A stretch of DNA of 64,000 nt from Patescibacteria group bacterium (lineage in GTDB: Bacteria; Patescibacteriota; Patescibacteriia; UM-FILTER-42-10), in contig JBAYGW010000003.1 in assembly GCA_041666485.1 (NCBI GenBank), forward strand, positions 16,415 through 80,414, written 5' to 3'. A model generated the notes under the pieces. That model was not told the origin of the DNA, searched no databases, and was given only the letters and a program-made list of their open reading frames with translations. Of the stretch, positions 1 through 64,000 are shown in pieces; within the stretch, counting starts at the first letter, position 1, and each line of letters opens with the position of its first letter. The translations under genes and the position numbers were made by a program.

Positions 1-134
1 ATTTCTATATTTAAATGATTCATTACTTATTTACCATTTTTCATTAATTCCTAGTATATTTGCATATTATACAAACATGCGCTAGTCTAATTATACTTAC
101 ATGCTTCAATTTAAGCAAAATATAATACTAAATT

Positions 135-614
135 ATGCCGACACTTCCTGTAGTTACAGAACCAAACCCAATATTAAGAAAAAAAGCGGAAACTATCAAT
201 AATCCGCTATCTTCAGCTGTTCAGGAACTGATCCCAAAACTGACTGAAACCATGATTCAGGAGGACGGGATTGGTATCGCCGCTCCGCAGGTCGGTGAAT
301 CAATTCAAATGATTATTATCAACCAAAAAGACAGCCCAATGGTGATGATTAATCCCAGGATAATCACAAAATCAATCCGCACTGAAATAGCTGAAGAAGG
401 ATGTCTGAGCGTGCCCGGAATATTCGGCATGGTCAAACGTTCTAAAAAAGTTAAAGTGAATGCGATAGATGGTTTGGGTAAACCTTTTACAATCAAGGCC
501 GAGGGTCTATTTGCCAGAGTAATACAGCATGAAATTGACCATTTAAATGGCATACTTTTTATAGACAAGATGGTGAAACAAACTCGGAACCCGGGGGACG
601 ATAATATTCTTTAG
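135..614 (+). CDS. def: peptide deformylase
   Basis: 159-aa ORF with the three PDF motifs GIGIAAPQVG, EGCLSVPG and QHEIDHLNG. Confidence 0.95.
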   Translation: MPTLPVVTEPNPILRKKAETINNPLSSAVQELIPKLTETMIQEDGIGIAAPQVGESIQMIIINQKDSPMVMINPRIITKSIRTEIAEEGCLSVPGIFGMVKRSKKVKVNAIDGLGKPFTIKAEGLFARVIQHEIDHLNGILFIDKMVKQTRNPGDDNIL

Positions 615-1117
615 CTGTTTTGTACAATTTTTTCTATAAACTCTTCTTTTAATTTCCGATACACTCTGCCGTCGCCTTTAGCCGTTTTCACGGCTTGTTT
701 TTTTATTTTTGAATATTCCATCACCGCTTCCGGATGATTTTTCAGGTAATCACGGAACAAAATAATCCGTCGCCATTCAACTCCCCCCATTTTCACAAGA
801 TGAATATGTACACGTCTGATTTTCTTCTTACTAACGTAATCTCTCCGAAAAAATATCCTACCCGGGACACTGGCAACAGCACGGTACTCATAGCCGATAT
901 TCTCCAGTTTCAATTTTACTTTATGCATGTCCTTTTGTTTAACACCAACAAGAATATCAACAATCCCCTTTCCTCCTAAACCACGGACGGACGTGCTTCC
1001 AATATGCTCCACAAGAGCTTTACTTCCTAATGCTTTTACAATTTTATTTTTTTCATAATTATAAAACCTATTGTAATCTGAGGTATATTTATTAAAAACG
1101 TATTTTTTCATTTCCAT
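611..1117 (-). CDS. GrpB family protein (nucleotidyltransferase-fold)
   Basis: 168-aa ORF; HIGSTSVRGLGGKGIVDILVGV matches the GrpB/UPF0157 signature. Confidence 0.7.
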   Translation of the reverse strand: MEMKKYVFNKYTSDYNRFYNYEKNKIVKALGSKALVEHIGSTSVRGLGGKGIVDILVGVKQKDMHKVKLKLENIGYEYRAVASVPGRIFFRRDYVSKKKIRRVHIHLVKMGGVEWRRIILFRDYLKNHPEAVMEYSKIKKQAVKTAKGDGRVYRKLKEEFIEKIVQNS

Positions 1118-1126
1118 TGATCTTGT

Positions 1127-1426
1127 TTATTTACTTTTATTGATAGTTTTATAAACTGTGATGATAAAATATGGCAGAACCAACATAAACATATATTCTT
1201 CAATCGGCAGATTGCCAATTTTTATTCCGGTTAAACCAGATGCGCTGTAATCAAAATACCAATGGTGACTATAAACGGCAAAGCTGTCCCATGCAACTCC
1301 TACGATTAGTAAAATTAATACTGTGGAAATTCTTTGTTTCCATGAATTATATAAACCAATTTTGTTTTTCCATTGTAGAAAAACACTAAATATCAATATG
1401 AACGTTAATATGATTAGATAGTCCAT
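1127..1426 (-). CDS. lycopene cyclase domain-containing membrane protein
   Basis: 99-aa, 3-TM ORF with the GNLPIEEYMF (PxEE) motif typical of small CrtY c/d-type domains. Confidence 0.6.
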   Translation of the reverse strand: MDYLIILTFILIFSVFLQWKNKIGLYNSWKQRISTVLILLIVGVAWDSFAVYSHHWYFDYSASGLTGIKIGNLPIEEYMFMLVLPYFIITVYKTINKSK

Positions 1427-1503
1427 AAATATGCTTTTATCAATGTAATCATATCACTTTTTTTGAAATGGATAAATATTTGTGGATAAAAAAAGAGCTC
1501 ATT

Positions 1504-1800
1504 TTAGACGCTCTTACTTGCGGTACTTATTTGGTGAGTACCGGTGTAAACACCATGCACGATCAATCCTACCCCGACCAAGATACCGACGACAACGCAG
1601 ATCCTCATGAGCAGTGGCATAGCGCGCCACTCGCCTCTCCAGTACGCAGCACATGCTGCTTCAAACGTCAGGACAGGCTGTTCTGACTCTGTCTTTGTGA
1701 GCGGTTCCGTCATGCGGTTCCCGTTCCCTTCTGTTGGACAGGCTAGTGTTTCGGGGCGAAGAAAATGAGCTTCAAAGAAGTATATCACCTCATTCCCCAT
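1504..1800 (-). CDS. hypothetical small membrane protein in a G+C-rich patch (alternative start at 1713)
   Basis: 98-aa ORF with a C-terminal hydrophobic helix (ICVVVGILVGVGLIV). The DNA is visibly G+C-richer than its flanks. No clear SD, and a weak hairpin+T-run overlaps the stop. Confidence 0.35.
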   Translation of the reverse strand: MGNEVIYFFEAHFLRPETLACPTEGNGNRMTEPLTKTESEQPVLTFEAACAAYWRGEWRAMPLLMRICVVVGILVGVGLIVHGVYTGTHQISTASKSV

Positions 1801-1818
1801 TTGTCAATACTAGGAATT

Positions 1819-2103
1819 TCAGCTGTAAATTATCACACCGATGACAACCATAATATTGATGATAAATGACACTATATTCGTAAAAATAATCGGCTTCTTT
1901 TTATGTAACTTCCCATAAATAACCCAAAGGATTGAGTTAAACGCGTAGGTAATCCAGGCAATTAGTGAAACACCGTCCGCGTTCTTATTCAGCCAAATCT
2001 TTATTACCTGCGACGAAGTCAATATTGGAATTGCGATGCCCATAATATACATAACCCGATCAAGTAACTGAACTCTGTCTCGCGCTTTTTTATCCATATC
2101 CAA
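1819..2103 (-). CDS. SemiSWEET/PQ-loop family small sugar transporter-like protein
   Basis: 94-aa ORF with three TM helices; size and topology fit bacterial SemiSWEET. Confidence 0.55.
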   Translation of the reverse strand: MDMDKKARDRVQLLDRVMYIMGIAIPILTSSQVIKIWLNKNADGVSLIAWITYAFNSILWVIYGKLHKKKPIIFTNIVSFIINIMVVIGVIIYS

Positions 2104-2197
2104 ATAGTCTCAATTCTAGCGGTTAATGTTATATTTCTTGAATATTCTTACTACATAAGTCATACTGTAAACACAGTATATCATTATATCTGCAATT

Positions 2198-3163
2198 ATG
2201 GTTAGTAAAAAAGACGAAGTAAATGACAGCAAATTCAGAGTGGCATTTTTCGGCACGCCGGATTTTGCCGTGCCGGCTTTACAGGCACTGCTCTCCATGC
2301 CGGAAATTTACGTGCTCGCCGCTGTTACCCAGCCCGATAAGCCGGCCGGAAGAAAACAGGAGCTGACGGCCCCGCCGATAAAAAAATTGGCGGAACAATA
2401 TAATCTGCCGGTCTGCCAGCCGGAACGGATAAAATCGGTAAAATTTGAACAGTGCTTACGAAATGTCAATCTAGATCTCGCGATCGTTGTGGCTTACGGC
2501 AAAATCATTCCGGAAAAAGTTCTGGACATACCAAAATACGGCTGGTTGAATATTCACGGATCTTTGTTGCCGAAATACCGCGGTGCTTCGCCGATTCAGG
2601 CAGCAATCTTAAATGATGAAAAAGAGACAGGAATTACGCTGATGAAAATTGATGCCGGTTTGGACACGGGAGCCATAATTAATCAAAAAACCATTCCGAT
2701 CATGAGTGGTGACAATTTTGAGTCACTGCATGACAAGCTTGCTCTGCTCGGAGCAGATATTTTAAAAAGTTCACTACTTGACTACTTAAACGGAAAACTG
2801 AAGCCGGTACCGCAGGACGATTTGAAAGCGACTAAAACGCTGATTATAAAAAAAGAAGACGGAAAAATTGATTGGTCAAAAGATGCGTCCGTAATTGCCA
2901 GACACATTAGGGCATATAATCCGTGGCCGGGTTCTTTTTGCAAGTATTACAATAAGACCCTGAAAATACACTCTGCGGAAATAGCTGACGCAAAAGTTCA
3001 ACTGAGTCCTGGTAAAATTTCATATATTGATAATTCCCTTGTAATCGGCTGCGGAAAGGGTAATTTGAAAGTAACTGAACTTCAATTGGAAGGTAAAAGA
3101 TTGCAAACAGCCAATGAATTTATTAATGGTATTCCAGATTTTAGAAATGCTCAGCTTGCTTAA
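2198..3163 (+). CDS. fmt: methionyl-tRNA formyltransferase
   Basis: 321-aa ORF; FFGTPDFAVP N-terminus and HGSLLPKYRGASPIQ catalytic motif. Confidence 0.95.
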   Translation: MVSKKDEVNDSKFRVAFFGTPDFAVPALQALLSMPEIYVLAAVTQPDKPAGRKQELTAPPIKKLAEQYNLPVCQPERIKSVKFEQCLRNVNLDLAIVVAYGKIIPEKVLDIPKYGWLNIHGSLLPKYRGASPIQAAILNDEKETGITLMKIDAGLDTGAIINQKTIPIMSGDNFESLHDKLALLGADILKSSLLDYLNGKLKPVPQDDLKATKTLIIKKEDGKIDWSKDASVIARHIRAYNPWPGSFCKYYNKTLKIHSAEIADAKVQLSPGKISYIDNSLVIGCGKGNLKVTELQLEGKRLQTANEFINGIPDFRNAQLA

Positions 3164-3328
3164 CCAAGCACAAGCTAAATAAAAAAATTGGCTCCTGCCA
3201 AGAACCCCACGCCTCATCCATTATAAATGTGTAGAGCAATCTCTACAGCTACATTCATTAGAAATGCCGTCCTTGAATTAATTTCTTTTTTTTATTTCCC
3301 CTAATTCCTGACCCCTAACTCCTATACC

Positions 3329-4819
3329 CTATTTCCTAATTTTCTCCGTCACATTAAATCCCATGTATTTACCCAGCATCAGCCGGGTCTGAGCATCAAT
3401 CGCTGGAATTGATCCGAAAAAGATCATTGTTACCGGAAAGAGTACCCATTGTAACAGCATTTCAACAAATTTAATCTTATGTTTTTGCTCGGGCCTTTTA
3501 GGCAGCAATGTCGTACTGAAAACTGCCATCAAAATCAGGCCGATCATTGCCGCGCTCATCAGCCACTCCAATACATAAGGCGCGGTTTGTGCGGCGATTG
3601 ATGAAGACTCCTGGTATCTGGCAACCGCAAGCGGTAGTCTACCTAAGATAAATATCAAAATCGGAGCTGTGGCCCAGGAATAATGTCCCTCCGCCATGTT
3701 CCACACGTAGTGAAATTTTTGTCGCCATTTAATTTTCTTATTTTTTTTGAAAAACCAAAGCATATACGGAAAATGCTCAATACCGTATGCCCAGCGCCTT
3801 TGCTGTTTATATTGATTTTTTAAACTTTGCCACAGGGTGCTGCCCATAACCGTATCCATGGAAACCGGTATGTACATAGGCGTCACAGTATAATCTCCGT
3901 CATATTCCAGAAAACACTGCAGAAATATTCTGGAATCCTCAGTGACAATATCGTTCTGCCAGAAATCAATATCCACCAGTGCGCGGAAACTCATACTGTG
4001 TGATGAAAATGTAAATAATCTTTCCGGCCGTAACTGTTCGGTCATCAACCAGAATGTCGTGCCATTTGCCACCACCCGCATCAGTGCCGGCGAATCCCAG
4101 ATATTATTATTGAACAGAGGCACGGGCTGGAAACTGGTTTTGGTCGGATTCGGATGGTTAAGATACATGTTCGTCAAATACGCAAAATATTCGCTGTGCA
4201 CGCATGTATCAACATCAAACGAGGATACGATAACGTTTTCGTACGGAATATTTTGGCTGTCAATATATTCCTTTGTTTTTCTACCAGCCCAGGCGATATT
4301 TGAACCTTTCCCGGGCATTTCTCCCGGAATATTCGCCGGGTGTTCCACCACCAGCAGTTTATGAAACTTATCACCGAATTCTCTTTGCATAATTTCCGCA
4401 ATACCGCTCGCTCTTTCCCTATCCCGCTCCTCAATCGCAAACGTAACAATAAATTTGTCCTTCGGATAATTGGAATTTACTAAGCTCTGGAATGTTGATC
4501 TTATTACTTCAATCGGCTCTTTATATGTCGGCAACATAATAAAATGATACATGTCCTGCCAACGGGAATTTTTCCTGCATTCTTCCAACCAATTTACCTT
4601 GATCGCTCTTTTGAAACGGCGATACGAGATGATCATATACAACTGTAAATACAGTATGCGCATCAGCCACAGTAGATCAAAGACAATAATAAAATATATC
4701 ACCCAGATCGGCTGGAAAAATGACAGTGAAATTGCGGCAATAAAAGTAGTCCAGGTCAGCGCACCCGGGATTATTTCCAGAATTCTATATTTACGATAAT
4801 CAGACAGTTTATTAAACAT
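3329..4819 (-). CDS. membrane-bound family 2 glycosyltransferase (processive synthase-like)
   Basis: 496-aa ORF with N- and C-terminal TM helices, an FDVD (DxD) motif and a QQRRW (QxxRW) motif. Confidence 0.75.
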   Translation of the reverse strand: MFNKLSDYRKYRILEIIPGALTWTTFIAAISLSFFQPIWVIYFIIVFDLLWLMRILYLQLYMIISYRRFKRAIKVNWLEECRKNSRWQDMYHFIMLPTYKEPIEVIRSTFQSLVNSNYPKDKFIVTFAIEERDRERASGIAEIMQREFGDKFHKLLVVEHPANIPGEMPGKGSNIAWAGRKTKEYIDSQNIPYENVIVSSFDVDTCVHSEYFAYLTNMYLNHPNPTKTSFQPVPLFNNNIWDSPALMRVVANGTTFWLMTEQLRPERLFTFSSHSMSFRALVDIDFWQNDIVTEDSRIFLQCFLEYDGDYTVTPMYIPVSMDTVMGSTLWQSLKNQYKQQRRWAYGIEHFPYMLWFFKKNKKIKWRQKFHYVWNMAEGHYSWATAPILIFILGRLPLAVARYQESSSIAAQTAPYVLEWLMSAAMIGLILMAVFSTTLLPKRPEQKHKIKFVEMLLQWVLFPVTMIFFGSIPAIDAQTRLMLGKYMGFNVTEKIRK

Positions 4820-5678
4820 ATAGTTTTTGGCATTTAGGACAAAAGGTTGTACCGCGGTTACTCACTTTGGTCCTGGACAGTTTAGTGTCACAGCGGAAAC
4901 AATTTTGTCCGCTACGCTTATATACTTTTCTCACGTTCTGGTAATTACCTTTTCTACCGAGCGCATCACGGTAATCTGATATGGATGTACCACGATACTT
5001 TACCGCCTTTTTCAGTATTTTAACAATAGCTGAATGGATGGCTTTGCTTTGTCTTACATTCAGACTGTCCGTTTTCTGTTTAGGATTGATCTTCGCTTCC
5101 CATAAAATCTCATCTGCATATATATTCCCGATTCCTGATACAAAATGCTGATCCAGTAAAATAGATTTAATAAAACCTTTTTTATTTTGGAGCCTTGATT
5201 TAAATACACTGTATGTAAACTCACGACTCAGCGGTTCCGGACCGAGTTTTTTCAGCCGCGGCATATCATTCTCTTCACTTGTTTTAAAAAGCTTAATCTC
5301 GCCAAATCTCCTCACATCCGAAAAAGCCAGCTCTTTATTATCATCCAAATAAAAGCGGGTGCGTATAAACTGATTAAAGGAATCGTAAAATGGACTGTCT
5401 TTTCCCTCTTTATTCTTCCAGTCATGATCACGATAAAGCAAATGACCGGTCATTTTTAAATGAATAAGTAATGTTTGATTACCTGTCAGATCAATCAGAA
5501 TATTTTTTGCCCGCCTTCTAACACCGGTCACTTTCCTGCCGACAATACCTTTCCTGACTTTCAAAACAGAAGGATGAAAGCTCTTCGGCCAATCAGTCCA
5601 AATCTTTTGAACAGTATGTCCTTTCAATTTTACATTTAAATCAGAAACAATTGTTTGTACTTCGGGCAGCTCCGGCAT
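4812..5678 (-). CDS. mutM: formamidopyrimidine-DNA glycosylase
   Basis: Starts MPELPEV and has a C-terminal CxxC...CxxC zinc finger (CFRCDTKL...FCPKCQ). Confidence 0.9.
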   Translation of the reverse strand: MPELPEVQTIVSDLNVKLKGHTVQKIWTDWPKSFHPSVLKVRKGIVGRKVTGVRRRAKNILIDLTGNQTLLIHLKMTGHLLYRDHDWKNKEGKDSPFYDSFNQFIRTRFYLDDNKELAFSDVRRFGEIKLFKTSEENDMPRLKKLGPEPLSREFTYSVFKSRLQNKKGFIKSILLDQHFVSGIGNIYADEILWEAKINPKQKTDSLNVRQSKAIHSAIVKILKKAVKYRGTSISDYRDALGRKGNYQNVRKVYKRSGQNCFRCDTKLSRTKVSNRGTTFCPKCQKLYV

Positions 5679-5679
5679 A

Positions 5680-6021
5680 TTATATTATAATAGTTGATTG
5701 ATAATACTTCTCCTGAAAATTTATCTGCTTCCTTATTTCATCAACGCTGTATTTATTATTGTCAGCAACCACTAGTTTAAATTCATCATCATCTTTTCTT
5801 TCCACAAACGCGATAACAACACCTACATATTCATTAACGGGATTGTTGACACCCACCACATAAGCATCAACCGGCTCTCCGTCTCCCGCCATTGTTCCGG
5901 GGATATATCCGTAATTTATTTTGTATTTGGATTCCGGAAAATCAGGATGGCACGAACCAATTGGCCGGTCAATAATTACTTTCACTTTTTTACCTAACCA
6001 TTTTTTTGAGTCTTGATTCAT
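5680..6021 (-). CDS. small inorganic pyrophosphatase-like protein
   Basis: YGYIPGTMAGDGEPVDAYVVG resembles the family I PPase DGDPxD region. Start chosen at MNQDSKKW; the ORF is open to 6078. Confidence 0.55.
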   Translation of the reverse strand: MNQDSKKWLGKKVKVIIDRPIGSCHPDFPESKYKINYGYIPGTMAGDGEPVDAYVVGVNNPVNEYVGVVIAFVERKDDDEFKLVVADNNKYSVDEIRKQINFQEKYYQSTIII

Positions 6022-6130
6022 TGGATTACAGCAATTATACCCTACCCAAGCCATAAAATAAAGAACCGAATTAACCAAAAAGACCCCGCGATTGCGGGAT
6101 CCTTTTTCCTCCTTAGCAATTTCAAATTTA

Positions 6131-6412
6131 TTAGAGAATTGCGTCTTTTGCTGCTTTGGCGACTCTGAACTTCAGCACTGTTTTGGCTTTGATCTGAATC
6201 TGTTCGCCCGTGGCTGGGTTTCGGCCCATGCGAGCTTCACGGTGCTTTTTGATCATCTTTCCCAAACCCGGGAGAGTGATTTCACCGCTTGATTTACATT
6301 CTTTGTAAACCAATTCGTTTAGGTTTTCCATGAAGGAAACAACCTCTTTTTTTTGAAGACCGGTTTTTTCAACCAGCGCTCCAATGAATTGAGACTTGGT
6401 CATTGATGCCAT
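6131..6412 (-). CDS. hup: HU family DNA-binding protein
   Basis: 93-aa ORF; the [14 protein letters not shown] arm motif and length are typical of HU/IHF. Confidence 0.9.
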
Positions 6413-6670
6413 AGTATTCTCTTTTCTTACTTAATTAGTTATTCACATGTTAATGATTACATGCGTAGTATATACTATTTTGCAATATTTGCATAGATTC
6501 CCCTTTGTTTATAAGTATTTTTTACATACGAAGATATTCGGATCGCAATATTAATTTATAAAAAATGCATAATTATTGGCTAATATAAGCCATTTTCTAT
6601 TACTAAATAAAATGTCGCAAAAGCAACAAACTAATCAGATAAAAACTATTATATCGCCTGATAAAATGGT

Positions 6671-8161
6671 ATGATTGTTATTATGAAAAGACAATCCGGA
6701 ATATTATTACACATCACATCACTGCCCAGTCCGTATGGCATTGGTGATTTGGGAGAAGAAGCATTTAGATTTATTGATTTCTTAAGCAAGTCCGGACAGA
6801 GTATTTGGCAAATTCTTCCATTAACCATACCGGACTCTATCGGTTCACCATACGCGTCTTCATCTGCGTTTGCCGGAAACTGGCTACTAATTAGTCCTGA
6901 TGAATTATTAAAAGCCGGATTGCTGCACAAAAAGTCACTTCCCAAAACAAAGCGAGTCACAGCGATCAAATATTCAAAAGTATTCCAAGAGCGACGAAAA
7001 CTCGTTGAAAAATCATATGAGTATTTCCGCAAACATGCTTCACGTGAACAGAGTAACAGCTTTAATCATTTTATCCAATATCATTCAAAATGGCTCAACG
7101 ATTTCGGGCTGTTTATGGCGCTTAAAGATCACTTCAAGGGTGCGCGATGGTTTAATTGGCCTGAGGATATTGCCAACAGAGAAGAACAAGCCATCAAATA
7201 CTGGCAAAAAAAACTTGATCGCCAAATAAAAGTATATCAATACGGACAATGGATATTTTTTTCTCAGTATGCGAAAATTAAAAAATACGCGAATAAAAAA
7301 GGTATCCGCATTTTTGGCGATATTCCATTCTTTATTATTCACGACAGTGTAAATGTTTGGGTTGATCGGGATTTGTTTTTGCTGGACGATAAATACCAAC
7401 CCCTGGCCAAATCGGGTGTGCCACCGGATTATTTCAGCAAACGTGGACAGTTGTGGGGTGACCCGCAGTACAACTGGGAAAAAATGAAGAAAAATAATTT
7501 CCGTTGGTTTATCAGAAGAATAAAAAAAGCGGAAAACTTTTATGATGATGTTCGTTTAGACCATTTTAGAGGCTATTCAGCAGTATGGCATGTTGATCCA
7601 AAATCCAAAACATCTAAAAATGGCAAATGGGTCCCTGTACCCGGAATTGAAATCTTCAGAGAAGTAAAAAGCAAATTCAAAAATCTTTCTATCATTGCGG
7701 AAGATCTTGGATATATAACTCACGATGTAGTTGAATTGAAAAGGCATTATAAATTTCCGGGTATGCGCGTAATGCAGTTTGGTTTTAGTGGAAAACAGAA
7801 TAATTTTCATCTACCCACGAATTTTTCAACCGATTGCGTCGCTTATACCGGCACTCATGATAACGACACAACCTATGGCTGGATTACGAAATCCGGTAAA
7901 ACGTCGCAAAAGAAATTTGCGCTAAAATATGCGAAAACTGACAAAAAGCATTTTGCCTGGAAGCTTATTGAAATAGGTATGCGCTCAAGAGCCTGTTGGT
8001 TCGTCTTCCCTATTCAGGACGCTCTAAATCTCGGATCAGAGGCCCGCATGAACAAACCGTCAACCAAAAAGAAAAACTGGCAATGGCGTATGAAAAAAAA
8101 CGCATTATCGGACGAATTGGCAATTAAGATAAACAATCTTACCAGATCTGCCAGAAGATAA
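6671..8161 (+). CDS. malQ: 4-alpha-glucanotransferase (amylomaltase)
   Basis: 496-aa ORF; GILLHITSLPSPYGIGDLG N-terminus and the GDIPFF and DHFRG motifs of GH77. Confidence 0.9.
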   Translation: MIVIMKRQSGILLHITSLPSPYGIGDLGEEAFRFIDFLSKSGQSIWQILPLTIPDSIGSPYASSSAFAGNWLLISPDELLKAGLLHKKSLPKTKRVTAIKYSKVFQERRKLVEKSYEYFRKHASREQSNSFNHFIQYHSKWLNDFGLFMALKDHFKGARWFNWPEDIANREEQAIKYWQKKLDRQIKVYQYGQWIFFSQYAKIKKYANKKGIRIFGDIPFFIIHDSVNVWVDRDLFLLDDKYQPLAKSGVPPDYFSKRGQLWGDPQYNWEKMKKNNFRWFIRRIKKAENFYDDVRLDHFRGYSAVWHVDPKSKTSKNGKWVPVPGIEIFREVKSKFKNLSIIAEDLGYITHDVVELKRHYKFPGMRVMQFGFSGKQNNFHLPTNFSTDCVAYTGTHDNDTTYGWITKSGKTSQKKFALKYAKTDKKHFAWKLIEIGMRSRACWFVFPIQDALNLGSEARMNKPSTKKKNWQWRMKKNALSDELAIKINNLTRSARR

Positions 8162-8168
8162 TAATTCT

Positions 8169-8206
8169 AAAAACGTTCCGGCTTGAAATAAGCGCCGGGG
8201 CGTTTT
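8169..8206 (+). terminator. putative intrinsic terminator after malQ
   Basis: CCGGC...GCCGG hairpin followed by GCGTTTTT. Confidence 0.5.
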
Positions 8207-8321
8207 TGATTATTCCAGAATCAGATTTCCGACCATGCCCATTTGCCGGTGATTTTGTATACCGCAATAATATTCAAAAATTCCGGTTTTATCCGCTATA
8301 AACTCCACTTAATATTAATAA

Positions 8322-8516
8322 TTAGCCGACCTTTTCCCATGTGGCATCATCGGCAACTTCATCAATGTCTACTTTTTTCTGGGGAATCAGGCACGAAACA
8401 CATTCGGGAAATTTTTCGCCTTTTTCCAATTTTGACTTATAGCCGCACGGCATACATAAATATTCTCCCGTCTCCGGAGCTTTATCACCGGCGTAATAGT
8501 ACTTTTTAATAGGCAT
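8322..8516 (-). CDS. small zinc-ribbon / rubredoxin-like protein
   Basis: 64-aa ORF with CMPC...CVSC cysteine pairs. A strong AGGAGGAGG SD precedes the ATG. Confidence 0.5.
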   Translation of the reverse strand: MPIKKYYYAGDKAPETGEYLCMPCGYKSKLEKGEKFPECVSCLIPQKKVDIDEVADDATWEKVG

Positions 8517-8531
8517 ACCTCCTCCTAATTG

Positions 8532-9098
8532 TTAAGAAGTAATATTTTCTCTGCCCCATTTAAGGGTTTTTGTCATCCAGATTAATTCTGTTAAAAAAGT
8601 ATCAATTCTTACATCGTATGATTCATCTAAAACGTTACCATCATCGTCAAAAAGTGTATCAACCTTTGAGAAGTTCAAGTCAGTCTTAATCATTGATAAT
8701 TGCAGGGCCTTCATAACAGATGCCAAACTTTCAACTGCCCTTGCCCCGCCAAAACCACCGTCTGAAACACTGCATAAGCCCACCGATTTATGCCGGTATT
8801 CCGGTAACAGCATATCCAGGGCCATTTTTAAACTACCCGGGAAACTGTGATTATACTCGGGTGATACAATAATCAAACCGTCCGCTTTTTCTACTAATTC
8901 TTTAAAATCAGAATTTTTTTTACCCAGACCGCGCCCTTCATTACCCGCAAAATTTAATTTTTTTACATCAATGATTTGCGTTACAATCCCCGGTTTCTCC
9001 CTGACTCTTTTTTCCAAATATTTCGCGACTTTTTCACTTTCGCGTCCTTCTCTGGTTGTACCAAGAATAATCGGCAAATATAGAGCATCTTCTGACAT
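8532..9098 (-). CDS. NAD(P)H-dependent FMN reductase family oxidoreductase
   Basis: 188-aa flavodoxin-like ORF; LGTTREGR and SPEYNHSFPG motifs. Confidence 0.8.
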   Translation of the reverse strand: MSEDALYLPIILGTTREGRESEKVAKYLEKRVREKPGIVTQIIDVKKLNFAGNEGRGLGKKNSDFKELVEKADGLIIVSPEYNHSFPGSLKMALDMLLPEYRHKSVGLCSVSDGGFGGARAVESLASVMKALQLSMIKTDLNFSKVDTLFDDDGNVLDESYDVRIDTFLTELIWMTKTLKWGRENITS

Positions 9099-9115
9099 AT
9101 AATTATAATTAATTA

Positions 9116-9814
9116 TTAAATATATTGTTGTGGATCAATCCAATTATTCAGTTCTGCTTCTGTCTGGACATATCCTTTGATATTAATTTCAGTTCCTTTA
9201 TGTATCCCGAAATGCAGATGCTTTCTTTCCCCGTCTGTTTCCGCGCTTTTGTCCGCACCCAGTAACCCTATTATATCCCCTTTTTTGATATTTGATCCAA
9301 CTTCAAATTTTACACTAGCTATCATTAAATGACCGTAAATTACAGTAACTCTCTGACCATTCAAATCACATTCCTGGACAATCACTCCCCCATAACCGCT
9401 TGCGGTAGTTTTCATTCTAAGCGATCCGGTACAAAAAGACTTAACCTCCACATCACTGTTTAGTTCGTCAGCAAATACCTCAAAGTCAGCTCCGGTATGA
9501 TATCCGGAAAATCTCTCCGGCTGTACCGGCGAATTAGTCTTCGTTATTTTAATACCGAATGGTTTTTTTATAATTCTTTCTTTTGGTTGATCCAAAGGAC
9601 TCTGATAACCCTCATTACTTACCTGATTATTTAAATTTTGGTTTAAATCGGCATTTGCAATGTTTGTAATTTCGGAATTTACCAATACACTATTATTTAA
9701 AATTGTACTGTTACCAATGTTCTGGTTTTTCTTAATCTGTAAAAAAACAAACACACCAAAAAATATAAACATTATCAGCAAACCATAGAGAACCCTTTTG
9801 AATCCTTTACCCAT
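9116..9814 (-). CDS. M23 family metallopeptidase (membrane-anchored)
   Basis: N-terminal TM helix; HTGADF and HLHFGIH metal-binding motifs. Confidence 0.85.
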   Translation of the reverse strand: MGKGFKRVLYGLLIMFIFFGVFVFLQIKKNQNIGNSTILNNSVLVNSEITNIANADLNQNLNNQVSNEGYQSPLDQPKERIIKKPFGIKITKTNSPVQPERFSGYHTGADFEVFADELNSDVEVKSFCTGSLRMKTTASGYGGVIVQECDLNGQRVTVIYGHLMIASVKFEVGSNIKKGDIIGLLGADKSAETDGERKHLHFGIHKGTEINIKGYVQTEAELNNWIDPQQYI

Positions 9815-9841
9815 TATCTTCTTATTAATATATTATTAAGT

Positions 9842-9873
9842 AAAACTCCCACCAAATAAATGGAGGGAGTTTT
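9842..9873 (-). terminator. hairpin terminator downstream of the ArsR-family gene
   Basis: AAAACTCCC...GGGAGTTTT 9-bp inverted repeat flanked by A/T runs. Confidence 0.6.
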
Positions 9874-9956
9874 ATCAATTCGGTTAGCAACCGCAATCAG
9901 GACCTGATGTCATTTTATTTACCTTTCATGTTTGCCTGCTTAAAATACAGGCTTAA

Positions 9957-10307
9957 TTAATGAATATGTTGATCTAAATGATTATCCAGCATTTCAACCT
10001 GTTCTTTGTCACTGATCTCAAGCATATAGCAAACGCACTTGCCCATTTTATACTTAGTTACAATCCGGGAGCGCTCTAGCATACTTAGCTGGTGCGACAC
10101 TGCGCTGATACTGATACCGAGCACAGCAGCGATATCTGAAACACAGATCTCTTCATAATGTTTTAATAACAGCAATATTTTTATCCTGGTCGGATCAGAC
10201 AAAACATTGCATAGATCACTTTGGATTTTTATGTGTTTACCGTTTCTTTTCAGCCAATTCTGATTTTTTAATATTTGCTTTTGCGTTAACATACTACGTT
10301 TTATCAT
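9957..10307 (-). CDS. ArsR/SmtB family transcriptional regulator
   Basis: LSDPTRIKILLLL and CVSDIAAVLGISISAVSHQL wHTH motifs. Confidence 0.9.
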   Translation of the reverse strand: MIKRSMLTQKQILKNQNWLKRNGKHIKIQSDLCNVLSDPTRIKILLLLKHYEEICVSDIAAVLGISISAVSHQLSMLERSRIVTKYKMGKCVCYMLEISDKEQVEMLDNHLDQHIH

Positions 10308-10440
10308 TTGCTCAAGTGTCTTAATGATATAGCAATTTGTTACCGCCTGTCAAGTCGGGTCACAACTCCTCATAAAGCCAATCTTGACAATAACGTACTT
10401 TTGTATTACTTTCTTTGTATGTTGATCTTTGAAACAACGA

Positions 10441-10575
10441 TGTAGGTGGGAGGACCGCCGTACCAAAAAGCAAGCAGTAATGCTACCCGCTGGGTGACAT
10501 TGACTGACGGGATTCGTCTCGTCCGTGGGCAGATGTTGCCCTCTGGGATGCTAAAGTGCGCGTCCTCCCACCCCA
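10441..10575 (+). promoter_or_regulatory. structured G+C-rich leader RNA domain, class unknown
   Basis: An 11-bp perfect long-range helix (GGTGGGAGGAC 10445-10455 with GTCCTCCCACC 10562-10572) extends by 3 bp. It encloses an AGCA-GTAA-TGCT GNRA hairpin, a GACG-GATT-CGTC hairpin and a GGGCA-n5-TGCCC hairpin. Confidence 0.4.
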
Positions 10576-10760
10576 CTTTCTTCTACAAATTGCTTTGTGC
10601 GGACGCTTAAGTCCGTTTGTGATAGTCACCCCACAACCCGATCCTACAGGGAGGTACGCCAAATGTACTCGTGGAGTTACGCACGCCACGGGTTCGGTTG
10701 ACCTGCGATCTTCTCCGTCTGAGTAGTCAATGCCCACGACTCAAAATGAGGAGATCTCGC

Positions 10761-11126
10761 ATGTGCGACAAGACCCAATGGAACGCGGGGCACGTCCTCG
10801 TCGTCCAGACCGTGTTCCCGACCGACAGCGAATCCCCCGGCGGTTTCTCGCGCAGCGTCATGTTGTGCACCTGTGGGAGCTGCCTGAGCTCCAACAACCC
10901 GATGACGCCCGCAGGGCCCCTGCACAGCTACCTGAAACGGTGCTTTGAGCAGGACGCTGCTGATGCGGTGGCGGGGGGCCTTGAGCCGCCCGTCAACCTC
11001 CTGAGCATGCCGAAGCTTGACCCGCGCACCGGCGCCGAGAAGCCGACCAAGAAGCAGGCAGCCATGCTGATCAAGCAGATCGGTCCGGACGCCTTCGCTT
11101 CCGACATCGTCGCGGCCTACGCCTAG
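10761..11126 (+). CDS. hypothetical protein (121 aa) in a G+C-rich cassette
   Basis: ATG is preceded by GAGGAG at 7-nt spacing, codons are GC3-rich, and a strong terminator follows. No family recognised. Confidence 0.5.
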   Translation: MCDKTQWNAGHVLVVQTVFPTDSESPGGFSRSVMLCTCGSCLSSNNPMTPAGPLHSYLKRCFEQDAADAVAGGLEPPVNLLSMPKLDPRTGAEKPTKKQAAMLIKQIGPDAFASDIVAAYA

Positions 11127-11159
11127 CGTAGGAGAAGAAGTACATCGTTGAAGGACATC

Positions 11160-11190
11160 GGGCGAATCCACTGGATTCGCCCATTTTTTT
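11160..11190 (+). terminator. intrinsic terminator
   Basis: GGGCGAATCCA-C-TGGATTCGCCC perfect hairpin followed by ATTTTTTT. Confidence 0.85.
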
Positions 11191-11276
11191 ATTATGAATA
11201 TTGACAGAAGAAGTGGAATACAATACCATTGTTAACGCCCGCTGATTGTAAGACATCCTTCATGGAGGAGGTGGAC

Positions 11277-11573
11277 ATGTCCCAAAGTCGGCTGGTGATG
11301 TTCTTAATGCTCTTTCTCGGACTGACTCTCTCTCCCCTGTTTCTTGTCGTTGCGGCGGTTATGTTCCTTGCTCCCTCGGAGCCGAAGCTCATCCCCCGGG
11401 ATGATGAAGGGAGACGTTGCTGTCCCGTCTGCCACTCCAGACACTATCTCATCTTCCCGACTCGGCAGAAGAGCTACTTCGGCCATTCCTGGATTTCAGC
11501 ATTTTGCAGAAACCAAATGGAATACCGCTACCAGGACTGCACAATGAGCTGGAAAGAATCCGGGGACGGCTAA
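11277..11573 (+). CDS. hypothetical small Cys-rich membrane-anchored protein (98 aa) in a G+C-rich cassette
   Basis: GGAGGAGG SD 5 nt before the ATG, an N-terminal TM helix (LVMFLMLFLGLTLSPLFLVVAAVMFL), and a CCPVC plus further Cys residues. Confidence 0.5.
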   Translation: MSQSRLVMFLMLFLGLTLSPLFLVVAAVMFLAPSEPKLIPRDDEGRRCCPVCHSRHYLIFPTRQKSYFGHSWISAFCRNQMEYRYQDCTMSWKESGDG

Positions 11574-11576
11574 ACC

Positions 11577-11604
11577 GCGTTGATGTTCTATCAGCGCTTT
11601 TTTT
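11577..11604 (+). terminator. intrinsic terminator
   Basis: GCGTTGAT...ATCAGCGC hairpin (one G-T pair) followed by TTTTTTT. Confidence 0.6.
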
Positions 11605-11623
11605 ATATATTTATTTGACGTTA

Positions 11624-11959
11624 CTATCTGAAGATTTTAGACAGAAACCAGTTTACAATAGCCAGTACAATACCAAACAGCAATGCCCACCAAAAGCTTG
11701 CTATGGAAAATCCCGGAACAATTAACGCCATCAGCATAACCAATAATGCGTTAATCACCAGCGTAAACAAGCCAAGCGTCAGAATATTGATCGGCAGAGT
11801 AAAAATTACTAAAACAGGTTTGATAAATATATTAATCAGACCCAATACCAACGCCCCGACAAAAGCGACAAAAAAACCATCAACCGCTACGCCCGGTAGC
11901 AGATAGGCTGTGATCAGGATTGCGACCGTTGAAATTAGCCATTTAATAAGGATTTTCAT
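11624..11959 (-). CDS. phage holin family 4 / YvlD-like membrane protein
   Basis: 111-aa, 4-TM ORF; ITAYLLPGV and PINILTLGLFTLVINAL resemble the Phage_holin_4_2 family. Confidence 0.75.
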   Translation of the reverse strand: MKILIKWLISTVAILITAYLLPGVAVDGFFVAFVGALVLGLINIFIKPVLVIFTLPINILTLGLFTLVINALLVMLMALIVPGFSIASFWWALLFGIVLAIVNWFLSKIFR

Positions 11960-12156
11960 ATTGTTTTATTTAATGATTATGAAATCTTAGCTCTCTCTCC
12001 ATCAACCCAAAATAGTTGTTCATTATTAACAAAAGTAGGTATAATTAATGTACAAATATATTTTAGCACAATTCGCATAAAATACTCTATATTGCTGAAA
12101 TACGACATATATTCGTGTTGAAACGGGTTAAGTGAAATTCTAAATCTATTTTACAT

Positions 12157-13206
12157 ATGACAAACCATTACGAACAACAATTACAATTTGCTGCCCGTCG
12201 TGAGCAAGAGTCACTATTTACTGACGAGAATTGGATGGTACGCGTCAACAACGAGCTCCATAGTACGTACTTACCACTAGATAAGGATAAAGAAACACTA
12301 AGACCAGAATATCATGCTAAATTACTGGAAGATGCAGAGGCGTATTACCTGAACATTGGTGACGATTTCAATACATTTCGTCTACGATTGAAAAGAGGAA
12401 ATTTACGGGAAGCTGAACAACTAGCGCAAGTATTTTTATCTAAAACAGAAGAACCTAATTTTTTCGCCCATTACACTTCACACCCAGAGGCAATGGACGA
12501 TGCAAACATTCTTGAATTAAAAAAAACATACGTTTTGAGTGATTTAGCGAGATATAAGAAAGATGAAGAGTTACAAAAACAAGCTGCTGCAAGATTCATT
12601 ACTTACGCGGAAAATCAATCGCAACGTGATGAACTATCTGGCTACGAGGCATCAGCTCTCGGATTCTGGCAGGCACGAAGTCTTGTTACAGAAAACAAGC
12701 GAGCTGATATTTCAAATAATTGCATTGCCCAGTTTCGGAAAGCTGCTGAAGATAGAGCTAAAGTCGGGGATCGCTGGTGGGAAAGCATTGCACTGCGCCA
12801 AATAGGCAAAATCTCACCAGATCCAGCGGATAAGCAGGCAGCCTTACAAAGGTCAGAGGAACTGATTACGGAATATACGCAAATGGGCGATTACAAAAAA
12901 GCAGCCCTCTGGGCTCGCGATGTAAATGATCTCAATCCTTCAACAGAAAATGCTCAAAGAATGGAAGATTTGTGGAATGAAAACATAAGGAGAATGCAGG
13001 AAAGTGGTAATACGCGAGACATAGCTAAATCGCTCTGGTCTTTGTTCAAAAGGGTAAGAAAATACGATAGTGAAAAAGCTGAAGATTGCAGATTAAAGAC
13101 AATAGAGTGGTATGAGAAACTCTTATCCGAGGAAAAGGCTAAAAAGCAACCGAGAGAAGACAGAATACGCGAGTGCTATTGGGTATTCAGTGAGCTCATT
13201 CAATAA
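12157..13206 (+). CDS. hypothetical alpha-helical protein (349 aa)
   Basis: Long uninterrupted ORF with charged, helical-repeat-like composition. No family recognised. Confidence 0.55.
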   Translation: MTNHYEQQLQFAARREQESLFTDENWMVRVNNELHSTYLPLDKDKETLRPEYHAKLLEDAEAYYLNIGDDFNTFRLRLKRGNLREAEQLAQVFLSKTEEPNFFAHYTSHPEAMDDANILELKKTYVLSDLARYKKDEELQKQAAARFITYAENQSQRDELSGYEASALGFWQARSLVTENKRADISNNCIAQFRKAAEDRAKVGDRWWESIALRQIGKISPDPADKQAALQRSEELITEYTQMGDYKKAALWARDVNDLNPSTENAQRMEDLWNENIRRMQESGNTRDIAKSLWSLFKRVRKYDSEKAEDCRLKTIEWYEKLLSEEKAKKQPREDRIRECYWVFSELIQ

Positions 13207-13290
13207 ATTCAGAACTTCACACAACACCGCGTATGCGGAGAGTTTAAATCATATAGAAACAATCGGAAAATAATAAATATAGTATAATTT

Positions 13291-13779
13291 ATGACTAAAA
13301 AAATAGTTGGAATAATGGGTCCCGGTAGTAAAGCCACCATGAAGGACCTAAAAAACGCCTACAATATCGGAAAATTTTGTGCTGAAAATAACTGGGTTAC
13401 TTTAACAGGTGGCAGAAACAAAGGAGTAATGAATGAAGCATTAAAAGGCGCGAAAAAGGGTAACGGCTTAACTATCGGAATATTGCCAACTGATGAAAAA
13501 AATAAATTTTCTAAATTCCTAGATATTGCAATCTGCACAAATATGAGATCTGGAAGAAATTATATAAATGTTTTGTCTAGTGATATAGTAGTAGCCTGTG
13601 GTATAGACCCTGGCACATCTTCAGAGATCAGTTTGGCAATAAAACCAAAAAAGAATGTAATTTTAGTAGGACTTAATAAAGAGGCAAAAGACTTTTATAA
13701 AAAACTAGCCCCTAAACAAGTTTATTGTGTAAAAAATTATATAGAAGCAAATAAAATATTAGCTGAAAAACTTGGGTGA
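13291..13779 (+). CDS. TIGR00725/LOG-like (SLOG superfamily) protein
   Basis: GIMGPG, TGGRNKGVMNEALKGA and GIDPGTSSEI resemble the LOG GGxxG...PGGxGTxxE pattern. Confidence 0.65.
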   Translation: MTKKIVGIMGPGSKATMKDLKNAYNIGKFCAENNWVTLTGGRNKGVMNEALKGAKKGNGLTIGILPTDEKNKFSKFLDIAICTNMRSGRNYINVLSSDIVVACGIDPGTSSEISLAIKPKKNVILVGLNKEAKDFYKKLAPKQVYCVKNYIEANKILAEKLG

Positions 13780-13785
13780 TTTTTT

Positions 13786-13992
13786 GTGTCATACATCACC
13801 CCCGACCTTGACGAAGCTGGCAAAAAACAACTTGCGGATGTTGTATTAGCTATGAGAAAAGATTTGTTAGGCAGAAAAACTAAATTAAAACATGATGATA
13901 TAAAATATTTCATGTTACTTACGACAAATAGTAATATATTTTACTTCGTACAACACGCATTAGGAGAAATGCATAAACCAATTGAAAATTAA
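13786..13992 (+). CDS. hypothetical small protein (GTG start)
   Basis: 68-aa ORF filling the gap between the LOG-like and NDT-like genes. No motif recognised. Confidence 0.3.
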   Translation: MSYITPDLDEAGKKQLADVVLAMRKDLLGRKTKLKHDDIKYFMLLTTNSNIFYFVQHALGEMHKPIEN

Positions 13993-14001
13993 ATAAATAG
14001 A

Positions 14002-14418
14002 ATGAAAATTGTAATTTGCGGAAGTATGTCGTCAGCAGTTAAGATGTTAAACGCTGAGAAAGAATTACTTCAAAAAGGCCATAAAGTTGTATTACCAAAA
14101 CATACAAAAGAATATGCAGAAATAGAATCGGAGGCGGACACATCACATGAATCAATCAAGGACAAAATTGAACAAGATCTAATACGAGACTATTTTGAAG
14201 AGATAAAAAACGCTGATGCAGTTTTGATTATTAATGTTGATAAATACGGTATTCAAAATTATATCGGTGGAAATGCTTTTCTGGAAATGGGTTTTGCATA
14301 TGTTCTCAGTAAACCAATTTATATACTCAATCAAATTCCGGAAATATTTTATAAAGATGAGATTTTGGCAATGCAGCCGATTACACTTAACGGAAATTTA
14401 TCTAAAATACATTTATAG
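14002..14418 (+). CDS. nucleoside 2-deoxyribosyltransferase-like protein
   Basis: MKIVICGSM N-terminus and a GGNAFLEMGFAY acidic motif, typical of the NDT/DUF4406-like Rossmannoid fold. Confidence 0.55.
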   Translation: MKIVICGSMSSAVKMLNAEKELLQKGHKVVLPKHTKEYAEIESEADTSHESIKDKIEQDLIRDYFEEIKNADAVLIINVDKYGIQNYIGGNAFLEMGFAYVLSKPIYILNQIPEIFYKDEILAMQPITLNGNLSKIHL

Positions 14419-14465
14419 TTAGCAAATTTTTACCATTTTCTTCTATTGTTATATAATAAGAAAAC

Positions 14466-14650
14466 AATAAAAATCAAGCATCGCACCAGCCTTGGCGAGG
14501 CGGGCAACACCGGATATCACCACTACGGTCTAGAACCCTTGGGGGCCTTTTTCAAGGAATTTCAGAGAGTTTTTCAAGAGGTCACCCCGTCATACGACGG
14601 GGCAGGAAATGAGACAAAAGAGACAGTGCAGAGGGGTGTCTTATTCTTGA
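14466..14650 (+). ncRNA. candidate small RNA or remnant in a G+C-enriched non-coding patch
   Basis: TGTTATATAAT extended -10-like box at about 14449-14459. The frame has no ATG. Hairpins include CCCCGTC-ATAC-GACGGGG and CCTTG...CAAGG. Confidence 0.25.
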
Positions 14651-14855
14651 CTCATTTAAATAACAGTAGCGTAATATTTACACGTTTAATTATCTCAAAA
14701 GGCACGAATTGATATTCGTGCCCATATGCTATCTATAAGAATTAGACAATTATAACAACTTAATTTGTAAAACAGATACAAGAGACACAATGTCTATTAT
14801 AATTTTTCAACTAAATCATTAACTTCTTCGACATTAATTATGATTAGCTAAAAGA

Positions 14856-15392
14856 TTATTGCGCAGCAGGATAATTGACACGACCCAGATCGCGCGTTAA
14901 TGCCCACCATAAAGACGTCTTTGTAACCGATGGTAGCGATCCGGAAGTATCTTCAGGTATTGATAATACATCGTCCATTAATTGTCCTTGAATATACTGA
15001 CCCGGCACAAAAAGAGAGACTGCGGTCGCTGCGCTGGGATTCGGGTGATTCAACACTGTTAACTGTCCGTTAGTACGCATAACGTCTCTAATCATTAAAA
15101 CTCTTCCAATATATCCATCTGACTCGGTAAATGGATTACTATTTGGCGCGACTGCTGTATATGCATAAAAGCGAAATGAATTTGCAAAAGTCGGGCTAAG
15201 ATAAAAATAAATGCCCAAGAGTACAAATGTAAAACCAACCAAAGTAAAAAAGGAACCGACAATTAAGGAAATCCTTTTCCAAAGACTCCCTTTTGATTTG
15301 ATAATAAATATAATCAAAACAACCACTGCAATTAATATCAGCGGCATAATGACCGCCAAGCTTATGTAGTTTAAACCAAGGTTTGCTTGCAT
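14856..15392 (-). CDS. hypothetical membrane protein
   Basis: 178-aa ORF with two N-terminal TM helices and an extracytoplasmic C-terminal domain. Confidence 0.55.
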   Translation of the reverse strand: MQANLGLNYISLAVIMPLILIAVVVLIIFIIKSKGSLWKRISLIVGSFFTLVGFTFVLLGIYFYLSPTFANSFRFYAYTAVAPNSNPFTESDGYIGRVLMIRDVMRTNGQLTVLNHPNPSAATAVSLFVPGQYIQGQLMDDVLSIPEDTSGSLPSVTKTSLWWALTRDLGRVNYPAAQ

Positions 15393-15452
15393 ATGTTTTA
15401 TAATAAAGATTTATATGTATATATTATATCATTTTATATAAAAGTATAATAG

Positions 15453-15491
15453 TATAAAAATGGCTCTGACAACGAATTCGTCGCCAGAGCC
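15453..15491 (-). terminator. intrinsic terminator of the G+C-rich secreted-protein cassette
   Basis: GGCTCTG...CAGAGCC hairpin (inner ACGAATTCGT palindrome) followed by ATTTTTAT on the minus strand. Confidence 0.6.
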
Positions 15492-15514
15492 TTGAATGAA
15501 ACAGGAGCGCTATA

Positions 15515-15895
15515 CTACGGACAGCTGCCGATCCACGGGGTCGGACTGCCCGTGTAGTCGAATGCCAGGCAACCGAGATGCGTCGTACCACCACCGAGGG
15601 TCTTCGACGGCCAGGTGTTGGACTGAATGTTGATGTCATTCACCCATGCCTTGCCGATGTAACCGGAACCAGACGGAAGTCCCGAGACAGAGATCAGTCG
15701 TTGCCCGAGCGGGAGCGTGACCATCGTGTTCTGCCAACGGACTGTGCTCCCCTGGATGATCTGCACCGTGTACGTGAATGATGATGGACCTCTCACCGTC
15801 ACCTGAGCAGTGCCGGCATGGGCGACGCTAACAGATCCGATGGACACCATCACGACGAGGACAAACAGCAGGATGACACTCTTGAAGATCTTCAT
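15515..15895 (-). CDS. hypothetical small secreted protein (126 aa) in a G+C-rich cassette
   Basis: AGGTGG SD and a signal peptide ending VAHA-GT. The mature part is beta-rich with two C-terminal Cys and GC3-rich codons. Confidence 0.6.
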   Translation of the reverse strand: MKIFKSVILLFVLVVMVSIGSVSVAHAGTAQVTVRGPSSFTYTVQIIQGSTVRWQNTMVTLPLGQRLISVSGLPSGSGYIGKAWVNDINIQSNTWPSKTLGGGTTHLGCLAFDYTGSPTPWIGSCP

Positions 15896-16459
15896 GATCT
15901 TCCACCTTTCATGCGAGTTTGCCTATGCTGTAATGACCAATGAAGCTACGATGAACTCTTACCTCCTTTCTCAAATAGGAAACGAACGATGAATCATTCC
16001 TGGTGTAACCAAGAACGTTATTAAAAGTATGTATGAGTATCAAAATTATTGCAAGAATAAACTTGCGTTATGAAATCTCGGAATCCAAACTACTTTCTCT
16101 TTTTAGAGTGATGATTGAGTGTCCACCAACATCGAAATCAAGATTTTGATGTATTAATGCGTACAGTTTTTTTATAATATGACCATCTTAGACAAACCCA
16201 GACAATATGATTACCGATAATATCAGACAAAATAAATGCCCTTGGAATGAAGCAGAAATGTAAACACTCACAAATGTGCTGTAAAAAATATTTCAATTTG
16301 TGATTATTTCTGTGGGATTGAATATCTAGATAATGTTTTGTGTTGTTATCCCGATAAAAATACTTTGCTAGATAATAAACAAAACAAATAATTTTATTCC
16401 TTAACGCTCGCTCTGGACGCCGGAATATCCTATTCTGTTAGCTGATTGCCGGATAAATT

Positions 16460-17461
16460 TCAGGCTATCGGGTTATTCTCCATCTTTTCACTTTCATCTT
16501 CAATCTCCCCCACCAACTCTTCCAATAGATCTTCCAGCGTGGCAATACCGACGGCTTTTTGTTGCTTGTCCACAACTACTGCAATGTGAACATGAGTTTT
16601 CTGAAAAATTTTGAACAGGTAATTTATTTTAAAATCCTCATCTACAATAATCGGTTTTTTTGCAACCTGTTCAATACGAGCGTTGCCTTTATTTTTTACA
16701 AGTTCTCTAGCAATATCTTTCACTAGTGCAATCCCCACGATGTCATGCTTGTCAGATTTATATACCGGAACACGCGAATAGCCACTGGTAATAATTTCAC
16801 TCATCGCTTCTGAAATTGTTTTTTCACCTTGGAGCATAAAAACGTTTTTAAAAGGGACCATAATCTCTTTTGCTAAAGTATCGCTGAATATCAAAGCCTG
16901 GTTCATAATATATTGCTCGTGCGGTTGAATTACATTTCTTTCCACGCCAAACTGGATCATTTCCTTGATTTCTGTTTCCGTAATTAATTCTTGATCAGGG
17001 ATTTTTACAATTCTGTGCATTAAATTTGTAATCCATTCCAAAAACCAGACAAACGGATAAATAATTAAACCGAAATAGTAAACCGGCCTGGAAATAAATA
17101 AAGCTATGGCACCGGCATTACGGTTGGCAAATGTCTTTGGCATAATTTCACCAAAGATTAAGATCAACAAAGTCAGAATGCCCGTTGCTAATCCGATCAC
17201 ACCTGATCCAAAATGTTCTGAGACAATAATTGCCGTCATGGAGGCCGCGGAGATGTTTGCGATGTTATTGCCGATTAAAACTATAATAATCATCCGGCGA
17301 GGTCTTTCCTTTAGTTTGCGTAAAATACGCGAGCCGCGCTTATTTTCTTTAAGATACGTACGCACCTTTAAATCTGTTACCGAAAGCAAAGCAACCTCGG
17401 CAGCGGAAAAATATCCGGAGATCAGCAACAGAACAAATAAGATTAAAATGTTGGTCCACAT
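16460..17461 (-). CDS. CNNM/HlyC-CorC family transporter (DUF21 + CBS pair)
   Basis: Four N-terminal TM helices with the GEIMPK motif, followed by CBS-domain sequence. Confidence 0.9.
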   Translation of the reverse strand: MWTNILILFVLLLISGYFSAAEVALLSVTDLKVRTYLKENKRGSRILRKLKERPRRMIIIVLIGNNIANISAASMTAIIVSEHFGSGVIGLATGILTLLILIFGEIMPKTFANRNAGAIALFISRPVYYFGLIIYPFVWFLEWITNLMHRIVKIPDQELITETEIKEMIQFGVERNVIQPHEQYIMNQALIFSDTLAKEIMVPFKNVFMLQGEKTISEAMSEIITSGYSRVPVYKSDKHDIVGIALVKDIARELVKNKGNARIEQVAKKPIIVDEDFKINYLFKIFQKTHVHIAVVVDKQQKAVGIATLEDLLEELVGEIEDESEKMENNPIA

Positions 17462-17462
17462 A

Positions 17463-18041
17463 CTACTTTACTATATTTATGTTGAATTTTTTTAGTGCCC
17501 TGACTAAAGCATAGATGGGCAAACCGACAATGCTAAAGAAATCACCTTCCAACTTGCGGATCAGCACTGCACCATACCCCTGAACGGCAAATGCTCCCGC
17601 TTTATCTAAAGGTTCACGTGTTCCAATATACCAGTTTATTTCCTCTGATGATAGCTTTTTGATGGAGACTTTTGCGGTGCTATAATCAGAATATTTCCTT
17701 TTTGTTCTTGCGTCAACTATAGCAAATCCGGTGATTACATTCACACTCTTCCCGCTGATCATTTTTAACATTCTTCGGGTATCTTCCTTGTCTTTCGGCT
17801 TGCCTAATAGCTTATTACCCAAAACAACAAAAGTATCAGCGCCAATTACTATCCCCTCTGCATGTTTCTTTGCCACAGACTGGGCTTTGTTAAGCGCCAA
17901 AAACTTCGCCAGCCTCACAGGCGACAGATTTATTTTCATATCCTCCGGATATTCGCTGGCTTCCACAGAAAATTTTACTTTCAACATTTTCAGCAATTCT
18001 ATTCTCCTGGGGGAGGTTGATGCCAAAATTATTTTTTGCAT
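17463..18041 (-). CDS. maf: Maf-like nucleoside triphosphate pyrophosphatase
   Basis: ILASTSPRRIELL N-terminus and a GAFAVQG motif. Confidence 0.9.
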   Translation of the reverse strand: MQKIILASTSPRRIELLKMLKVKFSVEASEYPEDMKINLSPVRLAKFLALNKAQSVAKKHAEGIVIGADTFVVLGNKLLGKPKDKEDTRRMLKMISGKSVNVITGFAIVDARTKRKYSDYSTAKVSIKKLSSEEINWYIGTREPLDKAGAFAVQGYGAVLIRKLEGDFFSIVGLPIYALVRALKKFNINIVK

Positions 18042-18054
18042 TTCAGAATTATAA

Positions 18055-18753
18055 TCATCTTATCATCAATTTTTTTACTAAATATAACGGCAATGTCGCG
18101 ATCAGCGCAAGCATTTCCATTAATGCTCCCAGTGACACAACGGGCCCCATATATTTGTTCTGTAGCATATTCAGTGTATTTTTGCCTACATCATAGTATA
18201 TCATCAAACCACCTAAAATTATTAAAAACAAAATTCCCCAAATTGCATTTTTGATATCAACACTGCTCGGTGCAATAGAGGCGGAAATCCCCGTCGCAAG
18301 ATATAAAAACAGCCAGAACTTCCAGTCAGAAGCAAACTCGCGAAAAAAATCAAGAGCGCTTTGAAAAAGACCATTAATATTTTGTAGAAATGTGACGGAA
18401 AAATCAACACTCGGCAAAGTATTGTGATAACCGAAAAGCACAAAAAGTCCCCAGAGCGACAGTGAGCACCCGATGAGCGGAGCCAATCCGATCAGTGGTT
18501 TGCCGATTATCGGTATTCTTGGCTGACCGTGTTCCACCTCTCCCCCCTCCGGCGCAAAAAAACGGATCCTCATTATCTTTGCCCGCATCAGTACACACGC
18601 TATTGCGTGGCTAAGCTCATGGATAATGATTCCCGGCGTGATAAACCACCGATAACCATGGCGGGGGAAAATTCTGCTCCACAAAAAATCTAACAAAAAA
18701 CTGAAAATAATCAGCAGGACAAACCACGTCAGAAATGCCAGATAGTTTGCCAT
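18055..18753 (-). CDS. membrane HExxH metalloprotease-like protein (M50/DUF3267-like)
   Basis: Polytopic membrane ORF with IIHELSHAIA in a TM segment. Confidence 0.5.
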   Translation of the reverse strand: MANYLAFLTWFVLLIIFSFLLDFLWSRIFPRHGYRWFITPGIIIHELSHAIACVLMRAKIMRIRFFAPEGGEVEHGQPRIPIIGKPLIGLAPLIGCSLSLWGLFVLFGYHNTLPSVDFSVTFLQNINGLFQSALDFFREFASDWKFWLFLYLATGISASIAPSSVDIKNAIWGILFLIILGGLMIYYDVGKNTLNMLQNKYMGPVVSLGALMEMLALIATLPLYLVKKLMIR

Positions 18754-18771
18754 ATGATATTCAGCTAATAA

Positions 18772-19236
18772 TTATTGTCCGATGTATGAACTTTGGACTC
18801 TAAAAGTGCTCGTGCTGGTTGCTCCGGCCGATTCAAAATATTCACCCGACTTATTCACAAGTTTAATTCTTAGAATATAGTTACCCTCATCAACAGTCCT
18901 GACCATCTGGCTGCCGCCTTTACTCAGAACGTTGTACGAACCGGGCACGATTATTATCGTTTCACCATTTTTTATCAATTCCAGGTCAATTCTCTGCACC
19001 GCCTGTGTTTCTCCGGACAGCACATATTGAGCAACCAACGGACCGGGATTCATTACGGCATTATTTGCCGGGGATAATATTTGTACTGATGGCTCCTCGT
19101 CAATTGTAATTTCTGCCTCAACATTTGAGTTACTATTATTTTCTTCCCTAAAATAATTATTTTGCGCAAGCCATGTCCAAATCAAAATTACTGCAGATAA
19201 TAAGGCAATTACAATTACTAATTTTTTGTTGTTCAT
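18772..19236 (-). CDS. hypothetical secreted/anchored protein
   Basis: 154-aa ORF with an N-terminal signal-anchor. No recognised motif. Confidence 0.55.
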   Translation of the reverse strand: MNNKKLVIVIALLSAVILIWTWLAQNNYFREENNSNSNVEAEITIDEEPSVQILSPANNAVMNPGPLVAQYVLSGETQAVQRIDLELIKNGETIIIVPGSYNVLSKGGSQMVRTVDEGNYILRIKLVNKSGEYFESAGATSTSTFRVQSSYIGQ

Positions 19237-19586
19237 TATGACAGTCCTAATTCATCTTTAGCACTTTCCTTTACCATATCCGGTGTCCAGGGCGGATCCC
19301 AGACTAGGTACACCTTTGCACTTTTTATGCCCGGGAGCTTTTCTAGAACTTCCTGCGCCTGTCTGGTAATCGGACCTGCAAGCGGGCACCCCGGGAAAGT
19401 CAGTGTCATTTTTAGGGTCACAGCATTATTGCGTACCGATAAGCTATATATCAGACCGAGATCAACAATATTGATTCCTAATTCCGGATCCATTACTTCC
19501 CTTAATGCATTCTCAGCTGATTTCTTTGTAATTTTGTCCTGAAGCTTTATTTGTGGCTTTTTTTTATTCATAACGCAGAGCGTCAA
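19236..19586 (-). CDS. DUF59/MIP18-family Fe-S cluster assembly protein
   Basis: VMDPELGINIVDLGLIY and FPGCP motifs. Confidence 0.85.
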   Translation of the reverse strand: MTLCVMNKKKPQIKLQDKITKKSAENALREVMDPELGINIVDLGLIYSLSVRNNAVTLKMTLTFPGCPLAGPITRQAQEVLEKLPGIKSAKVYLVWDPPWTPDMVKESAKDELGLS

Positions 19587-20802
19587 TCGGATTTTTTCTT
19601 GCGGCTTTTGATGCCGGCATTATTCCAAATACTATTCCAACAATGACAGATACGCCAAATGCTAATGCTAGTGAAAAAACAGTTATTAGCGCCGGAATGC
19701 CGTAGTATTTGGTAATCAATTGAGTCACTACGTACGCCAGACCAACTCCTATGAATCCGCCCAGTAAACTCAAGACGCTTGATTCAATTAAGAATTGGAA
19801 TAAAATATTTGAGCCGGACGCTCCCAACGCTTTTCTGATTCCAATTTCTCTTGTTCTCTCTGTTACAGACACCAGCATGATGTTCATAATTCCAATTCCA
19901 CCAACAATTAATGATATTGCGGCTATTCCGACGATTGCATTTGTTAATATTCCAAAAAAATCATCAAAGAGATCCAGCATATCGTCAGTTGTTAATACAG
20001 AAAAATCTTTAATTCCCTTATGCCGCTCCAACATTAAACTGTTGACTGTTTCAACACCAGGAGCGACCGCTTCGGTTGAATTGAAATTAATCATTATTCT
20101 AAAAATATTCAGTGCCTCAAGGGTGTCCTCAGCTGTACTGATTGGAATTGTGTATGCTTCATGCAGGTTCGGCATTTGACTCGTCATCATGTTACTATCG
20201 TCACCTCCGCCGCTTAGGAATCCTACATCAGTTTCCACAACTCCGATTACCTCAAATTCCTCTTCTAACACTTTTACTTTCTGCCCGACTGCTGAACCTT
20301 CAAAGTCACGTTTCGCAGCATCACGGCCAACCAGAATTACTTTCGCCTTGTTTTCAATATCTTCGGCAGAAATATACCTTCCTTCAATGGCTTTGATATC
20401 TACTATTTTGTTCATCTGATCATTTGTTGCTAAAACCATCGGAAGATACGGATTGCCTACTGGAGGGGTCACAGCACTTGGCACAATCATGAGCGGCGCA
20501 ACTGCTTTCACATTTTCCACCTCGCTGATTGCATCCACATCCCCCATTGTTAATGCCGACATACTCATAAATGAAGCTGGATTCATTTCGCCATTAGTGA
20601 TATCTCCCGCAATCACAGCCGCTAAATTTCCGCCTAACGAATCAACTGCACCGGTAAATTCTTGTTTTACCCCGTCTCCAATACTGACTAATGTTATTAC
20701 GGAAAACACTCCAATAATTATGCCAAGCATAGTCAATACGGACCGCATACGATTTGCCCAGATTGCCGATAATGCAAAGCGGATACTTTCTAAAATGTTC
20801 AT
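19564..20802 (-). CDS. MacB/FtsX-type ABC transporter permease
   Basis: 412-aa ORF with a MacB periplasmic domain between TM1 and TM2, a C-terminal FtsX domain and a RKALGA motif. Confidence 0.9.
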   Translation of the reverse strand: MNILESIRFALSAIWANRMRSVLTMLGIIIGVFSVITLVSIGDGVKQEFTGAVDSLGGNLAAVIAGDITNGEMNPASFMSMSALTMGDVDAISEVENVKAVAPLMIVPSAVTPPVGNPYLPMVLATNDQMNKIVDIKAIEGRYISAEDIENKAKVILVGRDAAKRDFEGSAVGQKVKVLEEEFEVIGVVETDVGFLSGGGDDSNMMTSQMPNLHEAYTIPISTAEDTLEALNIFRIMINFNSTEAVAPGVETVNSLMLERHKGIKDFSVLTTDDMLDLFDDFFGILTNAIVGIAAISLIVGGIGIMNIMLVSVTERTREIGIRKALGASGSNILFQFLIESSVLSLLGGFIGVGLAYVVTQLITKYYGIPALITVFSLALAFGVSVIVGIVFGIMPASKAARKNPIDALRYE

Positions 20803-21485
20803 ACATTTGCTCCTTCCAATTCGCCGTCCACGATTCTTATTGTTTTATTCGCCCACTTCGCTATCTCAGGATCGTGAGTCACTATTAATAATGTCGTCCC
20901 CCTCTGATTGGCCGCTTTCAGCAGTTCCATAATTTCCCTTCCTGTTTTAGTGTCTAAATTACCAGTCGGCTCGTCTGCTAAAATTATTTCCGGTTGATTG
21001 ACTAATGCTCTGGCAATTGCCGCCCTTTGCGCTTCTCCGCCGGAAAGCTCATTCGGTTTATGGTGCATCCGCTCGGTAATTCCAACTGATTTTATGGCAT
21101 CCAATACTTTTTGCTTCCTTTCGGCTCTTGGCTCCTTAGCATAAATCAGTGGAAGCTCAACATTCTTATAAACGGAATACCTCGGCAATAGGTTATAGCT
21201 CTGGAAAATGAATCCGATTTTTTTGCCGCGCATTTTTGGAAATTCTCGTTTGGCAATTTCTAAAATATTTTGTCCGTCCAGTTCATACAAACCGTCCGTC
21301 GGCCAGTCCAACAGGCCGATAATGTTCATCAGAGACGATTTACCAGATCCCGATGGACCCATAAATGCAACAAAATCCCCCTTTTCTATTTCAAGGGAAA
21401 CATGTTTAATTACCGGAAGAAGCCTCTTTTTGCCTATCTGATACGACTTGTCAATTTTATCTAATTTAATTACTGATTTTGGCAT
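20799..21485 (-). CDS. ABC transporter ATP-binding protein (MacB/LolD-like)
   Basis: Walker A GPSGSGKS, signature LSGGEAQR and Walker B ILADEPTG. Confidence 0.95.
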   Translation of the reverse strand: MPKSVIKLDKIDKSYQIGKKRLLPVIKHVSLEIEKGDFVAFMGPSGSGKSSLMNIIGLLDWPTDGLYELDGQNILEIAKREFPKMRGKKIGFIFQSYNLLPRYSVYKNVELPLIYAKEPRAERKQKVLDAIKSVGITERMHHKPNELSGGEAQRAAIARALVNQPEIILADEPTGNLDTKTGREIMELLKAANQRGTTLLIVTHDPEIAKWANKTIRIVDGELEGANV

Positions 21486-21761
21486 TTATTTATTTCTTTT
21501 AGCTATCAAAAAAATAAAACTAATAAACAAAGTTACGAGTGTAATCAATTCGGCGAACATTATTGACACAGAACTGGTCTGCACAAAGAATATTCTTGAA
21601 ATGTAGTATATTGCGCCAAAAACAATCAGATTCAGAATAACCAAAAATGCAAACTTCATAACTAGTGACATATGCCCTGCCGGAAGCATTCTTTCCGGAT
21701 TACTCTCCTGTTTGTTCAATAACGGGGTTGGCTTATTTTTTTCGTTATTTTTTTCAGCCAT
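21486..21761 (-). CDS. hypothetical small membrane protein
   Basis: 91-aa ORF with two TM helices, abutting the ABC ATPase gene. Confidence 0.45.
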   Translation of the reverse strand: MAEKNNEKNKPTPLLNKQESNPERMLPAGHMSLVMKFAFLVILNLIVFGAIYYISRIFFVQTSSVSIMFAELITLVTLFISFIFLIAKRNK

Positions 21762-21797
21762 TGAATTATTATTAATGTTTAGCCTTAATATTATAGC

Positions 21798-22718
21798 CTA
21801 TTTGTTCAGCAATTTCAATAATCTCTCACCCACGGAATATGGAACAGTTCTATTTTTTGAAATATACCCCAGAGGCAGTCCCGGTATGCTCTTATTATGG
21901 AAATCGCTGCCGCCTGTAATCTGCAGATTATTGCGTTCCGCAAATTTCAGCAGATTTTTAATATCTTTTACATAATGATCGGAAGCATATGCTTCTATAC
22001 CGTCTAATCCCATTTTTTTTAATGCTAGAAGATTTTTTGACCAAGTTCCTTTTACCGGCCACAGAGATAAATCCGGGGAATATCTTCTGCCTAACGGATG
22101 GGAAATAAACGCATATCCTCCCGCGTCATGAATAAGTTTGATCGCCTGTCCGGCGGAGAGATTCTTTTTTTCCGCATACGCGGCCGCGCTTTTAACCAAA
22201 TATTTTGCAATAAATTGTGAACGGTCAGGTATAAATCCGAAATTTTTGATTAATATTTTATTATTCCTTTTATCAAATATTACTTGATCGGCAAGATGCG
22301 GACGACCGATAATTTTTTCCGCTCTGTTTCTCACTCCGATGTAGCTGACCGCGTAGCCCAGACGGTTCAGGTTTATAATCATCTTTTTAATGCGGGTCAC
22401 TCGGCTATTAATATAAAACTGGCTTGCTCTCTTCATTGCGATGTGGTGATAATCAAATCCGTATCCCAACAAATGTAATTCTTCCCCTTTGAATGTGACT
22501 GTTATTTCAATTCCGGAAATAAATGGAAATCCGTATTGCTTAGCCTTTTTTTCAACATCATGCATGCCGATTGCAGAATCATGATCACAGACCACTAAAA
22601 TTTTTACTCCAGATTTTTTTGCCATACGGAAAAGCTCTGATGGCGTCAATGATCCGTCAGAGTGGATAGAATGCACCTGTAGATCCACTAGTTTCTGTTT
22701 CCTTTTCATTATAATCAT
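21798..22718 (-). CDS. PHP domain-containing phosphoesterase
   Basis: DLQVHSIHSDGS N-terminal metal-binding motif of the PHP (TrpH/YciV-like) family. Confidence 0.8.
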   Translation of the reverse strand: MIIMKRKQKLVDLQVHSIHSDGSLTPSELFRMAKKSGVKILVVCDHDSAIGMHDVEKKAKQYGFPFISGIEITVTFKGEELHLLGYGFDYHHIAMKRASQFYINSRVTRIKKMIINLNRLGYAVSYIGVRNRAEKIIGRPHLADQVIFDKRNNKILIKNFGFIPDRSQFIAKYLVKSAAAYAEKKNLSAGQAIKLIHDAGGYAFISHPLGRRYSPDLSLWPVKGTWSKNLLALKKMGLDGIEAYASDHYVKDIKNLLKFAERNNLQITGGSDFHNKSIPGLPLGYISKNRTVPYSVGERLLKLLNK

Positions 22719-22841
22719 TATATCCCATTTTACAGAATAAATCCCGTTAAAAGCTTATGTGTGGTATTAAACTCCGCGTTCTCTATACCTTTGTGTATTC
22801 AGCCCGCAGCGAGATGCGAAGTATCCTGCTTCTAATGGAAT

Positions 22842-22878
22842 AAAAAACCTGCCCAACACGTGAGTTGTGTTTAGACAG
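22842..22878 (-). terminator. intrinsic terminator of the purH cassette
   Basis: Imperfect CCTGTCTAAACAC...GTGTTGGGCAGG hairpin followed by TTTTTTA on the minus strand. Confidence 0.55.
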
Positions 22879-22907
22879 GGTCCTTTTGAAAAATGTGCAA
22901 ACGCCCT

Positions 22908-24497
22908 CTAGTGCCAGAACATCCGGCGATCGGTAAAGAGCATCGCGATGCCCAGTTTGTCCGCGGACCTGATTGAATCCTGGTCGCGAATTGAACCGCC
23001 CTGCTGGACGATCGTCTTGACGCCGAACGTGTCCGCCAGGCGCACGCAGTCGTCAAACGGGAAGAAGCTGTCGGACACCAGCACAGCATGGTGCAGATCC
23101 ATATTCTGCGCCTCCATGTTGTTCATGGCCTGCTCCAGAGCAAGCCGTGCCGACTTGATCCGGCTGGTCTGGCCGTTGCCGATGCCGATCGTCTGCCCGT
23201 TCCAGACCACGATGACCGAGTTGGACTTGACGTGCTTTGACACATTGCAGCCGAAACTGATATCCGACCAGTAGCGGTCCTTGACACCGAGCTTGGTGAC
23301 GCACCGGAACGACCTGCAGTCAAACAGCTCGGTGTCCATCAGCTGGACCACCATGCCGCCGGTCACCGGCTTGAAGTTCAGCGTGCCGAACGGCATGCTG
23401 CAGGAAAGCTCCCCACCCAGTTTGAACAGCGGGGTCTCTGCCCTGGCGCGCTTCTTGGTGATGTGTTCCATCGCCTCCGGCGAAAAATCCAGCGCGACGA
23501 TCGCGTCCACCTTCTGCACGCAGATGGTTTCAGCGACTTCCTCCGTCACCTGGAAGTTGAGTACCACCACCCCGCCGAAAGCCGATTCCGGATCGCACGC
23601 CAGTGCGTTCTGGAAAGCCTTCAGCGGACTGAAGCTGTCCATCGCCACTCCGCACGGCGTACCATGCTTGATGATCGCGACTGCGAATTCCGGGGACAGG
23701 TCGCGGACCGTCTCAATGCCGGCATTGATATCCAGCACAGTGGTGGCCGAGAGCGGCTTGCCCCAGATCTGCTTGGCGTTTGCCGCGGTGTAGCAGTTCA
23801 GACCCGGCAGTTCGTAGAACGCACCCGGCTGATGCGGATTCTCACCGTAGCGCAGATCACACTTCTTCTGCAGACGCTGAACCATCCGATCCGGGAAGCT
23901 GGGGAACTCAAGGCGTTCAGCCAGCCAGTCGGAGATCGTGGCGTCATACCACGCAGTGTGAAGAAACGCCTTGTAAGCCAGTTGCAGACGTTCCAGCGCG
24001 TTGAACCCGACATCTTCCGAAAGACACCGAATCACAAAGCCGTACTGCTCTGGTGAAGTGACCACCAGCACATGGCTGTGATTCTTCGCGGCCGCGCGGA
24101 TCAGTGCCACGCCGCCGATATCAATCTGCTCAATCGCGTCCCGAAATGCCACGGTCCGATCAGCCACCGTCTCTTCAAACGGATACAGGTTGACCACGAC
24201 CATGTCAAACGGGTAGATGCTGTGATCAAACAGCTCCTGCATGTGCGCGTCGCTGTCCTGATCCGCCAGGATCCCGCCGTGGATCTTCGGATGCAGAGTC
24301 TTCACCCTGCCACCCAGAATTTCCGGGAAACCGGTCACCTCCTCTACCGTTCGCACGGGAATTCCGGCTTCCACCAGGTGTCTGGACGTTCCGCCGGAAG
24401 ATACAATCTCCCAGCCATGTTCAAACAGCACGGTGGCAAGCTCAACAATGCCGCGCTTGTCGGACACGCTGATCAGAGCGCGCTGATTTGCTCGCAT
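22908..24497 (-). CDS. purH: bifunctional AICAR transformylase / IMP cyclohydrolase
   Basis: ALISVSDK, GGRVKTLHPKIHGGIL, GENPHQ and QQGGSIRD motifs. Start set at MRANQ, preceded by AAAGGAGC. Strongly G+C-rich relative to its flanks. Confidence 0.93.
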   Translation of the reverse strand: MRANQRALISVSDKRGIVELATVLFEHGWEIVSSGGTSRHLVEAGIPVRTVEEVTGFPEILGGRVKTLHPKIHGGILADQDSDAHMQELFDHSIYPFDMVVVNLYPFEETVADRTVAFRDAIEQIDIGGVALIRAAAKNHSHVLVVTSPEQYGFVIRCLSEDVGFNALERLQLAYKAFLHTAWYDATISDWLAERLEFPSFPDRMVQRLQKKCDLRYGENPHQPGAFYELPGLNCYTAANAKQIWGKPLSATTVLDINAGIETVRDLSPEFAVAIIKHGTPCGVAMDSFSPLKAFQNALACDPESAFGGVVVLNFQVTEEVAETICVQKVDAIVALDFSPEAMEHITKKRARAETPLFKLGGELSCSMPFGTLNFKPVTGGMVVQLMDTELFDCRSFRCVTKLGVKDRYWSDISFGCNVSKHVKSNSVIVVWNGQTIGIGNGQTSRIKSARLALEQAMNNMEAQNMDLHHAVLVSDSFFPFDDCVRLADTFGVKTIVQQGGSIRDQDSIRSADKLGIAMLFTDRRMFWH

Positions 24498-24563
24498 TTC
24501 TGCTCCTTTCGTGGCAAACCGTGAAGCTTTCACCGCAAACAACCGTTTGGGAAACGGTTTTTT

Positions 24564-24592
24564 AACTTATCACTCCGACTGACGCAAGTCAA
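24564..24592 (-). promoter_or_regulatory. sigma70-like promoter of the purH cassette
   Basis: TTGACT, a 17-nt spacer, then TAAGTT on the minus strand, about 70 nt upstream of the purH ATG. Confidence 0.45.
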
Positions 24593-24641
24593 ATCAAAAA
24601 CGGGTGACTTTCACCCGCATTTAATTATGAATGAATATGTC

Positions 24642-25145
24642 CTATTTTGACCGAATCCATTTATCTAGACTGAACCGATTTTTATGGCTTAAAGTGACCA
24701 GGCCAGCCATAACCATAAACAGCAAATCTCTGACATATGTGCTCCAATCCAGAGCGCTTTCGGAATTGAAACACCCGCAGGCAATCAATCCGCCACGGTA
24801 CAGGGTAATTAGGATGGCGATCATAAAACTAAAAAGCATCAGATTAATAATCGTCACGCTGAATCTCGTAAACAATCCTATAACAACCGCAAACCCGAAT
24901 ATCAGTTCAACCCAGGGCAACGCGTAGCCATACCATGTTTCCAGCGGATCGGGCAGAACATTATACTGCCGGACGGTTGCCATGAATTCATCCGGCGCCG
25001 GAATTTTTGACATAGCCGCCATTATAAATACCACGCCCAGTAATATCCGTAGGATCATAGTTGCATAATCATTCACAAATATTTTATTCATTCCAGCTAC
25101 CACTTTTTGATACATTGACTTTTTTTGTAAGTTTGTTTCTTCCAT
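24642..25145 (-). CDS. DoxX/MauE family membrane protein
   Basis: 167-aa, 4-TM ORF with a conserved CGCF near the C-terminus. Confidence 0.7.
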   Translation of the reverse strand: MEETNLQKKSMYQKVVAGMNKIFVNDYATMILRILLGVVFIMAAMSKIPAPDEFMATVRQYNVLPDPLETWYGYALPWVELIFGFAVVIGLFTRFSVTIINLMLFSFMIAILITLYRGGLIACGCFNSESALDWSTYVRDLLFMVMAGLVTLSHKNRFSLDKWIRSK

Positions 25146-25171
25146 TAATCCTGCTTTCTAGTGATGAATAC

Positions 25172-25936
25172 TTAATTAATTTTATTGAGCCATTTGATTA
25201 TGCCATTCGCCATTTGTTTTGAATCTCTATCCTGATGAAGCGTGTGCCCGGCATTTTTAATCACTATCCTATTCTTTATTTTAGTATTTAAATCATAATA
25301 AAATTTTCTATTCAATTTCAAAATCCGCGGATCCTCAGCTGAACCGTATATTTGTAATACTGGGCAGTTTATTTTCCTAACATGCATTGGCATATTATAT
25401 TTTTTTGATTCATTATAAACTGCAACCCCTATTTTAACCTGCTTTTTTTGAATTCTGGAGTATTCAAAAGCCCAACCTTGTTTTAATAGCAAAGCAAAAT
25501 TATCTCTCATTTCAAAAACAGCCAGCAAATCGTATGTTGGACTTTGCAGGATCAACCTACTAATGCGCCGATCACGACTTGCAATAATTACTGCGGCTGT
25601 ACCGCCGATTGAATAACCGATAAGAATATATTGCTTTCTTTTTAAATGCTTTAAAACATATGAAACTACCAGCTTAATATCCTGAACGTATCCTCCAACA
25701 GTAAAATCAACCAGCTTTCCTTCGCTTTTTCCTGTACTGTTCGTCGCATCCAAACGAACTGTAGAATACCCTTCTTCTCTTAACTTGCGCGCTACTTTAA
25801 CAACCTGCGGAGTTCCGCCGAATGACCGAAAACCGTGGCAAAGGATTACTAATGGTCCGGGAGACTTACCTCTCCATTCCAAAACGGCATAAATTGTTTT
25901 GCCTTTTTCATTCTTAATTCTGATTTCTTCTTTCAC
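25172..25936 (-). CDS. alpha/beta hydrolase
   Basis: HGF oxyanion motif and GYSIGG nucleophile elbow. Confidence 0.8.
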   Translation of the reverse strand: MKEEIRIKNEKGKTIYAVLEWRGKSPGPLVILCHGFRSFGGTPQVVKVARKLREEGYSTVRLDATNSTGKSEGKLVDFTVGGYVQDIKLVVSYVLKHLKRKQYILIGYSIGGTAAVIIASRDRRISRLILQSPTYDLLAVFEMRDNFALLLKQGWAFEYSRIQKKQVKIGVAVYNESKKYNMPMHVRKINCPVLQIYGSAEDPRILKLNRKFYYDLNTKIKNRIVIKNAGHTLHQDRDSKQMANGIIKWLNKIN

Positions 25937-25937
25937 A

Positions 25938-26408
25938 CTATGTCCTGTCCAAAATAATTTTTATATCCTCTGATGCCTTCGGTAAAAAACGCGATTGGAG
26001 ATAATGGCAAGTGATTTCCTCATCCAGATCCTGGTTGATGGCACGATTACCCAGACGATGTACGCCGTCCACCACCAAATATATTTCTTTCTCCGGATAA
26101 TATAGAACCAATATATCCCCCGCCGGCACGTCATCGTAATCATAAAAACTTTTGAAGTGGTCTTCATTAACCTTGGTCTGTGCCAGTGCATAAACATCCT
26201 TCAGCCTGACCGGTAAGTACTCATCATCTTTGCCCGCCTCTTCAAAAGCGTTAGTAATAATTCCGCACTTCTGGTATCGTGGCAAATAGTACTCCATAAT
26301 GTCGGATACTTTCTTTTTTTCTGAAAATTCCCGCTTGCCGAAAAACAACCAGGTCTTTTTTATCCGTACACGGATGTCTTTGCTGTATTTTTCCAGAAAG
26401 TCTGACAT
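25938..26408 (-). CDS. hypothetical protein with a ParB/Srx-like DGxHR motif
   Basis: 156-aa ORF. VVDGVHRLGNRA resembles the ParB-N/sulfiredoxin fold signature. Weak call. Confidence 0.35.
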   Translation of the reverse strand: MSDFLEKYSKDIRVRIKKTWLFFGKREFSEKKKVSDIMEYYLPRYQKCGIITNAFEEAGKDDEYLPVRLKDVYALAQTKVNEDHFKSFYDYDDVPAGDILVLYYPEKEIYLVVDGVHRLGNRAINQDLDEEITCHYLQSRFLPKASEDIKIILDRT

Positions 26409-26537
26409 GCAATAAGTATAGCAATTCCCCGGGTAAAAACAATTCTGGCTTAGATTTTAAAGACCATCTTTGTGTGTTATGCTAGAGGGGTGTAAGGGTG
26501 TAATAGCATTAATTTAAGTAAATCAGAGCAAAAAACC

Positions 26538-27527
26538 ATGAATCTGGATAAGATCTATACAATACTGGCAGACCAGCCGAAATACCGGATAGAACAGGCT
26601 AACGAAGCCATTTTTAAACTACTCATAAACAATTGGGATGGGGCGACAAACTTCCCGAAGGAAATCAGAGAAAAACTGAACCGAGAGTGCCCGCTGGAAA
26701 TAAAAGGTGAACTTTTTGCCTCCAAAGACAATAAAACCAGCAAAGCGCTGATTACACTGGAAGACGGCCAGCAGATTGAAACTGTTCTACTGATTCACAA
26801 AGACGGTCGGCATACAGTATGTGTTTCCACTCAAGCCGGTTGTCCGATGGGGTGCACTTTCTGTGCCACCGGAAAGCTAGGACTCAAAAGAAATCTGAAG
26901 GCGGAAGAAATATTGGCACAGGTACTTTTTTTCTCCAGGATTTTGAAACCGAAGAATGAACGCGTGTCCAACGTAGTTTTCATGGGTATGGGCGAACCGT
27001 TCCTGAATTATGACAATACACTTTCGGCAATCAACTATTTGAATAAAGACTTAGGTATCGGTGCCCGCCGTATCTCCATATCCACCTGCGGAGTAATCCC
27101 GGGGATAGAAAAATTAGCAAAAGAAAAATTACAGCTAAACCTTGCCGTATCGTTGCACGCGCCCAATCAGGAACTGCGTAATAAACTGATGCCGGTCAGC
27201 AAGCATGTTGCTTTAGAAAAACTGCTTTCAGCCGTGGACGACTATATTGCCAAAACCGGCAGACGGGTTATGTTTGAATATTTGATGATCAAGGGTGTAA
27301 ATGATAAAATTGAGTACGCAAAGCAACTGGCCGTGCTGATGGATAAACCTCTTCACATGGTAAACCTGATCGCCTACAACCCTACGGACGTTTTCAAACC
27401 TTCGGACCGGAAAACAATAGAAGCATTCAAAGAAGTTTTGGAAAAAGCGGGTGTTACCGTTACCCAGCGCTACAGTTTCGGTCAGGATATCAACGCTGCC
27501 TGTGGACAGTTGGCTAATAAAAAGTAA
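26538..27527 (+). CDS. rlmN: 23S rRNA/tRNA (adenine-C2)-methyltransferase, radical SAM
   Basis: CPMGCTFCATG radical-SAM cluster and GMGEPFLNY motifs. Confidence 0.93.
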   Translation: MNLDKIYTILADQPKYRIEQANEAIFKLLINNWDGATNFPKEIREKLNRECPLEIKGELFASKDNKTSKALITLEDGQQIETVLLIHKDGRHTVCVSTQAGCPMGCTFCATGKLGLKRNLKAEEILAQVLFFSRILKPKNERVSNVVFMGMGEPFLNYDNTLSAINYLNKDLGIGARRISISTCGVIPGIEKLAKEKLQLNLAVSLHAPNQELRNKLMPVSKHVALEKLLSAVDDYIAKTGRRVMFEYLMIKGVNDKIEYAKQLAVLMDKPLHMVNLIAYNPTDVFKPSDRKTIEAFKEVLEKAGVTVTQRYSFGQDINAACGQLANKK

Positions 27528-27645
27528 CTCAAGAGAATGATTAATATCTTGAATAAATATTTATTCACATGACTAATTCCATATTTTGTCTAAATTGGGT
27601 AAAATGTAACTATTGGAAAATATATATAATTAATTATCTAATAAA

Positions 27646-28602
27646 ATGATTAAAGAACCAACTCCAGGATTGGAGCAATCAAGAGAATTAATAGAAGAAC
27701 AAGGCCACAACACCAGTGTTCATTTTACATTTGTCCGTCATTCGCAGAAATCATCAGGTCAAGTTTTTGCAGAAGGTGGCAAGGGAATATCGCGATCAAG
27801 TATTTCCGAAGGAGGAAGACAGCGGGCAGAAGTTTATGGACGAGATCAAATGTCCAGTCGAAGAATAAATAAAGCTTATGCTACTAAAGTAGATAGAACA
27901 AAAGAAACATTAAATTATGCTTTTCAGGCAGCAGAAATAAATCCAGATATTCTACAAAAATCAGATAGCTCACAATCTTTCTTCTCACTGCCCGCTTTAT
28001 CGGGCAGTACAGAATTTAATAGACGTTATGATGCTATTATGCTTCCCGAAAGACAAAAATTTATTGACGGGCATTATCCGGGGAGGCAATTTAGTGAACT
28101 GACGCCAGATGAGCAAGAGGTAGCCGCAGAATACGCCGAGGAACCGGCCCTAGAATGGTATCTTTCATATAATAATGAACGACCCGATGAAGAAACACCA
28201 AGCCCGCGTGAACAGGCCGCCTCTGTTGCCTTCAAACTAAATCGACTCGTTAATTTAACGGATTTCATGCCAAATGGCAAAGAATTGGACCTTGTCAGTT
28301 CAGGACATAAAACATCTACTGAAGCATTGCTAAAATATATTATAGAACGACAAGAAAATGGCGAAGTAGTAGTGGGATTTGAAAGCTTGGAACAAATAGG
28401 TGGAAGTTTAAAGATTCTAGATAGCTGGGATTTATATGTTCAAAATGATGAAGGTGGAGAAAAGCATATCATGATGGTGTTGAGACGGGAAAATGGTGAA
28501 ACGCAGGAATATGGACTAAACAGTTCTATTCTAAATGAATTGGCAAAAGAATACATTGAGGCCAGCAGTTTGAAGCCTAAGAAAATAGACTCATTACAAT
28601 AA
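27646..28602 (+). CDS. histidine phosphatase (PGAM-like) superfamily protein, divergent
   Basis: FVRHSQK (RHG-type motif), a downstream VDRTKETL and a SSGHKTS second-His region, with a long insert. Confidence 0.5.
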   Translation: MIKEPTPGLEQSRELIEEQGHNTSVHFTFVRHSQKSSGQVFAEGGKGISRSSISEGGRQRAEVYGRDQMSSRRINKAYATKVDRTKETLNYAFQAAEINPDILQKSDSSQSFFSLPALSGSTEFNRRYDAIMLPERQKFIDGHYPGRQFSELTPDEQEVAAEYAEEPALEWYLSYNNERPDEETPSPREQAASVAFKLNRLVNLTDFMPNGKELDLVSSGHKTSTEALLKYIIERQENGEVVVGFESLEQIGGSLKILDSWDLYVQNDEGGEKHIMMVLRRENGETQEYGLNSSILNELAKEYIEASSLKPKKIDSLQ

Positions 28603-28606
28603 AGCT

Positions 28607-28936
28607 ATGGCAAAAATATTACTTACCGGCATAGGCGCCAGCCCAGGATATGTAGAAGGCACTGCACGACTATTTCATTCTGGCGATGAACTATTATCAT
28701 TTCATGATGGTGATATTTTAGTAACTATAATAACCGATCCAACCATGGTGACCGCGATGGTAAAAGCATCGGCAATAATTACAGATATCGGTGGTATTAC
28801 ATCCCACCCCGCAATCCTGAGTCGTGAAATGGGTATACCTTGTATTGTTAATACGAAGGAGGCAACAAAGATAATAAGAGATGGCATGCATATTAGTGTT
28901 GATGGTCAAAAAGGAGAAATTTATGTCCTGGATTAA
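28607..28936 (+). CDS. stand-alone PEP-utilising enzyme mobile (swivel phosphohistidine) domain protein
   Basis: 109-aa ORF; GGITSHPAILSREMGIPCIV is the PEP-utilizers phosphohistidine signature. Confidence 0.8.
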   Translation: MAKILLTGIGASPGYVEGTARLFHSGDELLSFHDGDILVTIITDPTMVTAMVKASAIITDIGGITSHPAILSREMGIPCIVNTKEATKIIRDGMHISVDGQKGEIYVLD

Positions 28937-29990
28937 TGAGTTTACAAAATCAGCATCAAGTTTGTTTAAAGGTCAGATACTAGCAGGTTTCCAACCGCTT
29001 GATTTTAGTCACTTTCTTCCACTTTGGTATGCTCTATGGATTACTAATATTGCGCATACAATTAAAATACTGGACTTAGAATCAAAACATTTTGATGAAA
29101 TCAATGAAATACTTCCACCACCTTCCAACATGAGGGCAATTCTGGTAAAACTTATTCCCGCTTATTATGCTAATCCCACAAAAAATAAGAAGGATTACAA
29201 CATAGTAGCAAATTTTTTTGCGCGAATGCTTAAAGAATGCTGCCCAAATGATCCATTTGCTCTTAAATCAAATACCATTCATACAAGCACGGAAATTATT
29301 TCCCTTGTATCCAATATAAACTGGAATAATGCCGATATTCAAAGTGCGCGAAAAGTTGGCCAACTTATCACTGCAACCGGGTCACTTGTTCATGGTTTAT
29401 ATAACGACCTTGTAACGGATCTCGGCTGGGAAGTATATGGTCCATATATTTCAACAATAAAGCAAACATTACTAATACGTCTTTTCCCCAATCTCCAACC
29501 AAAAGAGCTATGGCCAGAAAAGTATTTAGCCAGCATGAAAGAAATTACTATCTATGCCACTTATGAAGATGTTGAATGGAATATTTCTTTTGTTGGCTGT
29601 CATACAATTTCTAATGGAAAAAGCCCAGTTGAAGGCATGACAAAATACGCAATTTACGGGGATGGAAAAAAATTAAATCTAATCAATACAGAAAATCTTA
29701 TTGATGAATTATCAAAGAAAGCAACAGATATTTATAGCAACATAAATAGTATGTCCTCTGAGAACCTTAAATTATTGGTTATGAGGCAAGAATGCTATCA
29801 ACTTAAATTATTGTTTGATGAAGCGGGAATCGATTGGCAGCCGACCGCTGAAATGATAGAAGTAGTTAAAAGCAAGCAAATTTTGCATGGAGTATTTCCG
29901 CGTGATAAATTTATTGAATCAACAGAGGAATTTAAGAAAATATTTGGCATTGATGTTTTTGAAAAAGAAATTCTGAATATTTTAAATTAA
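28923..29990 (+). CDS. hypothetical protein (355 aa), translationally coupled to the swivel-domain gene
   Basis: AAAGGAG SD; the ATG at 28923 overlaps the upstream stop by 14 nt. No family recognised. Confidence 0.55.
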   Translation: MSWINEFTKSASSLFKGQILAGFQPLDFSHFLPLWYALWITNIAHTIKILDLESKHFDEINEILPPPSNMRAILVKLIPAYYANPTKNKKDYNIVANFFARMLKECCPNDPFALKSNTIHTSTEIISLVSNINWNNADIQSARKVGQLITATGSLVHGLYNDLVTDLGWEVYGPYISTIKQTLLIRLFPNLQPKELWPEKYLASMKEITIYATYEDVEWNISFVGCHTISNGKSPVEGMTKYAIYGDGKKLNLINTENLIDELSKKATDIYSNINSMSSENLKLLVMRQECYQLKLLFDEAGIDWQPTAEMIEVVKSKQILHGVFPRDKFIESTEEFKKIFGIDVFEKEILNILN

Positions 29991-30001
29991 TTTATAAACA
30001 T

Positions 30002-30427
30002 ATGACCAAAGCACAAATCAAGGGACATCAAGTTGTTTGTTCCGCGTTTATAGAAAGAAATAAAAGGTTTTTGATTGTCATGGATCCCAAATTCAAAGTT
30101 TGGCGGGTTCCCGGAGGCAGACCGGAGCACGGTGAAAAGCTTGAAGATACTTTGATACGAGAAATGCAGGAAGAAACAGGTATAACATTTTCCGACCCCA
30201 AATTCATCGGCTTTGGCCAGGATCAGCAGTTTAAAGTGGATGATAAACTGGAAACATCGCGTTTGATTATGTATTTTCATGTGCATACCGACCAGGAACC
30301 GGTGCTTGACCCGAACGAAGCAGAACAGCACAAATGGGTTACGCTTGACGAACTCAAGGAAATAGATTTAGATAACAAGGAAGGGGCGCTTACCGATTTT
30401 TTTAATCGTAATCCGAATTTTAAATAA
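30002..30427 (+). CDS. NUDIX hydrolase
   Basis: Nudix box GGRPEHGEKLEDTLIREMQEETG. Confidence 0.9.
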   Translation: MTKAQIKGHQVVCSAFIERNKRFLIVMDPKFKVWRVPGGRPEHGEKLEDTLIREMQEETGITFSDPKFIGFGQDQQFKVDDKLETSRLIMYFHVHTDQEPVLDPNEAEQHKWVTLDELKEIDLDNKEGALTDFFNRNPNFK

Positions 30428-30434
30428 AACATTT

Positions 30435-30812
30435 ATGAATGAAAATGTCATAGTCAAAGAGTCAAGTATCAATAATAAAGGCGTTTTTGCCACACGCGAT
30501 TTTAAAAAGGGTGAAGTAGTGCTCCCCTGGCAGACAAATACTATCCTAACCATGGAAGAAGTTAAAAAATTGCCGGCATCAGAAAGAAACTATATCGCCA
30601 ACTATGCGGGGGGTAAATATCTGCATCAACAAGAGCCGGAAAGATATGTTAACCACTCCTGCGATCCGAATACAGAAACTGGTGATGATTGTGACGTAGC
30701 GATCAGAGATATTAAATCTGGTGAAGAAATTACTTCCGATTATTCCAAGGCAAAGTTTAATATGCACTTTGTATGCAACTGCGGGAGTAAAAATTGCCGC
30801 AAGTATATTTAA
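30435..30812 (+). CDS. SET domain-containing protein (putative lysine methyltransferase)
   Basis: NHSCDPN and EEITSDY motifs plus a C-terminal Cys cluster (post-SET-like). Confidence 0.85.
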   Translation: MNENVIVKESSINNKGVFATRDFKKGEVVLPWQTNTILTMEEVKKLPASERNYIANYAGGKYLHQQEPERYVNHSCDPNTETGDDCDVAIRDIKSGEEITSDYSKAKFNMHFVCNCGSKNCRKYI

Positions 30813-30838
30813 GTATATATACTTTAAATGATTGAATC

Positions 30839-31297
30839 ATGTCGGATCAACGAAAAGTAATCCCGGGAGTACATCTCATTTTCCAAAAATATAATAATGA
30901 CATCGGCGAGAACGAGTATCTGCTCCACAAGCGCATGAATACCAACTTTTTTGACAAACACTTTTCCGTTCCCGGCGGGCATATTGATGATTATGAAACC
31001 CCTACCGACTGCGTGGTACGCGAAGGAAAAGAAGAACTTGGTGTGGATATTGATCCAAAATACATAAAATTTGCTAATGTACTTTACAGGATTAAAAAAT
31101 CCGATCATGAAGTGCGCATTGACTTTTGCTACATCATTACCAAATGGAAAGGCATATTGAAGGCCAATGAACAGCATAAACACTCTGAGCCGGCCTGGTA
31201 TCCACTCAGCAAATTCCCTACACCCGTAGTTCCTTATGTATTGCAGGCAATACAAGATATTGAAAGTGGAATTGCATACACAAAGACAGATATTTAG
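30839..31297 (+). CDS. NUDIX hydrolase
   Basis: Nudix box PGGHIDDYETPTDCVVREGKEELG. Confidence 0.85.
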   Translation: MSDQRKVIPGVHLIFQKYNNDIGENEYLLHKRMNTNFFDKHFSVPGGHIDDYETPTDCVVREGKEELGVDIDPKYIKFANVLYRIKKSDHEVRIDFCYIITKWKGILKANEQHKHSEPAWYPLSKFPTPVVPYVLQAIQDIESGIAYTKTDI

Positions 31298-31351
31298 TGG
31301 GGAATAAGAATCATAATAATAACCTGGGTGCAAGAATTTAATTCAATATAA

Positions 31352-31789
31352 ATGTTTACAATCGGAACATTCGGCATAATCAAAGATGAAAATGAACGGG
31401 TATTACTCTGTCACCGCCGGGATTATGATTTTTGGAATCTGCCTGGAGGCGGAGTAAAAGAAAATGAAACTCCCTGGGACGCTGTAATTCGGGAAATAAG
31501 GGAAGAAACGGGACTGGAAGCTCGGATCACTCACCTCTCGGGCGTGTACAGCAAGCCGGATAAAAATGAAATTGTGTTTTCTTTTGTTTGCGAAATAGCG
31601 GGCGGGGAAACTACTTTAACTGACGAGGCGGACAAAATAGCATATTTTGAAGTTGACCAGATTCCTAAAAATACTTCCCCGAAACAAGTGGAACGGATCA
31701 AAGATTATTTTGCTGATCCATCCAAAACCCACTACAAGGCGCAAACCGGCGCGTCATCAATTGATCTGATCAAAGCGGGAAGACTTTAA
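31352..31789 (+). CDS. NUDIX hydrolase
   Basis: Nudix box PGGGVKENETPWDAVIREIREETGL. Confidence 0.9.
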   Translation: MFTIGTFGIIKDENERVLLCHRRDYDFWNLPGGGVKENETPWDAVIREIREETGLEARITHLSGVYSKPDKNEIVFSFVCEIAGGETTLTDEADKIAYFEVDQIPKNTSPKQVERIKDYFADPSKTHYKAQTGASSIDLIKAGRL

Positions 31790-31854
31790 AATTCAGAATA
31801 AATTTAAAACAGTTTATGCAATAAACTGTTCTTTGTTAACAAAAAAACTTAACA

Positions 31855-33075
31855 TTAAAACTTGCTCTTCCTTAAAATATATACCATCAAAACCAATTGA
31901 CAGATACCGACTGCCAATGGAGCCATTAACAGTCCCGTTTTTTGTGAAGTAATTTGAATTATGAATAATAGTATCAGGACGCTAGATATCCTACCGATGT
32001 TCAAAAACAATTCTTTGTCAAAAATATACATGTATTGATTATTCAGCTTCTCATTAGACTCATCGTCCATGATATCTAATACTAGTGGCTCAATCGTTAA
32101 CCACTGAAAAATAGTGGTAATTCCTGAAAATAAAACAAAAATTAAAATATTCAGTGGATGCTCCAGTAATAACAATAAAACAGAAAATATTATATATGAC
32201 GACAATGATACAAAATAAACCGGCTTTCTATGATTATGTTTTGCTAAACGTCCGTACAGATAAGTAATAACCACCACGAATAATGTTACAATCGTGCTGA
32301 TCGTCCCCAGTACCCCTTCTTCGCCAAGGTAAAACAAAATCAGTAAAGTCGGCAGAAAAAAACCGATTCCTTCCAGGATGCCCATGGCAAAACTGATTAA
32401 TCTTACTTTATTCCATTTTGGAGAGATGTGAAATTGGATTATTTTATTTACTTTAGGCGATACATAATCAGTTTTCAAAACCACCATTCCTGAATATATT
32501 AACACTATCATGGCCAGTAGACTTAAAACCCAATATGCTGTTGTCGGCGTATATAACCCGTTACCTTCACCCAAAACAATCAGCCACCCTACTAAAAATG
32601 TAACAATGAGGGATATTAAAGAATTCAATAAGGAAGCGATACTGTAAAAATAATTCCTATGCTGGGATTTCGCTTCCTGAAATGATAAAAAATTCCGGTT
32701 AGCCCAATAAATTCCGGCGCCGAAACCATAAAACCCCCCGTAAGCAAAAAAATTCCAAACACTACTGCCTGAAAAAAATACTGTGACTACTATTGAAACG
32801 GCGGAAACAATCAAACCGACCAAATACAACCGGGCAATCTTTATTCTTTTTAACATCAGACCGTTGACATAAAAACCAAGCGGCAATAAAACAAAAAATC
32901 CGACATTATAAATTACCACATCCGGCAGCGATGAAGTACTCCGCCAGATAAATGAATTGATGAATAATGATAATAGTGGAGATGCAATACTACGCAGTGT
33001 AAATGAAATCATCAGCAGCCGAGACTTCAGAGGAAGAGTTTGATAATGATTCCATTCACGTAAAATAATATTCAT
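31855..33075 (-). CDS. MFS-like polytopic transporter
   Basis: 406-aa ORF with about 12 predicted TM helices. Confidence 0.6.
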   Translation of the reverse strand: MNIILREWNHYQTLPLKSRLLMISFTLRSIASPLLSLFINSFIWRSTSSLPDVVIYNVGFFVLLPLGFYVNGLMLKRIKIARLYLVGLIVSAVSIVVTVFFSGSSVWNFFAYGGFYGFGAGIYWANRNFLSFQEAKSQHRNYFYSIASLLNSLISLIVTFLVGWLIVLGEGNGLYTPTTAYWVLSLLAMIVLIYSGMVVLKTDYVSPKVNKIIQFHISPKWNKVRLISFAMGILEGIGFFLPTLLILFYLGEEGVLGTISTIVTLFVVVITYLYGRLAKHNHRKPVYFVSLSSYIIFSVLLLLLEHPLNILIFVLFSGITTIFQWLTIEPLVLDIMDDESNEKLNNQYMYIFDKELFLNIGRISSVLILLFIIQITSQKTGLLMAPLAVGICQLVLMVYILRKSKF

Positions 33076-33144
33076 AAGGCAATGAATGTTTGATAACTTG
33101 AATATAACTGCATTGTAGTGTTTTTCAAAGCTACGGTCAATCTA

Positions 33145-33179
33145 AAAACTGTCCCTCAATTAATCCGAGGGACAGTTTT
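33145..33179 (-). terminator. hairpin terminator after the PA14/FG-GAP gene
   Basis: AAAACTGTCCCTC...GAGGGACAGTTTT 13-bp inverted repeat. Confidence 0.7.
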
Positions 33180-33191
33180 ATATTAGTTAAT

Positions 33192-34784
33192 TTATTGGAT
33201 GATTCCTCCACCCACCTGAACGCCGTTTCGGTATTCAATTGCATAAGGGAAAAATCCGGCATTGATGATCGGCTGGCCGTAGCGGTTGAAAATTCTGACA
33301 TGCGGTCCTCCGCCCGGCCCGGCACCGGTAATGATTTCATCCCTACCATCCTGATCCAAATCAGCGATTCCGACATTTACTCCCCCTCGGAATGCGGTAT
33401 CATAGGCGAAAAATCCCGGAGTGAACTTAATATTGCCATAGGGGTCAAAAATTCTGACGTGCGCTCCCATTCGTACATTGGTTCCGGTAATTATCTCGTC
33501 CCGTCCGTCTTTATCCAGGTCGCCGGCGGCAACTTTAATGCCGTGCCGGAGATCTTCACGATACGCAAAAAATCCCGGAGAAAATTTCAGATTGCCGTCT
33601 CCGCCAAAAACACGTACATGCGGACCGCCGCCGGATTCTGTACCGGTAATTATTTCTGATTTACCGTCTCCGTCCAGATCGCCGGCTGCAACTTTTACAC
33701 CCAGTAAATAGTTATAATTATAGGCGGAAAATTCCTTTAACAAATAATATTTTCCGTCACGATATTCAAATACTCTTACTAAGTGCCCGCCGACTCCGGC
33801 GCCAGTGATTATTTCTTTTGTTCCGTTACCGTTTACATCCCCAATCGCAACATTGACACCGCCGCCGAAATTTTCGTCATAAGCCATGAAAGAATTTATC
33901 TGTATTCCTTCAATATTAAACAATCTGACTTCCGGTTTTCTGCCGTCCTGCGGACCGACAACGACTTCCGCTATCCCGTCCAGTGTGATATCACCAACAG
34001 CCAGATTTACTCCGCCGAGAAATTCTTTTTCATATACCAAAAATTCTCTGACAAAATTGCCGTCTTTTCCGAAAACTTTAACGTATGGCTCCTCCCATTT
34101 GCTGGTAGCAACAACAATGCCGGTTGATTTTGAGTCACCGATAACCTGAGGAGTTGGAATATTTGTCTGATCATCATCCTTGATCGGGACAGACGGTGTT
34201 GTCCGTGCAGTAATTTTCAGTTTATCCTGATTGCTGAAACTAAACATCATTGATGCTTCATAAGCATTTCTATCAGCATAATAGATATCTACCGTATGTT
34301 TGGATTCTGTTATCGTCTCTATTGCTGTTTTAGTACGTGCGGCATGAACACCGGAATTATCAATCACCAATCTTCCGTCAAAATATACCCATGAATCATC
34401 ATCACTGGTTATGGACAGGACATAGTCGCCAGGAAAATCGGTTGTAACATAAGACTGCCAGTGAACACCGAAATTTCGGTCGTGTCCCAGATTATCCTCT
34501 TCCTTTGCAGAATCAAACGGGAAAAAATTATTACCAAAATTCAAATTATCATCAATTCTGGCAAAACGAAAATACTTATTGTCATACCAGTCAGTATCCC
34601 AAGTGCCTAGCGGATTGCCGTGATTATTATCAGGCCACTTCGCACTGGGAACTGCCATATCAGGATGTAACTCAGAATAGTTATAATACCTGCCATACCA
34701 GCCGGTATCACCTTCCGCACTACGTACCCCGAACGGGATAAATAATCCGACTACTGCCAAAATTAATATTGATTTTTTAATCAT
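33192..34784 (-). CDS. secreted PA14 domain + FG-GAP/VCBS repeat protein
   Basis: Signal peptide, a PA14-like GDYVLSITSDDDSWVYFDG region, then at least 5 repeats of the GDxDGDGxxEIITG type. Confidence 0.8.
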   Translation of the reverse strand: MIKKSILILAVVGLFIPFGVRSAEGDTGWYGRYYNYSELHPDMAVPSAKWPDNNHGNPLGTWDTDWYDNKYFRFARIDDNLNFGNNFFPFDSAKEEDNLGHDRNFGVHWQSYVTTDFPGDYVLSITSDDDSWVYFDGRLVIDNSGVHAARTKTAIETITESKHTVDIYYADRNAYEASMMFSFSNQDKLKITARTTPSVPIKDDDQTNIPTPQVIGDSKSTGIVVATSKWEEPYVKVFGKDGNFVREFLVYEKEFLGGVNLAVGDITLDGIAEVVVGPQDGRKPEVRLFNIEGIQINSFMAYDENFGGGVNVAIGDVNGNGTKEIITGAGVGGHLVRVFEYRDGKYYLLKEFSAYNYNYLLGVKVAAGDLDGDGKSEIITGTESGGGPHVRVFGGDGNLKFSPGFFAYREDLRHGIKVAAGDLDKDGRDEIITGTNVRMGAHVRIFDPYGNIKFTPGFFAYDTAFRGGVNVGIADLDQDGRDEIITGAGPGGGPHVRIFNRYGQPIINAGFFPYAIEYRNGVQVGGGIIQ

Positions 34785-34912
34785 TTTCTTTCAAATTATA
34801 TATTTATCAGCAACGTTGGATACTATCACATTTGTATCCCCCTGTCAATACCTGAAGAAAAAACGCTAAATTTAGCGTTAATTAAAGTCTATAATAATTC
34901 ATTATTCAAACC

Positions 34913-36415
34913 TTAGGTAATTGTAAAAATATTGATTTTTTCAATCGCTTTCTTTGCCAGTTCAATTCTTTCCCTGCGATTCGCGTAAAAAGTGAACAGT
35001 TTACTACCCTTTTTAACTTCCTGTCCAACCCTTTTGTGGAGGTAAATGCCGGCCAATTTTTCTGAAGGCGCACCTAGTGTTCTCGCAATTTCGTCAATTG
35101 CTTTATTATCTACTGCGGTTATTTTACCTGACTTTGCGGAAAGTACACGGTAATACTCACCGCCTAAGACCACTGCGTCGGAATCAATTGTAGAATTACC
35201 ACCCTGTTCCTTGATCACCACCTGCATTTTTTTCCACGCCTTACCTGATACCAGAATTTCTTCCGCAACTGATTTTCCCTTACCGCGCGCCACCTGCCCC
35301 GATATTTCCAGAAGTTTTCCCGCCAAAACCAGTGCTTTATCTTCTAAATCTTTCGGCCTGTTACTTTTTTGCTGCAATACCCGGAGAACATCGCGTGATT
35401 CCAAGGCCGGTCCAACCCCTCTGCCGACCGGTTCATTGGCAAAAATTTTTTCAACATGTATTTTAATCCCAAAACGCTTGCCAAGATACATAAACTTTTT
35501 TTCAATCTCATTCGCGGTCTTCATATCCGGAATTTTTGAGGTGATTCCGACCGGCATATCAATCACCAGATACTTGATACCCATGGCAACTTTTTTCGCC
35601 ATAATACTTACCACCATTTTATCAAACGGTTCCAAGGAGAGTGGTTTTGTCACCTGAATAATCAAATCATCCGCCGGAGCAATATTTAAACCACCGCCCC
35701 AGATCATACATACTTTGTTTTTCATCACCATTTGTTTGATTCTGGTCATGGAAAATCCGACCGGAGCCAATACTTCCATAGTATCCGCCGTACCCGACGG
35801 TGAAGTGATCGCCCGGGAGGAGGTTTTTGGAATATATAAACCAAAGGCTGCAACAATCGGAACAACAATCATAGTTGTCCTATTGCCGGCCAAACCGCCG
35901 ACGGAATGTTTATCAACTACAATTTTATTTCCGGAAAATCTCAACTGCTCGCCGGTTTCCGCAATTGATTTTGTAAGATAATACAGCTCCAGTGGAGTAT
36001 AAGGCCTTGCAAAACTAGACGCGACAAAATATGATGTTTCCACCGGTCCGAGTCTGCGGCTGACAATATCTGCTATGATTGAATGAATTTCCTCATAACT
36101 TAAAACACCGCCCTTAATTTTCTTATTAATTGCTTTTACTGATTCCGGACGTTCAACGATTGAAACCTCAATGATTTGATCTTTCTTCATCGGGTACTTC
36201 GCCCAGATCTCTTCAAAAAAACCGATCTCCCCCGGCTTTATTTCATTTTCCGCCAGGTTTACAGTAGCAAATATTCTTTTACGGTTATGCCAGGACAAAC
36301 CGATATGGTCATTAGCATGAATACCAAAATTGAGGGCTTCTTTTTCATTTAAAAGCACCTTCGGCATCTCGCCGGTTTCAATATCAATTTTTTTTGCCCT
36401 TAAATAAAATGCCAT
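34913..36415 (-). CDS. deoA: AMP phosphorylase (thymidine phosphorylase family, archaeal DeoA type)
   Basis: 500-aa ORF with the N-terminal extension typical of AMPpase and a DKHSVGG phosphate-binding motif. Sits in an operon context with RuBisCO and R15P isomerase. Confidence 0.85.
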   Translation of the reverse strand: MAFYLRAKKIDIETGEMPKVLLNEKEALNFGIHANDHIGLSWHNRKRIFATVNLAENEIKPGEIGFFEEIWAKYPMKKDQIIEVSIVERPESVKAINKKIKGGVLSYEEIHSIIADIVSRRLGPVETSYFVASSFARPYTPLELYYLTKSIAETGEQLRFSGNKIVVDKHSVGGLAGNRTTMIVVPIVAAFGLYIPKTSSRAITSPSGTADTMEVLAPVGFSMTRIKQMVMKNKVCMIWGGGLNIAPADDLIIQVTKPLSLEPFDKMVVSIMAKKVAMGIKYLVIDMPVGITSKIPDMKTANEIEKKFMYLGKRFGIKIHVEKIFANEPVGRGVGPALESRDVLRVLQQKSNRPKDLEDKALVLAGKLLEISGQVARGKGKSVAEEILVSGKAWKKMQVVIKEQGGNSTIDSDAVVLGGEYYRVLSAKSGKITAVDNKAIDEIARTLGAPSEKLAGIYLHKRVGQEVKKGSKLFTFYANRRERIELAKKAIEKINIFTIT

Positions 36416-36420
36416 GATTA

Positions 36421-36475
36421 GTAATTCGTAATTAGCAATTGGTAATTAGTAATTAGCAACGTGTAATTCGCTGTA
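36421..36475. repeat. AATTAC/GTAATT heptamer array (candidate operator) upstream of the AMP phosphorylase gene
   Basis: On the minus strand: TAATTACTAATTACCAATTGCTAATTACGAATTAC, 5 nt before the ATG. Five AATTAC units in about 55 nt. Confidence 0.6.
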
Positions 36476-36516
36476 TAATGCCGTATGTACAGGTCTGATA
36501 TTAAGATGTAAAAAAA

Positions 36517-37761
36517 TTACTTATCCCCATCCTTCCAATGTCTGAGCGCAACGGCTAACTCTCCGTGGTCTTTGGCATACTCATCCAGATCAATCCCCGC
36601 AAGCGTCGCGTCTAATGCCTGTTTAACGGCTGTCGCTCCGGCAAATGTTCCTTCCGGATGACCATGGATACCCCCGCCAAAATTCAGAATTACATCTTTG
36701 CCGAATATTTTATAAAGCGAAGGTATTAAATTGGGATACAACCCGCCTGATGCGATCGGGAATGTTGATTTAATATTAAACCACTTACTGCGCAGAAAAT
36801 CATCTATTTCAACTACATCACTTTTTCCACCCTCCATTTTCCCCACAACCGTGCCGGTGTGCAGCTGATCAATACCTGCCAGACGCGCCAATTTTGACAG
36901 CACTAGCATACTCATTCCATGTTTTTGGTTCTTAGTGAACATAGAATGCCCAGCTCTGTGACCGTGAATTATAAGACCTAAATCCCGTTTGCGTAACATT
37001 TGCACATTATCAAGTCCTACGGAAACCATGTCAATCATTACCACTTCACCGCCGAGGCTTTTGACCAGCTGCGCTCTTTTGATCATTTCATCCGGTTGTG
37101 CTGTTACATTAAACACGCACAATTTTTTGCAGCCTGTTTCTTTTTCCGCTTTATCCCTCATTTTAAGAGTAAGCCGGACTCGCTGATCAAATCGGCTGAA
37201 AGAAAGGTCGGTTAAATTTTCATCATCTTTGACCAGATCAATTCCACCGATAAAGACCTGGTAAGACAGTGTGGCATGCTGCAGAGCGGACAAGCCCAGC
37301 TTTGGTTTCAGAATTGATCCCAGTATGGGCCGGTCATAAATTCCCATAATGCGCCTGATCCCTTTTATGCCGAAACGCGGGCCCTGAAAACTTTCAACAT
37401 ATTCTTTCGGAAAGTCTACATCCACTAATCTGAGATTCCTTATGATCTTCATACTAAAAACATTACCCGCCACACCGGATAAAAATTGCGGGATGCTCCC
37501 CTTTTCAAAAAGCGCCAAGGGATAGGCAACTTTGAATGTATGGGCTTTTTTATCAATATCATATGCTTTCGCGCTCAGCTTCGTGAATGTTGCTTTGGAT
37601 AATGTGGCAAGATCCGTCCAGGTTCCAATAGAAGATTCCGCCGCCACTCCGCCCGCCGCATCGTTAAAATCAACATTGGTATCCATATAGAATGAAGCGA
37701 CAAGTTCTGTTTTCTTCGGCTGATAGCTTTTTTTTACAAATTTTTGGTAAAATTTATTCAT
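36517..37761 (-). CDS. rbcL: ribulose-1,5-bisphosphate carboxylase large subunit, form III-like (II/III)
   Basis: GGIDLVKDDENL (carbamylated Lys motif) and NFGGGIHGHPEG. Start set at MNKFYQ, 1 nt after the upstream stop. Confidence 0.9.
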   Translation of the reverse strand: MNKFYQKFVKKSYQPKKTELVASFYMDTNVDFNDAAGGVAAESSIGTWTDLATLSKATFTKLSAKAYDIDKKAHTFKVAYPLALFEKGSIPQFLSGVAGNVFSMKIIRNLRLVDVDFPKEYVESFQGPRFGIKGIRRIMGIYDRPILGSILKPKLGLSALQHATLSYQVFIGGIDLVKDDENLTDLSFSRFDQRVRLTLKMRDKAEKETGCKKLCVFNVTAQPDEMIKRAQLVKSLGGEVVMIDMVSVGLDNVQMLRKRDLGLIIHGHRAGHSMFTKNQKHGMSMLVLSKLARLAGIDQLHTGTVVGKMEGGKSDVVEIDDFLRSKWFNIKSTFPIASGGLYPNLIPSLYKIFGKDVILNFGGGIHGHPEGTFAGATAVKQALDATLAGIDLDEYAKDHGELAVALRHWKDGDK

Positions 37762-37762
37762 A

Positions 37763-38719
37763 TTATAGATTCTTGAAAATCCATGGATAATGCTTTTCAA
37801 CTAAATAAGCAACATCACGTGGCTTAATAATACCAAATTCACAAATTATTCCTTTGATGAATTTAGATGGAATGCGGTCAAAAGCGAAATTGATTATTTT
37901 TAATCCTTTCGGACCGTTCGGCCAGATTTCTTTGCGATCCCGCAATTCAATGCCAACATATTTGCTGATAAATGTTTCCGGATCGGTTTTTAAAAGTGAA
38001 GCGGCGACATAAACCGGAATTTTTTCGTGGTTAGCAACCTGGGCGATTCCGTAGCTACCGACTTTGTTGATCACTGAGCCGCCGGATGTAACCGAGTCTG
38101 CACCCAAAAAAGCAATATCCACCATCACTTCCCGGCCACTGGTTCTGCTGATCAGAAAAGCGGCAGCTGAATCAGCCACCATTGTGACGTCAATCTTTCG
38201 CTTTAATAGATTCTTAGCTGTTATTCGCCCCTGGAAAAGCGGGCGGGTTTCTGTACAAAAAACATGCGGCATCTTTGAATGTTTATTAGCCTCAGTAATA
38301 ATATGCTCCACAGTTGAAGAATGGCAGTGCGTGAATACTTTCATATCTTGCTTAATCAGTTTTGCGCCGGCTACGGCAATTTTTTGATCATGATATTTCA
38401 GCAAAACTAAAAAAAGATGGCAAGCTTTTTTTAGCAACTTCGCCAACTCAGGCACGGATAAACCTTCTTTATTATTCTCTAAATAATGTAAAACGAATTG
38501 GACTGAATTACGGGACAGCGGTTCGGTCGGCCTTGCTTCCGCCAAGGCTTTGCCACTTTTACGAATAGCAGAAAGAAACTGGCTTTTATTTTTTTTTAGC
38601 AATTGATTACTTTCCAACTGCAACGCGTCCAAAATTACTTTGGTTATCTGCGTTGCACCCTGTATTTCTAAAGATGCTATTTTTGTTACTGTTTTTTGTA
38701 CTGCGCTATTCATAAACAC
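37763..38719 (-). CDS. ribose-1,5-bisphosphate isomerase (eIF-2B alpha/beta/delta family, E2b2-type)
   Basis: 318-aa eIF-2B-family ORF (TRPLFQGR, GADSV motifs) directly upstream of RuBisCO. Confidence 0.8.
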   Translation of the reverse strand: MFMNSAVQKTVTKIASLEIQGATQITKVILDALQLESNQLLKKNKSQFLSAIRKSGKALAEARPTEPLSRNSVQFVLHYLENNKEGLSVPELAKLLKKACHLFLVLLKYHDQKIAVAGAKLIKQDMKVFTHCHSSTVEHIITEANKHSKMPHVFCTETRPLFQGRITAKNLLKRKIDVTMVADSAAAFLISRTSGREVMVDIAFLGADSVTSGGSVINKVGSYGIAQVANHEKIPVYVAASLLKTDPETFISKYVGIELRDRKEIWPNGPKGLKIINFAFDRIPSKFIKGIICEFGIIKPRDVAYLVEKHYPWIFKNL

Positions 38720-38734
38720 AGTATACCATTTATA

Positions 38735-40558
38735 TCATTCCCATTCAATCGTCCCTGGCGGCTTGTTGGTGAAATCAAAAACAATCAAATCTATTTGTTT
38801 TATTCTTTTTAAGCGTCCGACAACCTGGTCAATAAAAGATCGGGACAACGGGAAATACTTGACCGTCATTGCTTCCTCCGATTGCACGGGGCGCAAAATT
38901 ACTGTGTAGCCGCCCGCAATGGAATATGGGGCCAGGATTACGGGAAATTGCCAGATTTTAGAATCCAGTCGGGCTTTTTTCATTTCAGACTGTACTATGT
39001 CGTCAATATTCTGCAGTAGAGCCACGTTTTTTTTCGTCAGCAGAAGTTTAATATTTTTTCCTCCGCTAATATCTTTTTTCCTGCTAAAAATCACCCAGCA
39101 CACCCGATTTACATTTTGAATCTGATTTGCCACGAGCGGACCGAGCTTTTGCATTTGAATAGTATTCATTTCTCCGGAGAAAACCGCGGGATGGGCGTAA
39201 GTCCGTTCATCGCCCTGAACGCCCACACTTCTGACCGGTAGTACCCAGCCTTTAATATCTGATTTGTTCTCATAATTGAACTGCGAGATTATTATATCCA
39301 AATCGGCATTTTCTTTCTTTACATTTACATGCACCTTATTTCCCCGGGAACAAATTATACGGATTGCCAACCCCGGACCGGGAAATGGATGACGATTGAT
39401 AATTTCTCCAGGCAAGCCGATCTGCTTGCCGAGCTGCCGTACTTCGTCTTTGTACAAGTCTTTCAAAGGCTCAATGACCAACCCGCGTTTTATTAATTCC
39501 AAAACTTCTTTTACCCGATTATGGTGTGTTTTTATTTTATCGGCGTGCTTCGTCCCGCCCGATTCAATTGTATCCGGATAAATAGTCCCCTGCGCCAGAA
39601 TCCATTCCTTTGGATTCAGTTTGAATTTCTTCATCGCAATTCTTTGAACATCCAGATACGTCCTGCCGATAATCTCGCGTTTGCGTTCCGGACTGATAAT
39701 ACCTTTTAACCTCTTATAGAATAGTACGGAAGCATCCATTACTTCCAGATTGGTAAACCCTAGTTTATTGAAACGTTTTTTTATTTCCTCTGATTCATTT
39801 TTTCTCATGAACCCCAGATCAATATGCAGACCAAACACCTTTTCTTTGCCCAAGATCCGATTCAGTAACCCGAAACATACGGCAGAATCAACTCCGCCGG
39901 AAACCAGCAAAAATACCTTGCGACTTCCTACTTTCCTAACTATCTCTTTTTCAATATCAGTTAAGTAATGTTTAATATCCCATTCCTTTTTAGCGCCGCA
40001 GATACTGAAAACAAAGTTATTAATTAATTCCATTCCACGTTCTGTATGTGATACTTCGGGGTGAAACTGGACTCCGTATATTTTCATTATGCTGTTTCCC
40101 ATCGCTGCTACCGGGCAATCAGCAGTCTTTGCCATGACTTTAAATCCCTTCGGCACATTTAATACAAGATCACCATGACTCATCCAAACCTGTTCGTTTG
40201 CACCAAATTTCCTGAACAGCTTGCCGGGTTCAATTACTGACAGGTTGGCAAAACCATATTCTCTCACATCACCCCTGACTACTTTTCCGCCCATTAGATA
40301 GGTGATCAGTTGGTGACCATAGCAAACACCTAGGATTGGTACGCCGCTTTTCAGTATTCTCCGGTCAAATTTTATTTTCCCGTCATAAACGCTGTTTGGT
40401 CCGCCGGACAGGATTATTCCCCAGGACGACCTTAATTCTTCAAGTGGCGTTTCGGGATTGTAAATATTAGCTAAAACACCAAGTTGCCGGATTCTGCGTG
40501 CAATCAGGTGGGTATATTGTGAACCAAAATCCAGAATTGTTATGTGTTTTTGTTTCAT
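38735..40558 (-). CDS. guaA: GMP synthase (glutamine-hydrolysing), long-form C-terminal domain
   Basis: GATase GVCYGHQL, PP-loop SGGVDS, SVGVQGDERTY and C-terminal GTIEWE. At 607 aa it is longer than typical bacterial GuaA. Confidence 0.93.
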   Translation of the reverse strand: MKQKHITILDFGSQYTHLIARRIRQLGVLANIYNPETPLEELRSSWGIILSGGPNSVYDGKIKFDRRILKSGVPILGVCYGHQLITYLMGGKVVRGDVREYGFANLSVIEPGKLFRKFGANEQVWMSHGDLVLNVPKGFKVMAKTADCPVAAMGNSIMKIYGVQFHPEVSHTERGMELINNFVFSICGAKKEWDIKHYLTDIEKEIVRKVGSRKVFLLVSGGVDSAVCFGLLNRILGKEKVFGLHIDLGFMRKNESEEIKKRFNKLGFTNLEVMDASVLFYKRLKGIISPERKREIIGRTYLDVQRIAMKKFKLNPKEWILAQGTIYPDTIESGGTKHADKIKTHHNRVKEVLELIKRGLVIEPLKDLYKDEVRQLGKQIGLPGEIINRHPFPGPGLAIRIICSRGNKVHVNVKKENADLDIIISQFNYENKSDIKGWVLPVRSVGVQGDERTYAHPAVFSGEMNTIQMQKLGPLVANQIQNVNRVCWVIFSRKKDISGGKNIKLLLTKKNVALLQNIDDIVQSEMKKARLDSKIWQFPVILAPYSIAGGYTVILRPVQSEEAMTVKYFPLSRSFIDQVVGRLKRIKQIDLIVFDFTNKPPGTIEWE

Positions 40559-40653
40559 ACTTGTCTTTATTGTAAAATATACTTACAATTAAAACAACAT
40601 TTTAACCCTAATCCCTTGTCCCTACTACCTAACTTCGCATATTACCAGGTAGA

Positions 40654-40691
40654 GATTACGAATTACCAAATTGCCAATTACTAATTACTAG
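40654..40691. repeat. AATTAC heptamer array (candidate operator) in the guaA/guaB divergent region
   Basis: On the plus strand: GATTACGAATTACCAAATTGCCAATTACTAATTAC, 20 nt before the guaB ATG. It shares both 12-13-mers with the 36421-36475 array. Confidence 0.6.
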
Positions 40692-40711
40692 TTCCTAAAC
40701 CCTAAAAAAAT

Positions 40712-42187
40712 ATGTTTACCCAGTTTGAAGAAACATTAACATTTGATGATGTATTGTTAGTTCCGCAAAAGTCATCAATTCTTCCGAATGAAACCGAGAT
40801 TAAAACCAGGCTGACACGCAGGATAAATTTAAATATTCCATTAATCTCATCCCCGATGGACACTGTAACCGAACACCGGCTGGCGATCGCCCTGGCACTG
40901 CACGGCGGAATCGGGATAATTCATAAAAATATGCCTGCCGACAAACAGGCGCAGGAAGTAAGTTTTGTAAAAAGATTTGAAAACGGCTTTATTGAAAATC
41001 CTGCCACACTGCAGCCGGAAGATCCGATTGATGACGCGGCGGAAATTAGAGACAAAAAAGGATACAAAAAAATTCCGATTGTTGATAAAAACAACAAGCT
41101 GGTGGGAATGATTACCGAGCAGGATTATTTCGTGCCCGACGATTTGAAACTGCCGATAAAATTTAAAATGAAACGTTTGAATGAAATTGTGGTCGCTAAG
41201 CACGGCATCACCCTCCAACAAGCAAATAAAATTATTAGGGAGAAAAAGCTCACCGCATTGCCGATCGTTAATAAGCAGGGAAAACTGGTTAGTATGGTTA
41301 CCAGAAAAGATTTGGAAAAAAACGAGCAGCACCCCAATGCCTGCAAGGATGATAAAAAACAACTGCGGGTCGGTGCCGCTATTTCCGTCGGCCCGGAAGC
41401 TCTGGAACGCGCCAAATATTTGGTTGCCGCCGGAGTAGATGTATTGGTCGTTGATACCGCTCACGGCCATACTAAGGGCGTATTGGATACGGTAAGAGCG
41501 CTGAAAAAAAATAAATTGTTTTCTAATATTGATATCATCGCCGGGAATGTCGCAACAGAAGAAGGAACCAGAGATCTGATCAGGGCTGGTGCGGACGCTG
41601 TAAAGGTAGGGGTCGGGCCGGGATCAATCTGTACCACCAGAGTAATTGCGGGGATCGGTGTACCACAAATCAGCGCGATTCTGGCGGCGGTAAAAGGCCG
41701 GGGTAAATCCAATATTCCCATTATTGCTGACGGCGGTATCCGATACTCAGGCGATATAGTAAAAGCACTTGGTGCTAAAGCGGATTCCGTAATGATCGGC
41801 AGTCTTTTTGCCGGTTGTGAAGAAACACCAGGTGAAATAGAGTATGAAGGTGGCAAAATGTATAAATCCTACCGCGGGATGGGTTCAAAAGAAGCCATGA
41901 TCCACGGATCCAAAGACCGTTACGGACAGGGAGAGCAAAAAGACAGTGAAAAACTGGTGCCGGAAGGTGTATCAGCCAGGGTTATTTATAAAGGGCTGGT
42001 TTCAAGACACATATATCAGTTGATCGGCGGGATTAGATCCGGTATGGGTTATATCGGCTCTAAAACAATTTCGGAGTTGCACAGGAAAGCAAGATTTATT
42101 AAAATCAGCTCTGCGGGACTGCGAGAAAGTCATCCACATGATGTAACAATTACAAAACAGCCGCCAAATTATCATTCGGAAAAATAA
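40712..42187 (+). CDS. guaB: IMP dehydrogenase
   Basis: CBS pair insert, [11 protein letters not shown] catalytic Cys loop and GGIRYSGD. Confidence 0.95.
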
Positions 42188-42231
42188 TAAACAAAAGACG
42201 GATTTCACATCCGTCTTTTTAATTCGCTCTA

Positions 42232-43668
42232 TTAAATTCTTTTTCTCAACTTCATGTGCGCCTGTTGCAACTGCGTCAAAAGACTCGTTTCGTTGATAAA
42301 ATTATGCTTACGATTAGAAATAACAAAATTCCCGTTAATCATCAGATCCCTGATATTTCTACCCCCATACGTAATCATATTACTGACCAATGTCTTCGGG
42401 TCATTTGAATTGTACGGTAAGAATCCGCGATCCTGCAGTTTCCAGAACGCGATATCCGCCCGATATCCCGGCAGTATTTTGCCGACTTTTGGCAATCCCA
42501 ACAGTTTCGCACCTTGTGCAGTAATCATATTGAATAAATCACTATAGGGAACGATTTTTTTGTTTTGATGCATCGTTTTAGTCTGTAGCGCTTCCGTAAG
42601 CAAATCCAGCCTGTTTTTACTGACCACGCTGTCCGTTCCCAAGGCAATCTGTTTGGTTGCTTTAATCTTATGAAATAACGGATAATCAAACTGACCGCTA
42701 CGGTGCAGAAGATTGGATGTCGGCAGATGCACAACCCCGACCCTTCTTTTCTGAATTAATTCTACATCTTCCCTGCCCACATGCACGACATGCGACATCA
42801 TGGTCCTGGGATTTAATAGTCCAAACCGATCCAATACTTTCACCGGATGTTCTCCAAATTTTTTCATTGACTTCTCCAATGACTCCTTAGTTTCCGCGAC
42901 ATGGATCGTAAACAATGCATTATACTTTTTCTGAAGCAATCTAACTTTTTTAAAAATTGCCGGCGATGCCTTGTGCGGTTCATGGATCGCAATTGCGGGC
43001 TCCGTATGATATTTTGCTTTATTCTTCAGATATCTTTCAACCATTGCCGGAGTATTTTCCGGATGCGAGTTGCTCACCGCACTGACAGCATTAATCACTT
43101 CATGACCGGTTAGTTTTCCCGCATCGTCAATCGGTTCAAACACTCCATAGTGGCTAAGCGTTGTTGATATGCCGAACTTTTGTTGTTCAGTAAAATCCCC
43201 TACTGCCCCCAGAAAAAAATCGTCCTCAGTCATTTTCCCTTCTAACCTTGCCATACCTTTCAGTGTCTTTTCTAAATTCGCTTCGGAAAATGTTAATGTG
43301 GATCTGAGTAGATACATCGGGGGATGTGCGTGTGCATTAACTAACCCGGGGGTAACAACTATTCCACCGCCGAGCTCGGCATCATAAATTAGGTCAATCT
43401 CGGTTAAATCAACAAAAGATAATTCAGTTGCTTTTAATACTTTTACTATCACTCCATCCTCAATCAGAATTGATCGTCCGGATACAACCTCTAATTTTTC
43501 ATTCTCATTGATGGTAATTAAAAAGGGAATTCCGTGAATTAGAATTTTTCTCGGATTCCCTTCGCGCAACAAAGTATACCTGTTTTTCCCTTTCTGGCCA
43601 GCAGCAAAATTAATATCTTTCTGCCGATATTCAATCTCGCTTTTAAGTTCGGAAAACTCGTTTCTCAT
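42232..43668 (-). CDS. amidohydrolase family protein (nucleoside/nucleobase deaminase-like)
   Basis: NAHAHPPMY HxH metal motif, later HVAE and HVVH, and TDS near the C-terminus. Start set at MRNEF to avoid overlap with queG. Confidence 0.7.
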   Translation of the reverse strand: MRNEFSELKSEIEYRQKDINFAAGQKGKNRYTLLREGNPRKILIHGIPFLITINENEKLEVVSGRSILIEDGVIVKVLKATELSFVDLTEIDLIYDAELGGGIVVTPGLVNAHAHPPMYLLRSTLTFSEANLEKTLKGMARLEGKMTEDDFFLGAVGDFTEQQKFGISTTLSHYGVFEPIDDAGKLTGHEVINAVSAVSNSHPENTPAMVERYLKNKAKYHTEPAIAIHEPHKASPAIFKKVRLLQKKYNALFTIHVAETKESLEKSMKKFGEHPVKVLDRFGLLNPRTMMSHVVHVGREDVELIQKRRVGVVHLPTSNLLHRSGQFDYPLFHKIKATKQIALGTDSVVSKNRLDLLTEALQTKTMHQNKKIVPYSDLFNMITAQGAKLLGLPKVGKILPGYRADIAFWKLQDRGFLPYNSNDPKTLVSNMITYGGRNIRDLMINGNFVISNRKHNFINETSLLTQLQQAHMKLRKRI

Positions 43669-43678
43669 TTGCTTGATA

Positions 43679-44713
43679 TTATAACAGGATTTGCTTTTTT
43701 GCCCAAATTGCGTGAGCTGCGACCATTTCATCCTCATTTTTAATTAATAGCTCAATGGAAGGTAGCGCTTCCACACTCCCCCAATTCCCCAGGGCAACCG
43801 CTACATTTCTCATGAATCCGCGATATTTTGTTCTCTTTATCGGGCTGTTTTTGAATCTAGCCATAAAATCCTCTGCAGATAATTTTGCCAAATCTACTAG
43901 AGACGGGGCGATTAAATCTTCATGGGCAGTAAATTCTTGAAATGACGTTGGTAATGATTTGCTGTTCCAAGGGCAAACCTCCTGACAAATATCACAGCCG
44001 TAAATTCTATTTTTCATAAGCTTGCGAAATTCTACTGGTATTTCATTTTTTAATTCTATCGTAAGATATGAAATACAACGCCTAGCATCAAGCACCTTGT
44101 TTGCCACCAACGCTCCGGTAGGACAGCTCTTTCTGCATCGCTGGCAGGTTCCGCATGATCCAATCAGTTTATTTACATAACTGTCTAATTCTATATCTAT
44201 TAATATCTCACCCAGAAATATATATGAACCGGTTCTGTAATTTATCAAATTAGTGTTGTTGCCAGTAAATCCTAATCCTGCGCGCTCAGCAAACTCCCTT
44301 TCCAAAAAAGGCCCCGTATCAACATACATCTTTGCGCTGACATTTTTTTTCATCACAACTGAAATGGCTTCAACATATTTTTCCAGTCTCGTTTTAACTA
44401 TCTTGTGATAGTCGTCAAACCACGCATAGCGGGCAATGATTCCTCTTGAAGGATCATTTAGTAATTCAGCCGGGATATCCTGCGTAAAATAACTTACCCC
44501 AACCATAATAATTGATTTTGCTTGGGGAAATATTTTTCTCGGATCTTCGCGTTTTTCCTGGCCGCGCCGGATCCAATCCATATCCCCCGCCATTCCTAAG
44601 CTTATCCACTGGTCAAGTTGACGTTTTTGTTTGCTGGGCTGTACCGGTATTATTCCAAGCAAATCAAAACCTAGTTTTTTTCCGGCATTATGAATACTGC
44701 GAGTAATTTCCAT
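43679..44713 (-). CDS. queG: epoxyqueuosine reductase
   Basis: Two 4Fe-4S motifs CGTCQRCRKSCP and CDICQEVCPWN, and a C-terminal HEAT-like tail. Confidence 0.88.
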   Translation of the reverse strand: MEITRSIHNAGKKLGFDLLGIIPVQPSKQKRQLDQWISLGMAGDMDWIRRGQEKREDPRKIFPQAKSIIMVGVSYFTQDIPAELLNDPSRGIIARYAWFDDYHKIVKTRLEKYVEAISVVMKKNVSAKMYVDTGPFLEREFAERAGLGFTGNNTNLINYRTGSYIFLGEILIDIELDSYVNKLIGSCGTCQRCRKSCPTGALVANKVLDARRCISYLTIELKNEIPVEFRKLMKNRIYGCDICQEVCPWNSKSLPTSFQEFTAHEDLIAPSLVDLAKLSAEDFMARFKNSPIKRTKYRGFMRNVAVALGNWGSVEALPSIELLIKNEDEMVAAHAIWAKKQILL

Positions 44714-44754
44714 ATGAATATTTTAGCAATTAATGGGATATTAGCACAATTGAA

Positions 44755-44783
44755 TTGACACCCGTCAAATTTGAGCCTAAACT
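44755..44783 (+). promoter_or_regulatory. sigma70-like promoter of the BCCP-like cassette
   Basis: TTGACA, a 17-nt spacer, then TAAACT. Confidence 0.5.
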
Positions 44784-44844
44784 CTATATGGCCTGAAAAG
44801 CCATTTGTTCATTGTCACCGGCTCAACACCAGAAAGGAGCAGAC

Positions 44845-45267
44845 ATGGACTTGAAAAAAGTCCGGCAAATAGTCAGCCTGCTCCAAGAGCATCCAACTAT
44901 TGCCGAGCTGGAAGTAAGGAACACGATGGGATTTGAAAAAATCCTGATCCGGAGGTCTCCTCCGATCATCCCCGAGAGTCAGACACAAGCAACAGTTGTA
45001 CTGGCACGACCGACCTTTTTCATCACCGCTCCGGATGTCGGATGGTACCTGGCCGCTGCCGATCTGGAGAAAAATCCGCCGCTTACCAAGGGCAGTTTTG
45101 TTTCCCAGGGCGAAATCGTGGGTTACATTGAAAACCACGGAATTCGGAATGAAGTCGTTGCGGAATTCGCCGGGACAGTCATGCATGTACATGCTGAAAC
45201 CGGTAAACCGGTGGAGTACGACCAGAAGCTGTACACAATCTTACTTTCCGAACCTTCCAGATGCTAA
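44845..45267 (+). CDS. biotin carboxyl carrier protein-like protein lacking the biotinyl-lysine
   Basis: AccB-like N-terminus (MDLKKVRQIVSLLQEH..IAELEV) and a C-terminal lipoyl/biotinyl fold (GEIVGYIE-NHGI-RNEVVAEFAGTV..GKPVEYDQKLY). NHGI replaces the AMKM motif. AAAGGAGC SD; G+C-enriched. Confidence 0.6.
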   Translation: MDLKKVRQIVSLLQEHPTIAELEVRNTMGFEKILIRRSPPIIPESQTQATVVLARPTFFITAPDVGWYLAAADLEKNPPLTKGSFVSQGEIVGYIENHGIRNEVVAEFAGTVMHVHAETGKPVEYDQKLYTILLSEPSRC

Positions 45268-45283
45268 TTACCTGCTCATTTCG

Positions 45284-45310
45284 TCAAGCGCAATGCTTGA
45301 TGTTTTTTTT
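45284..45310 (+). terminator. intrinsic terminator
   Basis: TCAAGC-GCAAT-GCTTGA hairpin followed by TGTTTTTTTT. Confidence 0.7.
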
Positions 45311-45364
45311 AATTCCAATATGCGATATAATAGCTTAAACAAGATATTACACGTATAATATAAA

Positions 45365-46486
45365 ATGATTAAAGCCATCATATTTGATTTCGGGAACGTT
45401 ATAGCCAGTTTTGACAATGGTTTATTTTTGAAAAAAATTTCCAAATATACCAGTAAATCTATTGACAAGTTGTATGAACTAATCTATAAAAAATCAAAAC
45501 TGCCAAGCCAATACGAACAGGGAAAAATTAACTCCGATGAATTTTACAACCAAGTTGTAAAACTATGTGATCTGAAAATCAGTCAGATACAATTTAGAGA
45601 CGCCTATACTCAGATATTCACACCGATTCCGGAAACAATTGAGCTGATTAATGCACTTAAGCCAAATTATAAGCTGGGGCTTTTATCCAGCACCAGCGAG
45701 TGGGATTTTGAATTTGGATTCAAACCGCTAATTGATGTGTCTATTTTTGATTCAATTACATTAACCTATCAGCTAGGAATTAAAAAACCGGATCCGAAAT
45801 TATTTCACGATGCTTTAAATAAACTGAGTGTTGCCCCAAACGAAACTGCCTATATTGATGATCTCCCGGAAACAATTGAAGTAGCCAATAATCTGGGTAT
45901 TCATGGAATATTATTTACCGGTAATGACACCCTGCAAGCATCACTGCATAAACTGGGGGTTGAAGTTAATAATACCTACCGCCCGAATTATGTGCAAAAA
46001 GTTACGATAGCTGACGAGAATGACAAAAAAATTGGATACAAATACCGGGATCAAATCACAGAGACAGATATTTTTCGGGCGACCGGCTTGTGGATTACCA
46101 ATTCAAAAGGCGAAATACTTTTAGCCCGAAGAGCACTGTCAAAAAAAATGCATCCGGGATTATGGAGTACCGCCGTTGCCGGAACAGTTGAAGAAGATGA
46201 AACATACGAACAAAATGTAATCAAAGAAGCTGAAGAGGAACTTGGTATCGTTGGCGAAACTTTTATTCCGTATGAAAAAACCAGAATCCGAGGAAAACAC
46301 AATTTCTTCATCCAATGGTACACTTTAGTCATAAATAAAAAAGCTGAGGAATTCATGTTGCAACCAGAGGAAGTGGTTGAAGTAAAATGGTTCAAAAAAT
46401 CCGAGCTAAAATTGTTGCTGAAAGAAAAACCGGAAATATTTACGTCTTCGCTGCCTCAGTGGGTATCTTTATTCCTGGCGAAATAG
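45365..46486 (+). CDS. HAD-superfamily hydrolase fused to a NUDIX (IDI-like) domain
   Basis: N-terminal IIFDFGNV (DxG-type HAD motif I) and a later YIDD. The C-terminal half carries GLWSTAVAGTVEEDETYEQNVIKEAEEELG. Confidence 0.75.
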   Translation: MIKAIIFDFGNVIASFDNGLFLKKISKYTSKSIDKLYELIYKKSKLPSQYEQGKINSDEFYNQVVKLCDLKISQIQFRDAYTQIFTPIPETIELINALKPNYKLGLLSSTSEWDFEFGFKPLIDVSIFDSITLTYQLGIKKPDPKLFHDALNKLSVAPNETAYIDDLPETIEVANNLGIHGILFTGNDTLQASLHKLGVEVNNTYRPNYVQKVTIADENDKKIGYKYRDQITETDIFRATGLWITNSKGEILLARRALSKKMHPGLWSTAVAGTVEEDETYEQNVIKEAEEELGIVGETFIPYEKTRIRGKHNFFIQWYTLVINKKAEEFMLQPEEVVEVKWFKKSELKLLLKEKPEIFTSSLPQWVSLFLAK

Positions 46487-46499
46487 ATTTGTACTATTG

Positions 46500-47420
46500 T
46501 TATATTTTTTTTGGAAACAGAATAGACAGGATAATTGAAGCAAAAAGCGCGAGCATAATGATGCCAAATGAGATTAATGACGATATATGGACACCAAATA
46601 TCCCAGAAAGCATTTTCAATCCGATAAACAACAGAATAAATGCCAAACCTTTCTGCAGATGATGAAAACGATGGAGTACGCTTTCAATCAGGAAGAATAA
46701 TGCTCTCAACCCCAGAATTGCAAAAATGTTTGAAGTGAATACAATAAAGAAATTTTGGGAAATAGCAAAGACCGCTGGAATTGAATCCACCGCAAAAAGG
46801 ATATCCGTCGCCTCAATCAATATCATTATTAAAAATAGCGAGGTAAACACAAACTTTCCATTTTCACGGTAAAAAAACTTTCCACTATGGTGGTTTACGG
46901 TAAATGGCAAATACTTTCGGGCAATTTTGATTATTCTATTATTATTAAAATCAACGTGCTCCTCTTTTTTCTCACGCAAAAGTTTAAAGCCGGTAAATAA
47001 TAATACCGCGCCAAAAATATACAACACCCAGTAAAATTGGTGAATAATATACGCTCCCACCCCGATAAAAATTCCGCGGAAAACAATTGCCCCCATTATG
47101 CCCCAGAACAAAACCCGGTGATGGTATTTTTCTTCTAATTTGAAATAACTGAAAATCAGCATCATCACAAACAGATTGTCAACGGACAACATTTTTTCCG
47201 TTACGTATGCGCTCATAAACTGGGCCGCCAGTTCATTACCCATATACAGAAGAATCAAAAAGCCGAACATTACGGAAATCAATATCCAAAATATTGATTG
47301 ATACAATGCCGGTTTGAATTCAATTCTATGGCTTCTCCGGTTAAAGAATCCAAGATCAACTATCATAAACAAAGTTACAATTATCCCGAAGAGAATAAAC
47401 AGTTTAGCTTGTATATCCAT
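46500..47420 (-). CDS. TerC family integral membrane protein
   Basis: SVDNLFVMMLIF and AVDSIPAVFAI paired TerC motifs. Confidence 0.9.
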   Translation of the reverse strand: MDIQAKLFILFGIIVTLFMIVDLGFFNRRSHRIEFKPALYQSIFWILISVMFGFLILLYMGNELAAQFMSAYVTEKMLSVDNLFVMMLIFSYFKLEEKYHHRVLFWGIMGAIVFRGIFIGVGAYIIHQFYWVLYIFGAVLLFTGFKLLREKKEEHVDFNNNRIIKIARKYLPFTVNHHSGKFFYRENGKFVFTSLFLIMILIEATDILFAVDSIPAVFAISQNFFIVFTSNIFAILGLRALFFLIESVLHRFHHLQKGLAFILLFIGLKMLSGIFGVHISSLISFGIIMLALFASIILSILFPKKI

Positions 47421-47454
47421 AACAGCTGGTGCTTTATTATTTAAATCGTCTCAT

Positions 47455-47552
47455 AAAAAAACCGGCATTCGGCCGGTTATAATTAATGCTAGTTCACTGT
47501 TCCAAAGCGCCCTCTTGTGGAAGGACCTTTTGCTTTTTCACTCCCTAGCATT
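47455..47552 (-). promoter_or_regulatory. riboswitch-like leader (stem-enclosed domain plus terminator) upstream of TerC
   Basis: On the minus strand, AATGCTAG (47545-47552) pairs with CTAGCATT (47485-47492), enclosing GGAGTGAAAAAGC...CACAAGAGGGCG. An AACCGGC-CGAAT-GCCGGTT hairpin plus T7 terminator follows, 34 nt before the ATG. Confidence 0.4.
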
Positions 47553-47614
47553 CAAGGCATATTAATAATATCAAACAAATCACTAGAATGCAAACCTACT
47601 CAAAATACTTTTTG

Positions 47615-48250
47615 CTATTTTTTCTTTTTTGCCTTCGGTTTAGCTTTTACCGCCTTTATTACCTTCTTCTTAACTTCTGCTTTTACAGAAACCTTCTTCT
47701 TTATTTCGGGCTTAGAAACAGGTTTTACTTTTTCTTGTAATACTTCTGGCTCTGCTGCCGATAACTGCCGCAATATTTTATCTAATTTTTCATTAATTGT
47801 TTTTAACTGGCCGTCAAATCGCCCGCTATTGGCATCGCTTGGTTTTCGGTCAGCACTTCTCGGATCCTTCCCAAAACAGCTGGAACACAATACGGGCTTT
47901 TCTCCGGTAGGACGAAAAGGAACTTCACAGCTCTGCCCGCACTTGGAACAGGTAGCACTGAACATTTTTTTCTCATAAAAATTCGGCTTGCCGAAATCCC
48001 TGCCAAAAGAACGACCGGAACTTGATTTATCCTTTGCTTTGAAGCAGTTACTGCAATAAACCGGCTTGTTTCCCGTCGGTTTAAACGGAACTTCACAGCT
48101 TTGCCCGCATTCCGAACAGACAGCTTTATGCATTACATGATGGTCCGAGTCACCTCCCCGGTTATAACCGCCGCTCATAGATTCTCTGCGGTCAAAACTA
48201 GGACCGTTTTTTCGGTCAAATGATTTTCCGTTTCTGTTAAAGTTTTTCAT
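47615..48250 (-). CDS. CxxC-x17-CxxC domain protein (two zinc-ribbon repeats, Lys-rich tail)
   Basis: CSECGQSCEVPFKPTGNKPVYCSNC and CSKCGQSCEVPFRPTGEKPVLCSSC repeats, and a KKK-rich C-terminus. Confidence 0.7.
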   Translation of the reverse strand: MKNFNRNGKSFDRKNGPSFDRRESMSGGYNRGGDSDHHVMHKAVCSECGQSCEVPFKPTGNKPVYCSNCFKAKDKSSSGRSFGRDFGKPNFYEKKMFSATCSKCGQSCEVPFRPTGEKPVLCSSCFGKDPRSADRKPSDANSGRFDGQLKTINEKLDKILRQLSAAEPEVLQEKVKPVSKPEIKKKVSVKAEVKKKVIKAVKAKPKAKKKK

Positions 48251-48366
48251 AAAAATTTTATAATAATTAATGCGGGTTAAGTCTAGCTGTTTAAGTCATA
48301 AATAGCAAGCTTTTCATTAACATTTTTACGCTTTTGTGCTATAATTACAATAATTACGGAATTATT

Positions 48367-49038
48367 ATGGATCAGAAAGTGATTATCTCGATTAGAAATA
48401 TCGAGAAAACATATAACCTTGGCGAAATAAAGGTTAAAGCACTGAGAAAAATCTCCTTAGATATTCAAGAAGGAGAATTTTTGATTATTACCGGCAGAAA
48501 CGGATCCGGCAAGTCCACCCTGCTCCGACAAATCGGCCTTTTAGACTGGCCGAACCGCGGTCAAATATTTCTGGACGGAGATGAAGTCACCCATTTGAAG
48601 GAAAAACACCGCAGAAAAATCCGCCACAAAAAAATCGGTTATATTTTTCAGGAATACGCTTTGATTCCGGAATTAAACGCAATTGAAAATGTAATGCTCC
48701 CCGCCATGCTGATTGAACCGACAAAATCCTGCAAACCGAGAGCAATTGATTTACTGAAAAAGGTCGGGCTGGAAAATCGGCTCAGGCATCAGCCGAAACA
48801 GATGTCCGGCGGTGAACAGCAGAAGGTAGCCATTGCCCGCGCGCTGATTAATAACCCAAAAATACTTTTCGCTGACGAACCGACCGCAAATCTTGATTCA
48901 ATAGCGGCGGGTGGAATTCTGGAAATATTTGAACGACTACATGCTGAGGGCCATACAATTGTAATGATTTCTCACGAGCAGGATGAAAAAAGCTACGCAA
49001 GCAGGATTATTGAATTAAGAGACGGGGTATTATTATGA
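48367..49038 (+). CDS. ABC transporter ATP-binding protein
   Basis: Walker A GRNGSGKS, signature MSGGEQQK and Walker B LFADEPTA. Start set at MDQKV. Confidence 0.93.
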   Translation: MDQKVIISIRNIEKTYNLGEIKVKALRKISLDIQEGEFLIITGRNGSGKSTLLRQIGLLDWPNRGQIFLDGDEVTHLKEKHRRKIRHKKIGYIFQEYALIPELNAIENVMLPAMLIEPTKSCKPRAIDLLKKVGLENRLRHQPKQMSGGEQQKVAIARALINNPKILFADEPTANLDSIAAGGILEIFERLHAEGHTIVMISHEQDEKSYASRIIELRDGVLL

Positions 49039-50234
49039 AATATGAATTTAAAATTCCGTTTTTTCTGGCATTTCGCCAGATTACCCGTGGTAGTAAGTGG
49101 ACTTTCTTTTTGATAATTTTTTTAATGGCGGCATCATTTATTAATCTAGTTTTTGTTTCTTCTCTTTTCAAGGGCATTATTAAAGGATCAAATGAGCAGG
49201 TGATAAATATGCATTCCGGACATATCATGATTAAACCGAACAGCGGAAAGGACGTGTTTGAAAACCGGGATGATCTAATTGAAGAGATTGAGAAAATCCC
49301 AAATATTGAATCAGCAACTACGCAATTTGAGATTGGCGGAAATCTTGCACTGAATGAAAAAAGCGGTAATTGGATAATCAATGCCATAAACCCGGATGAG
49401 GAGGTAAAAGTTACAAAACTTTTTGACAGTATGATTTCCGGGGAATATTTAAAATCAGGAGACCGGGAAGGAATTATCCTTGGTAAACAGATCGCGGGTG
49501 GTGATGTGGCGGAACTGGATGCTTTTTCCCTACATGCCAATGTCGGAGATACTATCATTGCAAATTTTAACGGCGTGGAAAAAGAATTTGTTGTAAGAGG
49601 AATATTCAATTCCAAATACATGACCGTAGACAATACTGCATTTATCACTTACGCGGGTTTGGAATCTATTTTTCCGGCTTTGGTTAATCAGGCCAATACC
49701 GCGCTTGTCCGCTTGATTGAACCCGGTGAAGAACAGACGGCCATCAATCAGCTGAAGAATGCGGGTATTCATGGAACATTTTATACCTGGGAAGACGCGG
49801 CCGGCATAATGAACTCCGTAACAAGCAGTTTTCTGACAATTGATTTTATACTCAGCTTTGTTGCCACATTAATCGCAGCGGTAACAATTTTTATAGTTGT
49901 CTACATTGATATTTCAAACAAGCGACAACAAATCGGAATATTGCGGGCGATAGGAGTGAAACCATATATTATCCGTTCCGCATACGTTATTATTTCTTCA
50001 ATATATTCCGTAATTGGCGTTGCTGTCGGTGCCGGACTGTTTTTCGGAATTATCATGCCGTATTTTGTTGCACATCCCTTTGTACTGCCGATTGTGGATG
50101 CAACCTTGGCAATTGAGCCTGGAGATTTTATTTTCCGCATGGAATCAATTATTATTGTTTCAATTCTGGTCAGCCTTATCCCCTCCTTCATGATAACCAG
50201 AATTAAGTTATTAAACGCTATCTGGGGTAAATAA
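49035..50234 (+). CDS. FtsX-like ABC transporter permease
   Basis: 399-aa ORF with an extracytoplasmic domain after TM1, a C-terminal FtsX domain (LRAIGV), and a 4-nt overlap with the ATPase gene. Confidence 0.85.
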   Translation: MKYEFKIPFFLAFRQITRGSKWTFFLIIFLMAASFINLVFVSSLFKGIIKGSNEQVINMHSGHIMIKPNSGKDVFENRDDLIEEIEKIPNIESATTQFEIGGNLALNEKSGNWIINAINPDEEVKVTKLFDSMISGEYLKSGDREGIILGKQIAGGDVAELDAFSLHANVGDTIIANFNGVEKEFVVRGIFNSKYMTVDNTAFITYAGLESIFPALVNQANTALVRLIEPGEEQTAINQLKNAGIHGTFYTWEDAAGIMNSVTSSFLTIDFILSFVATLIAAVTIFIVVYIDISNKRQQIGILRAIGVKPYIIRSAYVIISSIYSVIGVAVGAGLFFGIIMPYFVAHPFVLPIVDATLAIEPGDFIFRMESIIIVSILVSLIPSFMITRIKLLNAIWGK

Positions 50235-50265
50235 TTAATACAACTAGAAGGGATATCTAAACAAC

Positions 50266-50655
50266 ATGGAAGAACCTAAGGTAAGTCCAAAACCATTAAG
50301 GCTTTTTTACTTTTGGTCCGGTATCATCGCTACATTCGCCTACCGTGCAATTATTGTAATCAATGACGCGGTCGTCGTGAAGATATTTTGGTATGTCGGC
50401 ACAATCGGTTTTATAATCTATTTTATACACCGGTTTGATATTTCGCAAAAACGCTCTAAATTGATTGTAGATCACAAACTGCGGGAGAAAATGGACACTC
50501 TTGACCATCTGACCGACGATGATAAAAAAGCACTGAGTTATATACTCGGTACCCTAGTATCTTCAAAAGAGAAATGGAACAATTACGCAATCTTTATTCT
50601 CTCCGGAATTGCCCTAATATTGGGAATATTATTTGATTTTATCCTTAAAATTTAA
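50266..50655 (+). CDS. hypothetical membrane protein
   Basis: 129-aa ORF with 3 TM helices. Confidence 0.45.
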   Translation: MEEPKVSPKPLRLFYFWSGIIATFAYRAIIVINDAVVVKIFWYVGTIGFIIYFIHRFDISQKRSKLIVDHKLREKMDTLDHLTDDDKKALSYILGTLVSSKEKWNNYAIFILSGIALILGILFDFILKI

Positions 50656-50658
50656 ATT

Positions 50659-51093
50659 TTGATGGAAATAAAACAATTCACCGCCACCAAAGCGTTTATC
50701 AAATATAACGGTAAAATTCTGATTCTCCGTGAATCAGGAAAATATGAAGACGGAACTAATATGGGATATTATGATATTCCCGGTGGCAGAGTGAAGCCCG
50801 GGCAAAGGTTTGACGAAAGCTTGAGGAGGGAAATTAAAGAAGAAACCGGATTGAATATTGCGATCGGTGAACCGTTTTTTGTGAGTGAATGGCGACCGGA
50901 AAAAAACGGCGAGCAGTGGCAGATTGTCGGGATCTTTTTTGAATGTCAGGCGGACATTGACCGAGTGATTTTAAGCAATGATCACGACAAATACGAGTGG
51001 ATTGATCCAAAAGAATATATCAAATTTAAACTTATTGATAACTTAAAGCCGGCATTTAAGAGTTATAATCAGCGTCAAACAGTTAATCAATAA
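50659..51093 (+). CDS. NUDIX hydrolase
   Basis: Nudix box PGGRVKPGQRFDESLRREIKEETGL. Confidence 0.9.
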   Translation: MMEIKQFTATKAFIKYNGKILILRESGKYEDGTNMGYYDIPGGRVKPGQRFDESLRREIKEETGLNIAIGEPFFVSEWRPEKNGEQWQIVGIFFECQADIDRVILSNDHDKYEWIDPKEYIKFKLIDNLKPAFKSYNQRQTVNQ

Positions 51094-52066
51094 GTTTTAA
51101 ATACCGAGAGCGGTTAACCCGCTCTTTTTCTTTTTCAAACGCCAATTTAAATTCGGGATAAATTTCGGAAACTCTAACTAACCTATCTTCAACTATTACT
51201 AGTGGATCAATCACACGCATTTTAGATTTTTTGTGGATGTAATCATAAATATCCGCATCTTCAATAACTTTATTACGATCAAGATTTTTTAATCTCCTAG
51301 TCGCTTCAATGATATCATTGTTACTGCAATTTTCTAATTTCTCAATAACTACGTCATCATCGGTTGCTAAATCTTCTTTCATTAATACCCCTGCTTCTAT
51401 AGCCATAACTATAATATTTTTTAACATATTGTAAGAATAGACACCCCAATTGGAATGCCAGAAATTTCCGCACATCCACAATGACAATTCAGCGAATTCT
51501 TTGGCAATATCTTTATCATGAAAAACAATCATATCATTTTTAACAACCAGATCGTTGATGATTATCTTTGCTTTCTTTTGATCTATCCTATTCGCAGTAA
51601 CACCATCACCTAGGGTATACTGCAAGCGATCCGCACAGATATTCGGCAGTTCATTTTCTGCTAGCGGCCATCTTTTTATATCTTCAACAGCGTCCGTATC
51701 AATTTTATATTTCTTCAAAACTGCACTGATGTCAGTCTGAAAATATTTTTTGTTCACGCTTTCTTGATAATCCTCTTTTTCATAACGGTTATATAAGTGA
51801 TCTATTACATGGGAAAATGTTCCGTGCGATATGTCATGCAGCAAACCGGCAAGCTGTTCTTCAAGTCCCGCACCGAATTGTTTTAATAACCAGTACACTC
51901 CCAATGAATGTTCAAATCGGGTTGTATCAGCTTCCGGATAAAAATAATGGTAAATTCCATATTGATGTATTTTTTTTAACCTCTGCAATTGCGGAGTATC
52001 AATCAATTCCAAAACTACCGGCTCTGTGATTTCAATGTTTCCATAGATTTTATCTGTGAATCGCAT
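51083..52066 (-). CDS. HD domain-containing phosphohydrolase
   Basis: RFEHSLGV and LLHDISHGTFSH motifs. Confidence 0.85.
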   Translation of the reverse strand: MRFTDKIYGNIEITEPVVLELIDTPQLQRLKKIHQYGIYHYFYPEADTTRFEHSLGVYWLLKQFGAGLEEQLAGLLHDISHGTFSHVIDHLYNRYEKEDYQESVNKKYFQTDISAVLKKYKIDTDAVEDIKRWPLAENELPNICADRLQYTLGDGVTANRIDQKKAKIIINDLVVKNDMIVFHDKDIAKEFAELSLWMCGNFWHSNWGVYSYNMLKNIIVMAIEAGVLMKEDLATDDDVVIEKLENCSNNDIIEATRRLKNLDRNKVIEDADIYDYIHKKSKMRVIDPLVIVEDRLVRVSEIYPEFKLAFEKEKERVNRSRYLKLID

Positions 52067-52119
52067 GGATCTATTGTATTAAAAAAAGCGGATGTCGTCC
52101 ACCTTATTGTAATTTCTTT

Positions 52120-52401
52120 TTACTTTTTTATTGCTATCGGCCGTAGTGCAAAATACACAAAGGCAAATACAATGATTGTACCGATCATTCCGGCAAACGC
52201 CACAGCCAAGTAGTCATTGCCGAATATGTTCAATTCATAATCCGGCATTAGCACCTTTGAAGGATAATTTAGCGCTTTTACAATAAAACCCTTATCTTCC
52301 GCGACTTTTTCCAGGCCATCAGGGCTAGAAGAAGCAAACAAAGAAACAACACTTGCTGACAAAATAGATACTAATAATAGTATTTTATATCTTCTGTTCA
52401 T
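52120..52401 (-). CDS. PDGLE domain-containing protein (CbiN-like)
   Basis: SSPDGLEKV motif, two TM helices, overlaps the CbiM gene. Confidence 0.75.
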   Translation of the reverse strand: MNRRYKILLLVSILSASVVSLFASSSPDGLEKVAEDKGFIVKALNYPSKVLMPDYELNIFGNDYLAVAFAGMIGTIIVFAFVYFALRPIAIKK

Positions 52402-53089
52402 TGCCTTTTTCTTTTTGCATATACCAAACTATCGCAAACGTAATTATGCCCTCGCCAATGCCGATCAAAGCATGCGTCTTAACCATTGCGGGAATAACTA
52501 AATTCAGTGCAATTGTGTTTGAAATTGCCAGTTCAAGAGATGTCGCAATTGATGCTAAGACAACACTTAACCAACCAGCAATAAAAACAGACAATAGTTT
52601 AAACTTAACAATCTTCCTGATTCCCTTGTAGCAATAAAAACCCGCTATTGTACCAATTATGCCCATATTAAAAATATTTGCACCCAAAGCAACCAACCCC
52701 CCGTCCGCAAAAAAAATAGACTGTATAACTAGAACGGCCGATATCACAATCAAAGCTTCCAGCGGACCGAGCAGTACAGCCGCCAACACTCCGCCCAATA
52801 AATGGCCGGACGTTCCATTCGCCACCGGAAAATTAAGCATTTGTGTCGCAAACACAAATGATGCGATAGTAGCCATGCGTAACAATTTATCCTTTCCATA
52901 TCCAGACAGTACGGATGTTTTTTTTACCGTTGAAAATTGCGCACCTTCGGGCGTAGCTAGCGCAAGAATTTCCTTCTTTACAAAAAACTTTCTTTTTACC
53001 CTGCTAACAGCAAAGCTGACCGCAGCAACTGCTGCAGTAATTAATGAAGCGGACGTATTTGGTCCTAAAAATCCGTCTGGAATATGCAT
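52385..53089 (-). CDS. cbiM: ECF-type metal transporter substrate-capture component CbiM/NikM
   Basis: N-terminal MHIPDGFL and a polytopic membrane profile. Confidence 0.85.
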   Translation of the reverse strand: MHIPDGFLGPNTSASLITAAVAAVSFAVSRVKRKFFVKKEILALATPEGAQFSTVKKTSVLSGYGKDKLLRMATIASFVFATQMLNFPVANGTSGHLLGGVLAAVLLGPLEALIVISAVLVIQSIFFADGGLVALGANIFNMGIIGTIAGFYCYKGIRKIVKFKLLSVFIAGWLSVVLASIATSLELAISNTIALNLVIPAMVKTHALIGIGEGIITFAIVWYMQKEKGNEQKI

Positions 53090-53092
53090 AGT

Positions 53093-53842
53093 TTATTCAA
53101 TGAGTAACATTAACGCCATTATTCCAATTCCGAGCATTAAGGACAGTAATTGAAACCACGATTTTCTAAAGTCGGTTTCTTTTTTCATTTCCGGAATTAA
53201 ATCAGCAGCAGCAATATAGACAAAACCGCCGACCGTAAACGCAACAAGAAATTCTTGCGTATTTTCCAAAACTGATCCAACTAATAAGGCCAGGACAGCG
53301 CCCGCTATTGCCGTTAATGCAGACAGAAAATTGAAAAGTAGCGCTTTTTTCTTGCTAAATCCGGCATGCAATAGAATTCCAAAGTCCCCTATTTCTTGAG
53401 GAATTTCATGCAATATTACTGCGACAGTTGTCGCGATACCTAACGGGATATTAACTAAGTAACTTCCGGCTATTATCATGCCGTCAATTAGATTATGAAA
53501 GCCATCTCCTACTATATTATTCACTGCAACAGGATGCGGATGATTTTCAGACGTTGGCACATGGCAATGTCGCCAACATAATATTTTTTCCAAAATGAAG
53601 AATAGTAAGAAACCCAATATAATCATAAAAGGGATCATTGCAATATTATTTGAATCTTTATAGACCTCCGGAATCAAATGAATGAATGCGTCACCTAATA
53701 ATGAGCCCGCGGCAAAACTAACTAAGAACAAAAGGCTCTTTTTTAGTTTCTCCATATCAATTGAAATTGCAACGATTCCAATCAATGAAACCAAACTTAC
53801 TATGAAGACGCTCCCAATTGTATATAGCCAAACTTGTGTCAT
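53093..53842 (-). CDS. ZIP family metal transporter
   Basis: HNLIDG and HEIPQEIGDF motifs. Confidence 0.9.
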   Translation of the reverse strand: MTQVWLYTIGSVFIVSLVSLIGIVAISIDMEKLKKSLLFLVSFAAGSLLGDAFIHLIPEVYKDSNNIAMIPFMIILGFLLFFILEKILCWRHCHVPTSENHPHPVAVNNIVGDGFHNLIDGMIIAGSYLVNIPLGIATTVAVILHEIPQEIGDFGILLHAGFSKKKALLFNFLSALTAIAGAVLALLVGSVLENTQEFLVAFTVGGFVYIAAADLIPEMKKETDFRKSWFQLLSLMLGIGIMALMLLIE

Positions 53843-53863
53843 ATTATTTTCATTATATCATTA

Positions 53864-54838
53864 TTATTCAACGCTCGCATCAAGCTTCTTTAAACGTAAT
53901 ATTGACCAGATAGCGCCAAACACAATTACGGCGCCCAGCCATTGTCCTAAAGATAGCGTTTGATTATGTATAAAGTATTCTAATATTATGGCACTGACCG
54001 GAAAAACCATTTCGTACATTATGGAACGCGTTGCCAAAACTTTTTTTAACCCCCAGTAGTATATAAATATTGCCGTACCGCCGGTGGTCAGCGCAATCAC
54101 CACGAAAGCACCGATCAGGTTCCAATTCACAGCACTAAATCCGGCGAAGCCCTCATAATTAGTATCAATCCCGGAATAATTTAACAGCGAAATCACAGAA
54201 ATTATTACTAGCATTATTGCTGTTGTAATAAAAAACCTCAGGGCAGTTCCCAAACCGTTACTGATTTTAGTAACCGCTCTTTTTGAAAACACAGTTGAGG
54301 ATCCGAACGAAAAGGCGGCCAGAATAGCCAGCATTGCCGGCACAAACATTCCGGTGACTTTGAAATTCGGGCTGTTCAAACCGAATGTCAAAAGATAACT
54401 GCCAATCAGAGCAACTAGCGCCCAGACGTAAAATACTTTTCTTGGCCTTTCTTTCAGCCACAAATATGCAAGCAGTATGGCGAAGATCGGCTGCAGCTTC
54501 TGAAGTAAAAGTACCACGGAAATATTCAGGCCTTCACTATAAACCTGCACGATTGCCGCGATGATCGCCATAGTCCCGATCGCACCACCGAACAAGCCGG
54601 TCAATCCAAATGCCAACCAGTCTTTTTTATCCAGATTTTTCAATTCGGCGGATTTGGTAAACAAGAAATAACTTAAGAATACTGATGAAACAGCATGTAA
54701 CATGAAAACAAATGTCGGTACGTCGGAAAGACCCAGGTCTACCACCCAGGGTGTCAGTACCACTCCGTCAAATGCCCATAAAAAAGCGGCAAACATGATT
54801 GCCAGCGCTCCCATAAAACCAATATTCTTTAATCTCAT
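53864..54838 (-). CDS. DMT superfamily (EamA-like) transporter
   Basis: 324-aa ORF with 10 TM helices as two EamA-like halves. Confidence 0.8.
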   Translation of the reverse strand: MRLKNIGFMGALAIMFAAFLWAFDGVVLTPWVVDLGLSDVPTFVFMLHAVSSVFLSYFLFTKSAELKNLDKKDWLAFGLTGLFGGAIGTMAIIAAIVQVYSEGLNISVVLLLQKLQPIFAILLAYLWLKERPRKVFYVWALVALIGSYLLTFGLNSPNFKVTGMFVPAMLAILAAFSFGSSTVFSKRAVTKISNGLGTALRFFITTAIMLVIISVISLLNYSGIDTNYEGFAGFSAVNWNLIGAFVVIALTTGGTAIFIYYWGLKKVLATRSIMYEMVFPVSAIILEYFIHNQTLSLGQWLGAVIVFGAIWSILRLKKLDASVE

Positions 54839-54882
54839 ATTAATTTAAAATTTTGTAAAGATATTATATCAGAAAATAATGA

Positions 54883-55653
54883 TTAGCATAATTTTACAGT
54901 TTCATCATGAAGTCTGGTGCCGTTAGTGGCAATAAATATGCTGTTCATGTCATTTTTTTCAATTCTGCCGGAAAAATCCGTAATGCGTGCCCCTGCCTCT
55001 CGGGCAATTAATTTGCCCGCGATATGGTCATATATTTCGCTGTAGTTATTAATTAATATTTCTACTTTCCCTGAAGCAAGCATGCAGAAATCCAGTGAAG
55101 GAGACCAATTGCGTAAAATTCTTTTTACTTTTTTATTTTCAACTCTATCAATGATTAACTTATGCGGCTTGCGGTTCACTGTGTAATGAGTTATGTAGAC
55201 AACGGTTGATTTCTCCAATTCGGATATTTTATTTACTTCAATCTTTTTTTTATTACAGAAAGCGCCATTACCTTTTTCCGCATAATATGTTTTTTCTTGG
55301 ATCGGGTCGTACACTACTGACGCAATTATTTCATCATTTCTTAATAATGCGATGGAAGCAGAAAAATTAGGTATTCCTAAAACAAAATTATTTGAGCCGT
55401 CTAACGGATCAATGATCAAGGTATATTCAGAATTTTTCTTTATCTCTCCCGTTTCTTCGGAGAAGATATTAAAACCGGGTAATTCTTTGGTGACAATATT
55501 TAAAATAGCCGCCTCTGATTCAATATCAGCTTTCGTATAAACATCAGCCGGAAATGTCTTCTGAACAACTTGCAGATCGTGGCCGAAATATTTCCTTAAT
55601 ACTTCCCCGCCGGCCTCTGCCGCTTTGATAATTACCTTTGTTTCTCTTTTCAT
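54883..55653 (-). CDS. inositol monophosphatase family protein
   Basis: EE..., IDPLDGSNNF and WSPSLD-type motifs. Confidence 0.85.
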   Translation of the reverse strand: MKRETKVIIKAAEAGGEVLRKYFGHDLQVVQKTFPADVYTKADIESEAAILNIVTKELPGFNIFSEETGEIKKNSEYTLIIDPLDGSNNFVLGIPNFSASIALLRNDEIIASVVYDPIQEKTYYAEKGNGAFCNKKKIEVNKISELEKSTVVYITHYTVNRKPHKLIIDRVENKKVKRILRNWSPSLDFCMLASGKVEILINNYSEIYDHIAGKLIAREAGARITDFSGRIEKNDMNSIFIATNGTRLHDETVKLC

Positions 55654-55810
55654 ACCGTCTTATTGTACCAAATATCAATGTTTCTGGCGACTTGTCATTA
55701 CAGTCACGTAGCAACCCTGACTTGCCAGAGTAAATGAAATATGGTAAAAACAAAACTGTGCCCATCTTCAGGGCGCAAATGACCAAAACCCGTTTTTGGG
55801 AGGTATTGGT

Positions 55811-56923
55811 ATGGACCAACGATTTGTCGATCTGGCGAGAGTCATGGTCGGCCATTCCACAAGGGTCTCAAAGGACGATATCGTCATCGTCAAGAGCACG
55901 GAGGTAGTGCCGCCCGACATGATCTTCGCGGTGATCCAGACCGTGCGCGAAGCGGGGGGCTCCGTGATCCCCTGGCGCTACGATCCGCGCATTGACTTCG
56001 AGGCATTCAGGGGTGGCACCGCTCACCAGCTGCGTGCCTGGGGCGCCGGCCAGTTTACCCAACTGGCTGCCGCCAACTGCTTCATTGAGTTCCGGCCGTT
56101 CAGTAACCAGCTCGACGGCAACGACGTGCCGGCAGCGGACATGCAGCGCCACGGCGAGGTGTTCGTTCCGCTGACGGTTGAACAGCGCGTGGAACGCACC
56201 CGCTGGGTGCTGACCCGCTGGCCGACGCCGGCCAACGCCCAGTTGGCCGGGATGTCCACGACGCAGTTCGAAGAGTTCTTCTTCAAGGCATGCCTCGCCG
56301 ACTACGGCGCCATGGCCAAGGCCGTGAAGCCGCTCGTCGCCCTGATGGAGCGGACCGACCAGGTCCAGATCCAAGGGCCGGGCGACACCGATCTCACTTT
56401 CAGCATCAAGGGAATTCCGATCATCGCCTGTACCGGATCGCACAACATCCCCGACGGCGAAGTGTTCACGGCGCCGGTTCGCGATTCCATGAACGGCGTG
56501 ATCGCCTACAACACCCCCACGGTCAACTCCCGCGGCCAGCGGTTCACCAATCTCCGCTTCGTGGTCAAGGCGGGCAAGATCGTGGAGGCGACCTGCGAGA
56601 CGGGTGACCAGACGGCGCTGGACGCCTTCCTGGACACCGACGAGGGTGCCCGCTACTTCGGCGAATTCGCCCTCGGCATCAACAACTTCGTCACGGGTGT
56701 GATCGGCGAAACGCTGTTCGACGAGAAGGTCGGTGGAAGCCTCCACTTGACGCCCGGCCGGTGCTATGAGCAAGCGCCGAACGGGAACCAGTCGGCCAAC
56801 CACTGGGACATCGTCTGCGATCAGCGCGGGGCTTCCGGTGGTGGGGAGATCTACTTCGACGGCAAGCTGGTCCGCAGCAAAGGGCTTTTCATCCCGAAGA
56901 GCCTCCACGCGCTCAATCCCTGA
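55811..56923 (+). CDS. M29 family aminopeptidase (AmpS/PepS-like)
   Basis: 370-aa ORF; NIPDGEVFTAP and HWDIV motifs of thermophilic metalloprotease M29. GGGAGG SD. Strongly G+C-rich. Confidence 0.82.
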   Translation: MDQRFVDLARVMVGHSTRVSKDDIVIVKSTEVVPPDMIFAVIQTVREAGGSVIPWRYDPRIDFEAFRGGTAHQLRAWGAGQFTQLAAANCFIEFRPFSNQLDGNDVPAADMQRHGEVFVPLTVEQRVERTRWVLTRWPTPANAQLAGMSTTQFEEFFFKACLADYGAMAKAVKPLVALMERTDQVQIQGPGDTDLTFSIKGIPIIACTGSHNIPDGEVFTAPVRDSMNGVIAYNTPTVNSRGQRFTNLRFVVKAGKIVEATCETGDQTALDAFLDTDEGARYFGEFALGINNFVTGVIGETLFDEKVGGSLHLTPGRCYEQAPNGNQSANHWDIVCDQRGASGGGEIYFDGKLVRSKGLFIPKSLHALNP

Positions 56924-56996
56924 CCGCACAACCGGCGCATTGTCAACTAAGCCGTCTAGCACGGCTATTCGCTCTTGAAACGGACCCGCGAACTGT

Positions 56997-57027
56997 GACC
57001 TTAACAGTTCAAAGGTCCATTTTTTTT
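56997..57027 (+). terminator. intrinsic terminator of the aminopeptidase cassette
   Basis: GACCTT-AACAGTTC-AAGGTC hairpin followed by CATTTTTTTT. Confidence 0.6.
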
Positions 57028-57034
57028 ATAATCT

Positions 57035-57068
57035 AAAACCGCTCAAATAATGCATATTGAGCGGTTTT
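57035..57068 (-). terminator. hairpin terminator after the 2-hydroxyacid dehydrogenase gene
   Basis: AAAACCGCTCAA...TTGAGCGGTTTT 12-bp inverted repeat. Confidence 0.7.
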
Positions 57069-57080
57069 ATGAATTAATAT

Positions 57081-58127
57081 TTATTTCACTAGGTTTTTCA
57101 TTTTCATTTTCTGGCTGTAAGAAGTAATATTTTCAATCGTCGTATCCAATATCCTTTCCAACGCCTCTTTGCTGTTGAAAGCGTTATGCGGGGTTACTAC
57201 AACTTTGTCAGACATTAATAGCATATGACCTTCCACGATTGTTTCCAGATTCTCCTTGATATTCTGCTGATTTTTGCTGACAAAATGCGGGGACAAAAGT
57301 TCCGTTTCTTCTTTGAGTATATATTTTTCCTCTTCTAACACATCTAATCCAATACCTGCAAGTTTGCCACTACGTAACCCGTCAATCAAAGCTGTCGTAT
57401 CAATCAGGCCTCCGCGGGCGGTATTGATGATCATTGCCCCTTCTTTAACCAGTTTGATATTTTTCCTGTTGATCATGTGATGGGTTTTCTTGGTATACGG
57501 CGCGTGCAGTGTAATAATATCCGACACACTGATCAGCCGGTTGAGTGTTACATATTGGAACCCCATTTTCTTTGCTAACTTCTGATTCCGATGAACATCA
57601 TACACAATCACTTTCATATTGAAGCCTTGGGCAATTCTTATGACATGTTGTCCGATATTTCCACTGCCAACCACGCCGATCGTTTTGTCTCTGAGATCAA
57701 AACCACGCAATCCCTCCAAACTGAAATTTCCACGTGATGTCCGTTCATAAGCCTGGTGGATTTTCCTGCTAAGCGAGAGAATTAAGGCGAAGGTATGTTC
57801 CGCAACCGTATTTGCTCCGTACGTCGGCACATTTGCTACCTTGATATTCATTTTTTGCGCCGACTTAAGATCAATGTGATCAAATCCGGTTGAACGGGTT
57901 GCTACTAATTTCAGATTTGGTAGTGCCGAAAGAATATCCTTATTTATTTTGGAATAGATAAAAGGCGACAAGATACCGACATTCTGAATACTTTTCAGAT
58001 TTTCCTTATCTATAGTTTTACTGAAAAAACTAAGTTCAAACCCTTTTAATCTTTTTTCTAGATATTCCTTTTCCCACTGCTCAACCTCAAAAAAAGCAAC
58101 GCTTACTTTTCGGTTTTTTTTGGTCAT
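57081..58127 (-). CDS. D-isomer-specific 2-hydroxyacid dehydrogenase
   Basis: GVVGSGNIGQ NAD-binding motif, a TARGGLID region and a catalytic His region (TPHNAF). Confidence 0.88.
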   Translation of the reverse strand: MTKKNRKVSVAFFEVEQWEKEYLEKRLKGFELSFFSKTIDKENLKSIQNVGILSPFIYSKINKDILSALPNLKLVATRSTGFDHIDLKSAQKMNIKVANVPTYGANTVAEHTFALILSLSRKIHQAYERTSRGNFSLEGLRGFDLRDKTIGVVGSGNIGQHVIRIAQGFNMKVIVYDVHRNQKLAKKMGFQYVTLNRLISVSDIITLHAPYTKKTHHMINRKNIKLVKEGAMIINTARGGLIDTTALIDGLRSGKLAGIGLDVLEEEKYILKEETELLSPHFVSKNQQNIKENLETIVEGHMLLMSDKVVVTPHNAFNSKEALERILDTTIENITSYSQKMKMKNLVK

Positions 58128-58375
58128 TATTCTTCTCTCTTGGAACCCTTTCTAGCCTTTATCTTTTTTCTAGTTTTGTTAACTTTCTTTACCGTTGCAA
58201 TGCTGGTTAATATAGCAAAGGCACCGGCCAAACCCAACATTACTTTCTTTTTTGTTTCATCATCCATTGAGCTGTACTTACCTTTTATTTTATTGGTATG
58301 CTCAATCAGTTTGTCAAACTTTTTATGTTCAACGGTTGGTGATGAAGCAGGAACGCGTTTCTTGGTAATTTTCAT
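58127..58375 (-). CDS. hypothetical small membrane-anchored basic protein
   Basis: 82-aa ORF with one TM helix; its stop overlaps the downstream start. Confidence 0.4.
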   Translation of the reverse strand: MKITKKRVPASSPTVEHKKFDKLIEHTNKIKGKYSSMDDETKKKVMLGLAGAFAILTSIATVKKVNKTRKKIKARKGSKREE

Positions 58376-58396
58376 GGGTTTAATCCTTTCTAGTTA

Positions 58397-58972
58397 TTAA
58401 TAATTTTCTTTAAATATTTCAAAGTGTGCCTGGGGGTGCAGGCAAGCCGGGCAGACATTCGGCGCCTTTGTTCCCTCGTGCAGATAACCGCAATTCCGAC
58501 ACTTCCAAATAATCTTTTCACCGCTGACAAATACTTTACCTTCTTCTAAATTTTGATACAGCTTTCTGTACCTTTTTTCGTGTGCTCCTTCAACTTTTGA
58601 AATATTCCGAAAAGCATTGGCAATTTCTTTGAATCCTTCTTCCTCTGCGACATCAGCAAAGCCAGGATATAGTTCTGACCACTCTTCATGTTCGCCTTCC
58701 GCGGCTGCCTTCAAATTTTCCAAGGTCGTGCCAATTTTTCCGGCAGGATAAGTGGCAGTTATTTCAACCTTATTGCCTTCCAAAAATTTGAAAAATATTT
58801 TGGCATGTTCCCGTTCATTCAAAGCGGTTTCTTCAAAAATACCAAACATTTGTTCCAAGCCTTCTTTTTTCGCCTGCTTGGAAAAATAATCATAACGCAT
58901 TCGGGCCTGTGACTCACCGGCAAATGCTTTGAGCAAATTTTTTTCTGTTTGTGAACCAGCTAAATTTCCCAT
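58397..58972 (-). CDS. rbr: rubrerythrin
   Basis: Ferritin-like EExxH pairs (ALNEREHA, AAEGEHEE) plus a C-terminal rubredoxin CRNCG...CPAC. Confidence 0.93.
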   Translation of the reverse strand: MGNLAGSQTEKNLLKAFAGESQARMRYDYFSKQAKKEGLEQMFGIFEETALNEREHAKIFFKFLEGNKVEITATYPAGKIGTTLENLKAAAEGEHEEWSELYPGFADVAEEEGFKEIANAFRNISKVEGAHEKRYRKLYQNLEEGKVFVSGEKIIWKCRNCGYLHEGTKAPNVCPACLHPQAHFEIFKENY

Positions 58973-59093
58973 ATCAATTGATGTTAATGATTATTTGTAT
59001 TGGTCTACATTATAGCAGATTTACACGGATTATCAATTAGAGCCAAAATGAAAAAACCAAATTATTCCGGCTCAAAATTGAAGATAAACAATT

Positions 59094-59861
59094 TTACATC
59101 ACAGTCAAATCTACCCCTTTTGATTCATAATATTCTAAAACATAATCGGGTATCTGTATTTTATGATGCCTAAAGCATTGGACCATTTTTGTAATATATC
59201 CCTCTTTATCATCCTCCCATGTATCCCAATGCAACGATTCACGAGCGATCGCATTTAGTTCCTTATCCATAGCTCCGTACTTCAACTGTAAATCCGTTAG
59301 CTCCTTCCACAAAATAAGATGATACAAACGGATACCACTCTGATCAAACCATGATTGACTGTCAAAAACATCCTGATATTTTTCATGAAACCGGTCTATC
59401 TGATATTCCCCATATATAAACACAGCTACCCCGGTTACAATCGCTCCAACTTCTGCCAGTTTTTTTGTGCTTTCACGCTTGGATTTTGCAGCAGCCATTG
59501 AATCATCCACTAATAAAACGCGTGTTCCGGGTTTGATAAAATTCATGCCACCAACGATAACCGGTCGTCCTGCACGTTTTGATTCACCGCGCACAATAAC
59601 CATTGGTTTGCCAGTTGCCATTGAAATCGCCGTCGCAATGGTAACACCGGATAACTCAATACCGGCAATAATATCTACCTGACTAAAATCAATCAGTCGT
59701 TTGAACTCTTCCGCAAGCAATTTCAATATCGTCGGCTCACCAACTACGCCTCTGGTAAAATCCACAGGAATCAAGCCATAACTGGTCATTACTGGTACAA
59801 GTGTAAACAAATTCGGAAACGTTCCCAGTCGTTTGATTAATTCTTGGCTTTGTATGTTCAT
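59094..59861 (-). CDS. phosphoribosyltransferase-fold protein (OPRT-like, atypical PRPP loop) with a C-terminal extension
   Basis: RVLLVDDSMAAA in place of the canonical VLLVDDVxTTG, and an additional C-terminal domain of about 90 aa. Confidence 0.6.
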   Translation of the reverse strand: MNIQSQELIKRLGTFPNLFTLVPVMTSYGLIPVDFTRGVVGEPTILKLLAEEFKRLIDFSQVDIIAGIELSGVTIATAISMATGKPMVIVRGESKRAGRPVIVGGMNFIKPGTRVLLVDDSMAAAKSKRESTKKLAEVGAIVTGVAVFIYGEYQIDRFHEKYQDVFDSQSWFDQSGIRLYHLILWKELTDLQLKYGAMDKELNAIARESLHWDTWEDDKEGYITKMVQCFRHHKIQIPDYVLEYYESKGVDLTVM

Positions 59862-60138
59862 AAAGTAATTGTAACGCGCATATATTCTAGGTCAAGGTGC
59901 CTGTATAACTACTGCCCGTTCGAATCCCAATAATTACAAATGTCTTAATTCATTATTTATCCTGAGCACAACAGGAGCGCACAAGGCATAGATTTGACAA
60001 GTCTAGCTAGTCCTCGCCGAGACAGAAAAAAGTGGGGCCCCCGACCCGCTTTTGGCGGGTTGGGGAAAGGGGCACAGACCCGCAACCTAAAACAACCAAG
60101 CTTGCTTGGTTGTGACAGGTGAAGGGTCTGATGACCCG

Positions 60139-60212
60139 TGGCTGGGGAGGAGGGATTCGAACCCCCGGTGACGGGACCAGAACCCGTTGCCTTACCGCTT
60201 GGCTACTCCCCA
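60139..60212 (-). tRNA. tRNA-Gln (anticodon CUG), CCA encoded
   Basis: Manual cloverleaf: acceptor TGGGGAG/CTCCCCA, D arm GCC-AAGCGGTAA-GGC, anticodon arm ACGGG-TTCTGGT-CCCGT, variable loop CACC, T arm GGGGG-TTCGAAT-CCCTC, discriminator G and CCA. 74 nt. Confidence 0.9.
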
Positions 60213-60221
60213 ATGTTTAGA

Positions 60222-60488
60222 TTAATTTTTATTTTTGATTTCTTCTATGTCTTTCAGTTTTTCATCAAGTAATTTTCTACCTTGACCGGATTTTAAAAAC
60301 TTTTCTCTTTTCATTGCCTCAGATCTACTATTAAAATCTTCCTTATAAATCAATACCCACGGTGATCGTCCCTTAGTATATCTACACTTGCCGCTATTGT
60401 GTTCTTCTAATCTTTTCTCAACATTATCAGTGCTACCAACGTACCTATTCTGGTAATTTATACTTTTTATTACGTAAATTGAATACAT
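60222..60488 (-). CDS. GIY-YIG nuclease family protein (minimal, catalytic domain only)
   Basis: 88 aa; YSIYVIKS...YVGSTDNVEKRLEEHNSG and a later E in MKREKFLK. Start set at M68 of the 155-aa track ORF. Confidence 0.85.
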   Translation of the reverse strand: MYSIYVIKSINYQNRYVGSTDNVEKRLEEHNSGKCRYTKGRSPWVLIYKEDFNSRSEAMKREKFLKSGQGRKLLDEKLKDIEEIKNKN

Positions 60489-60499
60489 TGTATTTTTAT

Positions 60500-60650
60500 G
60501 ATTCCTCGCCGGAGGCGAGTGCGCTCGCCTCGCTTTCGCGAGAGCGAAGCGGGCCTCAGGCGCAGAACCCCCGGTGACGGGACCAGAACCCGTTGCCTTA
60601 TCCGCCTCGGCTCGACGCCTCGTCGAGACGGGCCGCTTGGCTACTCCCCA
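60500..60650 (-). pseudogene. truncated, insertion-bearing second copy of tRNA-Gln(CUG)
   Basis: Identical to nucleotides 1-59 of the intact tRNA (through GAATC of the T loop). A 32-nt G+C-rich insert (60601-60632) lies in the D loop and a 60-nt insert (60505-60564) in the T loop. The 3' T-stem and acceptor strand are missing. Confidence 0.75.
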
Positions 60651-60662
60651 ATGTTTTATTTC

Positions 60663-60694
60663 AAAAAAATAATTCGCCATATATCGCATGGCGA
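60663..60694 (-). terminator. intrinsic terminator after dnaX
   Basis: TCGCCAT-GCGATAT-ATGGCGA hairpin followed by ATTATTTTTTT on the minus strand. Confidence 0.7.
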
Positions 60695-60706
60695 TAACAT
60701 TCTTAT

Positions 60707-62356
60707 CTAACCTTCTACCACTTTCCCGCCGAAGGTGTCAAGTGCATCCTTCAGCGCACTACTGTCTTCCTCTTTTTTATTGTGTTCCGGTATCTTTTTA
60801 TCTCGCAACGCATTATCAATAATACAGGTGAAGGTCAGGGGCGTTTCATATACTTCATCCAGTACATTTTCAATTATCTGTTTGTTCTTTGCTTCCCAGA
60901 CCCGGTCCATATAAAATTTAAACCCGAAAGCAATTGTAATAACCTTGCCGTTAATCTCCAATACTTCCCCGACACTTAAGGTAAGTGATAAAGAATGATT
61001 ATGTGCTTTTAGCTTTTTTAAAAAAGTTTTCCATTTTTTTTCAATCTCTGACAGCTTAACAACCGGCGTCTCTTTTACCAATTCATCTGTTTCATCAACC
61101 GCCTTCTTTTCAGCTAGAACTGGCCTAATTACCTCTTTTACTATCTTATGTACTTGAGCAATTGGTCTTACTTCGGGAATATTTCTTCTGTTTGGTGGTT
61201 GAAATTTAGGAGTAAAAGACGGTTGATTCTTTGTAACCGGCTGTGTTATTTCATTCCCGCCCTCAATAATTTCCAAAATTGCAATTTCCAGCGGGAGTTG
61301 GATTATATCCTTTTGCGCTTTGATCATCGGTTCAATTTTAAGAAAAATATTGATCCACCGGATCAGTTCCTGTGAATTGAATTGATTTGAAATTTTAATC
61401 ATTTCTTTCTGCAGTTCATCATCCATTTCATACACAACAAACTTCTCCAATGAACTTGATATATTAAGCAGCATGATTCTTCTTAACACTTCAATCACAT
61501 TTTTAACAAAATTCCTGACATTTCCACCCTCTTCTACCAACCTGTTGACCAGCTCAATAGATGCGGCGGTATTTTCCATCGCAATCAGGCTCAAAAACTG
61601 AATCACTAGTGTATCATCAGAATGCGGAACGATCAGATCAATGTGATCCATTGTAACTTTTTTCTCTCCGAGTGAAAGCACCTGACCCAACATGCTCTCG
61701 GCGTCCCGTACACTACCGTCAGAAGCCATAGCAATTGCCTTCAAGACCGGCTCATCAACCTGCACTTTTTCCTGACTAATAATAGTGTTCAACCGGAGCA
61801 CCAGATCTTTTACTCCCACTTTCTGAAAATCAAAACGCTGACAGCGGGATATAATAGTCTGCGGCACCTTATGTACCTCGGTTGTCGCAAGGATAAACAC
61901 AACATTTTCCGGCGGTTCTTCCAGTGTTTTCAGCAAAGCATTGAACGCGGATATTGAAAGCATGTGGACTTCATCTATTATGAATACTTTGTAGGTGCTG
62001 GATACCGTTGCCACACGCGAATTGTCAATTATATTTTGTCTTACATTATCCACTCCCGTATGAGAAGCAGCATCAATCTCAACCAAATCCAATAATCTTC
62101 CCTTCATAATATCTTTGCAGGAGCTGCATTCATTACAGGGTTCTGCAGAATCTTTTTTTCTTTTCTTACAGTTAAGAGATTTTGCAAAAAGACGGGCAAT
62201 GGTTGTCTTGCCGACACCCCGCGGACCGGTAAACAAATATGCATGGGCGATTCTACCGCTTTCCAATTCATTTATCAGCGTAATTCTGATATGATTTTGA
62301 TCAACCAAATCCTTAAAAGACTGCGGCCGATATTTACGATATAGTGTCTGTGACAT
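60707..62356 (-). CDS. dnaX: DNA polymerase III subunit gamma/tau
   Basis: Walker A GPRGVGKTT, a zinc module CxxC...CxxC, the IIDEVHMLS box and an SRCQRF sensor motif. Confidence 0.93.
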   Translation of the reverse strand: MSQTLYRKYRPQSFKDLVDQNHIRITLINELESGRIAHAYLFTGPRGVGKTTIARLFAKSLNCKKRKKDSAEPCNECSSCKDIMKGRLLDLVEIDAASHTGVDNVRQNIIDNSRVATVSSTYKVFIIDEVHMLSISAFNALLKTLEEPPENVVFILATTEVHKVPQTIISRCQRFDFQKVGVKDLVLRLNTIISQEKVQVDEPVLKAIAMASDGSVRDAESMLGQVLSLGEKKVTMDHIDLIVPHSDDTLVIQFLSLIAMENTAASIELVNRLVEEGGNVRNFVKNVIEVLRRIMLLNISSSLEKFVVYEMDDELQKEMIKISNQFNSQELIRWINIFLKIEPMIKAQKDIIQLPLEIAILEIIEGGNEITQPVTKNQPSFTPKFQPPNRRNIPEVRPIAQVHKIVKEVIRPVLAEKKAVDETDELVKETPVVKLSEIEKKWKTFLKKLKAHNHSLSLTLSVGEVLEINGKVITIAFGFKFYMDRVWEAKNKQIIENVLDEVYETPLTFTCIIDNALRDKKIPEHNKKEEDSSALKDALDTFGGKVVEG

Positions 62357-62430
62357 AAATAAATCCCCTTAATCGGGTACCTACTATATTAGCGCGAATG
62401 ATAAAGATTTGCAATCTGCATAACTCATAT

Positions 62431-62465
62431 AAAAAGACCCTTATTCTGTAGGTTTATAGGGTCTT
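62431..62465 (-). terminator. hairpin terminator after the 62494-63144 gene
   Basis: AAGACCCT...AGGGTCTT inverted repeat followed by a short T run on the minus strand. Confidence 0.5.
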
Positions 62466-62493
62466 AAAACAGTTATTAAAATTTACTTTGAAA

Positions 62494-63144
62494 TTATATC
62501 TCTAAATCATCAACTGCCTTTTCCTTCTCCATGCCGGGATTTTCTTGTTGGATATTCACAGTACTCGGCACAGCATTAATATTTGGTTGTGACTCGCCTC
62601 CTTTTACAATATTTTCCACAGCGGCCCAATCTGTTTGTTTATCAATTGGAACAAGTATTACCACCTCATCACCGACTTCACCTTTAAAATACGTAATACT
62701 GGCCAAAAGTACCTTATAACTCTTGCCGTTTGCCAGCACCTGGTATTCCCCGGTTGTATCATCCTGATTCAACATGCCGATCAGTCTTTTTCTTTCCACC
62801 GGCCCGATTTGTTTAAAAACAAAAGAACCATCATTGGAAATGGTCAGTTTTAAGATATCGCCTTCAACCAGTTTTGATTTAGAAGCATAGTTCGCCGGCA
62901 CATTGTACTGTTTTCCGTCCGGACCGATCATATTTAATCCATCAAATACTCCTTCCACAACACGCCCGTTGTGATCCACAGAACCGATGGAGCGAGCCTT
63001 TTGTAAATGACTAATCTCATTGGAAACAGCGTCAGCATCCGATTCTAGCGAGTCTCCTTCCAACATAGCTTTAGCAACACGTATCGCATCTTCCGCTGAA
63101 GCAATTAGCTGTTTGATTTGTGTCAGTTTATTTTCGTCAACCAT
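62494..63144 (-). CDS. hypothetical protein (216 aa)
   Basis: Uninterrupted ORF between dnaX and the methyltransferase gene. No motif recognised. Confidence 0.5.
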   Translation of the reverse strand: MVDENKLTQIKQLIASAEDAIRVAKAMLEGDSLESDADAVSNEISHLQKARSIGSVDHNGRVVEGVFDGLNMIGPDGKQYNVPANYASKSKLVEGDILKLTISNDGSFVFKQIGPVERKRLIGMLNQDDTTGEYQVLANGKSYKVLLASITYFKGEVGDEVVILVPIDKQTDWAAVENIVKGGESQPNINAVPSTVNIQQENPGMEKEKAVDDLEI

Positions 63145-63322
63145 TTTATTTTTGCCTCCCCTTTTTATATTGTTTTATCTTTGATTTTAATTTTGATTTA
63201 AGTTTTTGTTTGGTTTTTACTAATCACATTGTATCATATTGAGTTTTCAAATGTAAAGCATAATTTGATTTCTGGCATAAAAATACGGGATAAATCCCGT
63301 ATATTTCGTTTTAGCTATAATA

Positions 63323-63877
63323 CTAGAATTGATATAAATATATGGCAATACTTGATTTGTCTGGCTTACTTACTGCACTTGGAGTAAATGTTTTAAGCGG
63401 AAACACATATGAGATTACTCTGGCGCCTTTTTTCAGTTCCTTGGAAAATTTTGCCTCCAGTTCCTTTATTGATTTTGGCATCAGAAAACATATTACCAAA
63501 TCGGCGTCATTCAAATTTTGCTGGAAAAGATCACGGTATTTGATCAAAACTTTACCTTTCATTTTATGAACAATAATTGTGTTCATCAACCAGGACTTTA
63601 TTTTTGAGAACACATAGGGCATTAGCGAGATTTCAACACCCGTTGCAGACACTTTAAATCGTTTGGCTATTTCAAAAAGTATACGCCCATCCCCGGAACC
63701 CAGCTCATAAACTGATTCACCGTCTTTTATTCCGGCCAGGTTAATCAGCCGGTCAAGATCCTTCTTTTTTGTCGGCACCCACGGAGCACCGCGGTATCCG
63801 GCATATGCCATTGATCCCAATACCACAAAAACAATAACTGCAATAATAAAATAAAAAAACATTCCTGGATCAAACAT
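63323..63877 (-). CDS. class I SAM-dependent methyltransferase (membrane-anchored)
   Basis: N-terminal TM helix and the VYELGSGDGRI SAM-binding motif I. Confidence 0.8.
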   Translation of the reverse strand: MFDPGMFFYFIIAVIVFVVLGSMAYAGYRGAPWVPTKKKDLDRLINLAGIKDGESVYELGSGDGRILFEIAKRFKVSATGVEISLMPYVFSKIKSWLMNTIIVHKMKGKVLIKYRDLFQQNLNDADLVICFLMPKSIKELEAKFSKELKKGARVISYVFPLKTFTPSAVSKPDKSSIAIYLYQF

Positions 63878-63904
63878 ATTGATTTATATTTAACAAATGC
63901 GAAA

Positions 63905-64000
63905 CTAAACGGTAAATTTTGGAGTTGATGATGTCGGCGGAACCGGCAATGTTGGATTTTTTGGGACTGATGTATTTGGAGTTGATACAGGAGCTGTTGG
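63905..64000 (-). CDS. 3' end of a Pro/Thr/Ser-rich ORF truncated by the window edge
   Basis: 31 open codons (PTAPVSTPNTSVPKNPTLPVPPTSSTPKFTV) ending at TAG 63905-63907. The start lies outside the window. Confidence 0.3.
   Translation of the reverse strand, partial: PTAPVSTPNTSVPKNPTLPVPPTSSTPKFTV

Follow-up and report, generated by a model that had tools for sequence, protein, structure and literature searches.

The 64,000-nt stretch analysed here (the window) belongs to contig JBAYGW010000003.1 of assembly GCA_041666485.1, from a Patescibacteria group bacterium, i.e. a member of the Patescibacteria (CPR) in a family akin to Kerfeldbacteria. Its overall G+C content is 40.5%, with 300-nt bins reaching 0.51-0.66 G+C at 1501-1800, 10501-11400, 15601-15900, 22801-24600, 45001-45300 and 55801-57000, exactly where the initial annotation had placed G+C-rich islands in an A+T-rich backbone. 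The codons are GC3-rich as it had stated: in their corrected frames and in order along the window, the seven ORFs of the islands have GC3 values of 0.57, 0.88, 0.66, 0.73, 0.77, 0.55 and 0.85, against a native median of 0.394 (MAD 0.041, gene by gene across the window), which they exceed by 2.6 to 8.0 robust SD; G+C-richness also marks two non-coding segments. Roughly a tenth of the genes here are stand-alone G+C-rich units. The shift affects all three codon positions, the preferred codons being AAG, CTG, CGC, GGC and ATC, and the proteins are depleted in K, I and N and enriched in A, R, G and P, as in high-GC genomes. Long antisense ORFs are present too, such as that of 364 aa opposite the M29 gene (55868-56962, minus strand). 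The products comprise PurH and an M29 aminopeptidase (salvage enzymes), a biotin carboxyl carrier protein-like (BCCP-like) protein and small Cys-rich, membrane or secreted proteins. With GC3 values of 0.48 for HU, 0.36 for rubrerythrin and 0.43 for RuBisCO, the G+C-richness is not an expression effect.

The first unit (1480..1807, minus strand) had been described as having no clear promoter, but has a near-consensus one, TTGACA-17-TATACT at 1807-1779 (scan score 11/12), followed by a 5′UTR of ~59 nt (GC 0.54), a real ORF at 1504-1713 (minus strand) for a 69-aa membrane protein, which corrects the earlier reading, and the hairpin AGAGC...GCTCT with T7. When aligned with the copy in sibling L007 it is 91% identical, with an in-frame 3-nt indel and with promoter and terminator conserved. 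The second unit (10384..11190, plus strand; promoter TTGACA-17-TACTTT at 10384-12) has a structured leader of ~340 nt (~10419-10760; GC 0.53; fold z = -3.5), which is conserved with L007 and matches no Rfam family. Its ORF (10761-11126, plus strand; SD GAGGAG), replacing that proposed at 10.4-11.2 kb, encodes a 121-aa, Cys-rich orphan protein with only four matches among 1.84 billion representatives, and the scan places the terminator at 11160-11190 (plus strand). In the third unit (11201..11604, plus strand), the promoter TTGACA-17-TACCAT and the SD GGAGGAGG precede an ORF at 11277-11573 (plus strand) for a 98-aa protein with an N-terminal transmembrane segment and CxxC motifs, which is 67-69% identical to the sibling copy in the same slot; its terminator (11577-11604, plus strand) was found by scan.

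Beyond the terminator of a 178-aa gene lies an ORF-less G+C-rich segment (14460..14655; GC 0.51), a candidate small RNA with predicted ends, which would be read from the minus strand, where the fold has z = -3.3 (plus strand, z = -1.7) and the transcript would close with a hairpin and a U-rich tail; no Rfam family was matched. From 14517 on, it is conserved within an 88%-identical block of sibling L102. The adjacent unit (15455..16014, minus strand) has an ill-defined promoter, a leader of ~85-120 nt, the SD AGGTGG, an ORF at 15515-15895 (minus strand) for a 126-aa protein with a signal peptide, the homologues of which are all from Patescibacteria, and a 13-bp terminator hairpin at 15491-15462 (minus strand). 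The block 14517-16062 is relocated to a different genomic context in L102.

The purH unit (22841..24592, minus strand) is led by the promoter TTGACT-17-TAAGTT at 24592-24564, a 5′UTR with hairpins (GC 0.52) and the SD AAAGGAGC, promoter and leader being conserved among siblings; the ORF at 22908-24497 (minus strand; 529 aa) is assigned to PurH by both Pfam and the NCBIfam equivalog, and the terminator lies at 22881-22841 (minus strand). The BCCP-like unit (44755..45310, plus strand) combines the promoter TTGACA-17-TAAACT, a 5′UTR hairpin and the same SD, AAAGGAGC, with an ORF at 44845-45267 (plus strand) for a 140-aa protein with a biotin/lipoyl domain, in the sequence of which no MKM motif is visible, and a terminator at 45282-45310 (plus strand). 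Its SD, GGAGCAG, is complementary to CTGCTCC ~40 nt downstream, i.e. the SD could be sequestered. The M29 unit (55722..57030, plus strand) has a weak promoter (TTGCCA-17-TAAAAA), a 5′UTR hairpin, the SD GGGAGG, an ORF at 55811-56923 (plus strand; 370 aa, Pfam M29) and a 3′ element of ~90 nt (56945-57030, plus strand; GCCGTCTAGCACGGC ... with a GACCTT/AAGGTC stem, then T8).

All these units follow one plan, namely a sigma-70-like promoter, a G+C-rich 5′ leader, a strong SD (6/7), one ORF and a hairpin with a T-run, and it was right to describe them initially as self-contained single-gene units set in a backbone that is A+T-rich and poor in SDs. The five -35/17/-10 strings then quoted are all present in the sequence; taken together, promoter-like matches are no more frequent than in shuffled sequences, and the support for the putative unit promoters is their position and their conservation in siblings. 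The terminator proposed after each ORF was found by scan in four units, while those of the other three are longer-looped and recognisable by eye. Anti-SD duplex energies, calculated with an anti-SD not read from the host's own 16S, range from -8.6 to -15.2 kcal/mol in six of the seven units, against a native median of -1.2 kcal/mol, with only 9% of natives at -8 or below, and thus confirm the contrast noted earlier. The same link holds in relatives, where, over the ~20 kb compared around a few genes rather than genome-wide, a strong SD precedes 8/12 G+C-rich genes and 9/119 others (Fisher p = 5e-6). Since an SD is absent from the natives, many of which have a TATAAT-like box ending 6-9 nt upstream of the ATG (17/67), their mRNAs are suggested to be leaderless, as judged from motif spacing rather than from mapped transcription starts. 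In the units, the G+C rise begins at the predicted transcription start and not at the ATG (5′UTRs 0.43-0.56, six of the seven at 0.50-0.56; promoters 0.24-0.45; outer flanks 0.21-0.49), so that G+C-richness spans non-coding leaders and 3′ elements, not ORFs alone. In sibling alignments, the leaders are conserved far more than native synonymous sites.

Odd composition alone could point to a chimeric assembly, contamination or engineered sequence, as was initially considered. However, the purH, BCCP-like and M29 genes, together with the small ORFs of the first three units (at 1.5 and 10.4-11.6 kb), are vertically conserved with the same composition, being equally G+C-rich at the same slots in independently assembled relatives; the purH island occupies its slot in at least six independent assemblies (ENA, JGI, Logan, NCBI), made by different groups with different assemblers from different samples, and conservation extends to the junctions of promoter, leader and terminator, which in practice refutes an artefact. 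In particular, purH is flanked by PHP on one side and by DoxX or an esterase on the other in the window and in four relatives (L002, L005, L101 and L097), and it lies close to PHP in a fifth (L098). Its GC3 is 0.61-0.81 in these six genomes, with native values mostly ~0.25-0.50 in five of them and a mixed backbone, up to 0.58, in L098. The six syntenic purH sequences, down to 49% identity, group as one clade in an NJ tree of the top 60 matches (bootstrap 100%). The BCCP-like gene is found in the same slot in L087, L088 and L089, with elevated GC even in the last, a 36%-GC relative, and its promoter, 5′UTR and first ~90 nt of coding sequence are nearly identical across three species.

The lead offered at first was that high-GC donors outside the lineage had repeatedly supplied single genes, so recently that these have not been ameliorated yet. 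Such import would account for the codon and amino-acid usage, for SD-led units within a non-SD host and for the different content of two slots among siblings, but not for the recurrence of slots and composition alike in siblings and distant relatives, for the monophyly of purH or for units that co-diverge with the backbone. The donor lineages that it calls for did not emerge: outside the sibling group no match above 65% identity was found among 5.8 billion clusters, same-sample metagenomes included, the best non-sibling matches being 49-65% identical and, where traced or named, all from Patescibacteria or Kerfeldbacteria, and for none of the units tested did a closer relative turn up outside the Patescibacteria. 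Recent import is hardly probable as a general explanation and is largely refuted for purH, the BCCP-like and M29 genes and the three units between 1.5 and 11.6 kb. In a survey of horizontal transfer in Patescibacteria, most inferred transfers were between Patescibacteria and not recent (PMC12455944).

How purH has kept its composition can be followed at four-fold sites. Among four siblings, purH distances are 0.39-0.70 and native ones 0.89-1.26, the ratio being 0.43-0.58 in all six pairs; purH distances are thus proportional to native ones, a further point against recent import, and purH synonymous sites evolve roughly half as fast as native ones. The memory of native S/W sites between the window and L097 is 0.06, and purH GC4 is nevertheless 0.79 and 0.63, values that cannot be obtained by neutral decay at the native rate. 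Star-tree ML yields an equilibrium GC4 of 0.83 for purH, native-like values of 0.45-0.50 being worse by 2dLL 8-9.5, and by our own arithmetic purH GC4 exceeds that of the backbone by a roughly constant logit offset of ~1.1-1.4 in five lineages. Parsimony polarisation counts 34 S>W and 7 W>S changes, whereas a stationary simulation expects 28:17 (p ~0.005); the excess, which recent import would also predict, suggests some net GC loss, at odds with the ML fit, both analyses being based on a near-star tree with equal site rates and 189 sites. The protein itself is only 51% identical between the window and L097, against ~72% for natives, a divergence faster than expected under simple vertical descent with an unchanging relative rate; it may have been replaced in place by a distant allele.

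These features could also belong to an intrinsically two-class genome without foreign origin, in which selection at the RNA level (for stability, for structure-based regulation or for avoidance of internal A+T-rich signals) would keep leadered, SD-dependent transcripts G+C-rich, with the leaderless natives drifting towards A+T. The G+C-richness and strong conservation of the leaders, the SD-sequestering complementarity, the high ML equilibrium GC4 with its constant offset, the recurrence of the SD-GC link in relatives and the high GC3 of an ORF as orphan as that of the second unit speak for it. However, we know of no mechanism that requires G+C-richness of a whole ORF, the shift extends to the amino-acid composition, parsimony polarisation gives a hint of decay, and the M29 homologue of L099 is G+C-rich (GC3 0.60 in a backbone of ~0.20) without an SD, so that this explanation is possible but rather unlikely.

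Turnover of units does occur, at two slots. At the M29 slot, L088 has an 88%-identical ortholog, while L087 keeps the promoter, leader and 3′ element of this slot around a non-homologous PepT-like ORF, with no similarity found between the two proteins, and a second small unit; window positions 54888-55820 and L087 positions 16628-17565 are 82% identical, up to ~10 nt past the ATG. Thus, in one sibling the M29 aminopeptidase has been displaced in place by a PepT-like tripeptidase. Displacement in situ, in which a gene at a fixed position gives way to a non-orthologous one with an analogous function, was reportedly described by Omelchenko et al. in 2003; position and expression context are fixed here too, but the unit is a stand-alone monocistron and not a gene within an operon, and the composition of either alternative gene departs from that typical of the genome. 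The minimal mobile elements of Neisseria, reportedly introduced by Saunders & Snyder in 2002 and Snyder et al. in 2007, offer a second parallel. According to PMC3787668, their content and composition, between specific conserved flanking genes, vary among close relatives; mobility genes are lacking, and their exchange is thought to proceed by transformation and homologous recombination in the flanks. The M29/PepT slot and the slot adjoining the CNNM gene behave in this way, but the exchange edges at the M29 slot lie inside the unit (just past the start codon and at the 3′ element) and not in the flanking genes, most units here are stable, and transformation in this organism is assumed.

Frequent swapping of units by transformation among co-occurring relatives, with GC-biased gene conversion through biased mismatch repair at recombination hot spots, would fit the swaps at the same places, the origin of the siblings from one sample, the shift of all three codon positions with fast protein change and a lower synonymous rate, and the mildly raised GC4 of the DoxX gene adjoining purH. 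It is nonetheless improbable as the main cause: edges are sharp at promoter and terminator, A+T-rich conserved promoters would lie inside the supposed hot spot, no uptake-sequence-like motif or shared boundary motif was found across the units, and the required shift (GC3 0.39 to 0.85) is, to our knowledge, far above the effects reported in bacteria.

Still less probable, indeed very doubtful, is re-seeding of the chromosomes, by integron-like capture or otherwise, from a G+C-rich accessory pool on an unsampled Patescibacteria plasmid or phage. The PepT-like protein matches a PHROG family, and M29 genes are GC-elevated in unrelated, non-syntenic Patescibacteria backbones (L099, L100 and L103), but no close viral relatives were found in IMG/VR, and the units co-diverge with their host. 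The units resemble phage morons, the extra single genes between genes adjacent in relatives reportedly described by Hendrix and colleagues in lambdoid phages, in having their own promoter and terminator and a deviant composition; unlike morons, they are chromosomal, with no phage genes nearby, and most are fixed at their slots over deep divergence rather than scattered. Integron cassettes are likewise single, promoterless-looking ORFs of odd composition with a structured 3′ element, and two consecutive L087 ORFs are each followed by the same ~90-nt element. However, this element, which is an intrinsic terminator, is restricted to a single slot, each unit brings a promoter of its own, they lie dispersed over 55 kb instead of in an array, and no intI integrase, attI or attC consensus was seen; with no integrase or transposase among the annotated genes, as first noted, the dedicated capture mechanism then envisaged finds no support.

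The explanation that we favour, at a probability of about 55%, is that of a long-standing second class of genes, derived from foreign DNA, vertically kept and retained as G+C-rich. The units appear to be old, inherited and kept G+C-rich, and their codon and amino-acid usage of the high-GC type makes an ancient foreign origin likely, on grounds of composition only. Each is an autonomous monocistronic transcription unit amid apparently leaderless natives, passed on vertically at fixed intergenic slots and occasionally replaced or relocated, most probably by homologous recombination, after DNA uptake, in conserved flanks made of promoter and leader on one side and terminator on the other. Acquisition would predate the divergence of these species and, for purH, the split from Kerfeldbacteria-like relatives, and selection on RNA or GC-biased gene conversion would have retained the G+C-richness of the whole transcript against the A+T-biased drift of the genome. 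Genomic islets and their amelioration, with atypical composition as the mark of foreign DNA, are reportedly due to Lawrence & Ochman (1997); the units behave opposite to what amelioration predicts, their composition being unconverged on that of the host despite saturated native synonymous divergence.

The mosaic of G+C-rich single-gene units in A+T-rich surroundings is a real, conserved feature of the lineage, consisting of autonomous, leadered and SD-dependent transcription units placed in a genome that is otherwise A+T-rich and SD-less. The initial annotation had picked out discrete G+C-rich segments by eye, and the 300-nt G+C profile does climb to 0.51–0.66 in them, within a window of 40.5% G+C overall. 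The native ORFs, i.e. those of the surrounding A+T-rich genes, have a median GC3 of 0.394 (MAD 0.041), and the seven island ORFs, in corrected frames, reach 0.55–0.88, i.e. 2.6 to 8.0 robust SD over the native median; the combined length of the units is approximately 5.7 kb (9% of the window). Their codon and amino-acid usage is that of a high-GC genome: Lys, Gln and Glu go over to G-ending codons and amino-acid usage is also altered (the pooled codon-usage values of the units include the 121-aa ORF in a wrong frame, with slight effect, and those of purH plus M29 are unaffected). The codon bias of highly expressed genes was considered as the cause and rejected, both on account of these shifts and because the genes for HU, rubrerythrin and RuBisCO have the composition of natives, which speaks against an effect of expression level. 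Structured RNA genes were likewise set aside, as no Rfam family accounts for any island: at the gathering threshold tRNA-Gln is the sole match in the window, and relaxed scans of 10350–11650 and 14380–16000 returned nothing credible.

Among the coding units, those with a family identity are purH (22908–24497, reverse strand; equivalog score 592), the clearly identified M29 aminopeptidase (55811–56923) and a BCCP-like gene (44845–45267) for a biotin/lipoyl-domain protein, in which no MKM biotinylation motif is visible by eye. The others encode small, family-less proteins: a 69-aa membrane protein (1504–1713, reverse strand), a 121-aa Cys-rich protein (10761–11126), a 98-aa membrane protein with CxxC motifs (11277–11573) and a 126-aa secreted protein (15515–15895, reverse strand). 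PHROGs and NCBIfam assigned no function to these small ORFs, and for the orphan 121-aa protein an exhaustive HMMER search gave four matches among 1.84 billion representatives. A further G+C-rich segment, at 14460–14655, holds no ORF. The native genes are typical of CPR bacteria (def, fmt, HU, MalQ, Fpg, NUDIX hydrolases, an AMP phosphorylase/R15P isomerase/RuBisCO cluster, guaA and guaB), and the nearest genomes in which they occur are MAGs labelled ‘Patescibacteria group bacterium’ that come from a groundwater site; one protein of the window is deposited in NCBI under this name as well. Over 21.6 kb, the window is identical to the ENA metagenome contig ERZ27249449 k141_142440. The nucleotide salvage cluster of CPR type (34913–42187), which comprises AMP phosphorylase, a form II/III-like RuBisCO and an R15P isomerase-like member of the IF-2B family, adjoins guaA and guaB, and the G+C-rich purH may feed IMP into the AMP phosphorylase/RuBisCO salvage route.

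The units differ from their surroundings also in the signals for transcription and translation. The predicted energy of pairing with the anti-SD is −8.6 to −15.2 kcal/mol in six of the seven units, against a median of −1.2 kcal/mol in natives, 9% of which are at or below −8. Across six related loci, a strong SD precedes 8/12 G+C-rich genes versus 9/119 others (p = 5e-6). A −35/−10 match of their own lies upstream of six of the seven coding units, with leaders of approximately 40–340 nt behind the −35/17/−10 matches, and a hairpin followed by a T-run is found after all seven (four of these sites by scan). The first unit had been described as lacking a clear promoter, which was simply missed, the true ORF being 1504–1713. 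The G+C rise begins at the predicted transcription start: the 5′UTRs have a G+C of 0.43–0.56 (0.50–0.56 in six of the seven), the promoters of 0.24–0.45 and the outer flanks of 0.21–0.49. Thus, G+C-richness belongs to the transcripts and not to the codons alone. As for the natives, a TATAAT-like box ends 6–9 nt before the ATG in 17 of 67, and elsewhere there is roughly one per position; since this is the spacing expected of leaderless mRNAs, the A+T-rich, SD-less backbone genes are probably leaderless, and the genome, judged from its sequence, appears to be mostly so, with SDs almost absent from natives.

Two of the leaders have features of potential regulatory elements. In the BCCP-like gene, the stretch comprising the promoter, 5′UTR and initial ∼90 nt of coding sequence (44755–44935) shows almost no differences between three species that disagree at about half of their native four-fold sites, and this 5′ region is still recognizable in a distant relative. 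About 40 nt beyond its SD, GGAGCAG, lies the complementary CTGCTCC, suggestive of a hairpin that would sequester the SD in the BCCP-like mRNA. Upstream of the orphan 121-aa ORF, a conserved G+C-rich leader of ∼340 nt (10419–10760) has an 11-bp closing helix (GGUGGGAGGAC/GUCCUCCCACC) and a fold z of −3.5, and the sibling's copy carries a 31-nt hairpin insertion in an apical loop; it is a candidate riboregulator. Beside it lies a divergent gene for an ArsR-family regulator (9957–10307), and both downstream ORFs are Cys-rich, so that a metal response may be indicated at this 121-aa/98-aa locus.

An assembly artefact, one of the explanations offered in the initial annotation, is not supported, given that the same units occur at the same slots in independent assemblies. 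PurH relatives of 79–82% identity are found on long contigs of other assemblies in the same slot between DoxX and PHP genes, their purH having a GC of 0.58–0.59 in 40–41% backbones; G+C-rich purH is also at or next to the slot in distant genomes, namely contig L097 (51% identity) and a Kerfeldbacteria MAG (49%). Three relatives have the BCCP-like gene at its slot, and in one of them, a 36%-GC genome, its GC is still 0.45. In the nearest sibling, M29 is at its slot, with 88% identity and GC3 of 0.83, and the 69-, 121- and 98-aa units are present with 81–91% nucleotide identity. M29 homologues elsewhere in Patescibacteria, in unrelated contexts, are G+C-elevated too, the clearest case having a GC3 of 0.60 versus a backbone of ∼0.20. 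The presence of units at the same slots in both siblings and distant relatives, together with the grouping of nine purH sequences in one clade against other top matches with 100% NJ bootstrap, speaks against repeated recent import, another of the explanations initially proposed. On a Kerfeldbacteria contig (L103, 7226–9140), M29 is directly preceded by a truncated purH-like gene (200 aa, with MGS and AICARFT domains), and the two are locally the most G+C-rich genes. Further outliers in relatives, i.e. a G+C-rich ORF of 103 aa with GC3 of 0.76 (contig L102, 11630–11941) and an OPT oligopeptide transporter gene with GC3 of 0.74 and a strong SD (contig L100, 731–2557), indicate that the G+C-rich class is probably larger than the window shows.

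PurH, M29 and the 126-aa protein, used as queries, returned only Patescibacteria relatives and nothing closer from outside, and no close relative of M29 or PurH turned up in IMG/VR. The best matches outside the sibling group are 49–65% identical, and all of those traced or named belong to Patescibacteria; no high-GC donor lineage of the kind initially envisaged was found. Of the marks of a recent island, atypical composition is there (GC3 z of 2.6 to 8.0), and absence from relatives or a nearer foreign donor is not. In a published survey, too, the majority of transfers into Patescibacteria had other Patescibacteria as their source and were not recent (PMC12455944).

The synonymous sites of the units also evolve differently. 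Four-fold distances among siblings are 0.89–1.26 (i.e. near saturation) for natives and 0.39–0.70 for purH, with a purH/native ratio of 0.43–0.58 in all six pairs, a pattern consistent with co-divergence of purH at about half the native rate; excess synonymous identity is likewise seen in the other units. The HU gene (6131–6412), of native composition, is a case of its own: the sibling copy encodes a 100% identical protein and matches at 95% of four-fold sites, its neighbours being near 50%, which reflects either very strong synonymous constraint or recent exchange. Parsimony at purH four-fold sites counts 34 S>W versus 7 W>S changes, where a stationary simulation expects 28:17. This excess may point to some net loss of GC, but the simulation attributes much of it to parsimony bias, and an ML fit on a star tree points the opposite way, giving an equilibrium GC4 of 0.83 for purH and disfavouring the native 0.45–0.50 by a 2dLL of 8–9.5. 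The low S/W correlation of purH alone was dropped as an argument, since a nearly all-GC ancestor gives low correlation whatever the time. The argument retained takes the site memory of native genes as its clock: between the window and L097 their S/W site correlation is only 0.06, and by our own arithmetic even an all-GC ancestor would, at native turnover, have come down to a GC4 of at most ∼0.60 in the window lineage and at most 0.49 in L097. The observed purH values are 0.79 and 0.63, respectively, and the composition of purH is thus not accounted for by neutral amelioration proceeding at the native rate.

What varies between relatives is the occupancy of slots. Between the genes for an inositol-phosphatase and a 2-hydroxyacid dehydrogenase, M29 is found in the window and in the related contig L088, a PepT-like gene, an alpha-CTD-like gene and one native in L087, and four A+T-rich genes in the 36%-GC L089. 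The homology of L087 to window positions 54888–55820 includes the promoter, leader and SD of the M29 unit and its first ∼10 coding nucleotides; the next ORF in L087 encodes a PepT-like tripeptidase of the M20 family, which is not similar to M29, and is followed by the ∼90-nt M29 3′ element. The second, small G+C-rich unit of L087, the RNA polymerase alpha-CTD-like gene, has its own TTGACA-17-TACGAT promoter and GGAGGAGG SD and ends with the same ∼90-nt element, whose 15-nt hairpin occurs once in the window and, in L087, at the M29 slot only. Next to CNNM, the 126-aa unit of the window corresponds to a 405–421-aa G+C-rich gene in L002, L005 and L097 and to two natives in L007 and L101; a 1.5-kb block with the 126-aa unit is located elsewhere in L102. 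In this, the units resemble the minimal mobile elements of Neisseria (PMC3787668), where gene content varies between the same conserved flanking genes of close relatives without associated mobility genes or terminal repeats, and gene displacement in situ, with turnover in the absence of mobility genes. The flanks are conserved, and the units would be exchanged by natural transformation and homologous recombination within them.

A dedicated capture mechanism, the remaining explanation of the initial annotation, is not supported. No integrase, recombinase or transposase is in the Pfam annotation of the window's genes, where the only nuclease-like gene is that of a GIY-YIG protein beside tRNA-Gln, and no attC-type inverted repeat is common to the units, in agreement with what had been noticed at first sight. 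The boundaries have no shared insertion signature apart from the terminator T-runs, common to four or five of the eight units compared; otherwise one 9-mer is found in three units and a few 11–12-mers in two. The 12-mer GAAAGGAGCAGA, upstream of both the purH and the BCCP-like start codons, was rejected as such a signature; it probably represents no more than a preferred ribosome-binding site. Scattered between 1.5 and 57 kb, the units do not form the tandem array of integrons, in which promoterless cassettes are read from a common Pc promoter. They are, like morons, autonomous promoter-gene-terminator units of atypical composition with conserved neighbours; these neighbours are housekeeping and salvage genes, not prophage or phage ones, and the window's own units have no match in PHROGs.

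Most likely, the units are ancient xenologs, whose G+C-richness would be retained by selection on the transcript or by biased gene conversion, with occasional replacement in place through flank homology. A bolder reading, to which we give roughly one chance in five, is that one small genome holds two coding regimes kept apart by selection, an A+T-rich leaderless majority and a G+C-rich minority of ∼10% that is structured, leadered and SD-dependent. If so, the minority would be a separately controlled set, e.g. of more stable mRNAs or of mRNAs translated under other conditions, and G+C content would be a maintained heritable property of transcripts across Patescibacteria rather than a trace of DNA origin. 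Atypical G+C is routinely taken as evidence of recent transfer; in this lineage it has been stable for millions of generations, and composition-based filters for horizontal transfer or contamination would therefore misjudge such genes in CPR genomes. Furthermore, the split between SD-less natives and SD-led units offers a natural system for the coexistence of two translation-initiation modes, and the units allow one to ask if selection or biased conversion can hold base composition transcript by transcript. The M29/PepT swap illustrates the replacement of a gene within a fixed expression site with no mobility gene, and the peptide and purine salvage enzymes encoded by the units are of weight for the dependent lifestyle of these bacteria.

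Repeats of other kinds were observed outside the units. A perfect 36-nt direct repeat (60159–60194/60565–60600) has its first copy within tRNA-Gln(CTG) and its second inside the GIY-YIG-domain ORF (60222–60689, reverse strand), and resembles the trace that an element would leave on insertion at the tRNA-Gln gene. Internal tandem repeats are present in two native genes, with a period of 159 nt in that for a PA14/FG-GAP protein (33243–33622) and of 168 nt in that for a double treble-clef zinc-finger protein (47892–48124).

Follow-up and report, generated by a model that had tools for sequence, protein, structure and literature searches.

A candidate translational control leader upstream of a cysteine-motif protein gene in Patescibacteria

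Comparative analysis revealed a conserved, structured leader RNA between a divergent arsR gene and the gene for a 121-aa protein (ORF1) in the window, the whole 64,000-nt stretch of a Patescibacteria (CPR) MAG that was analysed. The leader is most likely a new translational control element and, as far as the few available sequences tell, represents a new family within a known kind of RNA. We consider, with a probability of roughly 0.55, that a multilayer leader keeps translation of ORF1 off by default in a structured mRNA of about 770 nt, and that this leader is part of a small uncatalogued RNA family confined to Patescibacteria. Literature searches turned up no account of such an RNA.

The locus and its transcript

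The gene order arsR, leader, ORF1, ORF2 was found in at least seven lineages; related loci are designated below by numbers (L001, L004 and so on). The features that frame the leader in the window are as follows.

9957-10307, minus strand: divergent ArsR/SmtB-family regulator gene, matching PF01022 and NF033788
10353-10324, minus strand: arsR promoter, with 11 of 12 consensus positions matched
10384-10389, plus strand: -35 element TTGACA, kept in every lineage examined
10407-10412, plus strand: -10 element TACTTT, with TAnnnT 17 nt downstream of TTGACA in each lineage
10761-11126, plus strand: ORF1, 121 aa, with a conserved Cys2 and a C-x-C-x2-C motif, open with the same start in all lineages
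11160-11190, plus strand: intrinsic terminator of the ORF1 transcript, a 10-bp stem (11160-11182) followed by a T-run
11201-11229, plus strand: ORF2's own promoter
11268-11573, plus strand: ORF2, encoding a small membrane-anchored Cys-rich protein, found after ORF1 in most lineages
11577-11597, plus strand: ORF2's own terminator

The initial annotation had described TTGACA at 10384 as accompanied by only a weak -10. The hexamer is indeed conserved and the -10 is too weak for detection by a consensus promoter scan, but TAnnnT is kept at the 17-nt spacing, the spacer being constant in length and variable in sequence among lineages. Transcription probably starts at about 10419-10421, and the mRNA would be monocistronic and about 770 nt long (~10419-11190). 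The textbook terminator reported after the ORF was found with its 10-bp stem and T-run, and the stem GGGCGAG...CUCGCCC is kept in 7/7 lineages. No plus-strand terminator was found by scan between the large structured domain of the leader (domain 1, below) and ORF1, and the P6 hairpin located there has no U-run. Within 10440-11190 the minus strand gave no promoter-like site in a scan that would miss weak or non-sigma-70 promoters.

In every locus with enough flank, arsR lies directly upstream of the leader, and in all fetched loci the leader and ORF1 occupy a fixed position between arsR and either ORF2 or a holin-family gene. ArsR, thioredoxin, glutaredoxin and DsbD are among the products of neighbouring genes across loci. 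The window and each fetched locus contain one copy of the leader, which is always accompanied by ORF1, with no separate copy in any of them; a MITE or small mobile cassette was rejected on this single copy number and fixed synteny. Two exact-pattern scans of genome and metagenome collections brought up the known loci and nothing else, bar one chance match; the 19-mer match in L007, a Bdellovibrionales MAG, was set down to chance, this locus being recognised by neither nhmmer nor the covariance model (CM). Two leader patterns searched in a viral contig collection gave no match, and a phage origin was discarded on this result and on the lack of PHROG, PADLOC or BFVD relatives of ORF1 and ORF2. 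The available leaders comprise only 7-8 distinct sequences from one narrow clade.

ORF1 had been called an orphan of no recognisable family. The reading frame at 10761-11126 is real (dN/dS of 0.25-0.33), and it is not an orphan, having homologues in about eight protein clusters. The family did prove unrecognisable: AlphaFold2 modelled a compact alpha/beta protein (mean pLDDT 93), and no relatives were found in Pfam, NCBIfam, PHROG, PADLOC, BFVD or the PDB. The sequence has no evident transmembrane segment. Homologues that could be placed by source label or gene context come from Patescibacteria-type settings, with one labelled Micrarchaeota. The GC3 of ORF1 is 0.88 versus 0.3-0.5 in the neighbouring genes, and it remains high in lineages only 40-50% identical in protein; the coding sequence is also more structured than its synonymous shuffles in 3/5 lineages.

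Conserved fold of the leader

The 5' part of the leader forms a compact domain, whose elements, all on the plus strand, were defined by CM alignment and a hand table.

10445-10572, plus strand: domain 1, a 128-nt multi-helix domain
10445-10455 with 10562-10572, and 10457-58 with 10560-61, plus strand: P1, the closing helix, 13 bp
10469-72 with 10549-52, plus strand: helix P2
10473-84, plus strand: P2a, a GNRA hairpin with loop GUAA, GAAA or GACA across lineages
10486-88 with 10545-47, plus strand: helix P3
10492-501 with 10532-41, plus strand: helix P4
10506-23, plus strand: P5, the tip hairpin with a UUCG loop
10525-31, plus strand: invariant internal loop GUGGGCA

Both the sequence itself and a repeat finder showed GGTGGGAGGAC (10445-10455) to be perfectly complementary to 10562-10572. 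The 11-bp long-range helix of the initial annotation is therefore present, and after a bulged C it gains the pairs 10457-58 with 10560-61 and, in the window, four further pairs. The GUAA tetraloop hairpin at 10473-10484 and the GGGCA/TGCCC complementarity at 10527-10541 were likewise recovered. The hairpin GACG-GATT-CGTC exists with its start at 10506 rather than 10507, and the comparative data favour the register GACGGGA(UUCG)UCUCGUC (10506-10523). L001 carries a 31-nt self-pairing insertion at the tip of P5. Invariant unpaired nucleotides are found in the internal loops and junctions of the domain.

The leader is 82-86% identical among the window, L001 and L004, the dS of the flanking genes being 1.1-3.5 and that of ORF1 0.38-0.58, below its neighbours'; the leader evolves 2-3 times more slowly even than ORF1's own dS. 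Independent MFE folds of five leaders contain the same helices, and all hand-defined helices pair in all five. The changes that the leader tolerates are only those neutral for its structure: two CM-based alignments had 94.3% and 94.7% of cells paired versus 37-56% in slid controls, and the one designated R1 (7 distinct sequences; 94.3% versus 47-56%) has five pairs changed on both sides. Compensatory changes occur in P1, P2a, P5, P7 and the helix that pairs with the Shine-Dalgarno (SD) sequence of ORF1. Covariation scores were above those of all 500 shuffles, a level that related sequences can reach without any structure; stricter measures, in which pairs or pair types were counted, were reached by 48-106 and 138-443 of 500 shuffles. 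Taken by themselves, the leader and the ORF had MFE z-scores of -3.15 and -1.65, against -9.97 for the entire transcript. Plus-strand CM scores were 122-159 bits versus 13-14 bits for the reverse strand, and the plus-strand fold contains many G-U pairs. The proposal of a structured leader RNA is thus borne out by a conserved plus-strand fold, by pairing kept across lineages and by the MFE z-score.

Two other origins of this conservation were rejected. A minus-strand RNA, such as an arsR 5' UTR, does not agree with the plus-strand G-U pairs, the low reverse-strand CM scores or the separate strong promoter of arsR at 10353-10324. A coding region or pseudogene was dismissed on the leader's ORFs, which have no Pfam match, and on the indels between lineages: the 31-nt insertion and others of 1-3 nt fall at structure-tolerant sites, which excludes a coding frame.

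Rfam searches of the whole window at the gathering threshold found only one tRNA, those of 10200-11700 at E ≤ 10 gave three chance-level matches with none in 10384-10760, and Rfam 15 matched no family in the homologous loci. ARAGORN detected neither a tmRNA nor a tRNA at the leader. The statement that the leader fits no known RNA class therefore holds at both Rfam thresholds. Nothing indicates a ribozyme, which had also been suggested, and a slight likeness to the 5' sequence of tmRNA and to the CUGANGA core of the hammerhead was discounted because Rfam and ARAGORN found nothing. A retron or DGR RNA, prompted by the end pairing described below and by the CPR context, was considered and set aside: no reverse transcriptase is located nearby, and ORF1 is not Avd-like.

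Upstream ORF, SD-masking hairpin and pairing of the mRNA ends

The remaining elements of the message, again all on the plus strand, are given in 5' to 3' order.

10426-10444, plus strand: 5' arm of the end pairing, consisting of UCUUU (10426-10430), a GAAA bulge and CAACGAUGUA (10435-10444)
10577-10584, plus strand: pyrimidine tract UUUCUUCU immediately 3' of P1, predicted to pair with the purine tract of the 3' UTR (helix H-C)
10599-10616, plus strand: P6, a variable hairpin GCGGAC(GCUUAA)GUCCGU, kept in place with unrelated sequences
10637-39 with 10649-51, plus strand: P7, covarying from C-G to U-A
10650-10655, plus strand: strong SD sequence GGAGGU of the upstream ORF
10653-57 with 10665-69, plus strand: P8, changing via G-U intermediates only
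10663-10701, plus strand: upstream ORF, with ATG at 10663, 12 codons (MYSWSYARHGFG) and TGA at 10699-10701, in 8/8 leaders
10668-74 with 10686-92, plus strand: P9, changing via G-U intermediates only
10707-10756, plus strand: P10, anti-SD GAUCUUCUC (10707-15) with GAGGAGAUC (10748-56), which contains the ORF1 SD
10725-28 with 10738-41, plus strand: P11, an inner helix AGUC/GACU
10731-37, plus strand: apical loop with invariant UGCCCAC
11133-11155, plus strand: 3'-UTR arm, consisting of the purine tract AGAAGAAG (11133-40), UACAUCGUUG (11141-50) and AAGGA (11151-55)

Of the two hairpins placed earlier in the middle of the leader, that at about 10600-10616 is P6 (10599-10616), with the counterparts GCGGGU/GCCCGC in L001, UACGCA/UGCGUA in L013 and L015 and, read by hand, GCGAUGG/CCGUCGC in L020; that at about 10661-10689 corresponds to a hairpin at 10668-10692. 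P7, P8 and P9 overlap the RBS and body of the upstream ORF, which is the only SD-preceded ORF common to 8/8 leaders. In all eight it has equal length, a UGA stop and an SD 8-9 nt upstream; its codons 1-4 and 10-12 are invariant and codons 5-9 variable. By hand tally the variable codons have no third-position bias, and the invariant parts overlap P8/P9, so the conservation could be a by-product of RNA structure. The upstream ORF is probably translated. The leader had been regarded as untranslated, which would still apply to the rest of it but probably not to this conserved 12-codon stretch. The peptide (MYSW..GFG) is unlike any arrest peptide known to us. In each of the lineages examined, 4-5 nt separate the UGA from the anti-SD that follows it.

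The ribosome-binding arrangement GAGGAG-N7-ATG (10748-10763) is present as annotated, and the palindrome noted over it (GAGATCTC, 10751-10758) is real, yet its palindromic character is not preserved among lineages; conservation at the RBS region concerns pairing with the upstream anti-SD. P10 is kept with different sequences, such as CAAUCUCU:AGAGGUUG in L013 and UUGAUC..CUC:GAG..GAUCAA in L023; 97-100% of its cells are paired, and in 2-3 pairs both partners have changed. These data support a conserved P10 helix that would sequester the ORF1 SD, and hence a cis-regulatory architecture. The apical loop UGCCCAC (10731-37) is the exact 7-nt complement of the internal loop GUGGGCA (10525-31) of domain 1, about 3.5 perfect 7-nt complements being expected by chance per 340-nt sequence, and both motifs are invariant in every sequence that covers them. 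The two loops are predicted, rather than proven, to pair.

The two ends of the message may also be joined. The repeat finder identified CAACGAUGUA (10435-10444) as a 10-nt perfect complement of 11141-11150 in the window, and CAACGAU(G) is kept in all leaders that have a 5' end. At the other end (R)AGAAG..CAUCGUUGA forms a conserved block in an otherwise variable 3' UTR in 5/7 lineages; the L014 3' UTR lacks the CAUCGUUG motif, and L019 and L023 have altered versions of it. The predicted pair probability of this closure is 0.9-1.0 in the window, L001, L004 and L020 and 0.05-0.48 in the L013 group, where the 5'-3' helix has only 7 bp. The outer extension covaries (UCUUU:AAGGA in the window, ACUUC:GAAGU in L015, AU:AU in L020); the cores of the 5'-3' helix and of the loop-loop pairing are invariant, so neither shows covariation. 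In the full-transcript MFE, 10577-10584 pairs with 11133-11140 in the window, and the equivalent tracts pair in L001 and L004; by hand, the tracts of L015 (UUCUCUU with AAGAGAA) differ yet are complementary, and those of L020 likewise. The evidence for H-C is moderate, because the tracts are of low complexity. The 3' UTR is thus predicted, although not proven, to pair on both sides of P1, which would create a three-way junction and tie the mRNA ends together. The full-length ensemble predicts that the upstream ORF and ORF1 each have an RBS that is for the most part paired. RNAduplex comparison of the 3' UTR with the leader was too permissive to inform, and a long-range pairing of 10417-10424 with 10672-10679 proposed by RNAalifold was rejected as unsupported by other lineages.

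Proposed control of ORF1 and competing explanations

In leader-ORF attenuation a short ORF with its own RBS abuts one strand of an RBS-masking helix, and such an ORF was found here, conserved in presence and position in 8/8 leaders. In the mechanism that we favour, ORF1 would be translated only when the anti-SD:SD helix is opened, and the likeliest opener would be a ribosome on the upstream ORF, whether it is translating, terminating or pausing. Given the short distance between the UGA stop and the anti-SD, a ribosome at the stop would extend over the lower half of the helix. Access to the partly paired RBS of the upstream ORF would be set by the large-domain fold together with the 5'-3' closure, and the fold could respond to a signal, be it a ligand, a protein or trimming of the 3' end. 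The divergent ArsR-type regulator probably controls transcription separately. A further and doubtful step would be to see here a new Patescibacteria-specific class, in which a signal-sensing 128-nt domain, clamped by paired mRNA ends, gates a leader-ORF-coupled SD switch and the GC-rich coding region takes part in the fold, giving a closed-loop dual-function RNA.

If the leader were a true riboswitch, domain 1 would be the aptamer for a small molecule or ion, ligand binding would be signalled to the SD hairpin, for instance by way of the loop-loop contact between GUGGGCA and UGCCCAC, and the upstream ORF would be incidental. We regard this as possible but unlikely. A conserved structured 5'-UTR domain with comparative support, large, multi-helical and with invariant unpaired nucleotides, is what a riboswitch would have; P10 with its compensatory changes would occlude the RBS and resembles an expression platform, and an invariant complementarity joins the two. 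The ArsR, thioredoxin, glutaredoxin and DsbD neighbourhood hints at a metal or a thiol-related compound as a possible ligand. However, similarity to Rfam riboswitches is lacking even at E ≤ 10, and the conserved upstream ORF and 5'-3' closure would be left unexplained. The leader always precedes a single protein family, without assigned function, in one clade, so gene association offers no clue to a ligand. The predicted pairing of the mRNA ends suits a ligand-free stored mRNA activated by processing, in which the 5'-3' interaction locks an inert full-length fold until RNase trimming of the 3' or 5' end frees the closure, the leader refolds and both ORFs become translatable. Type I toxin mRNAs are an established case of this principle (PMC6733600), and the conserved complementarity, with a predicted probability of about 1 in four lineages, the pairing predicted for both RBSs and the GC-rich coding sequence with its structure beyond synonymous shuffles in 3/5 lineages are consistent with it. 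Yet ORF1 encodes a soluble 121-aa protein and not a short hydrophobic toxin, and neither a promoter for an antisense transcript nor an antitoxin RNA was detected on the minus strand. In aapA the 3' UTR binds the SD directly, which is not the case here, and the closure is weak in the L013 group, its 3'-UTR motif being missing from L014 and changed in L019 and L023. We therefore hold a stored mRNA to be distinctly unlikely.

It is very improbable that the leader has no RNA-level function and that a horizontally acquired GC-rich cassette was conserved through recent transfer or through DNA features, such as ArsR operators, terminal inverted repeats of a mobile cassette or a decayed gene. Inverted repeats do flank the leader and ORF1, the window contains other GC-rich, acquired-looking islands (a purH-like gene at 22908-24542 and an M29 peptidase gene at 55796-56923), and the low dS of ORF1 means that a cassette could be younger than the lineages. 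But recent transfer does not explain a leader that changes 2-3 times more slowly than ORF1's own dS, by substitutions that are compensatory or pass through G-U and are strand-asymmetric, and by indels at structure-tolerant sites. The single copy in the same syntenic position in the window and all fetched loci also argues against it, as does the high GC3 at 40-50% protein identity, and no ORF1 homologue in any GC-rich donor was found among 1.84 billion representative proteins. An independent non-coding RNA, also raised in the initial annotation, would make domain 1 or the whole leader act in trans and merely lie upstream of ORF1. The domain is compact, self-contained and closed by a 13-bp helix, and its G+C content exceeds that of the genome, as is the case for stable RNAs in AT-rich genomes. 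Such an RNA is nevertheless hardly credible, because there is no terminator between domain and ORF1 and the 3' UTR of the ORF1 message is predicted to pair on either side of the domain; moreover, the leader was never found without ORF1.

To our knowledge, almost nothing is known of gene regulation in Patescibacteria. A recent perspective considered translational regulation likely to be key to their life cycle (PMC11665869). The locus offers a concrete, synthesisable candidate for an RNA-based control element native to this group, uniting in one message of about 770 nt a large conserved fold, a leader ORF, SD masking and predicted 5'-3' end pairing. If the proposed control of ORF1 holds, the leader would be a new family among structured cis-regulatory RNAs and a handle on a Cys-motif protein that has no detectable fold relatives and lies in a conserved ArsR/thiol-redox neighbourhood. 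If it responds to a ligand, it would be a new riboswitch class and possibly a native expression tool for Patescibacteria.

Several known systems share parts of this architecture. In Salmonella, the leaders of mgtA (with mgtL) and of mgtCBR contain both a structured sensor and a small regulatory reading frame, and they act mainly on transcription elongation and termination. Both they and the present leader have a 5' leader of several hundred nt with a short upstream ORF within alternative helices, and the downstream gene is set by ribosomes on the leader ORF and by the RNA fold, as we propose here. There is no sequence or Rfam similarity between them; the conserved output here is the anti-SD:SD helix with no leader terminator seen, and the 3'-UTR closure is a further difference. 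The erm and cat resistance genes have leaders of 100-150 nt that work by translational attenuation: ribosomes stalled by an antibiotic are the signal, and a ribosome positioned on the leader ORF melts the SD hairpin. These leaders too have a short ORF immediately upstream of a hairpin that masks the SD of the main gene, whereas the present leader includes a large upstream domain and ORF1 is not a recognisable resistance gene. In cobalamin-class riboswitches the aptamer contacts the expression platform via a loop-loop interaction. The multi-helix 5' domain followed by an RBS hairpin whose loop is complementary to a domain loop is similar here, but neither cobalamin nor other Rfam models match, and the loop-loop pairing is invariant and so has no covariation support.

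The hok/Sok and aapA/IsoA type I toxin mRNAs have a long-distance interaction between their 5' and 3' ends (PMC6733600). Conserved 5'-3' end pairing, predicted here, is shared with them, along with SD sequestration and a predicted inert full-length fold, and hok has in addition a coupled upstream reading frame such as we propose for this leader. Those mRNAs encode membrane-acting peptides of <60 aa and not a soluble product of 121 aa, and no antisense RNA gene was detected at the present locus. The 3' arm of the ORF1 message, unlike theirs, is predicted to pair beside the large domain and not with the SD.

Structure and strand of the leader RNA

The window has a G + C content of about 40% (0.41 overall), with a GC-rich block at roughly 10440-11600, and its proteins place it in a Patescibacteria (CPR) metagenome-assembled genome. 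The elements that the initial annotation had reported here, namely an 11-bp long-range helix, several hairpins, a 121-aa ORF (ORF1) with its Shine-Dalgarno sequence (SD) and a textbook terminator, were recovered, the long-range helix (P1) by inspection of the sequence and by a repeat finder. Beyond a one-base bulge P1 gains two further pairs, and in the window another four follow. A hairpin described as GACG-GATT-CGTC does exist, but it had been placed one base off, and the comparison of lineages favours GACGGGA[UUCG]UCUCGUC as its register.

Features of the leader, ORF1 and the 3′ UTR (window positions, read on the plus strand)
10435-10444: CAACGAUGUA, 5′ arm of the putative closure core, just 5′ of P1
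10445-10455 with 10562-10572: P1, 11 bp, perfect, closing Domain 1
10473-10484: GUAA hairpin
10506-10523: hairpin in the favoured register
10525-10531: invariant GUGGGCA
10527-10541: GGGCA/UGCCC complementarity
10577-10584: pyrimidine tract following P1
10599-10616 and 10668-10692: hairpins
10650-10655: SD of the upstream ORF, GGAGG(U)
10663: ATG of the upstream ORF, 7-8 nt downstream of its SD
10699-10701: TGA of the upstream ORF (12 codons, MYSWSYARHGFG in the window)
10707-10715 with 10748-10756: P10, anti-SD GAUCUUCUC with GAGGAGAUC, conserved, the latter including the ORF1 SD
10731-10737: invariant UGCCCAC
10761-11126: ORF1, preceded by GAGGAG-N7-ATG
11133-11140: purine tract AGAAGAAG
11141-11150: UACAUCGUUG, 3′ arm of the closure core, perfect complement of the 5′ arm
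11160-11182: terminator

Minimum free energies were below those of dinucleotide shuffles, with z = -9.97 for the predicted transcript as a whole, -3.15 for its leader and -1.65 for ORF1 alone. Independent folding of five leaders (homologous loci are designated L001, L004 and so on) gave identical helices. In a helix table compiled by hand (P1-P11), all helices were paired in every sequence with two exceptions, both in L001: a single A-C in P1, and a U-U ending the first P11 register, which was subsequently replaced by AGUC:GRCU. Compensatory changes were found in P1 (U-A to G-U; G-C to A-U), in P2a and P5 (one pair of each occurs as A-U, G-U or G-C, and a second pair of P5 as A-U, C-G or G-C) and in P7 (C-G to U-A). 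The entire P6 hairpin is swapped for unrelated sequences, P2 of L020 reads CAAA:UUUG versus AGCA:UGCU, and P10 retains pairing through re-registered sequences. The P2a tetraloop is invariably GNRA (GUAA, GAAA or GACA). A 31-nt insertion in L001 (5720-5760, aligned to about 10513 of the window) lies exactly at the P5 tip and forms a separate hairpin there, which is typical of expansion segments in structured RNAs.

Two covariance models were built, for Domain 1 (R1) and the 3′ domain (R2), and all sequences were realigned with them. Among seven distinct sequences for each, 94.3% (R1) and 94.7% (R2) of cells were paired, versus 47-56% and 37-50% when the 3′ partners were slid. The covariation scores were 0.175 (shuffled mean 0.118) and 0.248 (shuffled mean 0.167), both reached by 0 of 500 shuffles, in model-fitted alignments of related sequences; by two stricter measures based on counts the result was unexceptional, and earlier five-sequence alignments gave the same picture. 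On the opposite strand a number of the G-U pairs, both invariant and derived ones, would become A-C, and the covariance models score 13-14 bits on the reverse strand versus 122-159 bits on the plus strand; judged by sequence, the structured RNA is therefore the plus strand. We conclude that a functional plus-strand structured leader is very probable (about 0.85).

The initial annotation could not assign the leader to a known RNA class, and Rfam 15 gave no match at the gathering score or at E ≤ 10 for the region and its surroundings, nor for three homologous loci. ARAGORN found neither a tmRNA nor a tRNA-like gene in the region, and literature searches yielded no description of this RNA. The reading of the leader as one long coding frame is ruled out by the L001 insertion and by several indels of 1-3 nt among the leaders. 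At the predicted 5′ end of the transcript, an 8-codon ORF, ATGTTGATCTTTGAAACAACGATGTAG (10419-10445), was judged incidental from its sequence; it is unconserved, with ATA replacing ATG in L004 and read-through to 16 codons in L001.

Probable masking of the ORF1 SD and possible 5′-3′ closure

Both strands of P10 are changed but still pair in L013 (CAAUCUCU:AGAGGUUG) and L023 (UUGAUC..CUC:GAG..GAUCAA), and masking of the ORF1 SD by P10 is probable. At its apex this hairpin has AGUC:GRCU, a short helix that is conserved, and a loop with the invariant UGCCCAC. This is the exact complement of GUGGGCA, which the comparative model leaves unpaired as an internal loop within Domain 1, so a loop-loop or pseudoknot contact between Domain 1 and the SD hairpin is a candidate and a lead; both sides are invariant, so the pairing lacks covariation support, and about 3.5 perfect 7-mer complements per 340 nt are expected by chance.

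When eight leaders were scanned for SD-preceded ORFs, exactly one was common to all (8/8), with length, start, stop codon and SD identical in every lineage. Its stop lies 4-5 nt 5′ of the anti-SD in each lineage. A ribosome reaches about 16 nt beyond the first P-site base on the 3′ side, so one that terminates or pauses at this stop would cover the first five or so anti-SD bases and free the ORF1 ribosome-binding site. Codons 1-4 and 10-12 are nucleotide-invariant and overlap helices P8 and P9, and in the variable codons 5-9 the three positions change about equally, so that it is the existence of the ORF and not its peptide that is conserved; on this pattern the ORF could also have arisen incidentally from constraints on the RNA. 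Part of its own SD pairs within P7 and P8, and in the predicted full-length ensemble both SDs are mostly paired (unpaired probability 0.06-0.33 for the upstream ORF and 0.01-0.22 for ORF1). Coupling of the upstream ORF to ORF1 is accordingly proposed tentatively, at slightly less than even odds.

The two ends of the message are also complementary. The 3′ arm UACAUCGUUG follows the ORF1 stop codon and precedes the terminator. Every leader with an available 5′ end, a set without L014, L019 and L023, retains the 5′ motif CAACGAU(G). Within a 3′ UTR that otherwise varies, the 3′ motif CAUCGUUG forms the conserved block in the window, L001, L004, L015 and L006 (the lineage of L020); it is absent from L014 and altered in L019 and L023. 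The helix ends vary by lineage with complementarity retained: UCUUU:AAGGA with one U-G in the window, ACUUC:GAAGU in L015, and AUCAACGAUG:CAUCGUUGAU in L020, whose extension is on the same outer side. Directly 5′ of the 3′ arm, the purine tract pairs with the pyrimidine tract following P1, and the equivalent tracts of other lineages differ in sequence and still pair, by folding and by hand. Since the 3′ UTR pairs before and after P1, it would bridge both sides of that helix in a three-way junction. The core helix has a predicted probability of 0.9-1.0 in the window, L001, L004 and L020, and of 0.05-0.48 in the group of L013, L015 and L024 (7 bp). If the arms acted instead as DNA, as inverted operator sites or terminal repeats, they would hardly be expected to differ by a G-U-compatible change or to belong to a single-copy element at a fixed site, and this reading is less likely; 5′-3′ closure of the mRNA is marginally favoured overall.

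We class the leader as a structured cis-acting translational control leader. Transcription would start at a position-conserved promoter (TTGACA, 17 nt, TAnnnT), and control by ArsR is plausible because this promoter stands back to back with that of the divergent arsR gene. The mRNA fold would then mask the ORF1 SD, which would most plausibly be opened by ribosomes on the upstream ORF, whose initiation may be set by the state of the large domain together with end-to-end closure. The trigger could be a ligand, as in a riboswitch, a protein, or RNase trimming, for which the 5′-3′ locked hok and aapA toxin mRNAs offer a precedent (PMC6733600); that the domain is a ligand-sensing aptamer is unlikely. 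The leader resembles the erm and cat attenuators in its leader ORF and SD masking, the mgtA type in its long sensor with an upstream ORF, and hok and aapA in its locked message. It nevertheless belongs to none of these, as it has no Rfam membership, toxin-like ORF, detected antisense RNA or recognisable arrest peptide. The architecture is unusually elaborate, in a group whose gene regulation is almost unexplored (PMC11665869).

ORF1, its neighbourhood and distribution

ORF1 had been regarded as an orphan, but word-indexed and exhaustive HMMER searches of billions of proteins found homologues in about eight protein clusters; those with a named source are labelled Patescibacteria, and one Micrarchaeota. 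The latter, L015 (GCA_018813505.1, contig JAHJBM010000022.1, "Candidatus Micrarchaeota archaeon"), closely matches the Patescibacteria-labelled contigs L013 and L024-L027 in gene order and leader RNA; an error in binning or labelling probably explains the archaeal name. Homologous contigs carry a minus-strand ArsR/SmtB regulator, about 450-580 nt of non-coding sequence, ORF1, usually ORF2, and a Phage_holin_4_2-family gene. In several lineages a SEC-C-motif mini-protein, glutaredoxin, thioredoxin and DsbD are encoded beyond arsR, on its other side. Each locus has a single copy, and the window contains no second one. No further lineage came from exact-pattern scans of genome, metagenome and viral collections, so the leader family, known here from sequence alone, is tiny, rare and narrow.

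Family searches placed ORF1 in no sequence family, as the initial annotation had found. Its predicted structure, modelled from only eight sequences, is of high confidence (pLDDT 93.2, pTM 0.83). The homologues share Cys2 and a C-x-C-x2-C motif, and the proximity of genes for ArsR, thioredoxin, glutaredoxin and DsbD hints at a role in metal or thiol chemistry; a net charge of about -1, by our own count, does not suggest an RNA-binding autoregulator. ORF2 (11268-11573), downstream of ORF1 in most lineages, has its own promoter (TTGACA-17-TACCAT) and terminator within 11201-11597. Its product, without a match in family searches, has a hydrophobic segment at its N terminus and, after it, CCPVC...C-x9-C, a pattern that resembles a zinc ribbon.

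Constraint was compared among the window, L001 and L004. Flanking genes (arsR, FMN reductase, holin-family and a 64-aa protein) have an effectively saturated dS of 1.1-3.5, and that of ORF1 is 2-4 times lower (0.38-0.58). With a dN/dS of 0.25-0.33 and the same start codon everywhere, ORF1 is, by its sequence, a real gene under purifying selection. The leaders are 82-86% identical and evolve 2-3 times more slowly even with ORF1 dS as the neutral yardstick. ORF1 GC3 is 0.61-0.88 in all lineages, even between those with 40-50% protein identity, versus 0.27-0.54 in neighbouring genes; this and the low dS are atypical of the genome. Against synonymous-codon shuffles, the ORF1 coding RNA has extra stability in L001, L004 and L015 (z -2.9 to -4.1), whereas the window and L020 show no such excess (z -1.3 and -0.6); selection on the coding RNA itself is suggested.

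In L020 (1.18-Mb contig), a phage-integrase-family gene (4276-5088) lies just past the holin-family gene beside the cassette; the corresponding position of the window shows none. In the short metagenome scaffold L023 (1-240), GC-rich sequence resembling an FG-GAP/VCBS-repeat protein is fused directly to the P1 3′ strand and Domain 1 is missing, probably by chimeric assembly and not as a natural variant. Two further GC-rich islands in the window, a purH-like AICARFT/IMPCHase gene (22908-24542, minus strand; GC 0.59, GC3 0.76) and an M29 aminopeptidase gene (55796-56923, plus strand; GC 0.63, GC3 0.84), look horizontally acquired.

Follow-up and report, generated by a model that had tools for sequence, protein, structure and literature searches.

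We identified a small, lineage-restricted membrane protein gene, ORF2, in the genome of a Patescibacteria group bacterium. ORF2 lies on the forward strand of the window (the whole 64,000-nucleotide stretch of DNA that was analyzed), is under purifying rather than diversifying selection, and is very probably a genuine gene equipped with its own expression signals. From its sequence, the product is likely a membrane anchor joined to a zinc ribbon. Our best overall explanation, which we consider close to evenly poised and leaning slightly toward the doubtful side, is that of an anchored zinc ribbon acting as a membrane tether. The features of the unit are as follows.

11160..11192, + strand: intrinsic terminator of the leader and ORF1 cassette, forming the 5′ boundary of the ORF2 unit
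11201..11229, + strand: putative sigma-70-type promoter-like site, with TTGACA (11201-11206), a 17-nt spacer, and TACCAT (11224-11229)
11264..11271, + strand: Shine-Dalgarno sequence GGAGGAGG, followed by TGGAC (5 nt) and the ATG at 11277
11277..11573, + strand: ORF2 coding sequence, 98 aa plus stop
11292..11378, + strand: hydrophobic membrane segment, residues 6-34 (29 aa), centered on G15-x4-P20
11418..11552, + strand: zinc-ribbon-type motif, residues 48-92, C48-C49-P-V-C52 ... (Y85)-Q-D-C88-x3-W92
11577..11604, + strand: intrinsic terminator of the ORF2 unit, a 9-bp stem (11577-11597) followed by T7

ORF2 is preceded and followed by conserved expression signals

The original prediction described a stand-alone transcription unit on the same strand as its upstream neighbor, and the coordinates of its promoter, GGAGGAGG-N5-ATG, 98-aa ORF, and terminator all check out. 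The promoter-like site matches the consensus at 10 of 12 positions. By itself, this match is within chance expectation, with five promoter-like sites seen versus 5.1 expected in shuffled sequences. The ORF2 promoter is nonetheless credible because its signals recur across homologous loci: the -35 TTGACA is identical in six lineages, a TAnnAT -10 element, GGAGG, and ATG recur, and the equivalent place in two lineages (L012 and L013) is occupied by TTGAAA-17-TAAAAT. A GGAGG(TG) core stands 5′ of the ATG in every one of eight lineages.

Both boundaries of the unit are predicted to form stable hairpins. The folding energy of the ORF2 terminator is -11.0 kcal/mol (z = -4.3), a value that none of 200 shuffles reached. 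The terminator of the ORF1 cassette comprises a 10-bp stem with seven G-C pairs (11160-11182) followed by T7 and folds at -18.6 kcal/mol (z = -6.2). The two terminators are found in all eight lineages, and their stem sequences differ between lineages. The predicted stand-alone organization is thus retained throughout these lineages, each of which has terminators after both ORF1 and ORF2 and, between them, a promoter-like site, a ribosome-binding site, and an ATG.

The coding sequence is under purifying selection

One gene caller starts ORF2 at an in-frame ATG at 11262, yielding a 103-aa protein (P0001). This codon lies within the ribosome-binding site and is missing from several lineages (L001, L005, and L012 to L014), and we therefore assign 11277 as the start. 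A TTG at 11229 was also considered as an upstream start and was rejected, as it is not conserved.

Ten pairwise comparisons of ORF2 gave dN/dS values of 0.16-0.30, and changes fell disproportionately at third codon positions. Eight lineages preserve the reading frame, start, and stop, and every indel is a multiple of three in length. Conservation at the protein level, which had been proposed as a check on the gene, is therefore borne out by the dN/dS values. These data also bear on the reading that ORF2 is untranslated and belongs to a GC-rich structured RNA, its open frame being a by-product of GC richness. Such a reading draws on the GC content of the island (0.51-0.66 in a 40% GC genome), the presence of spurious long ORFs in other frames and on the opposite strand, and the adjoining leader, which is a genuine structured RNA. 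However, substitutions are concentrated at third positions within a maintained frame, and the protein architecture is still recognizable at 27-33% identity in AT-rich genomes (e.g., L017, 33% GC). The substitution pattern already effectively refutes an untranslated ORF2, and we regard the probability of that reading as negligible.

ORF2 is narrowly distributed and vertically inherited

ORF2 is confined to a handful of related Patescibacteria. Searches returned five close clusters among 5.8 billion proteins and nine matches among 1.84 billion representatives, and scans of metagenomes and GTDB recovered the same few lineages together with one spurious locus (L029). The gene is present at the same place in eight related lineages, and its architecture is conserved out to 27-33% identity. 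ORF2 has no family match in Pfam, NCBIfam, PHROG, PADLOC, or the PDB; one family member matches phrog_31976, a group of unknown function, over the hydrophobic segment only (E = 8e-4). The 64-kb window holds no second member of the family.

The original prediction called the locus foreign-looking, a description that does not hold in the sense of recent acquisition. All lineages carry ORF2 at the same locus, and its pS (0.44-0.61) is near that of the flanking housekeeping genes in the same genome pairs (0.58-0.74), which marks the gene as vertically inherited and not recently imported. Recent transfer or a mobile element was ruled out by the absence of phage, plasmid, or viral copies of ORF2 in viral contigs and phage/plasmid collections; a search of viral contigs with the DNA pattern of the leader RNA likewise gave no match. 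The ORF1-ORF2 locus occurs as a single copy and has stayed at one chromosomal site while synonymous divergence has reached saturation. Within it, the dN of ORF1 and ORF2 is approximately twice that of flanking genes, and in lineage L014, ORF1 and ORF2 show ~35% identity versus 77% for the adjoining PF04020 protein.

A membrane segment precedes the cysteine-rich domain

The hydrophobic segment at residues 6-34 supports the initial description of the product as a small membrane-anchored protein rich in Cys. The maximum 19-residue Kyte-Doolittle mean is 2.52, and AlphaFold 2 places a helix at residues 3-31 (pLDDT 70-78 in a model with an overall pLDDT of 59). An N-terminal hydrophobic segment of 24-35 aa is present in all 14 family members, with Pro20 invariant. 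The C-terminal part of the protein comprises 66 aa, including nine Phe, Trp, or Tyr residues. This domain had been described as exposed; by the positive-inside rule, the cytoplasmic side is the likelier location, and we favor this orientation with some confidence. In 12 of 14 members, the C-terminal flank of the segment has more Lys and Arg residues than the N-terminal flank; the other two have equal numbers. The call is soft because the flank after the membrane segment has as many acidic as basic residues, giving a net charge of ~0.

The opposite orientation would make the segment a signal anchor (N-in, C-out) and the Cys domain a disulfide-stabilized or thiol/metal-binding surface protein. 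Consistent with this arrangement are the near-zero net charge after the membrane segment, the five Cys residues of the domain, and a vicinal pair (CCPxC) kept in 10 of 14 members. The positive-inside count, however, favors C-in in most members, and CPxC...CxxC-x3-W is typical of cytoplasmic zinc ribbons. We consider an extracytoplasmic domain unlikely, at roughly one-third the weight of the cytoplasmic orientation.

The family motif resembles a two-knuckle zinc ribbon

Aligned family members share a membrane segment followed by CPxC-x2-R-x-Y ... CxxC-x3-W. Five positions (C49, P50, C52, R55, and Y57) are invariant in the 14 members, and C85, C88, and W92 are conserved at 90% or above, with C85 and C88 each present in 13 of 14. 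The family knuckles, C49-P-x-C52 and C85-x-x-C88, fit the two-knuckle Cys criterion of ~20-35 residues of separation. The window copy departs from this pattern. Its CCPVC element is present as originally described; the three further Cys residues reported alongside it are only two, for a total of five (48, 49, 52, 77, and 88) against a family consensus of six. The third ligand is lost (C85Y) alongside a unique G77C, so the full set of four canonical ligands is lacking; the same sequence is found in a second record (L010). Because of C85Y, metal binding by the window copy may be altered or absent, with C48, C77, and H53/H56 as possible substitute ligands.

Profile searches point in the same direction at low significance. 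Sub-threshold matches were to zinc-ribbon models only: PF01096 (Zn_ribbon_TFIIS) in 8 of 14 members (best E = 0.023), PF09723 in 7 of 14 (best E = 6.6e-4), PF08271 in 4 of 14 (best E = 1.8e-4), and TIGR02098 (E = 0.094). None of the zinc-ribbon profiles reached its curated threshold in any of the 14 members, and the window protein itself has no Pfam match at all. A PDB search gave weak matches to the C-terminal ribbon of Rpb9 (E = 0.25) and the zinc domain of HypA (E = 0.05). AlphaFold 2, run on shallow alignments, performed poorly for both proteins (pLDDT 59 and pTM 0.27 for ORF2; pLDDT 55 for ORF1) and placed low-confidence strands at ORF2 residues 54-59 and 82-87. Foldseek retrieved nothing from the PDB with an E-value below 1 for the ORF2 model. 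Given the poor models and the noise-level Foldseek results, we draw no conclusion on the fold of either protein. Taken at the level of motif and spacing, the family ribbon would be expected to bind zinc.

The neighborhood includes an orphan cassette and variable redox genes

Four features flank ORF2.

9957..10307, - strand: ArsR-family HTH regulator (PF01022, E = 3e-14), divergent from the ORF1 cassette
10384..10760, + strand: ORF1 promoter (TTGACA at 10384) and conserved structured leader, with a 12-codon uORF at 10663-10701
10761..11126, + strand: ORF1, a 121-aa orphan with invariant C2, C36-x-C38-x2-C41, and H55
11624..11959, - strand: four-TM "holin superfamily IV" membrane protein (PF04020, E = 1e-33), convergent with ORF2

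The wider surroundings are housekeeping genes (GH77, FMN_red, CNNM, Maf, and FtsX). The PF04020 gene adjoins ORF2 in all syntenic lineages with a long enough contig, at 69-85% amino acid identity; in L007, one extra gene lies between them. A phage holin or lysis cassette was considered and rejected: ORF2 has no meaningful match among PHROGs or phage records, and the PF04020 gene is chromosomal and conserved, in surroundings that are not those of a phage.

The structured leader RNA of ORF1 is ~330 nt long and matches no Rfam family. ORF1 has no match in Pfam, NCBIfam, PHROGs, PADLOC, or the PDB, and its synonymous sites are constrained, with a GC3 of ~0.8-0.9. The leader RNA and ORF1 are odder than ORF2. 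At the ends of the ORF1 transcript, CAACGATGT (5′) is complementary to ACATCGTTG (3′); long-range pairing was rejected, as it shows no covariation and a duplex energy no better than that of shuffles. An antisense ORF of 164 aa over ORF1 (10677-11171, - strand) is split into ORFs of 70 and 114 aa in L013, and we therefore regard it as a GC artifact.

The arsR gene is present in five of the six lineages whose contigs cover the position and is absent from L014. Adjacent genes vary. Near arsR, the window and L001 encode M23, FMN_red, and a 64-aa rubredoxin-like protein (CxxC...CxxC); L007 encodes thioredoxin, a DsbD-Trx fusion, and cupredoxin; L012 and L013 encode a glutaredoxin-like protein and a secreted thioredoxin-like protein with a WCPTC motif. 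Neither the ORF1 nor the ORF2 promoter contains an inverted repeat of 8 nt or more, as would suit a shared ArsR operator.

These genes could tie an extracytoplasmic Cys domain functionally to extracytoplasmic thiol-redox genes and the ArsR-type regulator, a connection suggested by the neighbors of arsR in L007, L012, and L013. The redox neighbors are not conserved, however: the window and L001 differ, and L014 has no thiol-redox neighbors and no ArsR. ORF2, moreover, has its own promoter with no detectable shared operator. We view this extension of the C-out arrangement as unlikely too, to the same degree as the arrangement itself.

A related reading casts ORF2 as an anchored rubredoxin- or metallochaperone-like protein whose Cys cluster would bind Fe or Cu/Cd/Hg/As as cargo or redox center, with the gene acting in a metal/redox stress response under the neighboring ArsR-family regulator. 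The placement of arsR 1 kb upstream in most covered lineages and the presence of FMN_red and the rubredoxin-like gene accord with this view. So does motif geometry, since rubredoxins share the two-knuckle Cys4 arrangement, and the first knuckle of ORF2 is accompanied by an extra conserved Cys (CCPxC) and by His53/His56. Set against these points, it is the ORF1 cassette, and not ORF2, from which arsR is divergently oriented, and L014 retains ORF2 despite lacking ArsR. Neither promoter has an operator-like inverted repeat, no rubredoxin, HMA, or Mer match was obtained, even sub-threshold, and distant family members adjoin non-metal genes. We consider both the metal-carrying function and its regulation by ArsR improbable, somewhat more so than a surface-exposed domain.

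Adjacency of ORF1 and ORF2 does not establish a pair

ORF1 is always directly 5′ of ORF2 in the syntenic clade (eight of eight lineages), even where the left-hand neighbors differ. This adjacency is not independent evidence of a partnership because all eight lineages form one syntenic clade. The distant ORF2 relatives with readable context, three of three, lack ORF1 and stand alone in unrelated housekeeping contexts (RNase J/NrdA, AddA-like/PheST, and aaRS/PhoU-type genes), leaving the pairing unproven. The co-occurrence proposed as a check on the pairing was seen in one clade at one locus and not in the three distant relatives.

The original prediction had raised the possibility that ORF1 and ORF2 form a two-component toxin/immunity or effector/anchor module. 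Both are orphans, both evolve faster than their neighbors by dN and by identity in L014, and they remain adjacent despite turnover to their left. Nevertheless, in every lineage ORF2 has its own promoter and ribosome-binding site, preceded by a strong predicted terminator, and the two genes are thus probably not co-transcribed. Neither protein matched a toxin, antitoxin, immunity, or defense family in Pfam, NCBIfam, PHROG, or PADLOC. The context is neither mobile nor variable, with a single-copy locus at one chromosomal site and no copies in phages, plasmids, or viruses; selection is purifying rather than diversifying; and the distant relatives do without ORF1. A conflict module is accordingly very unlikely.

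Comparison with known zinc ribbons

Among characterized families, the TFIIS/Rpb9 ribbon (PF01096) offers several parallels in detail: CPxC and CxxC knuckles, a predicted aromatic-rich β-hairpin after the first knuckle, a Trp four residues past the last Cys, and, for Rpb9, local similarity of the form CPVCHSR...F..Q. In contrast, the matches of the ORF2 family fall well short of the curated threshold, and ORF2 has a longer knuckle spacing (32 residues), no acidic catalytic hairpin, and an N-terminal membrane anchor, and it is bacterial and not a transcription factor or polymerase subunit. The FmdB/CxxC_CxxC_SSSS (PF09723, TIGR02605) and TFIIB-type (PF08271) ribbons are likewise small with one C4 ribbon; these are soluble, whereas the ORF2 family has a conserved membrane segment.

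Two families combine a Cys motif with a membrane segment. ZAS (zf-HC2) proteins are small regulatory proteins with a zinc-binding Cys/His motif and a single membrane segment. Their HxxxCxxC motif is N-terminal to that segment, and their gene adjoins an ECF sigma factor gene. An anti-sigma identity for ORF2 was rejected because its CPxC...CxxC motif differs from that of ZAS proteins and follows the membrane segment, and because no sigma gene lies nearby. The LITAF family is eukaryotic. Its SIMPLE-like domain combines a zinc ribbon and a hydrophobic hairpin embedded in the membrane (PMC5142333). Like LITAF, ORF2 combines a ribbon with a hydrophobic stretch of ~25-30 residues that may insert as a hairpin, leaving the ribbon cytoplasmic, and its central Pro is compatible with such a hairpin. 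The hydrophobic stretch of LITAF, however, lies between the knuckles, whereas the ORF2 segment (residues 6-34) precedes both, and the LITAF model gave no match in the Pfam scan of the ORF2 family. A further parallel is haloarchaeal CdpC, whose zinc ribbons serve as protein-binding membrane tethers for FtsZ1 (bioRxiv 10.64898/2026.07.16.738847). In CdpC, a long linker joins two ribbons, and membrane attachment relies on an amphipathic helix (bioRxiv 10.64898/2026.07.16.738847), unlike in ORF2, which would attach via its hydrophobic segment. In ORF2, as in CdpC, a fast-evolving ribbon would combine protein binding with membrane attachment, a functional analogy only and not homology.

Proposed role and meaning

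We propose that ORF2 is an ordinary, vertically inherited, lineage-restricted gene that would be expressed from its own promoter with a strong ribosome-binding site and terminator. The N-terminal segment of ~29 residues, with its invariant central proline, would anchor the product in the cytoplasmic membrane. The C-terminal ~50 residues would form a three-stranded, TFIIS/Rpb9-like C4 zinc ribbon, most likely facing the cytoplasm. As a structural-zinc module, this ribbon might hold a partner, protein or nucleic acid, at the membrane. Such a tether or adaptor role is a tentative suggestion that we rate below the anchored-ribbon account as a whole. The sole partner candidate from our data would be the adjacent ORF1 product or the structured ORF1 mRNA. 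A physical or functional link between ORF1 and ORF2 is unsupported; a strong terminator and a promoter separate them, and distant relatives lack ORF1. It is doubtful, to a degree approaching that of a conflict module, that leader RNA, ORF1, and ORF2 compose an undescribed RNA-protein module of a small Patescibacteria clade, in which ORF2 would recruit the ORF1 protein or transcript to the membrane.

Considered by itself, ORF2 is one more uncharacterized, narrowly distributed small membrane protein in the "dark matter" of Patescibacteria. For genome annotation, the analysis provides the right ORF2 start codon, identifies a probable zinc ribbon, and defines a small family. The paired C85Y and G77C changes in the window copy offer a natural test case of ligand plasticity in zinc ribbons. 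The neighboring GC-rich island, vertically inherited, has resisted AT-biased mutation. If ORF2 does work with the leader and ORF1 unit, the ~330-nt RNA, 12-codon uORF, Cys4/His orphan, and membrane-tethered ribbon would together make up a novel RNA-protein module in a minimal-genome, episymbiotic lineage.

Organization and conservation of the ORF2 unit

The window comes from a Patescibacteria (CPR) contig with a GC content of ~40%, which climbs to 0.49-0.66 between 10440 and 11600, where ORF1 (a 121-aa orphan; the deposited MAG proteins of a "Patescibacteria group bacterium" include its exact product) is followed by ORF2, encoding a 98-aa Cys-rich membrane-anchored protein.

Features of the ORF2 locus (window coordinates)
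8322-8516, reverse strand: 64-aa CxxC...CxxC rubredoxin-like gene
8532-9098, reverse strand: FMN_red flavoprotein gene
9957-10307, reverse strand: ArsR regulator gene
10761-11126, forward strand: ORF1
11160-11182, followed by T7: hairpin of the terminator closing the ORF1 unit (-18.6 kcal/mol, stronger than that of ORF2)
11201-11229, forward strand: promoter-like site, TTGACA at 11201, 17-nt spacer, TACCAT ending at 11229
11264-11271, forward strand: Shine-Dalgarno sequence GGAGGAGG, 5 bases before the ATG
11277-11573, forward strand: ORF2, ATG at 11277, 98 codons
11577-11597, followed by T7: 9-bp hairpin of the ORF2 terminator (-11.0 kcal/mol, matched by 0 of 200 shuffles)
11624-11959, reverse strand: PF04020 four-TM membrane protein gene

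The promoter-like site, GGAGGAGG-N5-ATG, reading frame and terminator are all located where the original prediction had placed them. Because a single promoter match is not unusual in AT-rich window DNA (5 promoter-like matches seen vs 5.1 expected), weight was placed on comparative evidence. A single-sequence search of 5.8 billion protein clusters returned four ORF2 relatives, a repeat profile search of the same clusters gave five in all, and profile searching with HMMER, exhaustive over 1.84 billion representatives, gave nine matches. Fetched contigs, plus scans of GTDB and of metagenomes, together yielded eight distinct syntenic versions (L numbers denote contigs or loci carrying ORF2 relatives): the window (identical to L010); L001 (identical to L002, L003, L006, L011 and L025); L004/L005; L007 (identical to L008 and L024); L009; L012 (L026 similar); L013 (L027 similar); and L014 (identical to L015, L016 and L028). 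Nucleotide identity across the whole island is ~77% among the five closest versions.

Five elements recur in 8/8 lineages. The first is a GGGCGA...TCGCCC hairpin with a T-run directly 3' of ORF1, whose inner stem positions vary from lineage to lineage. It is followed by a promoter-like site. The five close lineages share the form TTGACA-17-TA[CG]CAT; L014 has TTGACA with TATGAT, and both L012 and L013 have TTGAAA-17-TAAAAT. GGAGG, the ATG, and a hairpin with T-run 3' of the ORF2 stop, its stem sequence lineage-specific, complete the set. The proposal of a stand-alone transcription unit is thereby supported, and the case for separate transcription of ORF2 is as strong as sequence alone allows. 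The start at in-frame ATG 11262 chosen by one gene caller was rejected: it lies inside the Shine-Dalgarno sequence and is absent from several lineages. All eight lineages keep ATG 11277, preceded at 5-8 nt by GGAGG.

Two records deserve comment. L013 (JAHJBM010000022.1) is catalogued in a "Candidatus Micrarchaeota archaeon" bin, yet is syntenic with the Patescibacteria loci; it is close to L012, the ORF1 and ArsR proteins of both match closely, and the contig is probably mis-binned. In L009 (1-335), the most divergent of the close lineages and a short contig, the ORF1 homologue is broken by a frameshift and stop, which marks a pseudogene or, alternatively, a misassembly; the adjoining ORF2 is intact.

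Coding selection and inheritance

By its pattern of change, ORF2 bears the signature of a coding sequence. Differences at third positions are ~2x as frequent as at first or second ones, all 10 pairs give dN/dS values of 0.16-0.30, and length changes are whole codons. The third-position excess and low dN/dS speak against ORF2 being a non-coding artefact, a reading that is effectively excluded.

Among the window, L001 and L007, the ArsR, PF04020, FMN_red and 64-aa rubredoxin-like proteins share 75-86% identity, and these flanking genes have essentially saturated synonymous sites (pS 0.58-0.74). ORF2 pS in those genome pairs is 0.44-0.61; ORF2 therefore diverged along with its neighbors at a fixed chromosomal site, with a dN ~2x that of the flanking genes. 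The unit had been described as foreign-looking. This shared divergence, an ORF2 GC content of only 45-47% in the more distant syntenic lineages, and a search of viral contigs, phage genomes and plasmids that found no copy indicate that it is not foreign.

A membrane-anchored zinc-ribbon pattern

We aligned 14 family members, eight syntenic and six distant (26-31% identity). At the N terminus, 24-35 residues form a hydrophobic segment whose central Pro (P20 in the window) is invariant; it precedes a first motif, [C]-C49-P50-x-C52-x2-R55-x-Y57-(L-x-F)-P61; ~20 variable residues later comes a second, (E-Y)-x-C85-x-x-C88-x3-W92. The arrangement is that of a C4 zinc ribbon. None of the curated models matched the family at threshold, and all weak matches were zinc ribbons: PF01096 (TFIIS type; 8/14 members), PF09723 (7/14; best E 6.6e-4), PF08271 (4/14; best E 1.8e-4), TIGR02098 and TIGR02605. 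Weak PDB matches comprised the Rpb9 C-terminal ribbon, the HypA zinc domain, a helicase zinc ribbon and L33. An AF2 model contains a helix (3-31) and two strands (54-59 and 82-87); since its pLDDT is only 59 and Foldseek found nothing with it, we drew no fold conclusion from it.

The window copy departs from the pattern. Alone among the 14 members, it has Tyr at the third ligand (C85Y; codon 11529-11531) and Cys at 77 (codon 11505-11507), where close relatives have Gly; both occur in a second, identical record (L010), and together they may represent ligand relocation. CCPVC was correctly predicted, but the three further Cys were not: the total is five (48, 49, 52, 77 and 88), so only two lie outside CCPVC.

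In 12 of the 14 members, Lys+Arg are more numerous after the hydrophobic segment than before it, and the other two show equal numbers; by the positive-inside rule, this distribution places the ribbon in the cytoplasm. This orientation would apply to either anchor form, a single span (N-out) or a Pro-kinked hairpin dip. The weightiest rival puts the Cys-bearing region across the membrane, as an extracytoplasmic disulfide or thiol domain tied to the thiol-redox genes at the locus. We favor a membrane-tethered zinc ribbon that would face the cytoplasm and serve as a tether, or binding module. Gene and architecture are shown here, and zinc binding, orientation and role are inferred. Small proteins combining a membrane anchor and a zinc ribbon are of a kind already known; Pfam, NCBIfam, PHROGs and PADLOC hold no description of this family, and it has no solved relative.

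Locus neighbors and a possible link with ORF1

ORF1 lies directly upstream of ORF2 in every syntenic lineage; on the downstream side, the PF04020 gene follows wherever the contig extends far enough. Genes to the left turn over: the window and L001 carry M23, FMN_red and the rubredoxin-like gene, L007 carries thioredoxin, a DsbD-thioredoxin fusion and cupredoxin, and both L012 and L013 encode a glutaredoxin-like protein and a secreted thioredoxin-like protein with WCPTC. Genes beyond arsR are thus lineage-variable, yet often thiol-redox (L007, L012, L013). The rubredoxin-like gene adjoins the FMN_red gene, a pair kept in L001 and L007; L014 retains only a 36-aa remnant of the small protein. Conserved Cys33, Cys55 and Cys92 may indicate a thiol- or metal-sensing ArsR. 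A rubredoxin-like or metal-handling ORF2 controlled by ArsR ranks second among the rivals; L014 has no ArsR at all.

ORF1 has invariant C2, C36-x-C38-x2-C41 and H55 and no match in Pfam or PDB. ORF1 and ORF2 share a fast rate (~35% identity in L014 vs 77% for PF04020). This common rate and adjacency are compatible with a functional link, but come from one clade and one locus. Co-occurrence, complete among syntenic lineages, does not extend to distant ORF2 relatives with readable context, which have neither ORF1 nor PF04020 nearby and occupy unrelated sites: in L017 the site lies between RNase J and NrdA; in L020-L022 it follows an AddA-like helicase-nuclease and precedes PheS/PheT; in L023 it is flanked by an aminoacyl-tRNA synthetase on one side and a PhoU-like gene on the other. 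A conflict module of ORF2 with ORF1 ranks third among the rivals. Toxin, immunity and defence models gave zero matches for either protein, leaving the toxin/immunity form of the predicted two-component module with no positive support; an anchor-plus-partner reading is possible.

The ORF1 leader RNA and its coding sequence

Leader-associated features (window coordinates)
10434-10442: leader 5' end, CAACGATGT
10442-10575: structured RNA domain
10663-10701: 12-codon uORF, MYSWSYARHGFG*, GGAGG 8 nt upstream
10677-11171, reverse strand: 164-aa antisense ORF over all of ORF1
11141-11149: ACATCGTTG, just past the ORF1 stop

In the RNA domain, which is also found in L001, L007, L012, L013 and L014, several hairpins sit within a long closing helix (GGTGGGAGGAC paired with GTCCTCCCACC). 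Across six lineages, 13 of the 82 predicted pairs show compensatory changes, L001 carries a lineage-specific variable hairpin insertion, and Rfam returned no family at gathering or E-value thresholds. The uORF keeps its length, frame and stop in seven loci (variants include MYSWCHAHRGFG and MCSWSHTHHGFS) and overlaps a predicted conserved helix; the constraint could act on either peptide or RNA. CAACGATGT and ACATCGTTG show 9-10 nt of perfect complementarity, and their sequence is retained in most lineages; the pairing shows no covariation, and its duplex energy is no better than shuffles.

ORF1 pS is only 0.30-0.42 among the window, L001, L005 and L007, beside saturated flanking genes (pS 0.58-0.79 for the same genome pairs), and its synonymous sites are therefore constrained. 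GC3 is 0.76-0.88 across five close lineages, against 0.30-0.58 in flanking genes; judged from these values, the GC richness of ORF1 is actively maintained. The antisense ORF was discarded as a gene candidate, with high GC content the best explanation for it: a similar one exists in L012, but in L013 it is split (70 + 114 aa).

The neighborhood, with its leader, uORF and constrained ORF1, is odder than ORF2 itself, and these oddities give the reading of leader, ORF1 and ORF2 as an RNA-protein module a low rather than a zero probability.
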